DNA of 64,000 nt from an uncultured Gemmatimonadaceae bacterium (GTDB lineage: Bacteria > Gemmatimonadota > Gemmatimonadetes > Gemmatimonadales > Gemmatimonadaceae), in assembly GCA_963829055.1 (NCBI GenBank), contig CAWHHI010000011.1, forward strand, positions 32,001 through 96,000, read 5' to 3'. A program made the translations under genes and the position numbers. Below are positions 1 to 64,000 of this stretch, piece by piece; within the stretch, counting starts at the first letter, position 1; each line of letters starts with the position of its first letter. The notes under the pieces were generated by a model that was given only the letters and a program-made list of their open reading frames with translations, was not told the DNA's origin and ran no database searches.

Positions 1-465
1 CCCGATCCGCGCCTTCACGATGATGCTGGTGCAAAAGATGATGCGGGCGCCGGAAATACTGGCGCGTCTCAGCGTCCGCGCCGGCGTCGAGGGCGCGATC
101 TTCGCCGTGTCGACGCTGGCCCTGCTCAGCCTGGCGATACTGCTGCATTTCTTCCCGGGTGCGCTCGGACGCAACGTCGCCGAAGCCGCGCCGCTGGTCG
201 TGCTGGCGATCCTGCGTGCCGGGACTGCGCAATCTGGTGGAATACCAGGCAGAGCTGCTGTTCGGCCGCGGCCTGATGCTGATCCGCGCCGTCAACCTGG
301 CGCTGCTCGCCGGGGTCAAGGCGGTGCTGCTGGCATGGCTGCTCGGCCGGGTCGGCAGACACGCACGATCTGGTGCTGGCCCTGAACGGGGTCTTTGCGG
401 CGATCTACCTCGCCTCGGCCCTGCTCAGCTACAGCGCGTTGCGCCTGCCGCCGAAGGCGGTATGA
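1..465 (+). CDS. 3' part of a polysaccharide biosynthesis/flippase-like membrane protein (5' truncated, frameshifted)
   Basis: Hydrophobic segments across ORFs 20..385 and 159..833, ending IYLASALLSYSALRLPPKAV* (TGA 463-465); sits next to glycosyltransferases. Confidence 0.5.
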
Positions 466-493
466 CGCGGTCTGCCGCGCCGGGCGTTCGCCG

Positions 494-1412
494 TCACGCT
501 CCGAGCAGACGGCGAATGCTCGAGACATCGGTGCCGATGAAGGACTGCATGCCGATCGCCACCTGCTCGGGCTTCGTCTCGGCAATGAAGGCGCTGATTT
601 CGTCATCGGAGTGCGGCTTGCCGAACCACTGCACATGGCAGAATTCCTCGGAGCCGTGGAAGTGGCCCGCGCCGCCGATGATCTCGTCGACGAAGCGGCC
701 ATACATGATGCATTCCGAGAACTTGCGCGTCGAGGCGACCGCTTCGACCCAATGCTTCGAATGCACTTCCTCGATGCGGCGGCACATCGCCTGCACCGTT
801 TCGCGCCGCCAGGCTATCAGCGTCGCAATGTAGTCGTGCGGCGACCGCAGCATGGGCGCGATGCCAAGCGCCGTCCCGGCATTCTCAGACCAGATCTTCT
901 GGTCACTGAGCGCCTCGGCGATACCCTCGTCACGGCGGAACAGCCGTACCAGGCCGTCGCGCCGGAAGACGCGGCAATCGAACGGCTTGATGAAGGCGAC
1001 GTCGGAATCGCAATAGACCAGGGCGCTCTGGCCGACATGCGCCGGCGATCGCGATGCGCCGGAGCTGCTGCACATGCCAGCCGCGCAGCGGCTGCGTCTT
1101 CAGGCTGAGCCATATCCGCCGTCTGAACAGGCTGAGCGGATCGTCGTAGGGGTGCAGCCAGCCAGGCAGCAGATCGCGCTCGCTGACGATGGTGCGGTCA
1201 CGCGTCTGCAACTGGCGAAACAGCGCGAGGTCGCGCTGCTCGACCAGAATGTAGTGGTGCGACGCGCCACTCACGAACCGGTCGATTGTTTCGCACAGCA
1301 GCCGGCAGCGTTCGAAATCCGGCGCGTAGCTTGCCGTGACGATCGCCGTCGTCCCGTCATCGGCGAGAAGCTCGGGCGCGCGGTCGGAATGCGGCACGAA
1401 GCGGCTGTTCAC
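494..1412 (-). CDS. DUF6492-like glycosyltransferase-associated protein (frameshift ~1040)
   Basis: AIVTASYAPDFERCRLLCETID...GWHVQQLRRIA joins YCDSDVAFIKPF (DxD motif) across two frames. Confidence 0.65.
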
Positions 1413-2203
1413 GGGCGGCTTTCCCTGACCGGGCCGCGCATGATCCACTGGCGCAGCACGCGCGCCAGGAAGACCGGGTTGCCGACGATGTAGCGGCGCC
1501 ACAGCCGGCCGGGTTCGGTGATCAGCCGGAACAGCCATTCGAGCCGCAGACGGCGGATGATCAGCGGCGCGCGCGGAATGGCGCCGCTCATGAAATCGAG
1601 CAGCGCGCCGACCGCCATCGGCACGGTGCAATGGCTCGATGTGATGTTCTTGGCGATCCAGAGTTCCTGGCGCGGCACGCCCATGGCGACCAGCAGGACG
1701 TCGGGCCGCAGCCTCTCGATGCGCTGCAGGATCAGCGGCTCTTCTGCCGGGCCGAAATAGCCGTCATGCGACCACGACGAAATTGTGCTGCGGCGCCATC
1801 TCGCTTGAATTTCTCGGCCGCCGCTTCGGCATTGGCGCGCTTGGCGCCGAGCAGGGCGATCGTCAGCGGCCGCGGCTCGGCAGCGAGGAAGGCCGGGATG
1901 AAATCGGTGCCGTTGAGATTGGCCGGAAAGGTCTCGCCGTAGAGCAGCTTGGCCGCGATGTCGACGCCGATCCCGTCGGCCAGGATGAGAAAATCGCGCA
2001 GCGCCTCGGCAAACTGCGGCTCGGCAAAGGCGACGTTGGCATTGTGCGCATTGAGAAAGCCGACCTTGGTGAAGCGGCGCTCGGCGATGAAGCCGCGCAG
2101 CAGCGCGATCGCTGTCTCCAGGTCGATGCTGGCGACCGTGATGCCGAGTATTTCCTTCCATGCGGGAACACCGGGCGTGCGGGCGAAGCGCATGCATGTT
2201 CAT
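1409..2203 (-). CDS. WecB/TagA/CpsF family glycosyltransferase (frameshift ~1780)
   Basis: Motifs FLNAH, LADGIG, NLNGTDF, HDGYF, VAMGVPRQELWI, VGALLDF, LEWLFRLITEPGRLWRRY. Confidence 0.9.
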   Translation of the reverse strand: MNMHALRPHARCSRMEGNTRHHGRQHRPGDSDRAAARLHRRAPLHQGRLSQCAQCQRRLCRAAVCRGAARFSHPGRRDRRRHRGQAALRRDLSGQSQRHRFHPGLPRCRAAAADDRPARRQARQCRSGGREIQARWRRSTISSWSHDGYFGPAEEPLILQRIERLRPDVLLVAMGVPRQELWIAKNITSSHCTVPMAVGALLDFMSGAIPRAPLIIRRLRLEWLFRLITEPGRLWRRYIVGNPVFLARVLRQWIMRGPVRESRP

Positions 2204-3375
2204 GCGTGTGCCCTTTCGCCCTGGTAGCCCAGCGCGCGCAAGCCGAGCCGCAGCTGACGGTCGAGCGCCTGGCGCTGGTCGCTGCGAAAGCGTCCGGCCT
2301 CGATGTCCCTTGCACCGAGTGCTGCCTCGCGCAGCGCGCGGCGAACTCGACCGGCTCGTCGGCGATGATGCAGTTTGCCGGAGGCGTCCCGATCCCGCGC
2401 AGCGAGCGCGAGGTCGCAACGGCCGGCAGGCCGAGCTCGAAGGTCTCGATGGTCTTCAGCTGGACGCCGCTGCCGGCGCGGCTGACCAGCGCGACGACGC
2501 GGCCGCTGCAGCACGAACTCGATCGCATCGTCAACGCGACCGACAAAGCTGACGCCGGGATGGGCGCTGCCGATGCCGGACGGTACCTTGCCGGCAATGG
2601 CGATGCGGAACTCATCCGGCAGATGCGGCACGACTTTCTCGAGAAACCACTCGAGGCCGATGCGGTTCGGCTGCCACGTCCAGGTGCCGATCAGCGCCGC
2701 GTCATAGGTCGGGCTGCGGTTCGCCGGCAGGCCACGCGGATCGAGGCCGGCGTCACAAGCGGCAAGCGCTGCCGACTTGCCCGGCGTGTCGACGCCGAGT
2801 GCGGCACGGTCTTCGTCGGCCAGCGTGAAGACGAATGCGGCCTTGTCGCACAGGCGCCGCTCGATGCGCTCGAGCAGCCGCGCCTCGCGGCGGAAGAGGT
2901 ATTTCTGGAAGCGGCCCGCGCGCCGCAGCGGCGTTCTCCTCGGCCGAGCGGAATTCGACATTGTGCGCGACGAAGATGGACGGCTTGATCGTCGAACAGG
3001 CCTTCGAACGCGCCGGCGAACTGGACCGAGTTGAGGACGTAGCCGTCGAACGGCCCGATGGCCTCAATGCGGCGCGCAGCCGGTCGCGGCTGACGGCGCG
3101 AAGCTTCACCGACGAGAAGGTGACGCCCTCGAACACGGCGCGCGCCAGCCAGGCCAGCTTCTGCAGCGCCGAGGCACTGTCGGTGCGCACGTCCACCGAA
3201 CCGAGCACGACGGTGTGGTCGGGATCGCCGGCGCCTTGCCCGGCCAGGTGAAGCCGAGCACGGTGACGCGGATGCCGGCACGGCGCAACGCGTCGATGAT
3301 CGCGGCGTTGGCGATCTCGTAGCCGGTCGCGGGCGCCCCGTCCGGCACGATCGATGTCGCGAAAACCAGATGCAT
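2200..3375 (-). CDS. GT-B (family 4-like) glycosyltransferase, several frameshifts
   Basis: MHLVFATSIVP..., AHNVE, IGTWTWQPNRIGLEWF, FVGRVDD, GSGVQLKTIETFELGLPAVAT found in successive frames. Confidence 0.75.
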
Positions 3376-3599
3376 CTCACCTGTCCTGCGCCTCGCGGGA
3401 TAGCAAAGCGCGGTGAAGTGTTGCTAAGCGCAGCCCCTCGGCGCGCCACGCTAGGCAGCCGGAGGGCTGCGGCGCAGCACGAAGCGCGGACCTGCTTAAC
3501 AGCCGGTCAATGCCGGCATTCAAATTGGGAGCAATCTGCCCAGGCCGGGCGGCGGGACCCTCAGGCGGCGGTTCGCACCTGACCCGGGCGGCATCCGCC

Positions 3600-4190
3600 A
3601 GAAATGCAGATCGGGATTGGCCGCTCGCCGGCAGCTTCGACATGATTGCCGCAGGCATCTTCCTGGTCGATGCGATCGGACGCATCATTCACGCGCAATG
3701 CCAGCGGCCATATGATGGTAGCGAGGCCAACGTCCTGCGCGCGGCGAACGGCAAGCTCGGGATAATCGACTCCAACAGGCCGACCAGGCACTGCGCGACA
3801 GTTTCATCGCGGCGGCAGGCGGTGACGCGGCGCTTGGCCGCAAGGGCATCGCCGTGCCGCTTCGGGCGCGCAACGGCGAGCGCTACGTTGCGCACATACT
3901 GCCGCTGACCTCGGGGGCACGGCGCAAGGCGGGCATGTCCTATTCGGCGGTAGCGAGCGTATTCGTGCGCAGGGATGTGCTCGATCCGCCGTCGGCCGCC
4001 GGAAGTGAAGGCCGAGCAGTGTTCAATTGACTGCCGCGTACCAGCGCGTACTGTCGGCAAAATCACGATCGGCGGAGTGCCCGAGGTCGCCGAGAACGCT
4101 GGGATCGCCGAAACAACGTAAGATTCCACGTGCGGCAGCTCCTCGAAAAACTGGACCAGCGCCAACGATCAGTTCCTTGGCCATGCGATC
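3600..4190 (+). pseudogene. Degraded PAS/LuxR-type HTH regulator remnant
   Basis: Fragments GIFLVDAIGRIIHAN, GIAVPLRARNGERYVAHILPL and C-terminal EVAENAGIAETTVRFHVRQL; no N-terminus; many frame breaks. Confidence 0.55.
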
Positions 4191-4202
4191 ACCCTTCGCC
4201 TT

Positions 4203-4412
4203 CTACCAATCCCAGCCAGCCTGCCTGAACAGAGACTTCAGCGTGCCGATCGGAAACTCCCGAACACCGGTGTCGACCGTAACCCTGCCGGGCTTGGTCG
4301 GGTGCGTGTACTGGAGATGATCGCCAGGGCCTTTGCGCTTCACGCGCCAGCCTTCCGCCTCCAGCCGCCTTATGACCTCGCGAGGCGTCATGGGCTTGTG
4401 TTTCGGCGCCAT
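4203..4412 (-). CDS. hicA: HicA family mRNA interferase toxin
   Basis: 69 aa: REVIRRLEAEGWRVKRKGPGDHLQYTHPTKPGRVTV...FPIGTLKSLFRQAG, typical HicA pattern with conserved His. Confidence 0.88.
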   Translation of the reverse strand: MAPKHKPMTPREVIRRLEAEGWRVKRKGPGDHLQYTHPTKPGRVTVDTGVREFPIGTLKSLFRQAGWDW

Positions 4413-4556
4413 CCGTCACCCGCTGTTGTGACAGTCTATCTATGTCTTACACAACGTTGTGTAAAGACGCACAGATGTCCATGGCCGTCAGGCTTAACCG
4501 ATCCTTTATCGGAAGCGGAGTGTTATCCGGGCAAACCGCGAGGCTCGCCGCAGCGC

Positions 4557-5556
4557 ATGATTCCCGTCCACGACCAGCCTGTGATCTCGACCGTCGCCCG
4601 CTCGCCCGGGCTGAGGACGGATGCGGTCGAGATCGTGGTGAGCCTGCCGACCTTCCGGCGTCCGGCGCAGCTGCTCGAAACGCTGGCCTCGCTGCGGGCC
4701 CAGGAAACGTCGCGCCGTTTCGCGGTGATCGTTATCGAGAACGAGGCCGAGAAGCGCGAAGGGGCGATCGCGGCAACGCCGTTGTTTCAGAGCGGTGCGC
4801 TCGAAGGGATGATCATCGTTGCGCATCAGCGCGGCAATTGCAGTGCCTACAATGCCGGCTGGGAGACGGCGCTGGCCGTGTTCCCGGCGTTCTCCCGGCT
4901 GCTGGTCATCGACGACGACGAGCTCGCCGACCCGCATTGGCTGGAGCGGATGTGCGCCGCTGCCGAGCGCTTCCGGGCCGACATCGTCGGCGGCCCGCAG
5001 GTGCCTGTGTTCCCGGCAAACAGCGACCGGCGGCTCGCCGCCCACCCGGTCTTCGCGCCGCCCTATCGGCAAAGCGGTCCGGTCGACGCGCTTTATTCCT
5101 CCGGCAATCTGCTGATCGGCCGCAATGTGCTGGTGGCAATGGGCGCGCCGTTCCTCGATCTGCGCTTCAACTTCATGGGCGGCGGCGATTCCGATTTCCT
5201 GAACCGGGCCGCCGTGAAGGGGTTCCGTCTCGCATGGTGCGCGGAGGCCCCCGTCATGGAGACCGTGCCGGCGCGCCGGCTGCAGGCCGACTGGATCCGC
5301 TCGCGCAGCCTGCGCAACGGCGTCATCTCGACCCTGGTCGAAAAGAAGAAGCGCGCGGCCTCGCGCGCCGGCAATCTGCGCGTCTTCGTCAAGAGCCTGG
5401 CGCTGCTCGCCGCCTCGCCGCTGCGCGGCTCTCGTGCGCCTGGCCAGCACCGGCTCGCCGTCCAACGCCATCTATCCCGTCTATGTCGCGATGGGCCGCG
5501 TGCTCGCGGAGTTCGGTTACGCGAATGAGCAGTACCGGCAGCCTGAAAAGAACTGA
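4557..5556 (+). CDS. Glycosyltransferase family 2 (ExoM-like); 3' frameshift
   Basis: SLPTFRRP, IDDDE, SSGNLLI, GGGDSDF motifs; likely true end YANEQYRQPEKN*. Confidence 0.85.
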
Positions 5557-6851
5557 CGGCGTCTGGCTGGCCGAGGTCTTCCCGGCAGCAAGGGTCGCCA
5601 CGATCCTGGCGGCGATCCTTTTGACGACAGTGATCGTTTCGTTCCGGCCGTTCCAGCCGGGCGGCGCCGAGCCATCGCCGGAGGGCGGCGGCGATATCGT
5701 CAACCAGCTCGGCTTCAGCCTGCTCGGCGGCCTCGCCCTGTTCGCCATGCTGGCCTTCGCCAGGCCGCGGGTGATCGCGGTGTTCTTCAGTCCGTGGTGG
5801 CTGCTGCTGCTCGCCTTCTTCGCGCTCTCGGTCGTCAACGCCGCCGATCCTTCAGCCGCCGCCCGCGCGGCCTTCTTCACGGTCATCGGCATCATCGCCA
5901 TCGTCGCCGTGCTGTCGCTGCCGCGCGACGCGGACGCGTTTTCGGCAGTGATCGCCTTTGCCGGCATCACCGTGGTGGTCGCCAGCTATGTCGGGATCAT
6001 TCTGTTGCCCGACATTGCGATCCACTCGGCCAACTCGGCCGAGCCGGAGCATGCGGGGCTGTGGCGCGGCCTGTTCGCGCACAAGAACCTGGCCGGACCC
6101 GTGATGGCATGCTTCAGCTTCGGCGGGCTCTATCTGCTGCGCCGGGGCTGGACCTATCGTCGGCATCTTGCTGCTGGTCGGCGCGCTGGTCTTCATGGCC
6201 AATACCGGCTCCAAGACCACGGCCGGCGCTGGTGCCGCTGACCATCATGGTGATCATGCTGCCCGGCCTGATCGGCATGCGGCTCGGTGACCATCGCGCT
6301 GTTTGCGCTGGCCATTGCCGGCACCGGCGTCGCGACGCTCGGAATCGTCTTCATCGAGCCGGTGAAGCAGCTCGCCCATAGCCTACTTTCCCGACCTCAC
6401 CTATACCGGGCGGGTGACGCTCTGGGAGTTCGCCGGCGACATGCTCGCGAAACATCCATGGTTCGGCTACGGCTATGACAGCTTCTGGGGCTCGAAGATG
6501 CTGCTCGACACCGACCAGCCCTTCGACCGCCCGTGGGACATCCGCACCATCGTGCACGGCCATGACGGCTATCTCGACATCGCGCTGGCGATGGGCATTC
6601 CGGCGTTGTGCGTGGCCGTGTTCGCCTTCCTCATCGAGCCGATGCGCGACTACCGGCGGATACCGCCGATCAAGGAGAACATCCGCCTCGGCGACTTCTT
6701 CATGATGGTGCTGCTGTTCACCGCGCTCAACGCCTTCCTCGAAAGCTTCTTCTTCCGGCGCGCCGACCCGGTCTGGCTGTTCCTGGTGTTCGGCGTTCTC
6801 GGCTTGAGACTGGTGGCGCGCTTTCCGATCCGCGCGCACCCCGCGCCATAG
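5525..6851 (+). CDS. O-antigen ligase/polymerase (Wzy-like) membrane protein, frameshifted
   Basis: Multi-TM; WRGLFAHKNLAG, TGSKT, TGRVTLW, HPWFGYGYDSFW, HGHDGYLD motifs. Confidence 0.85.
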
Positions 6852-6913
6852 CCGAACCCTTCCCGCAATCCGCCCGAACGGTCTATGTCGGAGCCGCGTC
6901 TGGAGGCTCGATC

Positions 6914-7732
6914 ATGTCGGTGTTGGTTGTTCTGGCCGGTTGCGGCAATATGGGTTACGCCATGCTTTTCGGCTGGCTGGAGTCGGCGAAGCTGCTGCCG
7001 TCGGAGGTCTTCGTCGTCGAGCCCAACGACGCTCTGCAGGGAGCGTGCCGCGAAGCTCGGCGCGGCGACGGCGGCAAGTGCAGCCGAACTGCCGGCGCAC
7101 ATGCAGCCGACCCTGGTGATCTTCGCCGTCAAGCCGCAGGTCATGCGCGACGTCGTGCCGGCCTATCGTGCGCTTGGCGCCAAGGGGCGCGACCTTCCTC
7201 AGCATCGCGGCGGGCATCGGCATTTCCGTGTTCGAGGATCTGCTCGGTGCGTCGGCGCCCGTCGTGCGCTGCATGCCGAACACGCCGGCGGCGATCGGCA
7301 AGGGGATGATGGTGGTCGTCTCCAACGCCAACGTGACAGACGCGGCAAAGGACTTCGTCACCGATCTCCTGTCTTCGAGCGGCACGGTCACCACGATATC
7401 GAGACGAAGGACTGATGGACGCGGTGACCGCAGTCTCGGGTTCCGGCCCGGCCTATGTCTTCCACTTCATCGAGGCGCTGACGGCGGCGGCGACACAAGC
7501 CGGCCTGCCCGCCGATACGGCGCGGCTGCTCGCCATGCAGACCGTCTACGGCGCCGCCTCGCTCGCCGCCGAGAGCAATGAGGACCCGGGCACGCTGCGC
7601 CAGCAGGTGACCAGCCCGAACGGCACCACGGCCGCCGCGCTCGGCGTGCTGATGGGCGAGGACCGGCTGACCAGGCTGGTCGGCGAGGCGGTCGAAGCGG
7701 CGAGGCTGCGGTCGATCGAGCTGGGGAAGTAG
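6914..7732 (+). CDS. proC: Pyrroline-5-carboxylate reductase (frameshifted)
   Basis: GCGNMG, FAVKPQ, SIAAG, RCMPNTPA, AVSGSGPAY, VTSPNGTT. Confidence 0.95.
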
Positions 7733-7823
7733 GGCGAGGGCTTCCGCCGGATAGGTCAGCCGGGACAGAAGGGGTGCGAAGTGACCGCGGCTTGTAAGAA
7801 CCTGCGACCAGTAACTGACCGCC

Positions 7824-9148
7824 CTACCCCACTGCGTTCAGCATCTGGTCCTGCCTCTGGCGCAGCGCGAAGAGCTTGGTCGTCGGGTCGGGCGAGGCGT
7901 TGCGGGTGGTCAGCAGTTCGCCCTTCTTGACCGGCTGCAGCACCTTGCCGCCTTCGAGCAGGCCGACCGGCACGGCGCGCTGGTCGCGGGCGTCGCCGAC
8001 CGTCATGGTGAAGCTGCGGTAGCAGGTCTCGCCGATCGCATCGAAGGTCTCGCCGACCGCGAGGTCGCGCTTGGCGACGGCGCAGACTTCGGCGACGGGG
8101 TCGGGCAGCGGCACCATGTCGGGCTTGCCGTAGAGCATGATGCGGGCGGCGGTCAGCGGCACTTCGAGCGAGGTCAGGTGATAGGGCCGGAAGAAGCTGT
8201 AATACGGGCCCTTGCCGACATGCAGGTCGTCCATGCGCTCGATGATGCGCGGATGCTCGGCCTCGACGATGACGAAGACGCCGGGCGCCACGCCCTTGCC
8301 GATGGTGAAGTCGACGACGCCCTTGCGGTGTCGAGGATGCCGCCATCCTCGCGCGGGATCAGCACCTTGACCATGTCGTCGCGGTCGGCGCTGCGGGCCG
8401 TGCATGCCCGGCACGTCGGGAACGAGGCCGGTGGCGTTGGCGATGGCCGCCATCTCGACCATGGTCTTGGAGCCGTCGACGAATTCGACCAGCATGCGCG
8501 GGTTCATGTTCCGGCGCGCCGCTTCCTCGCGATAGTCGTCGGGCACGGCGTCGTGGTTGAGCGGGTTGTTCTTGCCCTTGCCGGCCGACGACGATGCGGT
8601 AGCCGAGCGCCGAGGCGAACTCGATCAGCTCCATGCAGTCGACGGCTCGTCGCCGGCGCCGACCGAATAGATGACGCCGAGCCGGTCGGCCTCCTTCTTC
8701 AGGTAAGGCGCCGATGGTGACGTCGGCCTCGACGTTCATCATCACCAGATGCTTGCCGTGCTCCATCGCCATCAGGTCGAAGTCGGCGGCGACGCCGGGC
8801 TTGCCGGTCGCGTCGATGACGACGTCGATCAGCGGGTTGGCGACCAGCAGTCTCGGTGGAGGTGATGGCGATCTTGCCGGCCTCGATGGCCGCGGTGAGC
8901 TTGCGACGGGGTGTCGGCCTCGACGCCCGTGCGAGTCGTCGCCATAGGCGATGGCGATCGCCTCGCAGCGCGGTGTGCGGGCGACGGGTCGCGATGGCGC
9001 AGATCTCGATGCCGCGCATCAGCATGCCCTGGGTGACGAGGTCGGTGCCCATTTCGCCCGAGCCGATGACGCCGATGCGGATCGGACGGCCCTCGTCGGC
9101 GCGTCTGGCGAGGTCGCGGGCAAGGCCGGTGAGAGCGACATTGGTCAT
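7824..9148 (-). CDS. NAD(P)-dependent oxidoreductase (homoserine dehydrogenase-like) with C-terminal SAF domain, frameshifted
   Basis: GVIGSGEMG, MMNVEADVTIG, FVDGSKTMVEM, FRPYHLTSLE, AKRDLAVGETFDAIG. Confidence 0.85.
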
Positions 9149-9239
9149 GCAGGGTCCGTCGAAGGCTGATTGCGACCGCAATAGCAGGAAACGCGGCCGG
9201 CGTGTCAACGAAACGGCAGAGCCGGCGCCGACGCCGACC

Positions 9240-10450
9240 CTACCGCAATTCGGCGAGGACGGCCTCGGCCTTGGCCAGATTGGTTTTCGAGCCGGCAGCG
9301 AGCTCGGTCAGATCGTTGTCCTGGAAGACGACCAGCGCACTCTTGCAGGCGGCGATGGCCTCGTCGACCAGTGCCGCATCCTTGCGTAGCTTGCCGAGCT
9401 CGATGAGCACGTCGCACAGGCTGTCCTCGGTATAGGCGACGGCCGGCACTGCCTTGAGGTCGCGCTGCACGGCGACGGCGTCGCGCAGGATCGGCACGGC
9501 CTCCTCGAAGCGGGCGACGTTGTTCTCGCGCTTGCCGGCAATGGTGAGGTTGTAGCCGATTTCGTTCTGCAGTGACGCCCATCCGGCAGGATCCTCGTCG
9601 CGCGGCGTCGCCTCGAGCAACGCCCGGTAGGCAGCGACCGCCTCGTCGATCACCGCGGTCCCGGAATCCTTGGTCGGCGATCGCGCTCAGCAGCCGCGCC
9701 ACCTGGTCCTGACCGAACTGCCACTGCTCGGGCTGCGTGTCGCGCGTGCGAATGGCGAGGCCTGCGCGGTAGGCGATGACCGCCGCGCGCCAGCTGTCGG
9801 GATTGACGGTGCGATAGCCGAGCGTGCCGAGCACACCCCCGAGATTTGTCTGGACCATTGCGAAATGCTCAGGGTCGCTTGCCGCCGTATAGTGGGACAG
9901 AGCATTGCGGTAAGCCTCGACCGATTTCTCGAGTTCTGCGGTCCCCTCGCGGCGATTGCCGAGAAGTTGCAGCGCATTGCCGAGCGAGACCTCGATCTGG
10001 GCCCAGTCCGAAGGCTCGCTGTCGCGGGTGATCACTTCGGATGCCAGTTCGAGCGCCGTTGCCGAGCGCGCCAGCATGTCGACGTCGTCATGCGACTGGC
10101 CGAGTGAAGACAGCGCGTAGCCGAGATTCCATTGCATCGTCGCCCATCTCTCGGGATCCTGCTCGCGCGTGCGTTCGAGCAGCGATGCGTCATAGGCGGC
10201 GACCGCCTGCTGCAGCGCCTCTTCGCCGCCGTCTTGGTAGGAAAGCAGCATCCAGGCATTGCCGAGGTTGCCTTGCGTGACCGCCCAATCATGCGGCGCG
10301 CGTTCGCGCGTGCGCTGGGTCAGCGCGTCCTCGTAGGTGGCGATCGCCTTGCGCAGCGCCTGCGGGTCGCCGTTTTGCTCGCCGAGCGTGCGATAGACGG
10401 CGCCGAGATTGTTCTTGGTCGCGGCCCAGTCCAGCGGAGCATCTTCTCGT
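9240..10450 (-). CDS. TPR-repeat protein, C-terminal part (N-terminus lost at the apparent junction)
   Basis: Repeated ~45-aa units TRERAPHDWAVTQGNLG / TREQDPERWATMQWNLG / PSDWAQIEVSLG. Confidence 0.8.
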
Positions 10451-11006
10451 CCGGGTAGTTGAGGCGCTGACACAGCCGCAGCGCGCGCTGTGTGCCGCGC
10501 ACGGACGGCACAGAGCCCTCGGTCAACAACACGATGCGGTCCGCGGCGTCGAACGCCGTGAGCGTGCGTTCGTTCACGTGATGCTCGAGCTCCGCGACGC
10601 TCACCGAGAATCGCGCGCGCATTGCGTCCAGCGCGGTCATCACGGCCTTCGCGTCGCCAACCGCCGGCGCCAGTGGCCGCGTCATCGCGAACGTCCACAC
10701 CCCGTCCGTTCGCCGCACCATTGCCGAATCGGCTCCGGGGATATGGATCGCGACGCTCATCGCATCGTGGCTGTGAACGCGATCGCCTCGAGGGTCGAGC
10801 TCCGCCAGCGCAACGTCCTCCGCCATCACGGCTCGAAAGGCCAGCGACAGCGCCTCGGCTACTGTCGTCACGCCGACGTCGGGACGCGGCCCGTAGACCA
10901 CAACCAGCGCTCCGACGTTCTCGCCAGTGGGCTCGGCCTGCTCCGTCGAGGCCAATTCAACCGGCGTGATCCGACGCGTCGCGGTTGGAGAAGAACGCTC
11001 AGGCAT
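10437..11006 (-). CDS. CpaE/MinD-like degenerate P-loop protein, C-terminally truncated at the junction
   Basis: VVVYGPRPDVGVTTVA (degenerate Walker A), TLTAFDAADRIVLLTEGSVPSVRGTQRALRL. Confidence 0.6.
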
Positions 11007-11082
11007 TCGGCGGCATCGGGATCGAACTAGGGAAGTCAGCGTGCCGCCAGGGTTCGGGCGCGCCGTACGATAGGCAAAACAG

Positions 11083-11111
11083 AGGGCCGAGTCCAACTCC
11101 ACTCGGCCCCT
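11083..11111 (-). terminator. Hairpin downstream of the DUF3618 gene
   Basis: GGGCCGAGT-loop-ACTCGGCCC inverted repeat with an A-run nearby on the + strand. Confidence 0.5.
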
Positions 11112-11167
11112 GGAGAACGCTCAGCCGGCGAGGCCGGACAGTCCATGCGGCGTCGCGTGCTACGGAA

Positions 11168-11656
11168 TCAGTCGGCTCGCCCGAACGGCTGCGCGCCTGT
11201 CTCCGCCTGGTTCACGTACGTGTCGACAGGCGGTGTATTGCCGTAATTCCGTGCCGACTGCTGAGTACCGGCCCCATCGCCACCCTGTCTTGACGACTGC
11301 CCCGGTTGTGACGGCACACCGATCGACGCCTTGAGATCGTCCACGAGCGAGCCGACGCGCGACTGGAACGCGTCGTGGAGACCGCTCACGAGATTCGCCA
11401 CCACGTCGTCCAGCACGCCGCCGACTCGGGTGCTCGCGCCCCGCGTTGCGGCGACGGTCGCCGCAGCCGCTTTCACGTCCGTGCGCGATCCGCTGAGGAG
11501 TACTCCGGCACCGACGGCGAGTGCGATAGCGGGCCACGGATTGTCGCGAACGATCTGCTTGACGTTCAGCTTCTGCTCGAGTTGCTGAAGCGTCGACGAC
11601 ATTCGTTCGCGGGTCAGCTCGATGTCGCGCCGGACGTCAGCCGTTGTTTCAGCCAT
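11168..11656 (-). CDS. DUF3618 domain protein
   Basis: MAETTADVRRDIELTRERMSSTLQQLEQKL...NPWPAIALAVGAG; RBS AAGGAGG. Confidence 0.75.
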   Translation of the reverse strand: MAETTADVRRDIELTRERMSSTLQQLEQKLNVKQIVRDNPWPAIALAVGAGVLLSGSRTDVKAAAATVAATRGASTRVGGVLDDVVANLVSGLHDAFQSRVGSLVDDLKASIGVPSQPGQSSRQGGDGAGTQQSARNYGNTPPVDTYVNQAETGAQPFGRAD

Positions 11657-12046
11657 GCCGTGTCCTCCTTGAGCGTCGTGACCGTCTGGTCCGGAGCGAG
11701 CTGTCGTGGTGAGAGAAGCGTCCTGCCGCGAGACATGAAGAAGAACGCGAGGCCGCCTGCGAGTCGCGAAGACGATGAGTGCCGCGAGCCAGTAGCGATC
11801 ACGCAGCCACTGATCGCCACTCAGCAGAATCAGCCCAGTGAGCAGAGTAGAGACCGCCGAGCAGCAGCATGATGCTGCCGCTCGACGATGAGGGAAACAC
11901 CCGTCGTGATGCCGTGAAGGAGCTCGGTCAACTCGAGTCGCGCGAGCGCAGACTTCCTGCTTGATGAGCGACGAGCTGCCCTCGGCGAGCTCCCGGAGGA
12001 GCGCGCCGAGGGGAGGCGACTGGCCGTTCTGGACTCGAACGTCCAT
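11614..12046 (-). CDS. YqjE/'phage holin 3_6'-like membrane protein, frameshifted
   Basis: LGALLRELAEGSSSLIKQEV-LARLEL, two TM segments, LAPDQTVTTLKED. Confidence 0.7.
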
Positions 12047-12056
12047 GGCGTGTCAC

Positions 12057-12611
12057 CTAACGATCGTTGCTGCGGAAGGCCTTGCCGAGCACGTAGCCGA
12101 GGCCGAGCGCGATGAGCAGCGTGCGTCCCGGGTTCTCGCGGACCTGCTGCTCGATGTCCGCCTTGAGGTCGCCGTTGCGGAGCCAGTCCGCGGACTTGCT
12201 CATCCCACGCGCGACGGAGTCCTGCACGTTCGCCATGCGGTTCGTCTGTCGCCGCGGCGACGCTTCCGCCGTCGGTAGCACCGGCGAGGGTGCCGCTCGT
12301 GCTGCCGCTGACGCAGCTTGTCGGCACCGGCGTCGAGGCGATCGGCGAGCGTGGACTGAAGCTCGCGCGCCTTGTCCTTCACCTGGCCGAACTTGTCCTG
12401 GACGGTGGCCTTGGCCTGCTCGGTCCGGCGTCTGACCCATGTCGGACTGAGTGCCCGTCGTCGTGTAGTCCGAGCCGCCCATGCCGGACCCGACGCTGCC
12501 TCCCATTCCTGCTCCACTCGTTGCCGACTAGCTCCGAAACGCCGTTCGTGCCGCCGGTGGAACCCTGACCACCGGTGCGACCGCAACGTGATCGTCAGCG
12601 TTACGCTCCAT
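12057..12611 (-). CDS. ElaB/YqjD/DUF883-like tail-anchored protein, frameshifted
   Basis: C-terminus [31 protein letters not shown] before ATG at 12611. Confidence 0.7.
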
Positions 12612-12684
12612 GACTGCCTCCTTCGGATGGAAGCCGAAGGAATGCAGAGGACGTGCCGCAGGCGTAACGCTGAACGCGTCGCGG

Positions 12685-13128
12685 TCAGCGGCAATACTCG
12701 TCGAACGCCTCGCACGAGGTCTTCGGCGATCGCTCCAGCCGAGCGGCCTTCGATCTGCCAACGCTCGAGCATGAATACGATCTCGCCGTCCTTCATCAGC
12801 GCGATCTGTGGGGATGACGGTGCGTAGCCCGTGAAGTAGCCGCGTGCGCGCTCGGTGGCCTCGCCATCCTGGCCGGCGAACACCGTCGTGAGGTGCATCG
12901 GGCTTGGCGGTGTGCTGGAGCGCCATTGCGACGGCGGGGCGCGCCATTACGTGCAGCGCAGCCGCAGATCGAGTTGACGACCACGAGCGTGGTGCCCTTG
13001 GCGTCCTTGAGGCGGGCATCGACTTCGTCGGGCGTGCGCATCTCTTCGACGCCCAAGCGCGTCAGCTCCTGACGCATGGGCGTGACGAAGCGCTCGTCGT
13101 ACATCGGAGCGTTGGAGAGTGTACTCAT
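12685..13128 (-). CDS. BrxA/BrxB family bacilliredoxin (frameshifted)
   Basis: [17 protein letters not shown] (CGC motif), [23 protein letters not shown]. Confidence 0.88.
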
Positions 13129-13209
13129 TGGCTGGGCTTATTGAAGCGGAAAGTCTGGGAACTCGGGAATCGGGAATCGAAGACAAACCGCCGCTGCGGC
13201 TCGCGGTTC

Positions 13210-13580
13210 CTAGTCCTCGACGTCGCTATCGCGGACGAGCGCGAGGATCGCGCTCTGCGGGATCACCAGATACGTGTCTCCCTCGAACGTGAGCTCTACG
13301 GCGGCTTTGCGGAAGAACAGCGCGTAGTCGCCGGCGCGGGCCTGCATGGGAACGAAGCGAGTTTCGCGCAACGGAGTGCGCCACGGCTCGTCGCCGCCTC
13401 ACCGGGGTCAGGCATGGGAAGGCCTGGGCCGGTCGCGACGATCTTTCCGCCCTGCACAGCCTGACTGTCGAGCGCGGTAGGCGGCAGGTAGAGCCCGACC
13501 TTCGTGCGCTCCTCGCCCTCGTTCACGTGAATCAGGACACGATCGCCGACGACGATCAGACGCTTGTTGTTTTTGTCCAT
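13210..13580 (-). CDS. GroES/Cpn10 family protein (frameshifted)
   Basis: VVGDRVLI...ERTKVGLYLP...GKIVATGPG...GDYALF...ELTFEGDTYLVIPQSAIL. Confidence 0.85.
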
Positions 13581-13618
13581 GGGCTTGTTGAGAGACACCC
13601 AAACTGACTCAAGCGCTA

Positions 13619-13708
13619 GTTGCTGGGTGGTGCTGGTGGCTGGGTACGCTGAGTGTCCAGCTGCACCAGCGTCACCCAGCAACAAGCACGAGCACCCAGC
13701 AACCAGCC
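13619..13708. repeat. Intergenic palindromic element (CACCCAGCAAC family)
   Basis: GTTGCTGGGTGGTGCTGGTGGCTGGGT ... ACCCAGCAACAAGCACGAGCACCCAGCAAC; same unit at 28.6, 29.6 and 59.15 kb. Confidence 0.75.
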
Positions 13709-13713
13709 TGCTG

Positions 13714-15114
13714 TTATCGAACAATGTGTAGCTCGCACTGCCGCTTGTACGCCCAGCGAGTCTTCCCGTCCGCACCAATGAAGAAGTCTTCTTCCTGCGC
13801 CATCCGGACCGGCTGGCCGCCCCACTCGGGGACCGGCGTCGTCGCCTGCAGCTCCGACGAGAACCACATGCTCGGGATGATCTTCGCGTCGCCGCGGCCC
13901 GGGACGCCTTCCTGGTAATCCCACAAGCCGATCAGCGGGCCCGCGCCGTGGCCATGCATGCCGATCGGGTGCGAGTACAGGGTACCGCTGATCCCCTCGG
14001 ACTTGAGCTTCGCGAGACTCGACTTCAGCACCTCGTTGCCCGTCCGGCCCGGACGGACTTCCTCCATCGAGGATGTCCTGGAAGCGGTTCGAGTTCGCGA
14101 GCGCCTTCCGCAGCCCGGCCGGCGCTTCTGTTTCTCCTTCGCGCAGCACGTAGGCCATCGTGCTGCGTGTCCGTGTTGAGTCGCAGCGCGGTGATGCCGA
14201 CGTCGCAGTGCAGCACGTCGCCACGCTCGATCACGGGATCCTCACCGAGCTGCTCGTCGTTCGCTCCGCGCCGCTGCACCTCGATCGATGGCTGGAACCA
14301 TGTGCCCAGGCCGAGGTCGTTCACCTGCTGACGCCACCACCACACGAGATCGCTCGTGCGCGTCACGCCGGGACGGATGACCTCGTTCGAGAACATGCGG
14401 CCGATGAGCTCGATGCACGAGCTTGGTGAGATCCGTGAAGAACACTTCCTCGTCAGGCAGCCTCGTGGCGATGAGCTCGAGCGGCAGCGCTTCGGCGTGC
14501 TTGAACCGCGACGTCCACTTCGACGCCGAGCACGGCGCTCATGCCGTCGAGCTCGCCGGCGCTCAGACCGTCGGAGAACGCGAACGTACGCGAGACATCG
14601 ATCCCGATGACTTTCGGGTTTCGCTGCTCGATCGACGTCCTTGAGCACGAGCCACTGCTGATCCCCCCAGAGCTCGGCCTGCCGCCCGCCGACCGGCGCG
14701 GCGACGCCGTCGCGTCGAGCGGACGGCGTCGTAGAGCCCACCCTGCGACGTGCCGCCGAGCGCGATGCGTTCGACGCAGCCGGCTTTCCCGTTAGGCGAC
14801 GTGGCGCTGGTCGCGCCGGCGGCGCACTTGTCGAAGAAGACGTAGATCGTGCGACGTCGCGCGGCGAACGTCGTGGGCGACACGAGCGACGAGAAGACGG
14901 GATCCTCGTTGTACTCGCGCATTGGCACGACCCACATGTCGATGCCGTGCTTCTTCATGAGCGCGGGCAGGACGGTCGTTAGGCGCTGCTGCGAGCCACT
15001 GCTGCTGGCGATCGGCCTGTTCACGAAGGGTGCCGAACGGGCGGGTGGGCTGCGCGGCGAAGCGGAGCGGAGGCAGTGACGAGAGCGAGTCGAACGCAGA
15101 GTCGCGACACGCAT
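13714..15114 (-). CDS. M24 family metallopeptidase (Xaa-Pro aminopeptidase-like), frameshifted
   Basis: REYNEDPVF, GDVLHCDVGI, NTDTQH, YSHPIGMHGHGAGP, RMAQEED. Confidence 0.85.
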
Positions 15115-15207
15115 TGGCGTAAGGCTGCCAGTGCTGGCTGCTGCGATGTTACTGCGCTCGGCGCTGGCGCTGCTAGGCGGCTGCGCACTACGCAGCGCCA
15201 GCAGCGC

Positions 15208-15813
15208 TCAGACGGTGTCAGAACGCGCAGACCAAGCGAGCATCTGGCGGCTGCAGCAACCGCTAGCTGAGCCGGCGTGCTTCTGCGACTGCTTCTCATG
15301 CACCGCTACGGCCGTATGCACTCGGTGCTCGCGGCGCAGCAGCATGTAGCGCACGAACTGCACGACCCCCGCCAGCACCAGCGCGAACAGGCACACGACC
15401 ACGAGGCGCCACAGGAACGTCTGCGCGACGATCTCCAGCCAGTCGTGCGGGTGCGCGCGCTCCGACCCGATCGGCTCGCGGTGCGCGTAGATCAACGCGA
15501 GGCTCGTGAGCGACTCCGCCGCCGCTTCGATCGCCCCGAACACCGGCGCGCGCCACAGCCACGTGTCGCAGCGGAAAGTTGCCGAGGTGCAGCGTCGCCA
15601 TCCCGAGGATGAACAAGGCGCCGACAGCGCGAGCGTCGCACCGAAGTACAGCCAGCTCGTCGTCGGACCAACGCGTCATCGCCAGCGCGCGATACAACCG
15701 GAACAACACGCCCGTGACGATCGCCATCTCCGCGATCGACATCGAGAACGGCGGAACGCCGGCGGCTCCTCGAACTTCTTCCACTCGGTCGTCGTGTGCG
15801 GGAAGTAGGACAT
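15208..15813 (-). CDS. Hypothetical membrane protein, frameshifted
   Basis: MSYFPHTTTEWKKFEEP..., several TM segments; ATG overlaps the stop of the upstream esterase. Confidence 0.55.
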
Positions 15814-16889
15814 CAGCGCGCTCCGCTGCCGATCTTGCCGCCGATCCAGCGCAGACTCTCGCGCGCGTGCAACGCGCCAGTAGTCCCAGTCGTGCGCACC
15901 GGGCCATTCCGCATACGTGTGCGCGACGCCGAGTCGCTCGAGCGTCGCGTGAAGATCGCGCGACTGATCGACGTACCGATCGCGCGACGCCGACGTCGAT
16001 CATGAGCGACGGCATCCGCGCGCGATCGGCCGGTGCAGTAGCGCGCCGCGCGCCGGCCGGGATCGCGCGGCCACCAGCCCGTCGTGTCGCGTCCGAATGC
16101 GAGCACCATCGCCGGCCAGAGATCGGCCCGCATTCTGCCGCAACTCGGCCTCGGTGGCTGCATAACGCGGCGGCACGGCGTAGGGATGCGGACCCTCATA
16201 CAGCGGCGACAGCACACCCGAGTGGCTCGCGGCCGCGGAGAAGACGTCAGGATACGCGAGCGCCAGCGAGATCGCGCCGTAGCCGCCCATGCTCAGCCCC
16301 GCGATGGCGCGCGCCGACCGGGACGGGATCGTGCGATACGACGGAGTCCACACGCGCGACGAGATCGCGCGCGATGTAGTCGTCGTACTTGGGCCACGGC
16401 ACGCAGTAGCGCGTCCACCGTCTCGGACTGCACGACCCGGCGGCTTCGACGCGACGACATTCGGCGTTGTTCCCGAGATTGTTCCACGTCGTGTACCAGC
16501 CGTCGTCGCCGTCAGGCATGATGACGATCATCTCCGGCAGTCCCGCGGCGACGAGCGAGTCCAGCGTGCGGTCGATCGCGCCCGAGCGCGTACCCAGTTC
16601 CATTCGTCGCCCCACATGCCGTGCAGGTAGTACGCGACGGGATAGCGACGCGACGGCTGCTCGTCTCGTACGACGGCGGCAGATAGACGACGAACTGCTT
16701 GCGAATCCCGAGCGCCTGCGACCAGAACGAATCCGCGGCGACCCGCGAGACCATCCGGGGCTCGTCGAACGGCAGCAGGTGGCCGGTCGCGTCACGATCC
16801 GTGTGCGCACCTGCACTCGGCGGATCATCCTGGTCTGTCAAGCGCACCGGCGGGAATGCCGCTCACGAGATAGCTCGCGCGACACGCAT
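15813..16889 (-). CDS. Putative esterase (alpha/beta hydrolase, Fes/FrmB-like), frameshifted
   Basis: SQALGIRKQFVVYLPPSY, IVIMPDG, IAGLSMGGYGA nucleophile elbow, AASHSG; start uncertain. Confidence 0.8.
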
Positions 16890-17067
16890 GCGAACGCGAC
16901 GGCGACGCGCGCAACGCGCCGCAGGAGCCGCGCACCGCGGTCACACCGGTGAACCTCACCAGTGCTCGGACTCATTCGCCATGTCTGTAGGATGCCCTGC
17001 GGCGACAGCGGGGCGAAAGCCGCTCCAGCCGGCATTCCCACGTTAGGGCGCACGGTCGGTGCATGCG

Positions 17068-17780
17068 CTACGTACGAGGCATTCGAGAAATGCACGCCCA
17101 CCCCCACTCCTGGCACGCGCCCGGACCACGCCGTGAACCCACAGGCGACGTGATACGGGTGGCGTCGAGCGCCGTGCCGGGATCACCGCCCGGAAACGGG
17201 GTGTCCGCGGCCGACGGCTCGCGCGACGGCGGCGGCGTCCAGTCGATCGCGAACGACACGCCCGGCAGGTCCGCCGCCATCACCACGAAGCGCACCTTCG
17301 CCCGCGCGGCACAGATGCCGCCCGTGCGCGAGCCGCAGCGCCTGGACGCTGCTCCCGACGCCGACGCCACCCGTCGTCTTGAAGGCCGGATCCGGTTGCG
17401 ATCACGCGAATGATCGACGTGTCGGGCGTACCCGTCGATAGCGACGACGAGCGGGTGCCCAGCGTACGCGTCACGACGTGGGCCCGTTCCGGCGTGCCCT
17501 CGCTCGAGCGACCACGGCGGTGTCGCGCACCGGACAGCGTGACGCAAGTCGACGACATCCGTGTGCCGCGGAGCACAGGACCGATGCCGACGGAGTCGAC
17601 GACGATCGAGACGTTCGCGGCGTCGCACCGGTCGGCGGTCCGCTGGCGATCGGCCGCAGCGATCCGCGGCCGTGCCGCGCGCCTGCTCGCTCGCATCCGC
17701 CGCCCCGGTCGCCCGCCCTGTCGCCCTGACACGCAGCGAGCGCCACGACGACCAGGGCAAGCAGCCAGTCGACGTCCAGC
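17068..17780 (-). CDS. Hypothetical lipoprotein, frameshifted
   Basis: LLALVVVALAAC lipobox-like segment; fragmented reading frames; ends uncertain. Confidence 0.35.
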
Positions 17781-17798
17781 CTCCGCGCTGAGCTGGCG

Positions 17799-18267
17799 TC
17801 ACCCGACGGTAGCCCAGCACTCGATCTCGACGCGCGCGCCGAGCGCCAGGCCATTCGCGCCGAGGGCGCTGCGTGCGGGCTTGTTCTTCGGGAAGTAGCT
17901 CGCGTACACGACGTTCATGCGATCCCACTCGCGCATGTCGGCCATCATGACGGTGCACTTCACGACGCGGTCCATCGACGAGCCGGTCCGCTGCAGCACG
18001 TCCTTGATGTTCTCCATCGTCTGGCGCGTTTCGGCTTCGATGCCGCCGGGAACGACGCGCTGGCGGTCGACGCTCGGCTGTGCCGATCTGACCGGAGAGG
18101 TAGAGCATGTTGCCGACGCGGACGGCCGGCGAGAATGGACGCGTCGGCGCGCCGTAGGGTGTGAGGAACTGGCGGCGCTGGGGGACGCGGCGGTCTCGGG
18201 CTGGTCACGACCGCCGCACGCCGCGGTCACCGCGAGAGGATCAGACAGCACACGCTCGAACGCGCAT
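17799..18267 (-). CDS. RidA (YjgF/YER057c) family protein with possible signal peptide
   Basis: LYLSGQIG, GIEAETRQTMENI, VVKCTV, YASYF, PARSA, LGARVEIEC. Confidence 0.9.
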
Positions 18268-18524
18268 TGCTCCGCCTGGGTTTGGGATTGGCGGAACGAT
18301 GGCGACCTCGCTCACCCGCTCGAAAGGCCGAGCCGCGGTGTGCAAGGTTGGCAACACGTCTGTCAGAGCGATCGAGCCGGTCACGCGACGTTTGCCAGAT
18401 TGACCAACCGGCCCGGGCACGAGCGATGCTTTTCTCAGGCCCGTAACGGTCGCACCAGTCAGAGGAATCGAATCCCCGTGGCGACCTTTCTTGAACTCTT
18501 GAACCTCGTTGAGGAGAGACTGCC

Positions 18525-18957
18525 ATGATCGACCAGCCGCTGCATGCCGACGTTCAACCGCGTGCTGGCGTTCGATCGTGAGCTGGATCGCATGGTGAAC
18601 CGGACCGGCGCAGCGCTTCTTCGTTCCGTCGGTCGACGTCGTCGAGCGCGCGGACGCGTATCATGATCACGGCTGAGCTGCCTGGCGTGGATCCGGCGGC
18701 CGTCGAGATCTCGTTCGAGAACAACACGCTGACCCTGCGCGGCACGAAGGCGCCGTGGCTGGTCAGCCGCAGGAGAACGAGGAGCTGCGCGTCTACTCGG
18801 CTGAGCGACTGAGCGGCACGTTCGAGCGCTCGGTTCGGCTGCCCGAGTACGTCGAGGGCGACAAGATCGAGGCGACGCTACTAGCACGGCGTGCTGACGA
18901 TCACGGTACCGAAGGCGGCAGGCGGCGCGGCCGCGGAAGATCGAGATCAAGGGATAA
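18525..18957 (+). CDS. Hsp20/alpha-crystallin small heat-shock protein, frameshifted
   Basis: GAGGAG RBS; AELPGVDP, ERLSGTFERSVRLP, GVLTITVPK, RKIEIKG*. Confidence 0.85.
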
Positions 18958-18959
18958 CG

Positions 18960-19091
18960 CGCTAACAGCTAACGGCTAACCAGCTATCAGCTATCAGCCA
19001 TAGACCCTCGGGATGCTCATCTCAGCCAAGAGAATCGTCCGGATCGGTTCTCGCTGATCAGCTGATAGCTGCTCAGCTGATGGCTGTTAGC
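18960..19091. repeat. Heptamer (AGCTATC/GCTAACA) inverted-repeat hairpin between convergent genes
   Basis: GCTAACA GCTAACG GCTAACC AGCTATC AGCTATC AGCCAT ... GCTGATCAGCTGATAGCT...GCTGATGGCTGTTAGC. Confidence 0.7.
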
Positions 19092-20368
19092 TCCGCGCAG
19101 CGGCGCGTCCTCCTCCAGGACGACGTGCCCTGCCAGCGCGCGCCGGTTTTGTTCCGCGTCGAACGCGTTCTCGCTCTTCGCGATCACCACCGTCGCGACG
19201 CCGTTGCCGATCAGGTTCACGATCGCGCGCGCTTCCGACATGAAGCGGTCGACGCCGAGCAGCAGCGCGATCGACTCGACGGGAATGATCTTCATCGCGC
19301 TCAGCGTCGACGCGAGCACGATGAAGCCCGAGCCGGTCACGCCGGCCGCGCCCTTGGACGTCAGCATCAGCACGCCGAGGACCGTCAGCTCCTGGCCTAA
19401 CGACAGGTCGACGCCGGAGACCTGCGCGAGGAAGATCGTCGCCATCGACAGGTAGATCGACGTGCCGTCGAGGTTGAACGAGTAGCCCGTCGGGACGACC
19501 AGCCCGACGATCGGCTTCGCGCACCCGAACTTCTCGAGCTTGTCCATCAGCCTCGGCAACGCCGCCTCGGAGCTCGACGTGCCGAGCACCAGCAGGATCT
19601 CCTCCCAGATGTAGCTGAGGAATCGCCAGCAGGCTGAAGCCGTACAGGCGCGCGATGATGTTCAGCACGACGAACACGAACAGGAACATCGTCGTGTAGA
19701 CGGACAGCATGAGCTTGCCCGAGCGGGATGAGCGTGCGCAGACCGAAGTTGCCGACGGTGAACGCCATCGCGCCGAATGCGCCGATGGGCGCGACGATCA
19801 TGATGATCCCGACGATCCGGAACAGCGCCTTCGACAGCACCTCGAACACGGTCAGCGCCGGCCTCGCCGTCTCGCCTAGCGCGCTCAGCGCGACGCCGAA
19901 CAGCACGGCGACGAACACGACCTGCAGCATCTCGCCGCGCACGAACGCCTCGAGCATGTTCGCCGGCACGATGTGCGTGACGAAGTCGACGAACGTCATC
20001 TGCTGCGCCTGCGTGGTGTAGCGCGAGATGTCGCCGCCAGCGATGCGGCTGACATCGAGCCCGGCGCCGGGCTTGATGACGTTCACGACGACGAGCCCGA
20101 TCGCGAGCGCGAAGGTCGTGACGACCTCGAAGTAGAGGAGCGCCTTGCCGCCCACGCGCCCGACGCGTTTGAGGTCCCCGAGCGTTGCGATGCCGAGCAC
20201 GATCGTGAAGAAGACGATCGGCGCGATCACCATCTTCACGAGGTTCACGAACGTGTCGCCGAGCGGCCGCATCGCCTTCGCGGTGTCGGGCGAGACGACG
20301 CCGAGGATCACGCCGAGCGTGATCGCGACGAGGACTCGGAACGTCAGGTTGTTGAGGAGGCGACGCAT
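19017..20368 (-). CDS. dctA: C4-dicarboxylate:cation symporter (frameshifted)
   Basis: [60 protein letters not shown]. Confidence 0.93.
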
Positions 20369-20372
20369 GAGG

Positions 20373-20510
20373 ATCGGGAATCGGGAATCGGGAATCGGGA
20401 ATCGACGGAACCTAACGCCTGGTTGTCTGCTCTCGACCAGCGACCAGCCCGAGCGACCAGCGACCAGCTGCCAGTTCCTGTTCCCGATTCCCGTTTCCCG
20501 ATTCCCGTCT
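20373..20510. repeat. GGGAATC heptamer inverted-repeat element
   Basis: (CGGGAAT)x4 left arm, CCCGATTCCCGTTTCCCGATTCCCG right arm, internal CGACCAG repeats. Confidence 0.75.
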
Positions 20511-23009
20511 CGACGGCAGGAGCCGGAGCACATGCTTCGTCTCCGCTTCGACACGGGCGCGAGAGAACACGAGCGGGAAATATTTGTCGTTGCCCCACAG
20601 CGGGAGCAGATCGTCGTAGTACTCGCTGCCCGGCTGCGCCGACTGGCCGGGGACGTTGATCGCCACCGAGTTGTCGAAGTCGCCGAGGTCGATGACCTCG
20701 CGGTACGACGCGCCCGCGGTCTGGTGATAGTTCGCGCCGCCCGTCGCGAAGACCGTGTTCGCATCTCCAGCGCGCGACACCGGCGGCAGGTCGAACGCGC
20801 GCGCCAGCGGATGTCGAAGCTCGGCCACGTGCATCGTCCCCCAGCGCCACTGCGTCGTGTCCGCGCCGAAGCGTCCGCGTCACCTCCGCTGACCGCCTCG
20901 GCGAGCGCGCCGACGCATGAGCGAGTCGCGGAAGCGCGCGGACACCGCACCGGCTGGCGCGGCGAGGAACGCCTCGAGCTGCTCGTAGTCGGCGCGATTG
21001 CCCATCACCTGCGCCGCCTCGGCGGGAGAGTCGCGCGGCGTTCGCGCGGCGCGCGAGGATCGGCGCCCACGCCTCGAACAGCAGCGGGCGCGGCCGCGTC
21101 GCGCGACATGCCGATAGTTCCAGCGACGCGAGCATCTGCACGGCCTGCGAATCGCTCTTCCCGAGTCGCCGCGCGGCGCTAACGAGCGTGCGGCACGAGG
21201 CGACGCGCGAGGACCGAGAGGTCGTCGTGCTGCAGCGCCTGAAAGTCGGCGACGGTGAAGTCGCTCCGGCTCGCAGGACTTCCCGGATGCGCGACACGCG
21301 ATAGTCGCGACGACCAGTCGTACGCGATCGGCGTCTTGTAGCCGGGCGGCAGAATGTTGTTGTTCGCCGTCGCGATGAATCCGCTCGCGGGATTGTACGA
21401 TTGCGGCAGCTGCGCGGTCGGGACGAATCCGTTCCACTCGTAAGCGGCCGTCGCCGGGCACGGGGAGCAGTCCCGACCAGCGACGCCGCGGCATGAGCCC
21501 GGCAGCGATCCAGCCGATGTTTCCGTCGACATCGGCGTAGATCATGTTCTCGCTCGGCATTCGCCAGCGCGCCATCGCGCTCTGGAAATCGCGCCAGTTT
21601 TGCGCGCGCCCGAGCTGAAGCGACGCGAGATACGCGGCGGTCCCGGGCTCCTGACCGACCATGCGAATCGCGACGGCGCGCCCGCGCGCGGAATCGCTCG
21701 AGACGATGGGGCCGTGGTGGGTGAATTCGAGCCTAACGATTCGCGGCTGGCTCTCCCTTCACCCGTATGGTGTCGATGACGGTCGTGATGGGTTGCCACC
21801 CGCCGTTGTGGAAGTAGCAGCGGGACGCGGGAGACCGGGAACGGGGAGGCGGGAGCTGCTGCTGCCGCGGCTGCTCGAGTTCCCGTTCCCCGTTCCCCGT
21901 TCCCCGTTCCCGCAGCACGGCACCAACTCTCTCGACATACACATCCTGCTGATCCATTCCCACGATCGTCAGCCCGAACGCGATGCGCTCGTTATGCCCG
22001 ATCGACACGCCCGGGCTCGCGGGCTCACCGGCGCCGATCACGTTCCAGCCCGGCCCGACGAGGTGCGTGATGTAGCGGACGGACGGGTGCGTGATCGCGC
22101 GATGCGGATCGTTCGCGAGAATCGGCTTGCCGGATCGCGTCTTCTTGCCGCTCACGACCCAGTTGTTCGAGCCCTCGACGCGCTGAAAGGCGATGTCCGA
22201 GTACGCGCTGCCGACGCCGCCGAGTGACGACTGATCGAGCCCGCGCGAGGTCGAGGCCGGGGACCGGATCGAGCGCGCGCGTCGGCTCGGTGGGGAGAAC
22301 CTCCTCGGTCGCCTTCTTCGCGCCGACGAGCGAGACGAGTCGCGCGCGCAGGATTTCCGTCGTCGCGTTCGACACGCCCGAGAGCGACGGTCACGCGCGC
22401 GAGCGGAACGTCGACGGTCCACGGCTCGGGCGCGAAGCCCATCATCGTGAACTCGATCGGCAGGCGATCCTTCACCTGCGCGATGTACGCGTTCACGCCG
22501 TCCGACGAACGCGCCGACGATCGCGCTTCGCGTTCGGACCGTACGCGGCCCACTCGGCGTCCGCTGGACCCACGATAGCGGAAGAGGCGCGCGAGGCGGT
22601 CGCGCTCCGACGGCGCGAGGGCCTAACACTTCGGCGAGTCGTCCTTCCGCCTGTACGACGCCACATCTCCATCTGCCAGAGGCGATCCTGCGCGGCGACG
22701 AAGCCCTGCGCGAAGAAGAGGTCGTGCTCGGTGCGCGCGTAGATGTGCGGCACGCCCCAGCGGTCGCGCCGCACCTCGACGGCGCTGTCGAGGCCCGGGA
22801 TCGTCGATCGTGCCATCGATCTGCGCGAGTCGCTTGACTGCTTCGTCGCGGAGCGTATCGGCGCTCGACGGCGAGCGCCGAGCGGTGCGCGTCGTTCGAC
22901 GGAGTCGTGGCCGCAGAGCCGGACGACGTGCCGACCATTGCGAGCACGATGGCGCTCGCGACGAGACTCGATCAGTTGAACGAGATTGCCCGGGAGAGCC
23001 GCTGATCAT
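20412..23009 (-). CDS. Penicillin acylase family (Ntn hydrolase), multiple frameshifts
   Basis: [34 protein letters not shown] (catalytic Ser), [25 protein letters not shown]. Confidence 0.92.
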
Positions 23010-23149
23010 GGGATTCGCGCGACGGAACTCGAGGTGACGCGCGTTGGAGTGGTCGCGCGATCAGAGTGGCACCGAGCATTCACGTCAGAACAAGGGTCGA
23101 CCGCAGGCTATCGCACCAAGCTCCGGCGCACGTCGATCGCGACGCAGCG

Positions 23150-23991
23150 TTACCGAATGCGCGTGCCGATCCTGCCCCAGCGCACATCGGTGATGAACGG
23201 CAGCGGGCGATCGCTCGTCTCGTACGTGCACACGGGTGAGGGCTCGTCGCCCGGGCGATACGAGTAGTACACGAACATCGGACGACCGCGCACGTTCTCG
23301 CGCGGCACGACGCCCCAGTAGCGACTGTCCTTCGAGCAGTACCGGTTGTCGCCCATCATGAAGTAATGAGCAGGCGGTACGACCAGTGGTCCCCAGTTGT
23401 CGTGCGTCGGCTGCGCGGGCGCCGCGCCGAAGCGTGACGTCGCGAGCGCGTAGCGCTTCTGCCACTCGAACAGCGGGTCGACGTAGTTCGGATCGCCCTT
23501 CTCGTTGTTCGCGGTCGCGAAGCCCTGTCGCTGCGCGATGCCGTTCACGTAGCACGAGTCCGTCGCGCATGTAGATCGTGTCACCCGGCATGCCGATGAG
23601 GCGCTTCACGAGCGTCGGCGTCGCGATCGTTGCCGATCGCCGCCTCGTCAGGCTGAAACGGCGAGACGAACACGACGACGTCGCCGCGCTTCGGAGTCCG
23701 AGTAGCCCGGCAGGTTGATCTTCGTGAACGGAATGTGTGGACCGTACACGAGCTTGTTCACGAACAGCCAGTCGCCGACGAGCAACGTGGGGATCATGCT
23801 CCCCGACGGAATGCGAAACGCTTCGACGAAGAACGTGCGAATGAAGAGGAAGATCACCAGCGCGCCGGCGATCGACTTCACGTTCTCCCAGAGCGTGGAC
23901 GGGAGCGCGCGCTTCGCTTTGACCTTGCCGCGCGCGGCGGCGACGCTCGAGCTCTTCGCGGGCGGGCGGATCGTTTTTTGGTGGACGCCAC
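23150..23991 (-). CDS. lepB: Signal peptidase I (frameshifted)
   Basis: FRIPSGSMIPTLLVGD, LVKRLIGMPGD, YFMMGDNRYCSKDSRYWG. Confidence 0.93.
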
Positions 23992-24100
23992 TCTGGACAG
24001 ACGGATCGAGGGAGAGGAACGGCGGATAGTGATCGAACAGTCAAATGTAATTACGCCGCCGTGCGCGGGCGTGTTTCCTCCGGAGAATGGGCCGGAATGC

Positions 24101-24136
24101 CAGAGGGGCGCACTCCGTGGAGAGTGCGCCCCTCTG
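24101..24136 (-). terminator. Hairpin after the SWIB gene
   Basis: Perfect 15-bp stem CAGAGGGGCGCACTC/GAGTGCGCCCCTCTG; no clear U-tract. Confidence 0.55.
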
Positions 24137-24170
24137 ACACGTTCGAACGACGTGCGAACGACTGCGTGAC

Positions 24171-24539
24171 CTACTTGAGGTGCTTGTTCACCAGCTTCGT
24201 CATGTCGAACATCGACACCTGGCCCTTGCCACCGAAGATCGGCTTGAGCTTGTCGTCGGCGTTGATCATGCGACGGTTCTTCGCGTCCTGCAGGTTGTTC
24301 TTCTTGATGTACTGCCAGAGCTTCTTGGTCACCTCGGTGCGCGGCATCGGCGAGGCACCGACGACCGGCGCGAGCTGCGCGGACGGCGTCATCGGCTTCA
24401 TGAATGCCGGGTTCGGCGCGCGCTTGGTCTTCTTCGCAGGGGCCTTCTTCGCAGCAGCCTTTTTCGCGGGCGCTTTCTTCGCGGCGGCTTTCTTCGTCGC
24501 GCCCTTCTTGGCAGCGGCCTTCTTCTTGGCAGTGGCCAT
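24171..24539 (-). CDS. SWIB/MDM2 domain protein with histone H1-like Lys/Ala-rich N-terminus
   Basis: KKAAAKK repeats, then FMKPMTPSAQLA...PRTEVTKKLWQYIKKNNLQD...INADDKLKPIFG...SMFDMTKLV. Confidence 0.92.
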   Translation of the reverse strand: MATAKKKAAAKKGATKKAAAKKAPAKKAAAKKAPAKKTKRAPNPAFMKPMTPSAQLAPVVGASPMPRTEVTKKLWQYIKKNNLQDAKNRRMINADDKLKPIFGGKGQVSMFDMTKLVNKHLK

Positions 24540-24765
24540 CGATGGTCTCCTGGTGGGTGATCGAAACGCGTTCTCTCTCTATGGCGAACACGAATCCGTC
24601 GCCGCACAAACTAAAGACCCTCGGGCCATATGCAATAGGACCAAGGGCGTTTTTCCCTATGAAGACGGGGCAAAAGTGCTCGATTTTCCCTATGAGCGCT
24701 CGTCAGGCAGTAGCGCGGCGCGCCGCGCCGCGCGGCTATCAGCCATCAGCCATCGGCCGATCAGC

Positions 24766-25656
24766 TCAACTGACAGTCGTGAGTTTCTTCAGCAACTCCA
24801 TCATTTTCACGTCGTACGGATCAGGCGAATCGTCATCATCCGCGATGTCGTAATGCTCCTGCGGCGTCTCGAGAATCAGCGGAATTCCCTTCGTACGCGC
24901 GTCCTCGAGCAGCCATCGAAATGGCTCGACGCCGATCTTCCCGTCGCCGATGAGCACGTGACGATCCTTGTTCGAGCCGAGCGCGCCCTCACTGTCGTTC
25001 AGGTGAAAGAAGCTCGGCTTCTCTCCCGTCGTGTTCTCGAACAGATCGAGCACGATGCGCACCGCGTCCTCCGACATCGTGATGTCGTGACCGCTCGCGT
25101 AGAGGTGACACGTGTCGAGCCCATAGCCGGTGCGCTCACGCAGCGACGTGGGCACGTGCGAGAGAATCTCACCGACTTCTTCGGCGGTTCGTCCCATGGT
25201 ACGACCAGCGCCCGCGGTGTTCTCCACGAGCAGACGTGTAGGGCCAGGCACGGTCTTCACCGCGACCTCGATGGCTTTCGCGATGCGCTTCGCCGAGACG
25301 GACCGGTCGCTGTCCTTCGCGGAGCCCGGGTGAAAGCACACGGCGCCGATGCCGAGTGCCGCGGCACGTTCCACTTCCTTCGTGAGGCCGAGCGTCGCGC
25401 GCTCGTACGTCGCATCGTCAGGCGTCGCGACACTGAGCACGTACGCCGCATGCGCGACAATGTGCTCGGGTCGAATCTCCGACTCCGCGAGCGCGGCGCG
25501 AAATCGCTCGACGCGCTCGGGGCGAACGGAGATCTTCTCGTTATAGAACTGCGGCTTGGCAGTGAACACCTGCAGTGCACGCATGCCGCTGCGAGCGGCA
25601 CGACGCACGGCCATCTGAATTCCACCGTTATCGATGGTATGGGCACCGAAGAGCAT
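24766..25656 (-). CDS. nfo: Endonuclease IV (AP endonuclease)
   Basis: GAH, HAAY, FHPGS, ENTAG, LDTCHLYASG, HLNDS, DRH, ILETP. Confidence 0.93.
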   Translation of the reverse strand: MLFGAHTIDNGGIQMAVRRAARSGMRALQVFTAKPQFYNEKISVRPERVERFRAALAESEIRPEHIVAHAAYVLSVATPDDATYERATLGLTKEVERAAALGIGAVCFHPGSAKDSDRSVSAKRIAKAIEVAVKTVPGPTRLLVENTAGAGRTMGRTAEEVGEILSHVPTSLRERTGYGLDTCHLYASGHDITMSEDAVRIVLDLFENTTGEKPSFFHLNDSEGALGSNKDRHVLIGDGKIGVEPFRWLLEDARTKGIPLILETPQEHYDIADDDDSPDPYDVKMMELLKKLTTVS

Positions 25657-25678
25657 GAAGAGGATTGCTGGTTGCTGG

Positions 25679-25775
25679 TTGTTGCTTGCACGTCGCTCGG
25701 GCGCTCGCAGCGCGCTGCGAACAGCGGCTGCGTGGTAGATGCTAAGCAGTCCTGAGAGCGACGTGCAAGCAACAA
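25679..25775. repeat. Intergenic perfect 20-bp inverted repeat
   Basis: TTGTTGCTTGCACGTCGCTC ... GAGCGACGTGCAAGCAACAA. Confidence 0.75.
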
Positions 25776-25806
25776 GCGGAGCGCAGCTTGTGCGCGCAGC
25801 TGATCG

Positions 25807-26652
25807 CTATCGCAGCGTGCCCACGCGCGCGATCACCGCGCGATCCTTCCCGTGCCAGCCCACCGCGACGAGCGGCTGCCGCAGCGCGACCAACGGACGC
25901 TCGGCGATCGTCGCACCGGCCGATGCTTCGGGACGCTCACGCGCGAAGATGTGGCCCCACGTGCGCGACATCGCGAGCGCGATCTGCGAGCGCTCGCTGT
26001 TCGGATCCTCGAACGCGACGATCACCATGCTGTCCGCCGCCGCGACCGCCGTCGCCGACGGACGCTCGCCGTACATGATCGGCACTGGTGCGTGAAACAG
26101 CTCGCCGCGCTCCATCGAATGCGCGAAGAACACGCCGGGCCCGCCCGTGCTATTCAGGAAGTACGTGACGTGCACGTACCCCGATTTCGCATCGGCCGCG
26201 ATCGCCGGCGCAGGACGCGAGCACGAGTTCGCACCGCGATCCGTGGTATCGACGGGCACCGCCGGTGTCCACGTGCCACCCGCATCGTCCGAGCGCGCCG
26301 AGACGAGCGCGGCGCGGCCGGCCGAGCGGCGAGACCACCAGACGCTGTATAGCTCCGTGGCTGACATCGCGGCCGTGCGCAACGAGCCGGGGCACGCGGC
26401 CGTATCCGCGGGCGAGGTCGCCGACGCAACGAGGCTCTCGAGCACGGGAGATCCATCTTCGCGCAGGACGAGGTGTGCATTCGGCGCCGGCGGCACAGAT
26501 AGATCGTCACCCGGCGTGGGCATCACGATCTGTCTCGCGTCACCGCGCCACTCGACCGGCTCCTTCACGCAGGCGCCAAGGACGAGCACACTCATGCTGA
26601 GCGTGGTAAGCGCACCGAGCCGCAGGAATGCGAATCGCGTCCGGGAGCGCAT
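25807..26652 (-). CDS. Hypothetical lipoprotein with BNR/Asp-box-like repeats
   Basis: VLVLGAC lipobox; ARSDDAGGTW, AHSMERGELF, AMSRTWGHIF motifs. Confidence 0.6.
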   Translation of the reverse strand: MRSRTRFAFLRLGALTTLSMSVLVLGACVKEPVEWRGDARQIVMPTPGDDLSVPPAPNAHLVLREDGSPVLESLVASATSPADTAACPGSLRTAAMSATELYSVWWSRRSAGRAALVSARSDDAGGTWTPAVPVDTTDRGANSCSRPAPAIAADAKSGYVHVTYFLNSTGGPGVFFAHSMERGELFHAPVPIMYGERPSATAVAAADSMVIVAFEDPNSERSQIALAMSRTWGHIFARERPEASAGATIAERPLVALRQPLVAVGWHGKDRAVIARVGTLR

Positions 26653-26757
26653 CACGAGACGATCGGATATCTTCAAAACGTCGGCCCTCACGTCGGCCCT
26701 CGACCTCGCAGCCTCTACCCCGACTGCCCATGTCTGCCCCAGCGGTGAACCCCCCGC

Positions 26758-28470
26758 GTGCCGCACAGCGCGGCGCGGCCTCCAGACGTACCGGCGCCTG
26801 CAGGCGTCACAAGCCAGCCGGTCCCGAGCATGGGACTGCTGACCGGCTTCAACGGCAACCGTCGCGTGCCCGTGCCCGCGAACGAGCCCGTACGATCGTA
26901 CGCGCCCGGCTCACCCGAGCGCGCCGCCCTCAAGGCACGCCTCGAGTCCATGGCGTCCGAGCGCATCGAAATTCCTGTCATCATCGGTGGCAAGGAATAT
27001 CGCTCGGGGGAGATCGCGCATGCAGTGATGCCGCACTCCCACGGTCACGTGCTCGCGGATTGGCACAAGGCGACGAAGGAGCACGTGCTGCTCGCCGTCG
27101 ATGCCTCACGCGAGGCGCAGCGTGAATGGGCCAACTGGCCCTGGGAAGATCGCGCCGCGGTCTTTCTCAAAGCGGCCGAGCTCCTCTCGACGACGTGGCG
27201 CGCAACGCTCAACGCGGCCACGATGCTCGGCCAGTCGAAGACCGCGTATCAGGCGGAGATCGACTCGGCGTGCGAGCTGATCGACTTCCTGCGCTTCAAC
27301 TGCGCGTTCGCGCAGGAGCTGTACGACGAGCAGCCGTCGAGCAGCAACCAGGCGTGGAATCAGCTCGACTATCGCGCGCTCGAGGGATTCGTCTACGCGG
27401 TGACGCCGTTCAACTTCACGGCGATCGGCGGCAATCTGCCGAGCGCGCCGGCGCTCATGGGGAACAGCGTGATCTGGAAGCCGGCGTCGACGGCGATGCT
27501 CTCCGGCTACTACGTCCTCAAGCTGCTCGAGGCCGCGGGACTTCCGCCCGGCGTGATCAACTTCGTTCCCGGCGACGCGGCGATGATCTCCGACGTGTTG
27601 CTCTCGCATCGCGATCTCGCGGGCGTGCACTTCACGGGCAGCACCGGCGTCTTCAACAGCATGTGGAAGACGATCGGCGCGAACATGAACAAGTATCGCA
27701 CGTACCCGCGCATCGTCGGTGAGACGGGCGGAAAGGACTTCATCATCGCGCATCCGTCGGCGGACGCGCAGGCGCTCGCGGTCGCGATCGCGCGCGGCGG
27801 CTACGAGTACCAGGGCCAGAAATGCTCGGCCGCGAGCCGCGTGTACGTGCCGAAGTCACTCTGGCCGCAGGTGCGTGATGCGACCGTCGGGATGATCGAG
27901 CAGATCCAGATGGGCGACGTCCGCGACTTCCGCAACTTCATGGGCGCGGTGATCGACGAGAAGTCGTTCAAGAAGATCGGCGACTACATCGCCGACGCGA
28001 AGACGAACGCGCGCATCGTGGCTGGTGGCGTCACGAAGGGCGACGAGGGCTACTTCGTCGCGCCGACGCTCATCGAGACGGACCAGCGCGACTATCGCCT
28101 GATGTGCGAGGAGATCTTCGGCCCGGTCGTCACGGCGTTCGTCTACGACGATGACAAGTGGTCGGAGACGCTCGACATCGTCGATGCGACGTCGCCGTAC
28201 GCGTTGACGGGATCGGTGTTCTCGACGGACCGTCGCGCGATTCAGCAGGCGAACGTGGCGCTGCGTAACGCGGCCGGAAACTTCTACATCAACGACAAGC
28301 CGACGGGCGCGGTGGTGGGTCAGCAGCCGTTCGGCGGCTCGCGCGCGAGTGGCACGAACGACAAGGCGGGCTCGAAGCTGAACCTGATGCGCTGGGTGAG
28401 CCCGCGGACGATCAAGGAAACGTTCTCTCCGCCGACGGAGCACACGTATCCATTCATGGCTGAAGAGTAG
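26758..28470 (+). CDS. pruA: 1-pyrroline-5-carboxylate (L-glutamate gamma-semialdehyde) dehydrogenase
   Basis: NEPVRSYAPGS, TPFNFTAIGGNL, FTGS, GETGGK, YQGQKCSA, EEIFGP, NFYINDKPTGAVVGQQPFGG; start uncertain. Confidence 0.95.
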   Translation: MPHSAARPPDVPAPAGVTSQPVPSMGLLTGFNGNRRVPVPANEPVRSYAPGSPERAALKARLESMASERIEIPVIIGGKEYRSGEIAHAVMPHSHGHVLADWHKATKEHVLLAVDASREAQREWANWPWEDRAAVFLKAAELLSTTWRATLNAATMLGQSKTAYQAEIDSACELIDFLRFNCAFAQELYDEQPSSSNQAWNQLDYRALEGFVYAVTPFNFTAIGGNLPSAPALMGNSVIWKPASTAMLSGYYVLKLLEAAGLPPGVINFVPGDAAMISDVLLSHRDLAGVHFTGSTGVFNSMWKTIGANMNKYRTYPRIVGETGGKDFIIAHPSADAQALAVAIARGGYEYQGQKCSAASRVYVPKSLWPQVRDATVGMIEQIQMGDVRDFRNFMGAVIDEKSFKKIGDYIADAKTNARIVAGGVTKGDEGYFVAPTLIETDQRDYRLMCEEIFGPVVTAFVYDDDKWSETLDIVDATSPYALTGSVFSTDRRAIQQANVALRNAAGNFYINDKPTGAVVGQQPFGGSRASGTNDKAGSKLNLMRWVSPRTIKETFSPPTEHTYPFMAEE

Positions 28471-28564
28471 CAGCTATCAGCTATCAGCTATCAGCCATCA
28501 GCCATCAGCCATCAGCTCGAACGGCGTGGCGCGGCGTACTTCCCGAGTACTCCGCGCCACGCCG
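28470..28564 (+). terminator. Heptamer tandem (CAGCTAT/CAGCCAT x6) followed by a hairpin after pruA
   Basis: Tandem repeat 28470-28517; stem CGGCGTGGCGCGG...CCGCGCCACGCCG 28522-28564. Confidence 0.6.
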
Positions 28565-28591
28565 GCGTTAGGTTGAACGCGGCGCGTAACA

Positions 28592-28674
28592 CCCAGCCGC
28601 ACCCAGCGTCACCCAGCAACCAGCACGACCACCCAGCAACCAGCGGCAGTCTCCAGTCCCCAGTCCCTAGTCCC
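28592..28674. repeat. Left inverted-repeat arm upstream of phzF
   Basis: CACCCAGCGTCACCCAGCAACCAGCACGACCACCCAGCAACCAGC...CCAGTCCCCAGTCCC, reverse complement of 29585-29660. Confidence 0.85.
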
Positions 28675-28675
28675 A

Positions 28676-29584
28676 TTGCCATACACGTTCTACACCGCCG
28701 ATGTCTTCACGGACACGCTCTTCGGCGGCAACCAGCTCGGCGTCCTCCCCGATGCGCGTGGTCTCACCACCGAGCAGATGCTCGCCATCACGCGCGAGTT
28801 CAACTACTCCGAGTCGACGTTCGTCTTTCCGCCTGACGATCCGAAGCACACGCGCCGCGTGCGCATCTTCACGCCCGGCGGCGAGGTGCCGTTCGCGGGA
28901 CATCCCACCGTCGGCACCGCGCACGTGCTCGCGGCGATCGGCGAGATTCCGCTCACCGGCGACCTGACGCGCATCGTGTTCGAGGAGAACGTCGGGCCGG
29001 TGCCGGTCACGATTCGCGCTCGCGACGGGAAGCCCGAGTTCGCGCAGCTCTCGGTGGCAATGCTGCCGCAGGTGAGCGAGCCGCCCGTTAGGCGCGAGCG
29101 GCTGGCCGAGCTGCTGTCGCTCGACGTGCAGGATCTGCTGGATGGCGAATACGCGCCGCAGACCGTGTCGTGCGGGCTACCGTTTCTGCTCGTGCCACTG
29201 CGCGATCGTAAAGCGGTCGCGCGCTCGCGACTGAGACTCGAGCCGTGGGAGCAGACGCTTCGGGGCACGCCGTCGGAAATGGTGATGGTGTTCGCGGCGG
29301 ACGCGGAGCGGCCGGGCTCGGACATCCGCGCGCGCATGTACGGGCCGGCGGTGTCGGTCGCGGAAGATCCCGCGACGGGCTCGGCGTGCGCGTGCCTCGC
29401 CGGCTACCTCGCGGCGCGCACGCCGCGCGATGGCACGCTGCGCTGGGTCGTCGAGCAGGGCTTCGAGATGGGCCGCCCGAGCATTCTCGAGATCGAAGCC
29501 GACAAGCAGAACGGCGCCATCACGGCGGTGCGCGTTGGCGGAAAGACTGTGCTTGTTTCGAAGGGAGAGTTGTTAGGCGTGTAG
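28676..29584 (+). CDS. PhzF family isomerase/epimerase
   Basis: DVFT..FGGNQL, EFNYSESTF, RIFTPGGEVPFAGHPTVG, EDPATGSA, EQGFEMGRPS. Confidence 0.93.
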   Translation: MPYTFYTADVFTDTLFGGNQLGVLPDARGLTTEQMLAITREFNYSESTFVFPPDDPKHTRRVRIFTPGGEVPFAGHPTVGTAHVLAAIGEIPLTGDLTRIVFEENVGPVPVTIRARDGKPEFAQLSVAMLPQVSEPPVRRERLAELLSLDVQDLLDGEYAPQTVSCGLPFLLVPLRDRKAVARSRLRLEPWEQTLRGTPSEMVMVFAADAERPGSDIRARMYGPAVSVAEDPATGSACACLAGYLAARTPRDGTLRWVVEQGFEMGRPSILEIEADKQNGAITAVRVGGKTVLVSKGELLGV

Positions 29585-29741
29585 TGGGGACTGGGGACTG
29601 GGAACTGCAGCTGGTTGCTGGGTGGTCGTGCTTGTTGCTGGGTGACGCTGGGTGGGGCTGCATGCAGCGAGCAGCGCGTGGCGTGACCGGGCGGTATTGG
29701 CAGCAGCGGGCAGCGTGCGGCCGCAGCATGCAGCCGTCGGC
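29585..29741. repeat. ~160-bp dispersed repeat (inverted copy at ~59062-59222)
   Basis: GGGGACT heptamers + GTTGCTGGGTG units + GTGACCGGGCGGTATTGGCAGCAGCGGGCAGCGTGCGGCCGCAGCATGCAGCCGTCGGC, near-identical reverse complement at 59 kb. Confidence 0.9.
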
Positions 29742-29845
29742 TGAGGGCGGGCAGCTATCGGATGGCCGCTGGCCTTCGACCTCCTTCCTACGGCCTCTTT
29801 CCTAAGGCCCTCCTTCGGCCCCCTCTTTGCAAACATGGGGGCGTG

Positions 29846-32520
29846 ATGTCACAGACCCGAACCGCTACTCCGCCGTCGGTCCGCGCAATCGACCCCAACG
29901 AGCTGCGCGTGACGCGTCTCCGCGCGCTCCGAGGGCCGAACTACTGGCGCCTCGCACCCGTCATCGCGTGCGACGTGCGACTCGGTGCGCTCGAGTCCGT
30001 CACGTCCGCCGACATCCCGCACTTCAACGAGCAACTCCTCGCCGCTCTGCCCACGTTGCGCGAGCACCCATGCTCACGCGGCGCGCCCGGCGGCTTCGTC
30101 GATCGCCTCGAGCAGGGGACGCACATTCCCCACATCCTCGAGCACGTCGCCCTCGAGCTGCAGAACCTCGCCGGCAGCGACGTCGGGTTCGGGCGCGTCG
30201 TCGAGTCCGGCGACGCCGGCGTGTGGTGGGTCATCGTCGCGTATGAGGAAGAAGACGTCGGCCTCCAGAGCATGCGCGACGCCGTCTCGCTCGTTCGCGC
30301 GTCAATGGGCGGACCGCCCTTCGACATCGCGGCCGCCGTCGCTGAGCTGCAGGACCTCCACGAGCGCGTGAGACTCGGCCCGTCCACATGGGCCATCGTC
30401 GAAGAGGCCCGGCGGCGAGGGATCCCCGTTCGTCGCCTCAACTCACGCTCGCTCGTTCAGCTCGGGCTCGGCCGCAACTTGAGACGCATCCAGGCGACGC
30501 TCACCGATCACTCGAGCGCTATCGCCATAGAGATCGCGCAGGACAAGGACGAGACGAAGCGCGTGCTCGAAGCCGTCGGCTTGCCCGTCCCGCACGGCAA
30601 CGTCGCGGAATCCGCGGACGAGGCGGTCGAGTTCGCGCAGGAGATCGGCTTCCCCGTCATCCTCAAACCACTCGACCTGAGCCATGGCCGCGGCATCTCG
30701 GCGCGGCTCATGGACGAGCAGGCGGTGCGCGAGGCATGGGCACGGTCGGAGCAGTACGCGGATCGCTTCATCGTCGAGCAGTTCTCGGAAGGGCGCGACC
30801 ATCGCGTGCTCGTCATCGGCGGCCGCGTGGTCGCAGTCGCTGAACGCGTGCCCGCGCACGTCGTCGGCGATGGCACGCACACCGTACGTGAGCTCATCGA
30901 CATCGCGAACCAGGACCCGCGACGCGGTGTCGGTCACACGAAGGTCCTGACGCGACTCGCGTGCAACGACGTGACCGCCGAGCATCTGGCGCGATCCGGC
31001 CTAACGCTGACGAGTGTACCGGCGGCTGGCGAACAGGTGTCGCTCGCCGCCACGGCGAACCTCTCGACCGGCGGCACGTCGATCGACCGCACCGACGAGA
31101 TCCACCCGAGCAACGTGACCGCATGCGAGATGGCGGCGGGGGTCGTCGGCCTCGACATCGCGGGCATCGACGTCATGACGCGAGACATCTCGGTGCCGTT
31201 CCGCGAGAACGGCGCGGCGATCATCGAGGTGAACGCGGCACCGGGCGTGCGAATGCACACGCATCCCACGGAAGGCGAACCGCGAAACGTCGGTGCGCCG
31301 ATCATCGACATGCTGTATCCGCCGGGAGCGCCGACGGCCATTCCGGTCGTCGTCGGTGACGGGCACGAACGGGAAGACGACCACCGTTAGGCTCATCGCC
31401 CACATCTTCCGCCATACGGGCAAGACGGTCGGCTTCACGACGACCGACGGCGTGTATCTGAACAACCGGCTCGTCATCGAAGGCGACATGACGGGTCCGT
31501 TCAGCGCGAACATCATCCTGTCGAACCCGACGGTAGACGTCGCCGTGCTGGAGACGGCGCGCGGCGGCATCATCCGCGCGGGGCTCGGGTTCGATGAAGC
31601 CGATGTCGGGGTCGTGCTGAACGTCAGCGCCGATCACCTCGGGCTCGGCGGCATCAATACGCTCGACCAGCTCGCGGACGTGAAGAGCGTGATTGCGGCC
31701 GTCGTGAAGCGCGAAGGCCACGCGGTGCTCAACGCGGACGACCCGCTCGTGCTCGCGATGCGCGAACGATCCCCGGGCGACATCGTGCTGTTCTCGACGA
31801 TGGGAGAGGACGAGAATCCCGCGATCACCGAGCACCTCGCGCGCGCCGGCATCGCGGTGCTCGTCGAGCGCGATACGTTCGTCATCAGACGCGGCCGGCT
31901 GCGTATTCCGATCGCGAGCGTCCGCCAGGTGCCGCTCATGATGGGCGGCGCGGCGCGCTTCCAGCGCGGCAACATCCTGGCGGCCATCGGCACTGCCTAC
32001 GTGCAGGGCATTCGCTACGACGACATCCGCGCGGGGCTGCTCTCGTTCTTCCCCTCCCCGGCGTTGACGCCCGGCCGGCTCAACCTCATGCGCGTCGGGC
32101 GCGGGCGTCTGCTCGTGGACTACGCGCATAACGCGGCGGCGGTGGGCGGCCTCATGGAGCTCGTCGCATCGCTCGATGCCAGTCGCCGCTTCGGTGTGAT
32201 CACCGCGCCCGGCGATCGGCGCGACGAGGACATCCGCGAGCTCGGCCGGCTGGCCGCGGGGCTCGATCGCGTCATCGTGAAGGAAGACAACGACCGGCGA
32301 GGTCGTGAGCCTGGCGAGATCGCGCGGCTGGTGCGCGACGGGCTCACGGCCGGCGGCATGTCGCCGGATGCGATCGAAGTCGTCGCCGACGAGATGGCCG
32401 CAGTCGATCGCCTGGTAGCGAATGCTCGAGGACCACGACATCGGGGTCGTGCTCGCCGACGATGTGCCGGGTGTGCTCGACCATCTGCAGAGACGCGCGC
32501 AGCCCGCGGCGGTGCCATGA
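29846..32520 (+). CDS. cphA: Cyanophycin synthetase CphA1 (frameshifts ~31350 and ~32420)
   Basis: LRGPNYW, Cx19HxxEH, RLGPST, ATP-grasp (LKP...HGRGIS, ANLSTGG, EVNAAPG), Mur domain (VTGTNGKTT, LETARGG, PGRLN, VDYAHN, PGDRRDED). Confidence 0.95.
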
Positions 32521-33651
32521 CCGTGAGCGACGCCGGCAAGCCCGGTGCGCTTCCGGATCCCGCGACGGAGATCCGGATGACGACGCTGCACGCGACGCGT
32601 GGCGCGAACTACTGGTCGCGTCGGCCGGTGACGCGCGTGGACGTGATCGTCGGCGCGTACGACGACATCTCGTCGGCGCACGTACCCGGGGTGACGGCGG
32701 CGCTCGTGGGAGCGATGCCCAGCCTCATCGAGCATCGCTGCAGCATCGGAGAGCGTGGCGGGTTCATCATCCGCCTTCGTCGCGGGACGTACATCCCGCA
32801 CATCGTCGAGCACGTCGCGCTCGAGCTGCAGACGCCTCATCGGTCATGACGTTGGCTACGGCCGCACGCGCGGTGGCGACGTTCCGGGCGAGTACACGAT
32901 CGTGTTCGAGCACATGCACGAAGAAGTCGGGATTCGCGCGGCGGCGCTGGCGCTCGACGTCGTTCAGCGCGCGTTCGCTGGAACGCTCGACTCGGTGGAG
33001 CCCGCGCTGGCCGAGCTGCGCGCGCTCGCCGCTCATCCGCAAGCGGCGCCGCTCAAGGCGCACGTCCTGTGCGGCATCACCGGCGGAGCATGGCGTGCCG
33101 AGACGAGGACGGAGCTTGCGAGCCGAGGCTTCGGCGTCGATGATGATCTGGTGGTGGATGTCGCGCCGGGATACATCCTCCAGGCAGGACTACCCTACTC
33201 TCGATCCGACGCCGCTATCGTGCTCGACGATCAACCGACCGACGTGCCCGAACGGTACCGTGACCCCGAGCGCGCATCGCGCCTCGTGTCTGTCGTGGCG
33301 GACGGCGTGCGCGCTGGCGGCTTGCTCGTCGCGCCGGCGAAATCGTGGGACGTGCAGGATCGCGCCCGCGATGCGGGTTGCCGAGTCGCGGTGTTCGCGA
33401 CGGATGCGAACATCACCGCGCGTGACAAGAAGGTCGCCGGCGCGGCGGCGTGGGTCGAGGATGGTCGCATCGTGTTGGAGCACGTCGATGGCGTCGTCGA
33501 TGGTGGCGCGGTTCGGGACGACGTCGCTCCGACCGTCCAGGTGGCCGCCGCGTTATGCGTCTTCGGCGTCGAGGCCCTGCGGCCCGACCAGCATCCCGGA
33601 CGGGGATCCGCGCGCGCCCTCGAGCACGTGAGCACGCATGGCGTCGGGTAG
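32517..33651 (+). CDS. Truncated CphA paralogue: CphA N-domain plus degenerate Mur-ligase domain, no ATP-grasp (frameshift ~32835)
   Basis: TRGANYWS, HRCSIGERGGFIIRLRRGTYIPHIVEHVALELQ, GYGRTR; then CGITGG and GYILQAGLPYSRSDAAIV resembling the M domain; ATGA overlap with cphA. Confidence 0.85.
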
Positions 33652-34594
33652 CGACGGCGCCCGCCGTCCTGCCCAGCGCTCCTCCACGTCCGCCGCGCGA
33701 CGTACTCCGGTCGATACGGCACGTGGCGCGCTCGTCCTCATCGGCGGCGCCTGCAGCCCCGACGGCGACGCGTTAGGTACGTTCATCCGTCTCGCCGGAG
33801 CCGATCGCGGTGCCGGGATCATGGGCTTCACCACGGCGTCGAGCAATCCTGTGCGCGCCGCGGCCGCCTGGCGGAAGGACTTCGCTGCGGCGGGTGTCGA
33901 GAACGTCGAGTTCCCGCTCGTGCAGAACCGCGACGCCGCGAACGACGCTGCGCTAGCCGATCGCGTGCGAGAATCGCCCGGCCTCTTCCTCGGCGGTGGT
34001 GATCAGGTGCACCTCATCGCGACGCTGAGCGGTACGCTGCTGGGCGCCGCGATCCGCGAGGCGTTCGTGCGCGGCGCGGTCGTCTGCGGCACGAGCGCGG
34101 GCGCGGCGGCGCTCACCGAGACGACGATGGCGGGCGGTGAGGTCGACGAGGATGGAAAGGAGGTCGAGATGTACATCGGCCCGGGACTCGGCCTGCTCTG
34201 CTTCGGAACGCTCATCGATACACACTTCGCGCAGCGCCGGCGACTGCATCGTCTCTTCGTGGCGATCGCCGGCTACCCGCAGCTCATGGGCCTCGGTATC
34301 GACGAGGACACGGGCCTGGTGGTGCGCGGCTCGATCGGCGAGGTGGTCGGCAAGGGTGGCGTCACGTTCGTGGACGGTCGCGACACGGTGCGCTTCGACA
34401 ACGCGAGCCAGGTGAAGAAGGGTGGCGAGCTGACGCTGAGTCATCTCCGCGTCGGGCTGGTCGGGACGGGACAGCTGTTCGATCTGGAGGCGAGAGAGCT
34501 CGTTAGGCTCGTTGCGTCGGAGGCCGTCGTCCGGGCCGGCAATGGTGAGGTGGGAACGAGGAACCGGGAACGGGGGACTGGAGCCGCTCGCTGA
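33638..34594 (+). CDS. cphB: Cyanophycinase
   Basis: LVLIGG, GGDQ, GTSAGA (catalytic Ser), IDTHFAQRRR, GIDEDT; in operon with cphA. Confidence 0.92.
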   Translation: MASGSDGARRPAQRSSTSAARRTPVDTARGALVLIGGACSPDGDALGTFIRLAGADRGAGIMGFTTASSNPVRAAAAWRKDFAAAGVENVEFPLVQNRDAANDAALADRVRESPGLFLGGGDQVHLIATLSGTLLGAAIREAFVRGAVVCGTSAGAAALTETTMAGGEVDEDGKEVEMYIGPGLGLLCFGTLIDTHFAQRRRLHRLFVAIAGYPQLMGLGIDEDTGLVVRGSIGEVVGKGGVTFVDGRDTVRFDNASQVKKGGELTLSHLRVGLVGTGQLFDLEARELVRLVASEAVVRAGNGEVGTRNRERGTGAAR

Positions 34595-34598
34595 CGGT

Positions 34599-34648
34599 TG
34601 TCATCCGAGCGAACGTCCGTGTCATCCCGAGCGGCAGCGAGGGATCTC
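34599..34648. repeat. REP-like GTCATCCCGAGCG element (half copy)
   Basis: TGTCATCCGAGCG...TGTCATCCCGAGCGGCAGCGAGGGATCTC; related to 38012-38153. Confidence 0.6.
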
Positions 34649-34682
34649 CTCGAACGTGATTGGTGGCCAGAATTGCTGCGAT

Positions 34683-34802
34683 ATCCAACACAGAAGGACG
34701 CGCGTCGCTGCTGCGCCTCGGGTTGCCCGTGCGGCAGTTTTCTGCGTCCTTCTGCGTTGCGCGCGCAGCGCCGCCTGCGTCATTCTGCGTCGCTGTTGGA
34801 CC
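34683..34802. repeat. Internally deleted copy of the TCCAACAGCGACGCAGAAGGACGC MITE-like element
   Basis: TCCAACACAGAAGGACGC ... TTTTCTGCGTCCTTCTGCGT...TTCTGCGTCGCTGTTGGA; matches 48449-48724. Confidence 0.75.
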
Positions 34803-34845
34803 TCGATAACCCACTGTATTCCAGAACGGGCAGAACAGCCCTCCG

Positions 34846-36312
34846 TTATCGCACGAAAACCCGGTACCCATTTGCCGGAATCTCGATCTTCCCGTCCGTC
34901 GCGAGCGACGCCGACGCCTTCGTGAACCACTCCGTGTACCCGCCCGGACGCGTTAGGCCGCGGTACGACACCGACGCCGGCTTGTCGGCGAAGTTGAGCG
35001 CCACCAGCACCGTGTTGTCATCCCGCGACCGTGTGAATGCGTACACACGGTCACCGCCATCGGTCGCCAGCTTCACCTGCGGGCCGCCCCACGGGCCGTT
35101 CGCGAGCGCCGCCTGCGTGTGCTTGAGGTCGAACACCGAACTATAGAAGTCCGCGAGCGACGGACCCGTCCAGTCCACCGTGTCCTTCTCGAAGAAGCGC
35201 AGACGCTTCTTCATGCTCACCTCCTGCCCCGTGTACAGGAGCGGCATCGACCGCTGCGCCGTCGCGCTCAGCACGAACGCCGGCTTGTGGTTCGCGCCCA
35301 TGCGCTCGAACTCCGAACCGTTCCAGCTGTTCTCGTCGTGATTGCTCGTGAAGTACATGCGATACGCGCCCGGGCCGTACACGCTATCGTCCTTGGCGAA
35401 GTACGCGTCGAGCGCCGGCGTACCCTGCTTCCCCTGCGCGATGGCGTTCATCAGGTGGTGCAGGTCCCAGCCGTACGTCATGTCGAACGCCGCATGCATG
35501 CGCGGGTCCTCGGCCTCGGCCAACAGGAACAGGGCCGGAGCGCGCACCTTGAGCGCGGTGCGTGCCTCTACCCAGAAGTCGACCGGGACGCCGCCGGCCA
35601 CATCGCACCGGAAGCCGTCGATGCCCGTACTATCGATCCACCACTTCATCTCGGCGATCATGGCCTGACGCAGCGCGGGATTGCGAAAGTCCAATTCGGC
35701 GACGTCCGTCCAGTCGGTCTCCTTCCCCTCGTTGTCACGCGCGTTCATGAGCGAGCCATCGGCGCGCCGCTCGTAGTAGTCGGGATGCGCTGTGACCCAC
35801 TCGTGATCGTACGCGGTGTGATTCGCGACCCAGTCGAGAATGACTCTCATCCCCCGCTGATGCGCGCCGGCCACGAACGCGCGGAAGTCCTCGATCTTGC
35901 CGAACTCGGGATTCACTGCCGTGTAGTCGCTGATGGCGTAGTAGCTCCCGAGCTTGCCCTTCCGGTTCTTGACGCCAATTGGCTGCACCGGCATCAGCCA
36001 CAGGATGTCGACGCCTAGCTTCTCCAATCGCGGCAGGTGCGTCTGCAACGCGGCGAGCGTGCCCTCGGGCGTGTACTGCCTGACGTTCACCTCGTAAATC
36101 ACCGACTTGCGCGACCACGACGGATGGAAATCCGGATCCGCGCTCGGCCGTGAAGCAGCGACGGGATCGTTAGGTCTCGCCGCGCTGCCCGGTGTCGCCG
36201 CCGCGCTCGATGCAGTCGCAGCCGCCGCGGAATCGCCACTCGCTGCCTTGGAAGAGGGCGAACACGCCAGCAGCGCGATCGCGGCGGTCACAGGGGGAAG
36301 AGCGGTGCGCAT
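34846..36312 (-). CDS. GH13 alpha-amylase family lipoprotein
   Basis: ALLAC lipobox; IYEVNVRQY, LDWVANHT, DGFRCDVA, AEAE, NHDEN. Confidence 0.92.
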   Translation of the reverse strand: MRTALPPVTAAIALLACSPSSKAASGDSAAAATASSAAATPGSAARPNDPVAASRPSADPDFHPSWSRKSVIYEVNVRQYTPEGTLAALQTHLPRLEKLGVDILWLMPVQPIGVKNRKGKLGSYYAISDYTAVNPEFGKIEDFRAFVAGAHQRGMRVILDWVANHTAYDHEWVTAHPDYYERRADGSLMNARDNEGKETDWTDVAELDFRNPALRQAMIAEMKWWIDSTGIDGFRCDVAGGVPVDFWVEARTALKVRAPALFLLAEAEDPRMHAAFDMTYGWDLHHLMNAIAQGKQGTPALDAYFAKDDSVYGPGAYRMYFTSNHDENSWNGSEFERMGANHKPAFVLSATAQRSMPLLYTGQEVSMKKRLRFFEKDTVDWTGPSLADFYSSVFDLKHTQAALANGPWGGPQVKLATDGGDRVYAFTRSRDDNTVLVALNFADKPASVSYRGLTRPGGYTEWFTKASASLATDGKIEIPANGYRVFVR

Positions 36313-36362
36313 ATGAATCTCCGGCTGTGAGTCGTTCGGCCGACCCATCTGGCGATCGAAAA

Positions 36363-38018
36363 TCACGGTGAAGGCGAGAGCTGCACGACGTGCGCCTTCA
36401 TGGGCGCAAGCGTGACCGACGGCACGTAGCCTCGCACGCTTCCATCCGCAGCGACGGAAATTGGAGCGACATTCGCCCCGACCAGGCTCCGCGCCGAGTA
36501 CTGTCCCGCGGGCAACGCACCGCTCGGAAACGTGAGCGTCACGTTCGAGAGCGCCGCCTGCCCTACGTTCGCGACGACGAGCACCACGGTCGTGCCATCC
36601 CGGCGAAGATACGCGGCGACGGCGTCGCTCGACGCAACGAGTGGCAGGAAATCACCGCGGCCGAGCGCAGTGTTGCCTGCCCTGAGGTGAATGAGCGTGC
36701 GGTACGCCGCGAGCAGCGAGGTCGTGTCGGTCTCCTGCGCCGCGACGTTCGTCGTTGGCCAATTCGCGTTGAGCGGCTCCCACGGCGTGCCGCTCGTGAA
36801 CCCCGCCCCGGCCGACGCCGTCCACTGCATTGGCGTTCGCAGTTGCTCGTCCGGCTTATCGCCGGTCATCCCGATCTCCTCGCCGTAGTAGACGAACGGC
36901 GTGCCTGGGAGCGTGAGCAGGAGCGTCGCCGCGACCTTCACGCGCTGGGTGTCGCCGCCCAGGGCGGTCAGCGTGCGCGTCTGGTCGTGATTGCGCAGGA
37001 ACGTCGACCAGCGGGCGTTAGGCACCTCCTGCTGGAAGCGCTGGAAGCGTCGCATCAACGCCGACGCCGATCCCGTCCGCACGGCGGCGAGCAGATCGTC
37101 CGACAGATCGAACGCGAAGTACGACTCGAGCTGATCAGGATAGTAGGGTAGCATCTTGTCGATGCCGTCCCATACCTCACCGACCGTGAACGCCGTCGGC
37201 GCGACGGCCCGAACGTGAGCCGCGTACTCGCGCAGGAATGCGTGCGTCCCCGCCGTGCCGATTTGCTTCGCGCCCTCCTCCACCAGATACGGCACCGCGT
37301 CGAGCCGGAAGCCGTCGACGCCCATCTGCGTGAGCCAGAACGTGGCGATCCGCTTCGCCTCGTCCCGAACGGCCGGCGTATCGTAGTTCAGATCCGGCAT
37401 GCCCTGCCAGAAAACTCCATAGTAGTACTCGATCGCGCAGTGGCGAGCGGTGCCACACTTCCTGCCCCCACGGCCCGAGCTCCGCCGGCTTCGTCGCGGA
37501 CCATCGGAACCAGGCTCGGTGTGGCGCCGTCGGCCCACCTAACGCGTCACGAAAGTATGGATGCTCGCTCGACAGGTGATTCAGCACCATGTCGACGACG
37601 ACGGCGATCCCCCGCCGGTGCGCCTCGACCACGAGTCGCGTGAAATCCGCGTTCGTGCCGTAGTCCGGCTCGATGCGGTAGTAGTTCGTGGCGTCGTACC
37701 CGTGATAGCGTCGGCGACTCGGCCACCGGCATGAGCCACATGCACTGGGCGCCGAGATCCCGGCTCGTGGCGGGATTGCCGTCGTTGATGTAGTCGAGCT
37801 TCTCGGTGAGCCCGCGGAGATCGCCGATGCCGTCGCCGTTGCTGTCGTAGAACGACCGGACGAACACTTCGTAGCACGTAGCGCCGCGTCGCCAGTCAGG
37901 CACGGCGCTCGTCACCGGCGTGGAGGGCAGCAACGTGGTGTCGCGCTGCCGCGTGTTGGTCGGCGCGCCACACCCTACAGCCCGCGGAGAACGCGGCGAC
38001 GCGAGCGGGCGTTGTCAT
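36363..38018 (-). CDS. GH13 alpha-amylase family protein (SusG-like), frameshifted
   Basis: [54 protein letters not shown]; start uncertain. Confidence 0.9.
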
Positions 38019-38153
38019 TCCGAGCGCGTCGTCATTCCGAGCGGAGCGCCGAAGGCGCGCGCAGTCGAGGAATGCTCGGTCTTCCGGGTAGCAGGAGCCC
38101 TCTACCGCGGACCGTCACGATTCCTCGACTCGCTGTCGCTCGCTCGGAATGAC
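38012..38153. repeat. REP-like palindromic element
   Basis: GTCATTCCGAGCG...GTCGAGGAAT ... ATTCCTCGACTCG...CGCTCGGAATGAC inverted arms. Confidence 0.8.
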
Positions 38154-38159
38154 CAACAA

Positions 38160-39734
38160 TCAATAGCCCGTGTTCTGCTTGAGGTTCGGGTTGGCGCTGA
38201 GCTCCGTCACCGGCAGCGGATACAGATTGCGGAATGCCTCCGTGGTCTTCCCCGCGGCCACGTTGCCCTTCCAGGCCCAGATGCCCGCCGTCGTGAAACG
38301 ATCGAAGCGAATCAGGTCCGTGCGCCGATGCCCTTCCCAGAACAGCTCACGCGCCCGCTCGTCGCGGAGGAAGTCGAGCGTCAGCTGTGCATCGGTGATG
38401 TTGCCGGTCGCGTTGCCGTAGGCCCGCGCGCGGAGCGCGTTTACGTAGGTCAGCGCCTGCGCGCGCGATCCACCGCCACCTCTCACGACGGCCTCGGCGT
38501 ACATGAGGTACGCGTCGCCGAGCCGGAACATCGGGAAATCGATGTCGGAGAAGCCCGTGCTCGATCCCGGCGCGCCCGTGGACGTGACGTTGCGATACTT
38601 CGGCGCACCGAGACCGGTGTTGAAGTCGGTGAGGTTCGTCATCGCGAGCGACTGGCCATCCGTGTAGAAGATCCCCGACCGCCGATCACCCGCACCCGTC
38701 GCGTTGGGGAATAGCGCCACGAACTCCGGTCGCGCGCGCAGTCCGTACCAGCCGCCATCGAGGCCGAACGCCGTCGCGTTCATGGTGCCACCGACTGCGG
38801 CATGCGTCAGGAACGTCGTTCCACCGAAGGATTGCGTCTTGGTCCCGTCGAACGGAACCGCGAAGATCAGCTCAGCAGACTTGTTGTTGTCGGCGAGGAA
38901 CAGCCGCTGATAGATCGGTTCGAGCTGGTACGAACCAGCGATCACTTTTTCGAGCTCCGTTCTAGCCTCGGTGGCGCGCTCGGTGCCGGTGTACACCTTT
39001 GCGTTCAGGTACACCTTTGCGAGCAGCATCGCCACGGCACCCTGGTCCGCACGCCCATAGGAAGCGCGCGGCGCCGGCAGCTCGGTCCGGATCGCCGTCA
39101 GCTCGGAGACGATGTAGTTGTACACTTCGGCGCGCGTACTCTGCTTCGGTGGCGTCCTGCCTAACGCGAACTCCTCGGTGACGAGCGGGATGTCGCCGAA
39201 GAGATCAATGCCGTGCCAGTAGCTGAGCGCGCGGAGGAAGCGTGCTTCGGCACGGTACTGCTTCACCTGCGCGAGCAGGTTACCAGTCACGTTGCGCGAG
39301 GCGAGCTTCTCATCGGTCGTTTCGCGGAGGAACTCGTTCACGAGCCCCACCTGGAAAAAAACGCGGCCGTACATCGCCTGCAGGAACTGGTTCGACGACG
39401 ACCACAGCTGCGTGTTGAGCTCCTGCACGCCGGCGTCGTTCCACGCGATCGCCGTTTCATCCGTCGGCAGCTCCTGCATCTGCCAGATCAGGCGGATGTA
39501 GCCACCGAACCCCTCGTCGATACCCTGGATGTCCGGGCGTCCTGCCGGGCCTTCCTGCCCGGACACCTGCAGGCCGCCATAGATCTTGGCGATGAATGCC
39601 TTGTACGAGCTCGGCTCGTTGAACGCGTTCACGTTCGTGAGCGAGCTCTTTGGCGGTGACGTCAGGTCCGTACACGCCGCGACCGTGACGAGTGTCAGTG
39701 CCGCAAAGAGCGTCGTCCGTGCCGTCGTCTTCAT
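38160..39734 (-). CDS. susD: RagB/SusD family nutrient-binding outer membrane lipoprotein
   Basis: VAAC lipobox; AEARFLRALSYW, LLAKVYLNA, FRLGDAYLMYAEA, DERARELFWEGHRRTDLIRF, NPNLKQNTGY. Confidence 0.93.
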   Translation of the reverse strand: MKTTARTTLFAALTLVTVAACTDLTSPPKSSLTNVNAFNEPSSYKAFIAKIYGGLQVSGQEGPAGRPDIQGIDEGFGGYIRLIWQMQELPTDETAIAWNDAGVQELNTQLWSSSNQFLQAMYGRVFFQVGLVNEFLRETTDEKLASRNVTGNLLAQVKQYRAEARFLRALSYWHGIDLFGDIPLVTEEFALGRTPPKQSTRAEVYNYIVSELTAIRTELPAPRASYGRADQGAVAMLLAKVYLNAKVYTGTERATEARTELEKVIAGSYQLEPIYQRLFLADNNKSAELIFAVPFDGTKTQSFGGTTFLTHAAVGGTMNATAFGLDGGWYGLRARPEFVALFPNATGAGDRRSGIFYTDGQSLAMTNLTDFNTGLGAPKYRNVTSTGAPGSSTGFSDIDFPMFRLGDAYLMYAEAVVRGGGGSRAQALTYVNALRARAYGNATGNITDAQLTLDFLRDERARELFWEGHRRTDLIRFDRFTTAGIWAWKGNVAAGKTTEAFRNLYPLPVTELSANPNLKQNTGY

Positions 39735-39793
39735 GACTCCCTCGAGCGCTGTAGTGATCCGCGTGGTCCGCGCGATCCGTGTGGTCGTAGTCA

Positions 39794-42782
39794 TCAGAAC
39801 CCCACCGTGAAGCCGGTCATGAACGTGCGCGACTGCGGGTAGATGTTCCTGTCGATCCCGGTGACGCCGGCCGTCGGATCGATGCCGGAATAATCGGTGA
39901 GCGTGAACACGTTCTGGATCGTGCCGAAGACGCGCAGCTGCTTCAACGATCCGAATTTCGGCAGCCGATATCCGATGGTGACGTTGTCCAGGCGCACGAA
40001 CGACGCGTCCTCGACGTACACGTCGGAGAAGTACTGCGGATTCACGAACCCGGTGTTGAGCACCGAGGCATCGAGGTTGCCCGGGGCGGCGCCTTTGACG
40101 GCGCTGTAGTGTCCGAGGTTCGAGGCAATGTTGTTGTACACGTAGTTGCCGAGATACGCGCGAAGCGTGAAGCTCCCGTCGAAGTTCTTGAAGTTCATCT
40201 GCGACGACGCGCCGAGGATCCACTTCGGTGCCGGACTCTTGTACGGACGGAGATCGTCCTGGTTCACGTTGCCGTCGCCATTGAGATCGACGTACAGGTC
40301 CTTGTCGTCGATGTTCTTGTCGCCGTTCGTGTCGGCGTACACCGGCTTGCCGTTCGCGTCGCGCTTGTGCTGGTACACGAAGAACGAGTTCACGGGGTAG
40401 CCTGGCTTCAGCACTTCGACGTTGCTGCCGACGCCGCCGTCAATGGGGCCGACGAGAATCTGGTTGCCGCCCGTCCCGCCGGCGTTGATCCCCAGCAGCT
40501 TGTTGTCGTTCTTTGCCGCGTTGAGCGACGCGTCCCAGCTGAACGCGCCGTTCGTCCCTTCGAACACGCGGTAGTTCAGTCCGAGCTCGATGCCGCGGTT
40601 TTCCATGCTGCCGATGTTCGTGGTGACGAAGTTCGACAGGTTCGTCCCCGCGGCCACCGGGACGTTGAAGATGAGATCCTCGGTTTTCTTGTAGTAGTAG
40701 TCGATCGTTCCCGTTAGGCGGCTCGACAGGAGTCCGAAGTCGAGGCCGACGTTCGTGGATGTCGTCTCCTCCCACTTGATGTCCGGATCGACCGCGCTCG
40801 GCCGGATGGTCGTCACGAACTCATCGCCGAACTGCACCTGCGCGAGGTTCGTACCGACCGTGTACGTCGAATACGCCAGATAGTTGTTGAACGCCTGGTT
40901 GCCGTTCACGCCCCATGAGAGGCGCAGCTTGAGGTCGCTCAGCCAGCCGACGTTCTTCATGAACGATTCATCGATCACGCGCCATGCGAACGCGGCGGAC
41001 GGGAAGATGCCCCACTGGTTGTCGGGGCCGAATTTCGATGAGCCATCACGCCGCACGCTGCCCGTGAGCAGGTACTTGTCCTTGAACGAGAGATTCGCGC
41101 GGCCGAAGAACGACACGAGCCGGCTCTCCTGCGTATCGAGGAATGTCTGCTGCGTCTTCGACCCCGGAATGCCGTTAGGCCCGAGGAGATCGGTGCTCAG
41201 ACCGACCGCGAGCGCGCGCGTCGAATCGTACTGGAAGTTCTCGTACGTGTAGCCGCCGGTGACGTCGAGATTGCTGCTGTATTTCGTGAACTGGTGGTTG
41301 TAGTTACCGAACAGTTCCAGCAGCGTGTTCAATTGACCCGGCGTGTTCTCGCTGAACGTGCCGCCGGTGCTGTTCTCGAGTTGCCCCTGGGCGGTACTGG
41401 GCGAGAAGCTCGTCCGCTGGGCCGTCGCATAGTCGTACCCGCCGCGAGCCGTGGCTGAGAGGCCGGTGACCCACGGCAGCTGATACTTGGTCTCGAGGTT
41501 GCCCACGCTGCGGTACTCCGTGCCTTCGTCCGTCAGCAGCTCGAGGTCCGACAGCGGGTTATTGGCGCCTAACGGGTCCGCCCACTGGAAGTACGACCCC
41601 GACGCGTTGCGGATCGGCTGCGTCGGCGCGAATGATGTCGCGGCGCCGAGGACGCCGTTTGGCGTGAAACGATCGTCGGTGCGGCTGCCCTTGATGTTCG
41701 CCCGCACGTCCAGCGCGTGGTTGAGCACCAGGTCGCCATACGAGAGGGCAAGGGATGTCCGTTGCGCGGTGCTGCCTTCGAGCACGCCGTCCTGGTTCAG
41801 GTAGCCTAACGATGCGCGGTAATGCAGGTCATCGCGGCCGCCGGCCAGTGCCACCAGGTGATCCTGCCCGAACCCCGAGCGCTGGATCGCGCCGCGCCAG
41901 TCGGTGCTGGCCGTGCCGAGCTTGCTCGTATTCTCCGGGGCATACTGCGTGACCGCCGAACGGAACTGCGTCGCGTCCAGCAGATCCGCCTCACGCGCCA
42001 CCGTCGAAGTGGAGACGGACCCCGAGTACGACAGCTGCATGCCCTGCGCACCCGACTTGGTCGTGATCAGGACGACGCCGTTCGCGCCGCGCGATCCGTA
42101 GATCGCCGTCGCCGACGCATCCTTCAGCACCGTCATGTTCTCGATGTCGGACGGGTTCAGGAAGTTGAGCGGGTTACGGCCCGCGTTCACGCCACCGCCG
42201 ACAGGCAGCGGCACGCCATCGAGCACGAACAACGGCTCGTTGCTGCTCGTGACGGACGTCCCTCCGCGGATACGGATGTTGACGGTCCCACCCGGCTCGT
42301 TGCTCCCAATCACCTGCACGCCCGGGACTTTCGCCTGAATGAGTTGCTCCGGACTGACGACGCGCCCGGTGTTGAACTGCGTCGAGTCGACCGACGCCAC
42401 TGCCCCCGTGCTATTGCGCGCCTCCTGCGTTCCGTACCCGACGACCACGATGTTGCTGAGCGTAGCCGCGGACGTCGCGAGTGAGAAGTCGGCAGTGGTC
42501 TCCCCGTTGGCCGTGACGGTGAGTCCGGTGACGGAATCGGGCGCGAAGCCGAGCCGGAGTCGCGCGCACGGTGTATCTGCCCGGCTGAACGGTGATGGTG
42601 TAGCGCCCGTCGTCACGAGTCACCGCGCCAGTCGTGGTTCCCGCCACGACCACCTGCGCGCCAGGGATGGGCCGGGCTCCTTCAGCGGAGGTGACTTTGC
42701 CGGTGATCCTTCCTGTTTGTGCGAGGACAGGCGCGCCTACGACGACCGTTGCTGCGAGAACGACAAACGCTGTTCGCCACAT
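39794..42782 (-). CDS. susC: SusC/RagA TonB-dependent receptor (frameshift ~42570)
   Basis: VVVGYGTQ, IRIRGG, NEPLFVLDG, LKDASATAIYGSRGANGVVLITTK, RRDGSSKFG, IKWEET; C-terminal Phe. Confidence 0.95.
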
Positions 42783-43343
42783 GATGGCTCCTGATGAAAC
42801 GGAAGGCGGAGACGACGCCACGTGCGTGGCCACGCCTCGGGGAAAGAATCGCGTGAATGCGTGACGTCGCGGGTGGTCGCGCGGATCGAGTAATCGTTTA
42901 CATCGCACCAGCGATGCGGCGCTGCGGCGCGTCATGGACGGGGCATCATCAGCGACGGATCGCCGAAAGGCAGGGGCGCGCGGAGACCGCCGTCCGCGAG
43001 GGACACGTTAGGCGCGCGACACGGCGCCAGCACGGGCGTTGCCGGTTCATCGGTCCCCTCCTGCGAGCACTGTCCACCCCACCTCACCCCACCCTTCCCG
43101 GCGTGCACGCTACGAACGCACGGGTCCCGACCAACCGGGAATTCGCCTGCAGCGCTGGCTGGCAATCACGTTTCGTCCGAGAGTCGCCGCTGTCAAGGGC
43201 ATTAACGGTCACGAAGCGTCTGCCGCGACGGGCGGTACACCCGCTCGCGCGAATCATCGTCCGGGTATAGTCTCCTCCGACGTGGCCGGCGATCGGCTCG
43301 CCACGCGTTGCTTCACGATCACGTTCAGACCTGCTCCAACCCC

Positions 43344-44810
43344 ATGCGCCTTCCCCGCTCGGCCGGCATTCTTCTGCATCCAACGTCCCTTCCCGGCCCG
43401 AACGGGATCGGCGAGCTCGGTTCAGACGCTCTTCGCTTTCTCGACTTCCTGTCCGCGACTGGCGTGACGCTCTGGCAGGTGTTGCCATTGGGCCCGACCG
43501 GCTACGGCGACTCCCCGTATCAGTGCTTCTCGGCGTTCGCCGGAAACCCGTTGCTCATCGCGATCCCGGGCGACGGCAGCAAGTTTCCCGCGCACACGGT
43601 CGATTTCGAATCGGTGATTCCGCACAAGCGTGCACTCCTCGACAAGGCGATCGCCGAGTGGGTGCCCGACGCCGGCTTCGACGCGTTCGTCGCCGCACAC
43701 GCCTCGTGGCTCGAGGACTACTCGCTGTTCATGGCGCTCAAGGAAGCGCACGGCGGCGTCGCCTGGCCGGATTGGGACCGCGGAGCCGCGGCGCGTGAGC
43801 CGAGCGCACTGGCCAGCTGGCGCGAGCGTCTCGCGCCATCGGTCAGACGGTACAACATCGAGCAGTACCTCTTCTACTCGCAGTTCGACGCCCTGCGCCG
43901 CGCCTCCGCGGCGAGAGGCATTCGCATCATGGGTGACCTTCCCATCTACGTCGCCCACGACTCCGCGGACGTCTGGGCCAACCCTTCGATGTTCAAGCTT
44001 CGCGCGGACGGACGCCCGCTCGTGCAGGCGGGAGTCCCGCCAGACTACTTCAGTGCGACCGGGCAGCTCTGGGGCAATCCGATCTACGATTGGGATGCCA
44101 TGGATCGCGACGGCTACCGGTGGTGGGTGCGGCGGCTCCGCGCGGCGTTCGAGCTGTTCGACGTCGTCCGCATCGATCACTTCCGCGGCTTCGAGGCATA
44201 CTGGGAAGTTCCGGGTGATGCGCCGACCGCGCAGACTGGCCAGTGGGTGAAGGGCCCCGGTGCCGCGCTGTTCGAGGCGGTGACGAAGGCGCTCGGTCCG
44301 GTGCCCATCGTAGCCGAGAACCTCGGTGTCATCACGCCGGCGGTGGAGGCGCTACGCGAGCAGTTCGGCTATCCCGGTATGAGCATCCTGCAGTTCGCCT
44401 TCGGAACCGATCCGGAGAGCGGGCAGTTCAGGCCGCACAACTTTCCGCGCGCACGCGTGGTATACACCGGCACGCACGACAACGACACGACGGTCGGGTG
44501 GTGGGAATCGACCGGCGCCGCCGACTCGACGCGTGCGGCGGAAGACGTGGCGCGCGAGAAGGCGTTCGCGCTAGAGTACCTTGGCGCCGATGGCCGCGAG
44601 ATGAACTGGACGCTGATTCGCACCGCGCTCGCGTCAGTCGCCGACACGGTGATCATCCCGATGCAGGACATCCTCGGGCTCGGCAGCGAAGCACGCATGA
44701 ATCTTCCGGGGAGAGCGTCCGGGAACTGGGGCTTTCGCTTCTCCTGGGATCAGATCACTCCCGAGATCGTCAAACGACTTCGCACGATGGTGGACGTCTA
44801 CGAGCGCTGA
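43344..44810 (+). CDS. malQ: 4-alpha-glucanotransferase (GH77)
   Basis: GILLHPTSLP, WQVLPLGP, GDLPIYV, GVPPDYFSATGQLWGNP, RIDHFRG, YTGTHDN, RMNLPG. Confidence 0.96.
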   Translation: MRLPRSAGILLHPTSLPGPNGIGELGSDALRFLDFLSATGVTLWQVLPLGPTGYGDSPYQCFSAFAGNPLLIAIPGDGSKFPAHTVDFESVIPHKRALLDKAIAEWVPDAGFDAFVAAHASWLEDYSLFMALKEAHGGVAWPDWDRGAAAREPSALASWRERLAPSVRRYNIEQYLFYSQFDALRRASAARGIRIMGDLPIYVAHDSADVWANPSMFKLRADGRPLVQAGVPPDYFSATGQLWGNPIYDWDAMDRDGYRWWVRRLRAAFELFDVVRIDHFRGFEAYWEVPGDAPTAQTGQWVKGPGAALFEAVTKALGPVPIVAENLGVITPAVEALREQFGYPGMSILQFAFGTDPESGQFRPHNFPRARVVYTGTHDNDTTVGWWESTGAADSTRAAEDVAREKAFALEYLGADGREMNWTLIRTALASVADTVIIPMQDILGLGSEARMNLPGRASGNWGFRFSWDQITPEIVKRLRTMVDVYER

Positions 44811-44837
44811 GCGTGGGCGCTAGCGAGGAATCACGAC

Positions 44838-46249
44838 ATGGCTGCGGCACCGCGAACGGCTCCGACGGGCACGTCCTCCGCGAATGCGTCCCCCAATGCA
44901 TCCCCGACGCGATTCCTGACAGTCTGGAACATGAGCTTCGGGTTCCTCGGGATCCAGTTCGGCTGGGCGCTGCAGATGGCGAACATGAGCGCCATCTACG
45001 AGTACCTCGGCGCGAAACCGGATCAGATCCCGATGCTGTGGCTCGCGGCGCCGCTCACGGGACTCATCGTGCAGCCGATCATCGGACAGTGGAGCGACAA
45101 CACGTGGTCGCCGCGCTTCGGGCGCCGGCGACCATTTTTTCTCGTCGGCGCGATTCTGAGCTCGCTCGCGCTGCTCGCGATGCCGACATCGAGCACGCTC
45201 TGGATGGCGGCGGGACTGCTGTGGATCCTGGACGCGTCGATCAACATCTCGCATGGAGCCATTCCGCGCGTTCGTCGCGGATCTCCTGCCGGCGCGGGAG
45301 CGCACGCGTGGCTTCGCGATGCAGAGTCTCTTCATCGGTCTCGGCGCGGTGATCGCATCGGCGATGCCGTGGATGCTGACGAACTGGTTCGGTGTCGCCG
45401 GAAGCACGCCGGGCACGATTCCGCTCACCGTGAAGTTGTCGTTCTTCATCGGCGCCGCGGCGTTCATCGGCGCGGTGCTGTATACGGTGCTGACCACGAA
45501 GGAGCATCCGCCGGAAGACATCGAGGCGTTCAAGCGTCGCCGGAAGGCGAACGTCGGCCTGGCGGCGAACGCCCGCGAGATTCTGCACGCGGCGCGTGAG
45601 ATGCCGGACACGATGCGCCAACTCGCCGTCGTGCAGATTGTCCACGTGGCTCGGCCTGTTCTGCATGTGGTTGTACTTCCCGGTCGCCGTCGCGCGTAAC
45701 GTGTTCGGCGCGCCGGATTCGAGCTCGCCGCTTTACCAGCAGGGCGTGGAATGGGCCGGCGTCTGCTTCGGCGCCTACTCGGCCGTGTGCTTCGCGTTCT
45801 CGTTCTTCCTGCCGTCGATCGCGCGCGCACTCGGACGGACGAAAGCGCACGCGTTCTGCCTGCTGGCGGGCGCAGCCGGCCTGCTCTCGGTCGTCGTGAT
45901 CCACCAGCCGAAGCTGCTGCTCCTCTCGATGGTCGGGGTCGGGATCGCGTGGACGAGCATCCTGTCGATGCCGTACGCGATTCTCGCCGGCTCGCTGCCG
46001 CGGGAAAAGACCGGCGTGTACATGGGCATCTTCAACTTCTTCATCGTCATTCCGGAGATCGTTGCATCGTTAGGCTTCGGCTGGGTGATGTCGCACCTGC
46101 TCGACAACAACCGGCTCTATGCCGTGGTGGCGGGCGGCGGGTTCCTGTTCCTCGCCGCGCTGCTCGTGTGGCGCGTGCGCGACCCGAGTGAGGCGCCGGC
46201 GTCGGTGCCGTCGGGCCAGCCCGTCATGACGACCAGCACGGTCGCGTGA
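44838..46249 (+). CDS. MFS maltose/sucrose-type transporter, frameshifted
   Basis: [51 protein letters not shown]. Confidence 0.9.
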
Positions 46250-46277
46250 AATGCGAGGCACGTAGGTTCAACGGCAG

Positions 46278-46488
46278 ACAGCAGGACAGGATGGCAGGAT
46301 TGACAGGATTGGACGGCTTGCAGCTCGGGCGGCCTCGCGCAACGAGCCGGGAATGAGGGGAACGCCCGGTCGGGACGCCACTCTCCCCGAGATGTGTTCC
46401 TTCATTCGTTAGGCCCGGCGGCGCGCTCCCCGACGCCGCGGCGGTCATCTTCTCAATCCTGTCAATCCTGGCCATCCTGTCTTGCTGT
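46278..46488. repeat. Nonamer (CAGGATTGA)-based inverted-repeat element
   Basis: ACAGCAGGACAGGATGGCAGGATTGACAGGATTG ... CAATCCTGTCAATCCTGGCCATCCTGTCTTGCTGT. Confidence 0.8.
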
Positions 46489-46583
46489 TCCCGCAGTTCC
46501 GCTCCGGATCGACTGCCCACAGCCCTCTACCTTGTCCGGTCGCGATTCCTCGACTCACTTCGTTCGCTCGGAATCACAGCCAC

Positions 46584-48418
46584 ATGAGACACGCACTCCT
46601 GGTCCTGATCGCCGCCGGGCATTGCCGGCGCGGCGACGCAATCGGCGGCGCAGGCTCCGACGATCGACAAGGTCGAGCCGCCGAACTGGTGGGCCGGGTA
46701 TTCGATCAATCCGGTTCGACTGCTCGTTCGCGGCAGCGGGCTCGCCGGCGCGAGGATGACGTGTGCGCGCCTAACGTGCGGTAGCCCCAAGGTCAACGCC
46801 GCCGGCACGTACGCGTTCGTGGACGTGACCGTTCCCGCGGGCACGGCTGCCGGCGCGTACCCGCTCGTGTTGCGGACCGCGGGTGGCAGCGCGACGGTGC
46901 CGTTCACGGTCAGCGGCGCACTCCCGAAGGCCGGGCGGTTCCAGGGCTTCGGCCCTGACGACGCGGTGTACCTCATCATGCCGGACCGATTCGCCAACGG
47001 CGACTCGGCCAACGACGACCCGGCCAAGTCCCGCGGGCTCGTCGACCGGAGCAAGACGCGCTTCTATCACGGCGGCGACCTGGCCGGCATCCGCCAGCGG
47101 CTGCCCTACCTCAAGTCGTTAGGCATCACGGCCCTCTGGCTCAACCCCATCTACGACAACAACGATCGGCTGAACGAGAAGGAAGTGTACGACGGCCAGC
47201 CGATCACGGACTATCACGGCTACGGTGCCGTCGACTTTTATGCCGTTGATGAGCATCTGGGCGACGTCGCGACGTTCCGCCAACTCGTCGACGACGCGCA
47301 CCGGATGGGCATCAAGGTCATCCTCGACATGGTGGCCAACCACACGGGGCCATATCACCCGTGGGTGAAGGACTCGCCGACGCCAACGTGGTTTCACGGA
47401 ACGGCCGACAAGCATCTCTCGAACACGTGGCAGATCTGGACGCTCGCGGATCCGCACGCCACGCCCGCGACGCGCGAGGCGACGCTGGACGGATGGTTCA
47501 TCGACATCCTCCCGGACTTCAATCAGGAGGACCCGGAGGTTTCGAAGTACATCATCCAGAACACGCTCTGGTGGGTCGCGATGAGCGGCATCGACGGGAT
47601 CCGTCAGGACACATGGCCGTACGTGCCGCGCGGTTTCTGGCGCGACTGGATGAGCGCGATCCGCCGCCAGTATCCCGCGCTCAAGGTCGTCGGCGAGGTC
47701 TCGGACGGAGATCCGTCGCTCGTCTCGTTCTTTCAGGGCGGGCGCACGCAGTACGACGGCATCGATGACAAGGTGGATGGCCTGTTCGATTACCCGCTGT
47801 TCTATCCAATGCGTCGCGCGTTCGGCGAGGGGAAATCGTTACGCGAGGTCGCACAGATGCTCGGGCACGACTGGCTGTACCCGGATCCCTCGCGGCTCAT
47901 GACGTTCGTGGGGCTGCACGACGTACCGCGGTTCATGAACGAGCGCGGCGCGACGATCAAGGGGCTCGAGCTCGCGTACACGTTCCTGCTCACCGCGCGC
48001 GGCACGCCACTGCTCTACTACGGCGACGAAGTCGCACTCCCCGGCGCGGGTGACCCGGACAATCGTCGCGACTTCCCAGGCGGCTGGTCAGGGGATGCCC
48101 GAAGTGCATTCGATGCATCCGGCCGCACGCCGCCGGAGCAACAGCTGTGGTCACACGTGCAGCGCCTGTTGCAGCTCCGCGCGCAGCGGAGCGATCTCCG
48201 AACCGGACGCATGGAGCATCTCGGTGACGAACGATCAGTCGTTCGTGTACCGCCGAGGGCGCACGGTGGTGGCGCTGAACAACGACACCACCGCGGTCAC
48301 GCTGCGGCTGCCGATCGCGACGTTGCCCGACGATGCGCTGGGCGTGTGTGCCCGTCCACGGAGCGAGAGCGGTGCCGTCGTAGTGGTTGTCCCGCCACGC
48401 AGCGGGTGCGTGTTCTAG
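46584..48418 (+). CDS. GH13 cyclomaltodextrinase/neopullulanase (SusA-like), frameshifted
   Basis: KVEPPNWW, YLIMPDRFANGD, YHGY, DMVANH, DGIRQDT, GEV, HDVPRF, YYGDE. Confidence 0.92.
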
Positions 48419-48448
48419 TGGCTGCCTAACGGACACAGACGTCATCTC

Positions 48449-48724
48449 GCGGTCCAACAGCGACGCAGAAGGACGCAGGCGCGCTGGCGACGCGCGACGC
48501 AGAAGGACGCAGAAAACTGCACCACGCCTCTGGACGACCGTCGCGTCTCGGCGAGCCTGTGAAAAAGGGGAACGACCTCGGGACGGGCATTGGCCAGCCC
48601 GAGGTCGTCCCCCTTTTTCACAGGCTCGGCGCACGCGCCGGCGTCCCGAGCGGCGTTTTCTGCGTCCTTCTGCGTTGCGGCTCGCGCAGCGCGCCTGCGT
48701 CGTTCTGCGTCGCTGTTGGACCGC
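48449..48724. mobile_element. MITE-like element with ~70-bp terminal inverted repeats and an internal hairpin
   Basis: GCGGTCCAACAGCGACGCAGAAGGACGCAG ... CTGCGTCGTTCTGCGTCGCTGTTGGACCGC; internal stem 48552-48628; second copy at 34.7 kb. Confidence 0.65.
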
Positions 48725-48774
48725 CCGACCAGAGCGTGCCCGTCCCGAACGCCTAACGACGCGAGATCAGGCGG

Positions 48775-48894
48775 TCATCTGCCGCCGCCGGTACTCAGCG
48801 CCTTGAGAACGAGTCCGACAAACATCGCGATCGCGACGATGATGATGAGCCAGCCCCACGCCGGGGTGCGGCTGTCGTGTGAAGCGTCTGGCAC
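48775..48894 (-). CDS. Small (39 aa) single-TM membrane protein
   Basis: GTG start after AAGAGG; MPDASHDSRTPAWGWLIIIVAIAMFVGLVLKALSTGGGR*. Confidence 0.45.
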   Translation of the reverse strand: MPDASHDSRTPAWGWLIIIVAIAMFVGLVLKALSTGGGR

Positions 48895-48984
48895 TGGTCT
48901 GAGCCTCTTTGAGTGATGCGCGAATAATAGTCAGCCCGAAACGCTCGGTCTGAGCTGATGGCTGATGGCCGATGGCTGTTGGCT

Positions 48985-49371
48985 TTACAACTGGCTCGTG
49001 CAATGCGCGCACCGGGTGGCCGCCACATCGATCGTCATCTTGCAGAATGGACAGTTCTTGGTGGCAGGCGCGGCGGCCGCGGGGGCCGGGCGAATGAACG
49101 CCACGCTGATCCGCCACGCGACGAACCCGACGATCACGAAATTCACCAGCGCACTTCCGAAATCGCCGATCTTGAACGGGATCGGGCCTGGCGTCACCAC
49201 CGTCTGCCACGACTTCGGATCCGGGGTCGCCACGGCAACGATCGGCATGATGAAGTCTTCCACGAGCGCCGTCACGAGCTTGTTCAGCGCGCCACCGACG
49301 ACGACCGCGATCGCCAACGCCAGCACGTTCTCTTTCACGAGGAACGTCTTGAACTCCTTCCACATCGGCAT
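48985..49371 (-). CDS. mscL: Large-conductance mechanosensitive channel with C-terminal Cys motif
   Basis: MWKEFKTFL..NVLALAIAVVVGGA..LVTALVEDFIMP...GDFGSALVNF; tail CPFC...CAHC. Confidence 0.9.
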   Translation of the reverse strand: MPMWKEFKTFLVKENVLALAIAVVVGGALNKLVTALVEDFIMPIVAVATPDPKSWQTVVTPGPIPFKIGDFGSALVNFVIVGFVAWRISVAFIRPAPAAAAPATKNCPFCKMTIDVAATRCAHCTSQL

Positions 49372-49598
49372 AGGGGCCTCGCGCAGTCAGGCGCAGTAAC
49401 GGTGGACGGTCGGGGAGCGGAACCCGACGCGGTCTTTTTTTCAGCGTGGGGGAAGTTGCGTCGTAGAGGCCGCTGCGCTAGTGCTCCCTTCGCCATCCGG
49501 CCACGCCTCACGAATTTGCTGTCGTTTCGGAGGCGGGCACGGCGGTTGCCTTTGGACATGGAGAAGTCACTCACCCCACGTATTCAGGCCGGAGTAGC

Positions 49599-50804
49599 AT
49601 GGCTGCAGGCACCACTGACGATAGCTCGGTCCTCGCGCCCGACGTCGATGAGCACGCGGAAGCGTCGCCCGCCGCGCCTGGCGCGCCGACGCCCAATCTC
49701 GCGAAGACGGCGTCGGCGCTCGCGACCGTTCGAGCGCGATCGGTGGGCGTCACCATCCTCGCGGTCCTGGCGCTGCTCTACACGCTGTTCTTCGCGCGCG
49801 ACTTCCTGCTGCCGATCGTCATCGCGCTGCTCCTGAACCTGTTGTTCAGTCCCGTCGTTCGTTCACTCACGCGGGTTGGGATCAGCGCACCGATCGGCGC
49901 GGCGGTCGTGGTGCTCGGACTCCTGGGGCTCGTGAGTTTCGGTGTCTACGAACTGTCGACGCCGGTGGAACGATGGGCCGCCGAAGCGCCGAAGACGCTC
50001 GCGAACGTCGAAACGCGCATGAAGAAGCTCATGAAGCCGCTGGAGCGCGTACGGCGTACCGCCGAGCAGGTCGAGACGGCGACGAGCACCGCGGCGCCGC
50101 CGAAGACGACCGAGGTCATCTTACGCGGGCCGGGAATCGTCGCGCGGGTGTTCGGCACGACGCAGCGCTTCGTCGCCGGCTCGCTGCAGGTGCTCATCCT
50201 GCTCTTCTTCCTGCTTGCCTCTGGCGACCTGTTTCTGCAGAAGCTCGTGAAGGTGTTGCCACAGCTGGGCGACAAGCGCAAGGCGGTAGAGATCGCGCGC
50301 GCGGCGGAGTCGTCGATCTCGACCTACCTCATCACGGCCCTGGCGATCAACGTCGGCGAAGGCATCGTGGTGGCCGGCGTGCTGTATCTGCTGAGGATGC
50401 CGAACCCGCTCCTGTGGGGCACGATGGTCGTCCTGCTCGAGTTCATCCCATACCTCGGCGCGGCGACGGTCGTCATCGTGCTGAGCGTCGCGGCGCTCAC
50501 GGCCTTCGACTCGGTGAGCCACGCGCTGCTGATCCCAGCGTCCTTCCTGGCGATCAACCTGCTCCAGGCGAACATCGTCAGTCCGATGCTGTTCAGTCAC
50601 CGCCTAACGCTGAATCCGGTGGCGCTGTTCGTGGGCCTGGGATTCTGGTGGTGGATCTGGGGAGTTCCCGGCGCGTTCATCGCGGTGCCGCTCGTGGCCA
50701 CGTTCAAGATCTTCTGTGACCACATCGCCACACTCGCGCCGATTGGCGAGTTTCTTGGCCAGCGCGATGAGAAGGAACGTCGCGAGACCGTGCGCGCGGC
50801 CTGA
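49599..50804 (+). CDS. AI-2E (PerM-like) family transporter
   Basis: Multi-TM; PNPLLWG, EFIPYLG, LNPV, WWWIWGVPGAFIAVPL. Confidence 0.88.
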   Translation: MAAGTTDDSSVLAPDVDEHAEASPAAPGAPTPNLAKTASALATVRARSVGVTILAVLALLYTLFFARDFLLPIVIALLLNLLFSPVVRSLTRVGISAPIGAAVVVLGLLGLVSFGVYELSTPVERWAAEAPKTLANVETRMKKLMKPLERVRRTAEQVETATSTAAPPKTTEVILRGPGIVARVFGTTQRFVAGSLQVLILLFFLLASGDLFLQKLVKVLPQLGDKRKAVEIARAAESSISTYLITALAINVGEGIVVAGVLYLLRMPNPLLWGTMVVLLEFIPYLGAATVVIVLSVAALTAFDSVSHALLIPASFLAINLLQANIVSPMLFSHRLTLNPVALFVGLGFWWWIWGVPGAFIAVPLVATFKIFCDHIATLAPIGEFLGQRDEKERRETVRAA

Positions 50805-50874
50805 TCCGCTGCTCGCTGCTGACGTTCGGGATCGCTGTCTTGTCGGCGGGGGTGTCGCGTCTCCGGCGCCGTAG

Positions 50875-51278
50875 GCGCTTACACGCCCTGAGCCGACGGG
50901 TACCGAACTCCGTGTACGGCTGGCTGGCTCGGCCCCGTCGTCTCGGGGCTACGCGCCAACGACCCCTACGACGCGACACCCCCGCCTCCTGCGTACGCAT
51001 CCCGACCGTCAGGGCAAGCAGCGCGCAGCACCCAGCAAGTGCGCGCCCTAACGCTGACCGCGCCGCCCGCAGAGGGGACGCGGACTTGCTGCGCTGCTGG
51101 CGCGTGGGCCGGTCGCGATGCGTGCGGCGGTGACGAGCGGCCGGCCACGCGAGCGAGCCATGACCGTGGGGCGCGGGCGCTCGGCGTAGGGGGCCTCGCG
51201 CGTAGCCCCGAGACGGCGGGGCCGAGCCACTCTCACAGCATGGAGTTCGGTACCCGCCGGCTCGAGGCGTGTAAGCGC
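50875..51278. repeat. ~400-bp element with ~100-bp imperfect inverted arms between convergent genes
   Basis: GCGCTTACACGCC..GGGTACCGAACTCC..GGCTCGGCCCCG..GTCTCGGGGCTACGCG pairs with 51185-51278. Confidence 0.8.
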
Positions 51279-51375
51279 GTGGCCACCGGAGCCGAGTGCC
51301 CGCGCCTAGCGCCGCGATGATCTCGACCAGCCCCGCGCGCGCCGATGCAAGCACGCAGCACGCAGCTCGCGCAGC

Positions 51376-53757
51376 CTAGAAGCGCGCCTCGAAATACAAG
51401 TCGAGCAGCGTACGCTTACGCGGCCAGATGCCGCGCGAGAGGTCCGCTCGGAACAGACCGTCCATGACGGACAGCCCCACCCCGGCACCGCTCACCGGGC
51501 GCCCCGGATGACTCCACGCCGAACGATCGCCCGCCCAGCCGAGGTCTCCGAACAGCGACGGACGCACGACCGCGAGTTGCTTGCCGAGCTCCGCGCGACT
51601 CAGCCAGTACGAGTTGCCCGTCTGACCCGGCTCCGTCAGGCTCGGCCGCTGCCCACGCACCGTGTGCGCGCCGCCGATGAAGTACGCGCGCTGCGGCGGC
51701 AACGTGCCGCCCGACGTCCCCGCGCTGCCCGTAACCGCCGCCTCGAAACCGGCGCCCAGGCCGCGCGACAGCGTCGCATCCAGCGCGCCCCGCGTGTAGT
51801 CGAACGTTCCCGCCGCCGCTTCAGCACGCACGTCCGTCAGCAGACGCCACCCCGCGGGGTCGAGACCGAACGTCCGGTTGTAACGCGCCTCGCCCCCGCC
51901 GATCGTTCCGGGCGTCGCTTCGATGTTCTCCATGAACTGCACGTCGTTGATCGAGTTCGCGAGCGAGAACTGCGTCTCGACCTCCGCGTTGCGATGCTGC
52001 TCGCCGAAGAGACGCCACGTGAAGCCGCCGCCACCGACGTTCGATCCCGTGAGCTCGCCACCCCACGTGCGGTAGTAGAAGCCCTCATCCAGACCGAACA
52101 ACACCGCGTTGAGCGAGCTGCCGAAACTCAGCGGCGTGCCGAAGTCGTTCGACGCCTCGAGCCGGCGATAAACGCCGAGCTGAAGTTGGCGCCGCCCATT
52201 CCCGCGCACCGCGTAGAGATCACCGTTGAGCTGCGCGTCGGCAAAACTGATCCGCGGGATGAGTCCGGCTCGATACCCTCGCCCGAATTCCTGTGTCACG
52301 GAGACGCCCGTCGAGAAGCCCTCGACGCGATTGTAGCGCGTCAGGTCCAGACCGTAGTGGATCACCGGTCGCTGCGGCGCCCAGTCCGACTGCAGCGAGA
52401 AGTCGAGAGACTTCATCAACTCGTCGCGCTCCGCTGTCCCGAACAGCTCTTCGCCCGGTTCGTAGATGGAAGCCGGCAAGTCCGGGGAACGCGCGAGCAC
52501 GGTGGAATCGCACGGGACGCGGAACGCCACACGCACCGCGCCGTTGTAGCGCGAGTCATAACGCGTGTACGAGCCTCCGTTCTCGCACTGCGATTTCCTG
52601 AGCGCCTTCTGCTCCTCGTGACGCACCGAATCGGCCTCGGCGAACCGCTTGGCGCGCTCCTTCCGCTGCTCCGGCGTGAGGTCGCGCCACTTCAGGCTGT
52701 CGCCGAATAGCGAGTCACGCAGAGACTTGGGCGTGGGCGGCACGGGCGGCAGGGAGTCGGTGCCGTTGACCGAGGCGTACTTGAAGCTCTCTTCCATCTT
52801 GAACGGCACGCGCATGAACCCGACCTGCGCCGAGCCTTCGGCCGCCTGCGCGCGCGGAAGCCAGAAGCGGCCACCGTACAGACCGTAGTCGATCGTCACG
52901 CCTTCGAGGTTCGCCTTCATGGGCGAGATGATCGCCTTCACGGCGACGGGCACGTCGTCCTCGTCGCCGTCGGCGTCAGCTTCTTCCTTCGCCACCTGCC
53001 AGATGTCCATCTCGACCGACATGCGATAGGCGGCACGTACGAGCTGCCCGCTGCTCACGTCGAACCAGAACGATCCAACTGACAGGCGCCAGTTCGGACG
53101 ACGCGGCTCGACCCGAAGCTCGCGCAGCGCGATCTTCTTACCGTCGGACAGCGTGAACGTGATGGAATCGCCCGTCGCGAAACGGTAGTACGCCTCCGAC
53201 CCGATCGCGATTGGATGGATCAGCTCTTCCGGATCGACCTCGGCCTTCGAGACTCCGGAGCCGATCCAGAGTGCGTCGCGGCCGGGGTAGTACGGGATCG
53301 GTGACATCTCGTGATAGTCGACATCCGCGTCCGCGCCTTTGACCATGGGCATCGCCGTGCGGGCGCCCTTGAGGTCCACCCAGGTGCCGCCGTCGCGCGA
53401 CCATCGAACGCGTGAGGCGTTCTCGGTGCGGAACAGCAGTCGGTCGCGACCGAACGTTCGAAAGCCGAGGCCGGCGGACATGCGCTGGTACGCCGTGGCA
53501 TTGTAGGACAGGAGCGCCGAGTCCTGACGCATGCGAGCCTCGCGTGCCTTGAGGAGGAGCGTCCGCGCTCCCGGGTCGCGGAAGGCAGATTGCTCCAGCT
53601 CCGGTGTCACGGGAATGCGCTTTCGCTCGGGTCGCTTCCCGTGGTCGATCGTATCGAGGGCGGCTTGCGACCGCTCCGTGGTATCGGATTTCGCGCCGAC
53701 GCGAACCGTGACTTGTTGATCGAATGCGAGGGCGAGCGCCAGGACAACCGAAAACAT
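51376..53757 (-). CDS. Outer-membrane protein with probable C-terminal beta-barrel (Omp85/BamA-like)
   Basis: Signal peptide; RYNRVEG motif; IGGAHTVRG (cf. VRGY); ends YFEARF. Confidence 0.65.
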   Translation of the reverse strand: MFSVVLALALAFDQQVTVRVGAKSDTTERSQAALDTIDHGKRPERKRIPVTPELEQSAFRDPGARTLLLKAREARMRQDSALLSYNATAYQRMSAGLGFRTFGRDRLLFRTENASRVRWSRDGGTWVDLKGARTAMPMVKGADADVDYHEMSPIPYYPGRDALWIGSGVSKAEVDPEELIHPIAIGSEAYYRFATGDSITFTLSDGKKIALRELRVEPRRPNWRLSVGSFWFDVSSGQLVRAAYRMSVEMDIWQVAKEEADADGDEDDVPVAVKAIISPMKANLEGVTIDYGLYGGRFWLPRAQAAEGSAQVGFMRVPFKMEESFKYASVNGTDSLPPVPPTPKSLRDSLFGDSLKWRDLTPEQRKERAKRFAEADSVRHEEQKALRKSQCENGGSYTRYDSRYNGAVRVAFRVPCDSTVLARSPDLPASIYEPGEELFGTAERDELMKSLDFSLQSDWAPQRPVIHYGLDLTRYNRVEGFSTGVSVTQEFGRGYRAGLIPRISFADAQLNGDLYAVRGNGRRQLQLGVYRRLEASNDFGTPLSFGSSLNAVLFGLDEGFYYRTWGGELTGSNVGGGGFTWRLFGEQHRNAEVETQFSLANSINDVQFMENIEATPGTIGGGEARYNRTFGLDPAGWRLLTDVRAEAAAGTFDYTRGALDATLSRGLGAGFEAAVTGSAGTSGGTLPPQRAYFIGGAHTVRGQRPSLTEPGQTGNSYWLSRAELGKQLAVVRPSLFGDLGWAGDRSAWSHPGRPVSGAGVGLSVMDGLFRADLSRGIWPRKRTLLDLYFEARF

Positions 53758-53850
53758 TGAAGCTCCGAGAGTGGGGGGCGGCGCCTGCCTTTACGTCATC
53801 GTTCACAGGGTGGTTTCGATACCCCCATGCCCGTGAGTGTTCCGGGGGCA

Positions 53851-55171
53851 CTAGCCGGCGGGGCGTACCCGCGGGCGCGCCACGGACCGTATCGGCCGCG
53901 GGAGGGGCCTTCTTTGGCATGATGGCCTCGTGCTTCATTCGCCGCCGCCATATCGACGCCTGCCATTCCTGCTCCGCCGTGCGCTCCTTCGCCTCGCCGA
54001 TGGCGAAGAGCATCGCGGTCAGCGCGATCGCGAGCGGCCCGAGCACGGCGATCGGACCCGTCGGCAACACCCTGGCTCGGCCGTCGTCATCGCGATTCAC
54101 GCGTTCCACGAGTGCGGGAAAACGCCGCTGCATCCAGACGGTGGCCACGATCACGAGGAGGCCGAGCGTCGCGAGCGCGACCGGCAGTGCGATGACGCGA
54201 CGGAAGACGTCGAATGCGAGGTAGCCGAGGTACCCGAACGCCGCGACGCCGCCGGCGAGGAGCAGCACGCGTCGTCGGAGATAGAGTGACGCAACGACGA
54301 GCGCCGCGGCGACGAGCGGCATCGCGTGTCGCCAGGCGCCGATCGATGACCAGACCTGCGTGTAGCCGACGCCCAGCGTGATCGAGCCGGCGATGTAGAA
54401 CCAGAGGGCGTAGTCCTCGTCAGGCGGTTGGCGTCGATCCACCGCGTAGGCGATGGCGAACAGCGTGCACGCGATCACGCACTGGTAATACGGGCCCACG
54501 TACCACGACAGGCGCGGGTCGCCTAACGCCCGCCCCAGATGCAGCATCACGCCGACGAGCGCGATGGCGACGGGAGCCGCCAGCCCGAAGAACGGCACGC
54601 GGCGGATCGTGGCGAGCGCGACGCCGATGGTGGCGAGCTCGATGATGATGGCGCGCGATGCCATGTAGGGATCGTACCGCGCGAGCGCGTTGTCCCACGC
54701 GAGCGGATCGGGCCATTCACCGGTAAGGCGGAGCACCGCCCAGCCCCAAACGGGCGTCATCGCAACGGCGAGCACAGCAGCGATCCCACCAGCAAGCTCG
54801 AACCCACGACGGCGGAGCAATGTGGCGGCACCCGCGAACGCCGCCGCATACAGCACCGACACGCCGAGCACGCCGCCGGGTCCGAGCGCGGTCCACCGGT
54901 CGGCGAGCAACCAGCCGAGGGCGAACAACACGAGCAGTGCGCCGAGCGAGTAGGCGATGGTGATGGCGTTGAAGCCGCGGCGCGCCTCCCGACCGATCGT
55001 CGCGCCAGGCGTGGCGGCGGCTATCGCCGCGTTAGGCACCACGGTCGCCAGCTCGACGGCGAGCGCGTGCAGCGCGGTTCGCTGCTCGGCGTCGATGACA
55101 CCGCGGTCAGCAGCAGCGTCGATGAGGGCGCTGGCCGGGACGTTACGGGTGAGTCGGTCGACTTCGGACAC
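53851..55171 (-). CDS. Multi-pass membrane protein (DUF2157-like); 3' end uncertain
   Basis: AADRGVIDAEQRTAL N-terminus, YSLGALLV, ~11 hydrophobic segments; ORF read-through into the next gene probably due to an indel. Confidence 0.65.
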
Positions 55172-55297
55172 TATTCGCCTGGATCACAAATATTGCTTTC
55201 CACACGCGGCATTGGGCTTGCTTACTTTCGCGACCGTTCACCGTCGCGCTGCATGTCGCTGTACCCGTTGCACCACCCTCAACCACAGGTCCGAGCG

Positions 55298-56161
55298 ATG
55301 GCGTCGATTTGGAAAGGATCACTGACCTTCGGACTGGTACACGTTCCCGTCGAGATGAAGCCCGCCGTTCGTGCCGACCAGATCCATTTCCGGCAGTTGC
55401 ACTCGGAAGATCTGTCGCCGATCAAGTACGAGCGGGTCTGCCAGGCCGACGGCTCGCCTGTTCCCTGGAGCGAGATCGTGAAGGGCTACGAGTACGAGAA
55501 AGGCAAATACGTCGTGCTCACCGACGATGACTTCAAGAAAGCCGCGCTCGATACTTCCAAGACCATCGACATCATCGACTTCGTGCGCGAAGACGAGATC
55601 GACCCGAGATTCTTCGAAACTCCCTACTACCTCGTGCCCTCGAAGGGCGGCGACAAGCCCTACGCCCTGCTGCGCGAGGCGATGCGGCAGTCGAACGTCG
55701 TCGGCGTCGGCAAGGTCATCATCCGCCGGACGCAGCATCTGGCCGGTGTGCGCGTGGTCGGTCAAGCGCTGGTCATCGAGCTCATGCGGTTCGCGAACGA
55801 GCTCGTGGACATCGGTGAATACTCGTTCCCGGGCAGCGACGCCCTCCGCGAGCAGGAGCTCACCATGGCGACGCAGCTCGTACAGAATCTGGCCGAGCCG
55901 TTCGATGCGTCGCGCTACACGGACGACTACCGCTCGAACCTGATGAAGCTCATCCGCACGAAGATGAAGGGGAAGAAGGTCACGGCCACGGAGCCGATGG
56001 ACAACGACGACGAGGACTCGAAAGTGCTGGATCTCATGTCGCGACTCCAGGCGAGTCTGGCCGAGGGGCGCGCGGCGAAGGGCGCGGGCGGCGGGAAGAA
56101 GCGCGTCGCGAAGACCCCGCGCGCTGCCGGTACGAGGAGCCGTCAGAAGAAAACGGCATAG
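55298..56161 (+). CDS. ku: NHEJ Ku protein
   Basis: MASIWKGSLTFGLVHVPV, IVKGYEYEKG, FFETPYYL, YTDDY; basic C-terminal tail. Confidence 0.95.
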   Translation: MASIWKGSLTFGLVHVPVEMKPAVRADQIHFRQLHSEDLSPIKYERVCQADGSPVPWSEIVKGYEYEKGKYVVLTDDDFKKAALDTSKTIDIIDFVREDEIDPRFFETPYYLVPSKGGDKPYALLREAMRQSNVVGVGKVIIRRTQHLAGVRVVGQALVIELMRFANELVDIGEYSFPGSDALREQELTMATQLVQNLAEPFDASRYTDDYRSNLMKLIRTKMKGKKVTATEPMDNDDEDSKVLDLMSRLQASLAEGRAAKGAGGGKKRVAKTPRAAGTRSRQKKTA

Positions 56162-56165
56162 GAGC

Positions 56166-59001
56166 ATGGAGGGGACACGAGTGACGACACGATCGAAGCC
56201 GGCAGCGAAGCAGACCGCGATGCTCGAGGAGTACCGCGCGAAGCGCGACTTCGAACGGACCGAGGAGCCCGAGGGCGCGACGCGCTCCTCGGGCTCCTCG
56301 AGCACAAAGGCATCGTCGCCCGCGCGACCGCTGCGGTTCGTCATCCAGAAACACGCGGCAAGCCATCTGCACTACGATTTCCGCCTGGAGCTGGATGGCG
56401 TGATGAAGAGCTGGGCGGTGCCGAAGGGTCCGTCGCTCGACCCCACGCAGCGACGGCTCGCGATGGAAGTCGAGGATCACCCGATCGAGTACAACACGTT
56501 CGAAGGCACGATCCCGGCGGGGCAGTACGGTGGCGGCACCGTGATGCTGTGGGACCGCGGGACGTATGACGCCGCCGAGGGCGGCGTCGACGCGTTGCGC
56601 CGCGGGTACGAGCGCGGCGACATGAAGTTCACGATGAACGGCGAGCGGCTGCGCGGATCGTTCGCGCTCGTTCGCATGAAGGGCAAGGGCGAGCGGAAGC
56701 CGCAATGGCTTCTGATCAAACACCGCGATGACGACGCCGTCGCGGACTGGGACATCAGCGCGATCGACACGTCGGTCGCTACGGGACGCACGATGGACGA
56801 GATCGCGAACGGCAAGCGGGCGAAGACAAAGGCCGCAGCGCCAGCCGCCGGCGTGAAGCGCGCCAAGGCGAAGCCCGAACCCAAGGTGACGCCAGCGCGC
56901 GCACCGCGCTCGCCGCGCTCGGTGTCCAGCATCACGCCGATGATGGCGTCGATCGGAACCGAGATCCCCACCGGTGACCAGTGGACGTTCGAGCCGAAAT
57001 ACGATGGCGTCCGCGTGCTCGCCTTCGCATCCGGCTCTGGCGTTAGGCTCGTCACGCGCAACGGCAACGACAAGTCGGCGCAGTTCCCCGAGGTCACGGC
57101 GGCCGTGCGCACCCTCGCGCAGCGGCGCAAGCGCCCGTTCGTGCTCGACGGCGAGATCGTCGCCCTCGAAGGCGATGCGCCGGCACGCTTCCAGGCACTG
57201 CAGGGGCGCATGCACCTCAAGGACACCGAGGACATTTCCGGGCAGCGGACGAGTGCGCCATCGGCGCTCATCGCGTTCGATCTCCTCGTGGACGGGACGG
57301 ACGTCATCGTCGACGAGCCCTGGACGGTGCGCCGGAAACGACTCGAGCGTTTCATCGGCACCAATCCGCCTAACGCTTTGCGACTCGGGGAAACGGGGCC
57401 GGGCAATGGCGAGCAGCTGCTCGCTCGCGCACGCAAGAACGACTGGGAAGGCATCATCGCGAAGCGCACGACGTCCGTGTATCAACCCGGCGCGCGCTCA
57501 CGCGATTGGCTCAAGCTCAAGATCGAGTTCCGTCAGGAGTTCGTGGTCGGTGGCTACACCGAGCCCCGCAACACGCGCGAGCACATCGGCGCCGTGCTCC
57601 TCGGCTACTTCGACGGCGACGATCTCGTGTACGTCGGACACACCGGCGGCGGGTTCAACCGCGAGAGCCTTGCGGACATGGCGCGTCGCCTGCGTCGGCT
57701 CGAGCGGAAGTCGTCGCCGTTCTCGACGACCGTGCGGACGAACGAGAAAGCGCACTGGGTGCGACCGGAGGTCGTGGTCGAAGTGAAGTTCAACGAGTGG
57801 ACGGATGATGACCGACTGCGAACGCCGATCTTCCTGGGTGTTCGCGATGACAAGGACGCGCGCGAGGTCGGGCGCGAAGCGACGAGCGTTCAGAGAGGCG
57901 CTGCCACGCGACGGCGCGTTGGCGCCGCCGCGAGCGCGAAGACCGCGAGGAAGACGACGACGAAGACCGGCGCGAAACCGCGCTTCGACGAAAGCCGCGA
58001 CGAAACTCCCTGCGAAGAAGCAGACGGTCCGCGGCGACGTGTCATCGCTCGAGGGTGAGCTCGAAGCTGCGGAGCGCGAGGGACGCGATGCACACCTAAC
58101 GCTGTCGAGGGGCGTCTCCCTCAAGCTGTCGAGCCTCGGCAAGGTCTGGTTCCCGGGCCGCGCCGGCGGGTTCACGAAGGGTGACGTGCTTCGCCACTAC
58201 GTGCGGGTCGCGCCGTTCATTCTTCCGGTCATGGCCGACCGCCCGATCGTGCTCAAGCGATTCCCGGACGGCATCAACGGTGAAGCGTTCTACCAGCAGA
58301 AAGCGCCGGAGCATCCGCCGGCCGGCGTCCGCGTGGAGACGATCGAGGACGCCGACGGCGATCGGGTGGAGCGCCTCGTCGGCGGCTCGCTCGCGACGCT
58401 GCTGTACCAGGTGCAGCTCGGCACGATCTCGGTGGACCCGTGGCACGCGCGCGTGCAGTCGCTCGACTTCGCGGACTGGTCGGTCATCGATCTCGACCCG
58501 GGACCGCGTGCGAAGTTCGAGCGCGTGGTGGAGGTCGCAACGTGGGTGAAGGAGGAGCTCGACCAGCTGGGGCTCCGCGCGGCGATCAAGACGTCAGGTG
58601 CGAGCGGCCTTCACATTTTTCTTCCGCTGCCACCGCGCACGAGCAACGAGTCGGCGCTGCTCATCGCGCAGATCGTGGCCACGCGAGTGGCACAGGCGCA
58701 TCCGAAGGAGGCGACGGTCGAGCGCGGGGTCGCGGCGCGGCCGAAGTCCACGGTCTATGTCGACTACCTGCAGAACGTCCTCGGCAAGTCGGTGGCGGCG
58801 GCATACGCGGTACGCGCGCGGCCAGGCGCGACGGTCTCGACGCCTCTCGAGTGGAGCGAGCTGACCCCGAAGCTGGATCCCACGGACTTCACGATCGAGA
58901 CGGTGGCAGCCCGCTTCGCGCGGGTGGGCGACCTGTGGGCGGCGGGGCTCAAGGAGCGGAATTCGTCGGCTGCGTTGAAGGCGCTGACTACGAGGCGCTG
59001 A
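56166..59001 (+). CDS. ligD: DNA ligase D (phosphoesterase + ligase + primase-polymerase; frameshift ~57990)
   Basis: FVIQKHAASHLHYDFRLE, EPKYDG, LDGEIV, EGIIAK, WLKLK; IDLDP, KTSG, VYVDYLQN. Confidence 0.95.
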
Positions 59002-59008
59002 GCCAGCG

Positions 59009-59222
59009 CTGGGGACTGGGGACTGGGGACTGGGGACTGGGGCTGCACGCTGGGGACATCTGCCGACGGCTGCATGCTGCGGCCGCACGCTGCCCGCTGC
59101 TGCCAATACCGCCCGGTCACCCACGCGCTGCTCGCGCAGCGCCGCACTCAGCGTCACCCAGCAACCAGCACGACCACCCAGCAACCAGCTCGCAGTTCTT
59201 CAGTCCCCAGTCCCCAGTCCCC
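59009..59222. mobile_element. MITE-like element bounded by inverted GGGGACT/AGTCCCC heptamer arrays
   Basis: (CTGGGGA)x4 left end, CAGTCCCCAGTCCCCAGTCCCC right end; body matches 29585-29741 inverted. Confidence 0.7.
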
Positions 59223-59252
59223 GTCCCTGCCTCGGCCATTTAGATTGCGCCG

Positions 59253-60191
59253 ATGCCCGCGCCCACCCCCGCCCTCGCAGTCCGTGGTCTGCGAAAGGCC
59301 TACGCCAATGTCGTGGCCGTCGAAGCGCTCGATCTCGAGGTTCGCGCTGGAGAGTGCTTCGGACTCCTCGGCCCGAACGGCGCCGGCAAGACCACCACCA
59401 TCGAGATTTGCGAAGGACTGCTCGCGCCTGATGCCGGAGTGGTCGAAGTGTTCGGCATGCAATGGGCACGCGACGGCAACTCGCTGCGATCGCGGCTCGG
59501 AATTCAGCTGCAGGAAACGCAGCTCTCCGAGAAGCTCACCGTCGAAGAGACCGTGCGGCTGTTTCGCTCGTTCTACCCCGCCGGTCGCACCGTCGACGAA
59601 GTGATCGGGCTCGTACAGCTCGACGAAAAACGAAAAGCGCGCGTCGGGACGCTCTCCGGCGGACAGAAGCAGCGCCTCGCTGTCGCCTGCGCGCTCGTCG
59701 GTGATCCAGATCTGCTCTTTCTCGACGAGCCGACGACCGGACTCGATCCGCAATCGCGGCGACAGCTCTGGGACATCATCGATGCCTTTCGCAACGAAGG
59801 CGGCACGACAGTGCTCACCACGCACTACATGGACGAGGCCGAGCGCCTGTGCGATCGCGTCGCCATCGTCGATCATGGTCGCGTCATCTCGCTCGGCACA
59901 CCTCGCGAGCTCATCGCGTCGCTCGGCGCTGGGCATGTCGTCGAGTTCGGCGTCGATGGATCGCAGGACATCGATGAGCGGACGCTGCTCTCGCTCGCCG
60001 GTGTGAAGTCAGCGAGACGTTCCGGCGGACGCTGGGCACTGCAGGTCGGCGCCGCGCACGAGACCATTCCGCTCCTGCTCGCCGAACTGACCGAGCGCGC
60101 GTTGCCGCTCACGGAGTTGAGCACGCACTCACCGACACTCGAGGATGTCTTCGTCACGCTGACGGGGAGGAGTCTGCGCGATGACGTCTGA
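59253..60191 (+). CDS. ABC transporter ATP-binding protein (ABC-2/DrrA type)
   Basis: GPNGAGKTT, LSGGQKQR, LFLDEPTTGLD, TTHYMDEAE. Confidence 0.95.
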   Translation: MPAPTPALAVRGLRKAYANVVAVEALDLEVRAGECFGLLGPNGAGKTTTIEICEGLLAPDAGVVEVFGMQWARDGNSLRSRLGIQLQETQLSEKLTVEETVRLFRSFYPAGRTVDEVIGLVQLDEKRKARVGTLSGGQKQRLAVACALVGDPDLLFLDEPTTGLDPQSRRQLWDIIDAFRNEGGTTVLTTHYMDEAERLCDRVAIVDHGRVISLGTPRELIASLGAGHVVEFGVDGSQDIDERTLLSLAGVKSARRSGGRWALQVGAAHETIPLLLAELTERALPLTELSTHSPTLEDVFVTLTGRSLRDDV

Positions 60192-61269
60192 TCGGATGGT
60201 TGATCGAGCGACCCGCCCGAAGAACACCGCTGGCAACACACCCGCGATCGTCCAGCTCACGCTGTCGCGCTTTCGCGAATTCTATCGCGAGCCCGAGGCG
60301 GTGTTCTGGGTGTTCATCTTTCCCATCCTGCTGGCCGCGGGACTCGGTATCGCGTTTCGGAATAGGCCCGCTGAGGCATCGCACATTGCCGTTGTCTCGA
60401 GCGCCGCGAACAATGCTGTAGTGGACTCGTTGAAGACGGCACCTAACGTCACTGTCGACGTGCTCGACGACACGGCGGCAACCGCAGCGCTGCGAACTGG
60501 TCGAGTGGCACTCGTTGTCATACCGCGTGCGGATGGCGGCGTCGAGTATCGATTCGACGAGGCGCGTCCCGAGTCCCGCACGGCGCGGCTCATCGTCGAT
60601 CGCGCCGTACAACATGCTGGAGGTCAGCAGGATCCGGTGCGCACGACCGACACGCGCGTGAGCGAGCGTGGGTCGCGCTACATCGACTTCGTCGTGCCAG
60701 GGCTGCTCGGCATGAACCTCATGGGAAGCGGCATCTGGGGCATCGGCTTCTCCATCGTCGACGCGCGAAAGAAGAAGCTGCTGAAGCGACTCATCTCGAC
60801 GCCAATGTCGCGCGCGCAGTACCTCGCGTCGTTCCTCATCTTCCGACTGTCGTTGCTCGTGATCGAGGTCGCGACCCTCATCGGCTTCGGCACGCTGGTG
60901 TTCGGCGTGCCGCTCCGAGGGTCGTTCATCCAACTCGTCGCGATCTGCGTGCTGTCGTCACTCGCGTTCGGCGGAATGGGATTGCTGGTCGCGTCGCGCG
61001 CCCGCACGGTCGAGGGCGCGTCCGGCCTCATGAATCTCGTCATGATGCCGATGTGGGTGTTCTCCGGCGTCTTCTTCTCGTCAGGCAACTTTCCGAAAGT
61101 CGCGCAGCCGTTCATTCAGGCGCTTCCCCTCACCGCCGTGAACGACGCGCTGCGCGCCAACATGCTGCAGGGCGCCTCCTGGAACGTCGTGGGCCACGAG
61201 ATCGTGATCATCGCGACGTGGCTGGTGGTCTGCTTCACACTGGCATTGAGACTCTTCCGGTGGCGGTGA
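60181..61269 (+). CDS. ABC-2 type permease
   Basis: REPEAVFWVFIFP, RYIDFVVPG, LKRLISTP, FSGVFF, LPLT. Confidence 0.9.
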   Translation: MTSDRMVDRATRPKNTAGNTPAIVQLTLSRFREFYREPEAVFWVFIFPILLAAGLGIAFRNRPAEASHIAVVSSAANNAVVDSLKTAPNVTVDVLDDTAATAALRTGRVALVVIPRADGGVEYRFDEARPESRTARLIVDRAVQHAGGQQDPVRTTDTRVSERGSRYIDFVVPGLLGMNLMGSGIWGIGFSIVDARKKKLLKRLISTPMSRAQYLASFLIFRLSLLVIEVATLIGFGTLVFGVPLRGSFIQLVAICVLSSLAFGGMGLLVASRARTVEGASGLMNLVMMPMWVFSGVFFSSGNFPKVAQPFIQALPLTAVNDALRANMLQGASWNVVGHEIVIIATWLVVCFTLALRLFRWR

Positions 61270-62273
61270 ACGCGCGTCGTAGTTGGGTGATCGCGGCATT
61301 CGTCGCGGTCTACCTGATCTGGGGTTCGACCTATCTCGGTATCCGTTTCGCGATCGAGACAATTCCGCCGTTCCTGCTATCGTGCGTGCGCTTCACGCTC
61401 GCGGGAGCGATTCTCCTCGTCATCGCGAAGGTGCGCAACGCTCCGAATCCGACGGCTCCGCAGTTTCGGACCGCGGCGATCGTCGGCTCGCTGCTGATGC
61501 TCGCGAACTCGCTCGTTGGCGTGGCCGAATCGCGGATTCCGTCCGGCATCGCCGCGCTACTCGTGGCGATGACGCCGCTCTTCATGGTGATCCTCGAGTG
61601 GGCGCGTCCTCACGGGAAGAAGCCGACGCTGCTCGTCGCGATCGGGCTCCTGATCGGACTCGGCGGCGTCGTCGCGCTCGTTGGCCCGGGATCGTTCGGC
61701 GGCGGGGGTGGCATCGACCTGATCGGCGCCGGTACGGTCGTGGCTGGCTGCCTGGCGTGGTCCAGCGGCTCGATCTACTCGCGTTATGCGCCACGTCCGT
61801 CGTCGGGGCTGGTGATGACGGGATACCGAATGCTCGTGGGCGGGGTGTTCGTGGGCATCATCGGCGTCATCCGCGGTGAGTTCGCGACGTTCCACCTCGC
61901 GGACGTCTCGATGCGGTCGATCCTCGCGTGGGCGTATCTGCTCGTCTTCGGGTCGCTCATCGCGTTCACGGCGTTCGTCTATCTGCTGCGCGTCTCGACG
62001 CCGGCGCGCGTGGCGACGTATGCGTACGTGAACCCGGTCGTTGCGGTGATCCTTGGCTGGTTGCTGGCAGGCGAAGCGATCAGCTCGCGAATGATCGTGT
62101 CGGCTGTCATCATAGTCGCGGGCGTCGCGCTGATCACGTTCGCTGAAGGGCGCACGCCGGCGCCCGCCAGGGACGAGCGCGTGAAGCGGGTTCGCGCGGA
62201 TGGCACACCGTACTCCGTTCCGGACTCCGTCCTCACGCCCGCCGATGACGTCCCCGCCACCGATCGCGCCTAA
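61266..62273 (+). CDS. EamA/DMT family transporter (YedA-like)
   Basis: VYLIWGSTYLGI, PSGIAALL, FGSLIAFTAF, TYAYVNPVVAV. Confidence 0.9.
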   Translation: MNARRSWVIAAFVAVYLIWGSTYLGIRFAIETIPPFLLSCVRFTLAGAILLVIAKVRNAPNPTAPQFRTAAIVGSLLMLANSLVGVAESRIPSGIAALLVAMTPLFMVILEWARPHGKKPTLLVAIGLLIGLGGVVALVGPGSFGGGGGIDLIGAGTVVAGCLAWSSGSIYSRYAPRPSSGLVMTGYRMLVGGVFVGIIGVIRGEFATFHLADVSMRSILAWAYLLVFGSLIAFTAFVYLLRVSTPARVATYAYVNPVVAVILGWLLAGEAISSRMIVSAVIIVAGVALITFAEGRTPAPARDERVKRVRADGTPYSVPDSVLTPADDVPATDRA

Positions 62274-63780
62274 CGTCATGCTCGAGCCGCTGACTCCGAC
62301 CGACCACGACACGCCGTTCCTCGGCGACATTCCGCCTGACGAGTTCCATGCGCAGGCGCGTCGCGTCATCCGGTGGATCGCGGACTACCTCGAGAACCCG
62401 GAGCGCTTTCCGGTGCTCGCGCGCGTCGCACCAGGCGACATCACGGCGAGACTTCCCCTCGAACCGCCCGCGGAGCCGGAGTCGATCGAGGCCGTACTCG
62501 ACGACTTCGAGCGGCTGATCGTGCCTGGCGTGACACACTGGAACCACCCCGGCTTCTTCGCGTACTTCTCGGTCTCCGCATCGGCCCCGGGTATCCTGGC
62601 CGAGATGCTCATCGCGGCGCTGAACGTGAACGCGATGCTGTGGAAGACGTCGCCGAGTGCGACGGAGCTCGAGCTGCGAACGCTGGACTGGCTGCGGCAG
62701 ATGCTCGGGCTCAGGGAGGGATGGTTCGGGCTCATCAACGACACCGCGTCGATCTCCACGCTGCTGGCGCTGGCCGCGGCGCGAGAGGCGAAGCCGGAGC
62801 TCGAGATCCGCGAGCGTGGAATGGCCGGCCGCACTGACCTGCCGCGGCTCCGCGTGTACACGTCGTCGCACGCGCATTCGTCGGTCGACAAGGCGGCGAT
62901 CACGCTCGGAATCGGGCACGAGAACGTCGTGCACATCGACGCCGATGACGCGTTTCGCATGAAGATCGACGCGCTCGAGGCGGCGGTGCGCGCCGATCGG
63001 GAGCGCGGCTATCTGCCACTCGCGACGGTGGCGACCGTGGGAACCACGAGCACGACGAGCATCGACCCGGTGCCGGCAATCGCCGCGTTATGCACGCGCG
63101 AATCGATGTGGCTGCACGTGGACGGCTCGTACGGCGGCGTCGCGGCGGTGGTGCCGGAGATGCGTCACGTGCTCGCGGGCGTGGAGCTCGCGGATTCCCT
63201 CGTCGTGAACCCACACAAGTGGCTGTTCACGCCGATCGATCTGTCGGCGATGTTCACGCGTCGCCCCGACGTCCTCAAGCGCGCGTTCACGCTCGTGCCG
63301 GAGTATCTCGTCACGCGCGAGCAGAGCGATGTCGTGAACCTCATGGATTACGGCGTGCAGCTCGGCCGCCGCTTCCGCGCGCTCAAGCTGTGGATGGTGA
63401 TTCGCGCGTTCGGCGCTCACGGCCTCGCGGCTCGCCTGCGACAGCAGATGGCGATGGCGCAGGAGTTCGCGAGTTGGGTGGACGAAGAACCGGATTGGGA
63501 GCGCGTCGCGCCAGTGCCGTTCTCGCTCGTGTGCTTTCGTTATGCACCGGCTGGTACGAGCGAGGTGGATCGCGACGCCATGAACGCGGCGATTCTCGAG
63601 CGTGTGAACGCGAGCGGCAGCGCGTATCTCTCGCACACGAAGCTCAACGGCCGCTTCGTGCTCCGCCTGGCCATCGGCAACATGCGTACGGAACCGCGAC
63701 ACGTCGCGAATGCGTGGCGGCTGCTGCGTGACATGTCATTGTCAGCCCGAGGAGCAACAGCGACGAGGGACCTTCTGTGA
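62245..63780 (+). CDS. PLP-dependent group II (aromatic L-amino acid-type) decarboxylase
   Basis: PGVTHWNHPGFFAYF, SPSATELE, AHSSVDKA, TVGTT, WLHVDGSYGG, NPHKW (PLP lysine), GRRFRALKLW. Confidence 0.93.
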   Translation: MTSPPPIAPNVMLEPLTPTDHDTPFLGDIPPDEFHAQARRVIRWIADYLENPERFPVLARVAPGDITARLPLEPPAEPESIEAVLDDFERLIVPGVTHWNHPGFFAYFSVSASAPGILAEMLIAALNVNAMLWKTSPSATELELRTLDWLRQMLGLREGWFGLINDTASISTLLALAAAREAKPELEIRERGMAGRTDLPRLRVYTSSHAHSSVDKAAITLGIGHENVVHIDADDAFRMKIDALEAAVRADRERGYLPLATVATVGTTSTTSIDPVPAIAALCTRESMWLHVDGSYGGVAAVVPEMRHVLAGVELADSLVVNPHKWLFTPIDLSAMFTRRPDVLKRAFTLVPEYLVTREQSDVVNLMDYGVQLGRRFRALKLWMVIRAFGAHGLAARLRQQMAMAQEFASWVDEEPDWERVAPVPFSLVCFRYAPAGTSEVDRDAMNAAILERVNASGSAYLSHTKLNGRFVLRLAIGNMRTEPRHVANAWRLLRDMSLSARGATATRDLL

Positions 63781-64000
63781 TGTCATCGTAGAACCTCGAT
63801 TGGCTCGTTGCGCGATGGATTCCTGTATGATCGCGCCGCGGTCGGTGGGAACTACGATTGTGCGGATCTGTCCTGCGAAACTACCGGATACGGCTTTGCA
63901 TTCAGGCATCATCGCGGCCGGCCAATGGGAACTGCGATCGCGCCGATGACGCGGAAGAAGCAGGATCGATCGCGTTCGGGACGGCCCCTCGCGCAACGAG

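What the first reader, a model, noticed from the sequence alone, without database searches (positions are those of the whole stretch)
12056..62275. Highly iterated non-palindromic heptamer CCTAACG/CGTTAGG, restricted to the post-10.4-kb segment
Seen (manual count, 38 exact copies): CCTAACG at 12056, 19396, 20411, 21732, 31000, 37538, 39160, 41568, 41805, 46770, 48425, 48752, 50603, 51047, 54522, 57369, 58095, 60442, 62269; CGTTAGG at 14790, 14977, 17041, 28566, 29086, 31385, 33771, 34501, 34951, 36168, 37016, 40712, 41173, 43006, 46068, 46407, 47117, 55030, 57041. Two one-mismatch copies lie at 22622 and 29571. I found none in 1-10,440. A rough mononucleotide estimate at ~68% GC gives about 6 expected, and TA-containing words are visibly scarce here, so the real excess is probably larger. 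Most copies lie in genes, in different frames, using codons that are rare at this GC (CTA, TTA, AGG); others overlap stop codons or sit in or beside hairpin elements. Established: HIP1 of cyanobacteria and DNA uptake sequences behave this way, whereas Chi/KOPS sites are strand-polarised, and this motif is 19:19. Inference: a genome-wide sequence signal, such as a methyltransferase-driven motif, a nucleoid-protein site or an uptake signal. I do not know of a description of it.
Basis: partly seen in the sequence, partly recalled or inferred. Interest (0 to 1): 0.88.

Follow-up and report, generated by a model that had tools for sequence, protein, structure and literature searches.

The report
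Hyper-abundant GCCTAACG word in Gemmatimonadaceae
This soil bacterium and about a third of the genera of its family have written one eight-letter DNA word roughly once per kilobase all over their genomes, against their own codon habits, in the manner of the DNA-uptake self-tags of Haemophilus and Neisseria, although what reads the word is still unknown.

Summary
CCTAACG occurs 38 times in the window (19+/19-) against 2.7 expected. The full word is yGCCTAACG: 5004 copies in the 7.78-Mb genome, 38-49 times expectation, and the top 8-mer. A codon-preserving null gives 140 copies in called genes against 3105 observed.

Copies show no strand or gene-strand polarity, are spaced more evenly than random, have no conserved flanks, and arise in place by point changes, mostly synonymous.

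Short-read assemblies of relatives carry the word too, so it is not a basecalling artefact.

Window 1-10,439 lacks it because that segment is foreign or a chimeric join.

Of 77 Gemmatimonadaceae genera, 26 are rich and 42 poor. The rich ones are polyphyletic on RpoB.

The word equals the R'' core of local integron attC sites, but IntI, ComEC, PilT, two methyltransferases and an AddA-like nuclease do not track it.

Best reading, at confidence 0.45: an uptake-sequence-like self-tag kept by recombination-linked drive, with an unknown reader. I found no description in the papers searched.

The parts
1..10439 (.). Word-free segment, part of G000:C11:1-42439. It is foreign or strain-specific DNA, or a chimeric assembly join. 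It encodes glycosyltransferase and Wzy-like genes.
   Evidence: No heptamer here. No DNA match in 6 of 6 congeners. Congeners G001 and G004 continue leftwards with contig C8 instead. Pfam hits.
10440..10440 (.). Junction. From here on the DNA is shared with all 6 congeners, and with the end of contig C8 at 90-98% identity.
12056..12062 (+). word copy, ACCTAACG form
14790..14796 (-). word copy, GCCTAACG
14977..14983 (-). word copy, GCCTAACG
17041..17047 (-). word copy, CCCTAACG form
19396..19402 (+). word copy, GCCTAACG, inside the split dicarboxylate-symporter gene
20411..20417 (+). word copy, ACCTAACG form
21732..21738 (+). word copy, GCCTAACG
22621..22628 (+). one-mismatch copy, GCCTAACA
28566..28572 (-). 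word copy, ACCTAACG form
29086..29092 (-). word copy, GCCTAACG, in the PhzF-like gene
29571..29578 (-). one-mismatch copy, GCCTAACA
31000..31006 (+). word copy, GCCTAACG, in the cyanophycin-synthetase-like gene
31385..31391 (-). word copy, GCCTAACG. Its TAG ends the open frame 29762-31390.
33771..33777 (-). word copy, ACCTAACG form, in the peptidase S51 gene
34501..34507 (-). word copy, GCCTAACG
34951..34957 (-). word copy, GCCTAACG, in an amylase gene
36168..36174 (-). word copy, ACCTAACG form
37016..37022 (-). word copy, GCCTAACG, in an amylase gene
37538..37544 (+). word copy, ACCTAACG form
39160..39166 (+). word copy, GCCTAACG, in the SusD-like gene
40712..40718 (-). word copy, GCCTAACG, in the TonB-dependent receptor gene
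41173..41179 (-). word copy, GCCTAACG, in the TonB-dependent receptor gene. Not present in relatives' loci at that column.
41568..41574 (+). word copy, GCCTAACG, in the TonB-dependent receptor gene
41805..41811 (+). word copy, GCCTAACG. Conserved in place in 5 of 5 close relatives' loci (L001-L005).
43006..43012 (-). word copy, GCCTAACG, window-specific in the alignment
46068..46074 (-). word copy, GCCTAACG. Conserved in place in L001-L005; L012 has TCGCTCGGC there.
46407..46413 (-). word copy, GCCTAACG
46770..46776 (+). word copy, GCCTAACG, shared with L001 and L002
47117..47123 (-). word copy, GCCTAACG, shared with L001, L002 and L005 (TCG TTA GGC against GAG CTC GGG in L012)
48425..48431 (+). 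word copy, GCCTAACG. Its TAA is the stop of the 557-aa amylase gene 46756-48429.
48752..48758 (+). word copy, GCCTAACG
50603..50609 (+). word copy, GCCTAACG, in the AI-2E transporter gene
51047..51053 (+). word copy, CCCTAACG form
54522..54528 (+). word copy, GCCTAACG
55030..55036 (-). word copy, GCCTAACG
57041..57047 (-). word copy, GCCTAACG, in the LigD gene
57369..57375 (+). word copy, GCCTAACG, in the LigD gene
58095..58101 (+). word copy, ACCTAACG form, in the LigD primase-polymerase gene
60442..60448 (+). word copy, ACCTAACG form
62269..62275 (+). word copy, GCCTAACG. Its TAA ends the open frame 61053-62273.

Best explanation
yGCCTAACG is a genuine DNA-level signal of this Gemmatimonadaceae genome and of about a third of the genera of its family. 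An unidentified protein reads the duplex word in either orientation. The word is kept at about 0.8 copies per kb by a genome-wide drive, not by insertion of an element. Single-base changes that create the word, wherever the local sequence tolerates them, spread preferentially. The mechanism I think most likely is the one accepted for the uptake sequences of Pasteurellaceae and Neisseriaceae. Under it, competent cells preferentially take up, or otherwise preferentially recombine, DNA fragments that carry the word, so alleles with the word replace alleles without it. Shown here: the statistics, the in-place origin, the override of codon usage and of some amino acids, the absence from foreign DNA, and the presence of ComEC, DprA and PilT. 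Inferred only: that uptake is the biased step, and that these bacteria are naturally transformable at all.
For: Abundance and specificity:
- There are 6391 heptamers and 5004 octamers in 7.78 Mb. GCCTAACG is the top 8-mer at O/E 38 (order-1 Markov) and 49 (order-2).
- 6391 of 8933 CTAA tetramers lie in the word.
- The codon-preserving null gives 140 octamers against 3105 observed.

Properties listed for uptake sequences in PMC2817400 (passages read), with the result here:
- Similar numbers in both orientations: 2457 against 2547. About half of neighbouring copies share orientation on every contig. Sense 2136 against antisense 2036 in called genes.
- More evenly spaced than random: 12.6% of spacings are under 300 bp against 22.1% for a Poisson process.
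- Origin by mutation in place: flanks are unconserved beyond -2 to +8, and orthologous columns show CTC/CTG changed to TTA and CTG to CTA.
- Reading-frame bias: 1543 copies as nCG TTA GGn, 1124 as CCT AAC Gnn, 742 as nnC CTA ACG, 485 as nnC GTT AGG.
- Enrichment of encodable peptides: PN[GAVDE] 1875 against 1159 for the reversed order. 1134 of 3269 Pro-Asn and 1543 of 5626 [SPTA]-Leu-Gly are written with the word.
- Absence from DNA without homologues in relatives: window 1-10,439, and 6 gaps over 10 kb.
- Density of 0.82 per kb, against 1471 copies in 1.83 Mb for H. influenzae.

Other support:
- Flank differences between lineages resemble dialects: G209 GCCTAACGA, G070 with a loose 8th base, G061 strict.
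- In RpoB, 0 of 12 poor genomes carry any copy, while 13 of 14 rich genomes carry 1-10 (71 in all). At one Ala-Leu-Gly column, 11 of 14 rich genomes have GCG TTA GGC where all 10 poor genomes with sequence at that column have a CTN leucine codon. Some copies cost an amino-acid change (Phe to Leu, Gln to Leu, Asp to Asn, Glu to Asn).
- Machinery needed for transformation is present: ComEC, DprA, PilT (4 hits in G000).
Against: - No experiment shows uptake or transformation in this phylum. The Gemmatimonas and 'natural transformation' search listed 6 papers; I saw only the listing, and no title concerns bacterial competence.
- ComEC (35 of 36 genomes) and PilT (40 of 40) are universal in word-rich and word-poor genomes alike, so they do not explain who has the word.
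- No ComEA (TIGR00426) hit in G000.
- No candidate receptor was found. A regular-expression scan gave 7 hits, only 4 of them convincing type IV pilin-like frames, and none was tested for co-distribution.
- Uptake sequences are often found as dyad pairs acting as terminators. Here close inverted pairs are no commoner than direct ones.
- The favoured frame uses the rarest leucine codon, whereas in the known cases frame use followed preferred codons.
- The same word in lineages that are polyphyletic on RpoB (at least 8 state changes; AU p 4e-75) has no parallel in the two known families. It asks for a mobile reader, repeated loss, or a shared seed.
- The identity of the word with the integron attC R'' core is unexplained by plain uptake bias.
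Confidence: 0.45

Rival explanations
1. A repair- or modification-driven word, as proposed for HIP1. A sequence-specific methyltransferase with a mismatch-directed repair nuclease, or another context-specific repair bias, converts near-cognate sites into the word.
For: The patchy, polyphyletic distribution is what mobile restriction-modification-like modules show (established knowledge, recalled). C-to-T variants of the word are rare (GTCTAACG 24, GCTTAACG 24, GCCTAATG 13), while G-to-A variants at the ends are common (ACCTAACG 827, GCCTAACA 435).
Against: - No PF00145, PF03852, PF01555 or PF02384 hit in G000, which is 86% complete.
- The Eco57I-type methyltransferase-SNF2 fusion is present in 36 of 39 genomes, rich and poor alike.
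- The D12-class methyltransferase was not found in 10 word-rich genomes of 8 word-rich genera (g9, g50, g58, g65, g72, g83, g79, g38) and is present in 8 of 8 poor g59 genomes.
- The changes that make the word are G/C to A/T (CTC/CTG to TTA, CTG to CTA). That is the opposite of T:G to C:G short-patch repair.
- The word is not a palindrome.
Confidence: 0.12
2. A binding site of an abundant chromosomal protein (nucleoid organisation, segregation or a similar function), with each site kept by selection for that function.
For: Exact word, both orientations, regular spacing with a deficit of close pairs, conservation in place among congeners (4 of 9 window sites in the MalQ neighbourhood are shared with relatives of 77-82% protein identity), and lineage-specific presence.
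Against: Thousands of sites would each need to be selected strongly enough to override codon usage and to change residues of RpoB. No known nucleoid protein has an exact 8-mer enriched about 40-fold (recalled, not tested). There are no clusters or arrays anywhere: the maximum is 6 copies in 1 kb. Site positions differ freely between lineages.
Confidence: 0.12
3. An integron-linked signal. The word is read by an integron-type or related tyrosine recombinase, for instance as a genome-wide secondary (attG-like) site. Or it was seeded by attC sites and is kept by a process tied to cassette traffic.
For: - The word is exactly the R'' core plus the next base of the attC sites of cassette arrays in word-poor relatives: 23 sites in L047 and 8 in L048 begin with GCCTAACG, and most of them end with GTTAGGC about 100 nt on.
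- It fits the consensus RYYYAAC/GTTRRRY and equals the R'' of attC(aadB) (PMC12901181, passages).
- G000 has an IntI gene at the family cut-off (265.7 against 265 bits) and scattered single attC-like sites on C20.
- In poor genomes these arrays hold most copies of the word, so an attC core could be a ready-made self-signature.
Against: - IntI does not track the word: g59 rich 4 of 6 and poor 5 of 8, g58 rich 0 of 2.
- Genome-wide copies are single, with no partner box and no inverted repeat.
- They arise by substitution, not insertion.
- Flank preferences differ from those in attC: +7 is C/A genome-wide against G/A in the arrays.
Confidence: 0.1
4. A Chi-like recombination hotspot read by a helicase-nuclease during double-strand-break repair.
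For: Chi is also an over-represented short non-palindromic word of the core genome (recalled). G000 has two PDDEXK_1 hits 3.6 kb apart on C15, as in an AddAB-like pair.
Against: - No replichore-scale polarity: contigs of 0.4-1.25 Mb are 46-55% forward, and neighbouring copies share orientation about half the time.
- No RecC.
- The AddA-like nuclease was found in only 7 of 40 genomes. It is absent from both congeners and from 0 of 6 rich g59 genomes, but present in 5 of 8 poor g59 genomes.
Confidence: 0.03
5. An artefact: systematic long-read basecalling error, assembly error, or a dispersed repeat element.
For: The assembly has many split genes, so it carries indel errors.
Against: The word is as dense in relatives assembled by MEGAHIT or SPAdes from short reads (L001 7 copies, L002 8 and L012 16 in about 7.5 kb each). 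It is equally dense in congeners of 400-570 contigs and in a 4-contig, 100%-complete genome (G061, 4469 copies). There is no flank conservation.
Confidence: 0.01

Closest known systems
Uptake signal sequence (USS) of Pasteurellaceae (H. influenzae 9-bp core, 1471 copies in 1.83 Mb; PMC2817400, passages read)
   Same: Density of about 0.8 per kb. Non-palindromic with equal orientations. More even than random. Made in place by point mutation. Mostly inside genes in preferred frames, with enrichment of the encodable peptides. Missing from DNA without homologues in relatives.
   Different: No flanking AT-rich segments. No dyad pairs. The word needs rare codons. The phylum is different. Uptake is untested. 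Distribution within the family is polyphyletic.
DNA uptake sequence (DUS) of Neisseriaceae, read by the minor pilin ComP, with dialects (PMC3630211 and PMC3868556: search listing and abstracts only)
   Same: A short exact word with lineage-specific differences at its edges, resembling dialects. It acts as a signature of own DNA.
   Different: DUS are largely intergenic and paired as terminators; here copies are mostly genic and single. No ComP-like reader was identified.
Integron attC core sites R'' (RYYYAAC) and R' (GTTRRRY) (PMC12901181, passages read)
   Same: The letters are the same: GCCTAAC / GTTAGGC. The cassette arrays of word-poor relatives start each attC with GCCTAACG.
   Different: attC sites are about 100-nt imperfect inverted repeats, all in one orientation and 500-600 bp apart. 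The genome-wide copies are isolated 8-mers in either orientation without a partner. IntI presence does not track them.
HIP1 (GCGATCGC) of cyanobacteria (recalled; no paper read here)
   Same: A hyper-abundant short word written into genes, lineage-specific, with a reader that is not settled.
   Different: HIP1 is a palindrome and is linked to methyltransferases. This word is not a palindrome, and no methyltransferase tracks it.
Chi and KOPS (recalled)
   Same: Over-represented non-palindromic words of the core genome.
   Different: Those are co-oriented with replication; this word is not.

Membership tests
Uptake sequences (USS/DUS) | Hundreds to thousands of copies of one short word, far above expectation | tested here: met
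   5004 octamers, O/E 38-49. 22 times a codon-preserving null.
Uptake sequences (USS/DUS) | [quoted passage not shown] | tested here: met
   2457 against 2547. Neighbour orientation is random.
Uptake sequences (USS/DUS) | Spaced more evenly than random | tested here: met
   Spacings under 300 bp are 12.6% against 22.1% expected; under 100 bp, 2.3% against 8.0%.
Uptake sequences (USS/DUS) | Arise by mutation in place and spread by homologous recombination, not by transposition | tested here: inconclusive
   In-place origin is shown. Spread by recombination was not tested.
Uptake sequences (USS/DUS) | Reading-frame bias and enrichment of encodable peptides | tested here: met
Uptake sequences (USS/DUS) | Lacking in genes or DNA without homologues in related genomes | tested here: met
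   Window 1-10,439 and C11:1-42,439. Only this one gap was tested against relatives.
Uptake sequences (USS/DUS) | Frequent dyad pairs between genes that act as terminators | tested here: not met
   Convergent, divergent and direct pairs at up to 150 bp are equally rare.
Uptake sequences (USS/DUS) | Competent cells take up DNA carrying the word preferentially | not testable with these tools
   Needs an uptake or transformation assay.
Uptake sequences (USS/DUS) | A cognate receptor that co-varies with the word | tested here: not met
   None of 6 candidates tracks it: IntI, ComEC, PilT, two methyltransferases and an AddA-like nuclease. Pilins were not tested.
Integron attC site | R''-L''...L'-R' imperfect inverted repeat of about 55-140 nt next to a cassette | tested here: not met
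   Met only at a few loci on C20. Not met for the dispersed copies.
HIP1-like methyltransferase-linked palindromes | A palindromic word with a co-distributed methyltransferase | tested here: not met
   The word is not a palindrome.
Chi / KOPS | Orientation follows the replication direction | tested here: not met
REP / MITE-type dispersed repeat | Conserved sequence or structure beyond the core | tested here: not met
   Base frequencies return to background outside -2 to +8.

The most novel reading that the evidence does not exclude
The word is a self-tag whose reader was tuned to the universal core of integron attC sites. In word-poor relatives the attC arrays hold most copies of GCCTAACG, so a DNA-uptake or recombination protein that prefers this core would import integron cassettes preferentially. 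As a by-product it would drive the core into every gene of the recipient lineage. It would link natural transformation with cassette capture and give integrons a genome-wide footprint.
Probability: 0.12. Interest if true: 0.92.

Novelty: new member of a known kind. Interest (0 to 1): 0.75.

Why it matters
Sequence-specific self-tags for DNA uptake are known from only two families of host-associated Proteobacteria; a 2025 preprint on them is framed around those two families alone (abstract). A third case in a different phylum of soil bacteria, at the same density, would show that such tags are a general outcome of bacterial DNA exchange.

On RpoB there are at least 8 rich/poor transitions among 26 genomes, and one genus is split 6 rich to 8 poor. 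A full phylogenetic profile therefore has real power.

The word is also a practical marker. It flags foreign DNA and chimeric joins in metagenome-assembled genomes of this family, as at window position 10,440.

Its identity with the integron attC core is an unexplained link worth testing.

Tried and rejected
- Maximal-order and order-4 Markov rankings hide the word, because its own sub-words carry the excess. Low-order models were needed.
- I first suspected that orientation follows gene direction, because hits in some relatives are same-strand runs. Rejected for G000 (sense 2136 against antisense 2036). The runs proved to be integron cassette arrays.
- A run of 10 same-strand copies beside intI on C20 is ordinary copies, not attC sites.
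- A search for attC-like pairs around intI in 8 genomes with a strict inverted-repeat filter found none. The filter may be too strict, so I draw no conclusion.
- Six co-distribution tests were all negative: IntI, ComEC, methyltransferase-SNF2 fusion, D12 methyltransferase, AddA-like nuclease, PilT.
- A search for another hyper-abundant word in a word-poor member of the split genus (G128, 130 kb sampled) found none of comparable kind, only a local GAAAGCAG-type repeat. The sample is small.
- A search for dense clusters of the word found none.
- The first RpoB tree was spoiled because three rows carried a neighbouring longer frame instead of RpoB. I rebuilt it with RpoB chosen by BLAST.
- My gene caller is crude: 6734 genes covering 71% of the genome, with many starts cut short. 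Its 'intergenic' class (2219 copies) is therefore inflated and still shows codon periodicity.
- An unbiased gene presence/absence profile could not be run, because only the window's own genome can be laid in the script box.

Full report
**Observation.** The heptamer CCTAACG occurs 38 times in the window, 19 on each strand, at exactly the coordinates given. Dinucleotide-preserving shuffles give a mean of 2.69 (largest 8), and 0 of 100 reach 38. The first copy is at 12056. The two one-mismatch copies at 22621 and 29571 read GCCTAACA. With the preceding base, the 38 copies are 28 GCCTAACG, 8 ACCTAACG and 2 CCCTAACG.

**Genome-wide picture.** The window is G000:C11:32001-96000 of a 7.78-Mb, 20-contig, 67% G+C assembly rated 86% complete.
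- All 20 contigs carry the heptamer at 0.64-1.09 per kb, 6391 copies in all.
- The base before it is G in 78% of copies. Weaker preferences sit at -2 (C/T, rarely G), +7 (C/A, rarely G) and +8 (rarely A). Beyond these, frequencies are background.
- GCCTAACG has 5004 copies against 131 (order-1 Markov) or 102 (order-2) expected. It is the most over-represented 8-mer among words with at least 300 copies.
- 6391 of the genome's 8933 CTAA tetramers lie in the word. That is why high-order Markov models hide it.

**Coding context.** I used a crude gene caller of my own: 6734 genes covering 71% of the genome, so it under-calls.
- Copies fall in every frame and on both gene strands. Sense orientation has 2136 copies: CCT AAC G 1124, nnC CTA ACG 742, and the stop frame 270. 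Antisense has 2036: nCG TTA GGn 1543, nnC GTT AGG 485, and the stop frame 8. A further 2219 lie outside my calls.
- 278 called genes end in the word's TAA and 227 in its TAG.
- The word holds 58% of all TTA codons (1543 of 2665), 21% of CTA, 14% of CCT and 9% of AGG.
- Shuffling synonymous codons within each gene (10 replicates) yields 310 heptamers and 140 octamers against 3907 and 3105 observed. This null is conservative, because the word itself inflates those rare codons.
- The proteome is affected. PN[GAVDE] tripeptides number 1875 against 1159 for the reversed order. 1134 of 3269 Pro-Asn pairs and 1543 of 5626 [SPTA]-Leu-Gly tripeptides are written with the word.

**Arrangement.**
- Neighbouring copies share orientation about half the time on every contig. 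Contigs of 0.4-1.25 Mb are 46-55% forward. There is no replication-linked polarity.
- Spacing is more even than Poisson: under 300 bp, 12.6% against 22.1% expected; under 100 bp, 2.3% against 8.0%.
- Close pairs show no preference for inverted arrangement.
- There are no clusters; the maximum is 6 copies in 1 kb.
- Six gaps exceed 10 kb. The three largest (49.6, 44.1 and 31.5 kb) all lie at or within about 5 kb of a contig end and are ordinary multi-gene DNA.

**Not an artefact.** The organism is a Gemmatimonadaceae MAG, judged from the record titles of the closest MalQ loci.
- Those loci come from MEGAHIT and SPAdes short-read assemblies, and several carry the word densely: L001 7, L002 8 and L012 16 copies in about 7.5 kb each.
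- Congeners with 400-570 contigs have the same density.
- So does a 4-contig, 100%-complete genome (G061, 4469 copies).

**Origin in place.** In the aligned MalQ neighbourhood, 4 of 9 window copies are shared in place with relatives of 77-82% MalQ identity. The others are lineage-specific. L012, from another lineage, has its own copies at other columns. The differences are substitutions, such as TCG TTA GGC against TCG CTC GGC, or CTA against CTG.

RpoB gives the clearest picture:
- 0 of 12 word-poor genomes have any GCCTAAC in the gene. 13 of 14 word-rich genomes have 1-10 copies, 71 in all.
- At conserved Ala/Pro-Leu-Gly columns, rich genomes read GCG TTA GGC where poor ones read CTC or CTG. 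This holds in 11 of 14 rich genomes at one column, and in 8, 7 and 7 at three others.
- Some copies cost an amino-acid change (Phe to Leu, Gln to Leu, Asp to Asn, Glu to Asn).

**Why the first 10.4 kb lack the word.**
- Window 1-10,439 has no DNA match in any of the 6 congeners, whereas 10,440 onwards matches all 6.
- C11:42,440-48,366 is also present at the end of contig C8 at 90-93% identity.
- In congeners G001 and G004, the DNA to the left of the junction is syntenic with C8, not with C11.

So C11:1-42,439 is strain-specific foreign DNA or a chimeric join. The word's absence marks it.

**Distribution.**
- All 7 genomes of the genus carry 2501-5112 octamers.
- Among 401 Gemmatimonadaceae genomes of 77 genera, the counts are bimodal. 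Taking the first-listed genome of each genus, 26 genera have at least twice the count of the reversed-word control, 42 have at most half, and 9 lie between. Three of those first-listed genomes (G013, G055, G056) are flagged unpublished.
- Forward and reverse counts are always similar in rich genomes.
- Genus g59 is split: 6 genomes have 3244-4141 copies and 8 have 4-66.
- Outside the family, enrichment appears only in one genus of a sister family (g111) and in some genomes of a third family of the same order. None was seen in the 83 sampled genomes of other orders and classes (families f4-f12).
- Sampled rich genomes of five genera have the same core with small flank differences: G209 GCCTAACGA (A at +7 in 61%), G070 with a G at the 8th base in only 63%, G061 strict. 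A poor member of the split genus (130 kb sampled) has no comparable word.
- On an RpoB tree of 26 genomes (quick maximum likelihood, single gene), rich and poor genomes interleave. At least 8 changes of state are needed. The AU test rejects a single rich clade (lnL difference 372, p 4e-75).

**The integron coincidence.** In word-poor relatives the few octamers cluster on one strand at 500-600 bp spacing. These are integron cassette arrays. Their attC sites of about 100 nt begin with GCCTAACG and mostly end with GTTAGGC (23 sites in L047, 8 in L048). The word fits the attC consensus R'' RYYYAAC / R' GTTRRRY and equals the R'' of attC(aadB) (PMC12901181, passages).

G000 itself has an IntI gene (265.7 bits against a cut-off of 265) and a few scattered attC-like sites on C20. 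The dispersed copies, however, are single, unpaired and unstructured. IntI is found in 4 of 6 rich and 5 of 8 poor g59 genomes and in 0 of 2 rich g58 genomes. An 8-of-8 identity is unlikely to be chance, but its cause is open.

**Search for a reader.**
- G000 has ComEC, DprA and PilT. It has no ComEA hit, and no C5-methyltransferase, Vsr, N6_N4, N6_Mtase or RecC hit.
- ComEC (35 of 36) and PilT (40 of 40) are universal in the family.
- The only DNA methyltransferase genes found are an Eco57I-type methyltransferase fused to an SNF2 helicase, present in 36 of 39 genomes, and a D12-class gene found in 22 of 40 genomes. The D12 gene was not found in eight of the rich genera (10 rich genomes) and is present in all poor g59 genomes.
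- An AddA-like nuclease occurs in 7 of 40 genomes, including 5 of 8 poor and 0 of 6 rich g59 genomes.

No tested gene tracks the word.

**Interpretation.** Item by item, the properties are those listed for uptake sequences by Findlay and Redfield (PMC2817400, passages):
- thousands of copies at about 0.8 per kb
- both orientations
- more even than random
- made by mutation in place
- frame bias
- enrichment of encodable peptides
- absence from DNA without homologues

Three things differ. There are no dyad terminator pairs. The word depends on rare codons. The same word occurs in polyphyletic lineages.

Methylation-linked repair is disfavoured by the gene searches and by the direction of the changes (G/C to A/T). 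Chi-like function is disfavoured by the lack of polarity and of a tracking nuclease. A selected protein-binding site and an integron-linked process remain possible.

I therefore rate an uptake-sequence-like, recombination-linked drive with an unknown reader at 0.45.

**Novelty.** Full-text searches returned nothing relevant. I searched for the word and its complement, the heptamer cores, Gemmatimonadetes with 'uptake sequence', Gemmatimonas with 'natural transformation' (listing only), and attC with Gemmatimonadetes (listing only).

Earlier AI notes of this scan describe the same word in at least eight other genomes of the family, with the same reading. Two of them also note the integron identity. 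They are not independent evidence, but they agree with what I measured here before seeing them.

Noticed in passing
window 1-10439; G000:C11:1-42439; G000:C8:435101-441077: The end of contig C8 repeats C11:42440-48366 at 90-93% identity. Congeners are syntenic with C8 to the left of the junction. So the assembly holds two haplotypes or a chimeric join here, and the 42 kb at the start of C11 is not native.
   Followed up: yes
G000:C6:5440-55038, C6:591808-623330, C11:1-44055: The three longest word-free stretches all lie at or within about 5 kb of a contig end and are ordinary multi-gene DNA (G+C 0.70, 0.73, 0.66). They are possibly islands or mis-joined pieces. Only the C11 one was checked against relatives.
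   Followed up: partly
window 19017-20950, 29762-32849, 34846-37538, 7415-7732: Several genes are split or truncated: dicarboxylate symporter, cyanophycin-synthetase-like, amylase, and P5C reductase (dimerisation domain only). This suggests indel errors of the assembly or pseudogenes.
   Followed up: no
L047 (G027:C95:1-20000), L048 (G025:C3:1-9000): Large chromosomal integron cassette arrays in word-poor relatives of a sister family. The attC sites are about 100 nt, 500-600 bp apart, and all on one strand.
   Followed up: partly
G000:C20:208041-208958 and C20:119250, 119423, 173524, 183881, 191801: An integron integrase gene sits just at the family cut-off with no obvious array beside it. Single attC-like sites are scattered 16-89 kb away.
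   Followed up: partly
whole genome G000: A second family of over-represented words overlaps into one longer repeat (GCTCGGAATGACA-like; GGAATGACA has 536 copies, 15 times an order-4 expectation). It is probably a small dispersed repeat element.
   Followed up: no
window 16160, 21990, 32126, 33551, 61782, 63086, 63538: GCATAACG, one base off the word, is itself enriched: 583 genome copies, 3 times an order-4 expectation, and 7 in the window. It may be a tolerated variant or a second signal.
   Followed up: no
L106 (G000:C8:68000-84000), about 5552-10415: A large gene for an Eco57I/MmeI-type N6-adenine methyltransferase fused to an SNF2 helicase is conserved in 36 of 39 family genomes. Matches in most genomes are split near query residue 262 and contain stops. 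This may reflect my query frame or a real frame change.
   Followed up: partly
G000:C15:11673-16046: An AddAB-like pair is found in only 7 of 40 genomes. In the split genus it occurs in 5 of 8 word-poor and 0 of 6 word-rich genomes.
   Followed up: partly
window 54539-59001: Ku, LigD (phosphoesterase plus ligase) and a LigD primase-polymerase lie side by side, forming a non-homologous end-joining locus.
   Followed up: no
window 38160-48429: A starch-utilisation-like cluster: SusD-like protein, TonB-dependent receptor, MalQ and amylases.
   Followed up: no

Follow-up and report, generated by a model that had tools for sequence, protein, structure and literature searches.

A candidate stand-alone endo-cyanophycinase gene between cphA and cphB of Gemmatimonadota

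Introduction

The cyanophycin synthetase CphA1 possesses an N-domain site that, in SuCphA1, cleaves cyanophycin via C59, H79, H83 and E82 (PMC9262961). The polymer bound to SuCphA1 makes backbone contacts with Y14, C59, A96, G97 and T101, and side-chain contacts with E90, R70, Y110, S60 and the M-domain residues S603 and E607 (PMC9262961). The excised N domain of CphA1 can prime a primer-dependent CphA1 in trans, and is insoluble unless its M-facing loop is mutated (PMC9262961). In the M domain of CphA1, Lys499 is the lysine of the P-loop (PMC9427784). CphA2 (7TA5, 8FXH) is a derivative of CphA1 in which the M domain is truncated and inactive (~150 residues), and which has the G site but lacks the N motif (PMC10273328). 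The cyanophycinase CphB (S51; 3EN0, 7UQV) also hydrolyses the cyanophycin backbone, but is a serine enzyme of another fold and exo-acting (PMC9262961). Clusters with two copies of cphA and no cphB have been noted, and are left unexplained, in PMC10687191.

Here we describe a gene, designated X, that lies between cphA and cphB in members of the Gemmatimonadota. Its product shares the PF18921 fold and the Cx19HxxEH spacing with the CphA1 N site (SuCphA1; 7TXV, 7LG5; PMC9262961), but is encoded separately and has no G domain and hence no G-core dimer interface; like CphA2, it has a truncated and inactive M domain. X is thus the mirror image of CphA2, having the N motif but no G domain, and differs from CphB in being a predicted zinc endo-enzyme. 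By the defining features of these proteins, as read from its sequence, X is neither a CphA1, a CphA2 nor a Mur ligase.

Results

The locus was analysed in a window of 64,000 nucleotides from an uncultured Gemmatimonadaceae bacterium. In this window, cphA (29846..32520, plus strand) encodes a full-length (N-G-M-lid) cyanophycin synthetase from a clade specific to the Gemmatimonadota, X (32517..33651, plus strand) encodes 377 aa when an extra base at 32834/5 is discounted (106 + 271 aa on either side of the frame break), and cphB (33638..34594, plus strand) encodes a cyanophycinase that scores above the TIGR02069 cut-off and has intact GTSAG, DTHF and GIDED motifs. The start ATG of X at 32517 shares ATGA with the stop of cphA, and its stop (33649-33651) gives a 14-nt overlap with the start of cphB (33638). 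These coordinates confirm both overlaps reported in a preliminary description of this DNA, which had the size class of the product right at ~378 aa, the exact length being one residue less. No further PF18921 gene was found elsewhere in the source genome, which is 86% complete. A promoter scan returned 0 sites, and three terminator-like sites, one of them at 34722, were found against 1.4 expected, both results being uninformative. Contigs from RNA libraries span parts of cphA, X and cphB, a kind of coverage that cannot show transcription. In databases, the X protein is named either "hypothetical" or "cyanophycin synthetase".

The X protein consists of a CphA1-type N domain (PF18921; 32568..33033, plus strand, boundaries approximate) followed by a shortened, dead Mur-like M core without the M lid (33061..33570, plus strand, end approximate), and the N domain runs straight into the M core in all X orthologues. 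Pfam divided PF18921 between the two pieces of the window copy (profile positions 2-67 and 68-112), and detected neither an ATP-grasp family nor the Mur domain; G-module profiles gave no match either. The M core was instead matched by a home-built M-core profile (E 2e-7), weakly by CphA1 residues 554-640 in a phmmer search of the PDB, and by a fold search, where it fell among the cores of Mur ligases (Z 16); for example, MurD 3LK7 was matched with Z 16.1 and an rmsd of 2.9 over 161 aligned residues, although the P-loop lysine and the lid are absent from X. NCBIfam gave partial cyanophycin synthetase matches only, far below the cut-off, the two pieces scoring 92.6 and 49.4 bits against TIGR02068 (CphA1), whose cut-off is 850 bits. 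An AlphaFold2 model of an intact X orthologue (13 sequences; pLDDT 86, pTM 0.72) matched 7TXV with a TM-score of 0.75 over the query, and 7LGM with Z 22.7 and an rmsd of 4.4, 324 of 365 residues being aligned across the N domain and M core. The N domain and M core of X are thus predicted to pack as they do in CphA1, with no G domain between them. On these points the preliminary description, which had proposed that the ATP-grasp domain is missing, that the remainder is a Mur-like M domain with a destroyed P-loop and that structure prediction could serve as a check, was borne out.

We found strong matches in 14 of 60 related genomes, all 14 with the order cphA-X-cphB. A scan of species genomes, in which the best 80 matches represented 79 loci, revealed at least 35 X loci; among these best matches, all X loci were titled Gemmatimonadota save one from an unidentified bacterium, cphA was upstream in 34/35 and cphB downstream in 29/35, the rest being contig edges. 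In the ESM Atlas, the only matches were three Gemmatimonadota clusters of this family, named automatically. In four Longimicrobium loci (L037, L046, L047 and L054), 1.1-3.8 kb separates cphA from X, and in genome G306, cphA is on one contig and X-cphB on another; in all five cases, the insert or split separates cphA from X and leaves X and cphB together. In 22 of the 48 rows listed (two duplicate loci included), X has a possible start with a 4-nt overlap with the stop of cphA, and in 8 more rows the overlap is 1 or 8 nt.

In a set of 401 Gemmatimonadota genomes, X was present in 15 and a synthetase in 111, of which 19 had a window-type CphA (a clade defined by at least 61% identity in G) and 92 had conventional CphA only. 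All 15 genomes with X were among the 19, the other four having next door a conventional CphA1 whose N site is intact, such that the window-type CphA was always accompanied by X or by a second, conventional CphA1 (19/19); X was found in 0/92 genomes with conventional cphA only. The cphB subtype of the operon was present in 13 genomes, 13/13 with X, whereas two genomes with X (G298 and G411) lacked it. As the co-occurring genomes are kin, these counts are not independent trials. A fifth X-less copy of the window-type CphA, L062, comes from the same named isolate as the X locus L024.

The frame of X in the window is broken once, by a single extra base at 32834..32835 (plus strand), and cphA in the window carries two indels, at 31351/2 and 32420. 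Near-identical contigs without the extra base were found, among four DNA runs, in three for 31351/2, in three for 32420 and in two for 32834. One of these contigs, of 1342 nt (31542-32885, with 10 other letters), bridges both the cphA-X junction and the break without the extra base, and a contig from one of four RNA-library runs likewise lacks it at 32834. All three frameshifts, the two in cphA and the one in X, are assembly errors, as near-identical contigs from independent runs lack them. Programmed frameshifting in X was ruled out, the extra base being missing from relatives and reads.

The dN/dS ratio for X was 0.05-0.39 (median 0.19) in the N domain and 0.08-0.50 (median 0.22) in the M core, based on 15 usable pairs of the 1176 formed by 49 orthologues (pS <0.55, pN <0.14), where the pN filter lowers the ratio and high GC3 raises it. 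Between the X pieces of the window and five relatives, the ratio was 0.15-0.24. X is under purifying selection. The frameshift in the window copy might by itself suggest an assembly artefact or a copy of cphA that carries a deletion and is decaying, but this reading is refuted by the frameshift-free independent contigs, an unbroken frame in 13 of the 14 relatives (the 14th having an assembly gap), dN/dS values well below 1, and a family that spans Gemmatimonadaceae and Longimicrobiaceae; we consider it to have next to no chance of being correct. The preliminary description had itself listed grounds on which its reading might fail, among them a lack of purifying selection, orthologues that are full-length CphA, and an already characterised family. 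The first is contradicted by the ratios above; the orthologues are all short, with N joined to M; and the searches turned up neither a described family nor a paper on X. The cphA-X-cphB synteny that it suggested looking for holds across the Gemmatimonadota relatives.

To describe the site, SuCphA1 numbering was transferred to X and CphA, and the residue counts leave out the broken copy of the window, a gapped locus (G009) and two duplicate loci but retain other near-duplicates. The metal-site motif H57-x-C59-x19-H79-x-x-E82-H83, with R70 inside, lies at 32733..32813 (plus strand) and reads HRC-x19-HIVEH in the window; the Cx19HxxEH spacing pointed out earlier is thus kept here, as it is in 54/54 orthologues. 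All seven site residues (H57, C59, R70, H79, E82, H83 and E87) are complete in 54/54. The equivalents of G97, R100, T101, R102 and Y110 are encoded at 32851..32895 (plus strand), of which G97, T101 and Y110 touch the polymer in SuCphA1, and those of S603 and D607, which contact the N-site-bound polymer in SuCphA1, at 33283..33303 (plus strand) on the M core. Among orthologues, Y110, S60 and R102 are each present in 54/54, G97 in 53/54, D or E at 607 in 47/48 and S603 in 31/48. X shares with the SuCphA1 N site H57, F67, R70, E87, Y110, S60 and G97 as well as the contacts S603 and acidic 607, but E90 is conserved neither in X nor in the majority of other CphA1 proteins. In place of R127, X has A, and in place of R131 an acidic residue; both positions belong to the helix with the anchoring patch. 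That E90 is not kept, and that a single-member relative, P0164, has the X-like architecture without the motif, speak against X being a cutter.

The M core of X has lost the ligase residues. Its P-loop remnant (33070..33096, plus strand) has Arg at the position of the ATP-binding Lys499 in 48/48 orthologues, R561 is replaced by P in 48/48, D585 and H586 are absent, and E558 is retained in just 3/48. Approximately 40 residues are deleted behind the P-loop helix, and an X-specific conserved loop (33241..33258, plus strand; from the orthologue alignment) takes the place of the catalytic D585-H586 loop. Residues invariant in the M core of X only are R499, P561, D581, the DVPERY loop and a W/Q/R helix; a scaffold role does not account for such X-specific invariant residues on the M face. 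It is likely that the dead M core is part of the substrate platform of the cutting site, as the contact of acidic 607 with the polymer would give a reason for the retention of a dead M domain in X; the preliminary description had not considered this.

The neighbouring CphA of the window keeps HxC-x19-HxxEH (30065-30145), the P-loop, ETAR and DH, with Y110 replaced by W, R102 by V and E607 by A. In CphA proteins beside X, all seven site residues were present in 31/33, R70 being lost in 2/33, one of these with a natural E82Q. The groove differed, with W110 in 31/33 (versus Y in 33/33 conventional CphA1), V102 in 30/33, S97 in 26/33, R61 in 30/33, R16 in 33/33 and A607 in 44/49, and the X-less copies of the window-type CphA carry the same changes. 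The M-site residues R561, R566, D585 and H586 were present in 49/49. An acidic residue at 607 was found in 26/28 conventional CphA1, in 16/16 motif-bearing genes of the tandem type described below and in 1/10 of their motif-less partners, which had all seven site residues in 0/10; in these alignments, acidic 607 goes along with an intact N site across CphA groups. We infer that the neighbouring CphA is a weakened or altered cutter. Its kept metal ligands speak against a dead site, and this CphA may prime itself.

Wider searches revealed tandem-type proteins in which the motif is intact, the M core dead and the G domain lost stepwise, with sizes of about 720, 590-625, 460-500 and 388-428 aa, in a series of 26 proteins chosen by length and domain list. 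The upstream genes of tandem cphA pairs (Betaproteobacteria, Planctomycetota and Verrucomicrobiota), which are presumably those named CphA3'/CphA3, resemble X in having the motif, Y110, acidic 607 and a degenerate M domain, mostly without the lid; G is wholly lost in P0221, P0361, P0166, P0207, P0256 and L120. Unlike X, most of them keep the G domain and their partner has lost the motif outright; the M signature of X is its own, and X stands apart as a clade. Among the best 80 of 789 loci in a metagenome scan, 68 had two N-bearing genes, the upstream motif being present by construction of the search, and the downstream full synthetase lacked the motif in 68/68. In one organism, represented by L120 and L121 (99.9% identical), the gene immediately upstream of such a synthetase has the N+M architecture and encodes 406 aa. 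No cphB match was found in these best 80 loci (0/80), their downstream flanks being short and mostly occupied by the partner gene.

Trees of 93, 46 and 33 rows were built to trace the origin of X, the first two as quick trees. In the careful 33-row tree, four G-less proteins fell at four separate spots in the tandem clade; judged from this tree, the N + dead-M architecture has four further origins in tandem-cphA systems. Both X and the window-type CphA formed clades of their own (100/100 each), and X leaned to the tandem side (87/88, unstarred), a position that could stem from M residues lost in both; a grouping of X with the neighbouring CphA was not rejected (p-AU 0.298). The identity of X to every CphA1-like group was alike, 37-39% in N and 18-19% in M, and its N-domain identity to the motif-less partners was 24%. 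The earlier view that the N domain is paralogous to that of CphA thus holds as to the CphA1 type, but the even identities do not single out a recent copy of the neighbour.

Discussion

The conservation of residues makes X a well supported candidate for a stand-alone endo-cyanophycinase. As to its role, for which the preliminary description had left the choice between primer supply, feeding of CphB and non-catalytic binding, we lean slightly towards a zinc enzyme that would supply primers in trans to the neighbouring synthetase, a role favoured because the groove of the partner CphA is remodelled and the architecture recurs beside a motif-less synthetase. In the proposed mechanism, zinc would be held by C59, H79 and H83 with E82 as the base, and a long cyanophycin chain, bound across the N domain and M core, would have its poly-Asp backbone cut by a zinc-activated water, mainly to 4-mers as with SuCphA1. 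The M core may have been retained for adding S603 and D607 to the substrate groove and for covering the hydrophobic loop of the N domain. Every cut would create a new C-terminus, and the synthetase would extend such ends given ATP, Asp and Arg; with W110, V102, R61, R16 and A607 at its groove, the neighbouring CphA may need primers in trans. When nitrogen is withdrawn, CphB could trim the same new C-termini, priming being taken as the main job. On the simplest account, selection would keep exactly the parts that make up the cutting site and its platform. Against priming, the neighbouring CphA retains its seven site residues in 31/33; the cphB subtype was found only with X, and the inserts or splits at five loci part cphA from X rather than X from cphB, which points to the degradation side.

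These same observations could be explained if X were an active endo-cyanophycinase serving mainly mobilisation, making new C-termini in granules for the exo-acting CphB. The exclusive occurrence of the cphB subtype in X genomes (13/13), the pairing of X with cphB even at loci where inserts intervene after cphA or cphA sits on a different contig, and the metal motif of the neighbouring CphA are all consistent with it. However, 2 of the 15 X genomes lack the cphB subtype while the CphA clade is present in all 15; the N site of CphA1 is slow whereas CphB is fast alone (PMC9262961); L120 stands beside a motif-less synthetase, in a scan whose best 80 of 789 loci, with short flanks, gave no cphB match; and the possible 4-nt overlap with the cphA stop (22/48) suggests coupling to synthesis. 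We regard this role as unlikely, though as the most serious competitor to primer supply. A predicted complex of X with a CphB dimer (score 0.01, mark 0.32) is evidence for neither.

It is less probable still that X is a non-catalytic or barely catalytic subunit, binding polymer or regulating by docking on CphA or granules via its remodelled M surface, with zinc structural or gripping the chain. The invariant residues on the dead M face would suit such a subunit, as would the motif-less P0164 and the contacts that the CphA1 M core makes with three G cores in the tetramer (PMC9427784), but 54/54 orthologues have both R70 and E82, the general base; the motif is lost where N domains serve for anchoring or stabilising alone (CphA2, PMC9262961; tandem partners, 0/10); and X has neither arginine at positions 127 and 131. 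Poorer yet are the prospects of an X whose substrate is another or a modified polymer or peptide, with different side chains for instance, that this CphA clade produces. This would account for the diverged partner groove, and the window-type CphA is indeed a separate clade with its own cphB subtype, all of them uncharacterised proteins; on the other hand, the M-site residues R561, R566, D585 and H586 are unchanged in 49/49 CphA, the cyanophycinase motifs of CphB are intact and the groove residues of X are conventional.

Returning to primer supply, a broader pattern may be drawn, which we put forward tentatively: on at least five occasions, the third active site of the synthetase would have become a gene in its own right, with N + dead M core as the minimal unit, and X and the tandem upstream genes would form one class of dedicated primer-making cutters that serve, in trans, synthetases whose site is lost or remodelled.

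No description of X or its family was found in the literature searched, on which subscription papers, a 2023 review and supplements may bear; the terms "endo-cyanophycinase" and "Cx19HxxEH" were traced to PMC9262961 only, and the available parts of PMC10206079, PMC8050183 and bioRxiv 2023.01.09.523336 mention no such gene. Within this literature, X would be the first natural stand-alone endo-cyanophycinase; its cutting chemistry is known from CphA1, and its function is what we infer here. In CphA1, cutting and building cannot be adjusted against each other by expression, and an active N site doubles the polymer yield in E. coli (PMC9262961). X would provide a natural, probably soluble version of the N site, with which the site could be studied in isolation, defined oligomers made and primer-dependent synthetases supplemented. 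A testable reason for tandem cphA genes also follows from the comparison. If the proposed role is true, cells with separate cutters could control how many chain ends they have independently of the polymerase level, which a one-gene CphA1 does not allow, and the invariant M surface of X would be a docking or control site.

Partition of the N motif in tandem cphA pairs

In tandem cphA pairs, that is, two neighbouring cphA genes that both carry an N domain, the metal motif of N lay on the upstream gene and was absent from the downstream full synthetase (L067, L068, L074, L081-L083, L086, L091, L095, L099 and L123-L199). The downstream synthetase lacked the motif in 68 of 68 tandem loci among the best 80 of 789, where the search itself required the motif upstream, and residue comparison found it missing from all ten partner synthetases compared. 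In the upstream gene, the Mur-like M domain was mostly dead and the lid mostly absent.

The tandem lineage also contained proteins of 388-428 aa that combine N with a dead M and lack the ATP-grasp domain G, namely L120 (also L121), P0221, P0361, P0166, P0207 and P0256, all of which retained the N motif, Y110 and D607 (SuCphA1 numbering). At L120 and L121 this gene is followed directly by a motif-less synthetase (L120:5001-8843), and the P-loop Lys position of the L120 protein is Arg, as in X.

Other domain arrangements

A further gene type without G has a degenerate, motif-less N part, intact P-loop and DH, an M core and a lid (L058-L066, L087, L098, L100-L103, L107 and L117-L119); it adjoins conventional cphB-cphA in Chloroflexota and Gemmatimonadota, and genomes G298 and G411 carry both this type and gene X. 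Planctomycete proteins of about 640 aa (P0363, P0379, P0402) comprised the N motif, a remnant of G, an M core and a lid. In motif-less partners (L071, L075), the lid and omega modules of G are missing.

Variation around gene X and in the source genome

The window-type CphA adjoining X at L049 (L049:3314-5983) carries natural R70S and E82Q substitutions in the N site, and P0164, a 300-aa X-family protein forming a cluster of one member, lacks the metal motif. The isolate with X locus L024 has another window-type cphA that lacks an accompanying X; next come a gene for an amidohydrolase (IadA-like by eye) and a conventional cphB (L062:3327-8009). In Longimicrobium, an inserted gene separates cphA from X (L046:5022-5924, L047:3608-4591 and L054:947-1819); its product, about 300 aa long, has two repeats and a start resembling a signal peptide.

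Upstream of the window cphA, on the same strand, lie a PhzF-family gene (28676-29584) and, judged by eye, a putative pyrroline-5-carboxylate dehydrogenase gene (26758-28470). Besides the window cphB, the source genome has two cphB-like genes (G000:C11:574773-575306 and G000:C20:794766-796284), the latter followed by a frameshifted isoaspartyl-dipeptidase-like gene scoring below the TIGR01975 cut-off.
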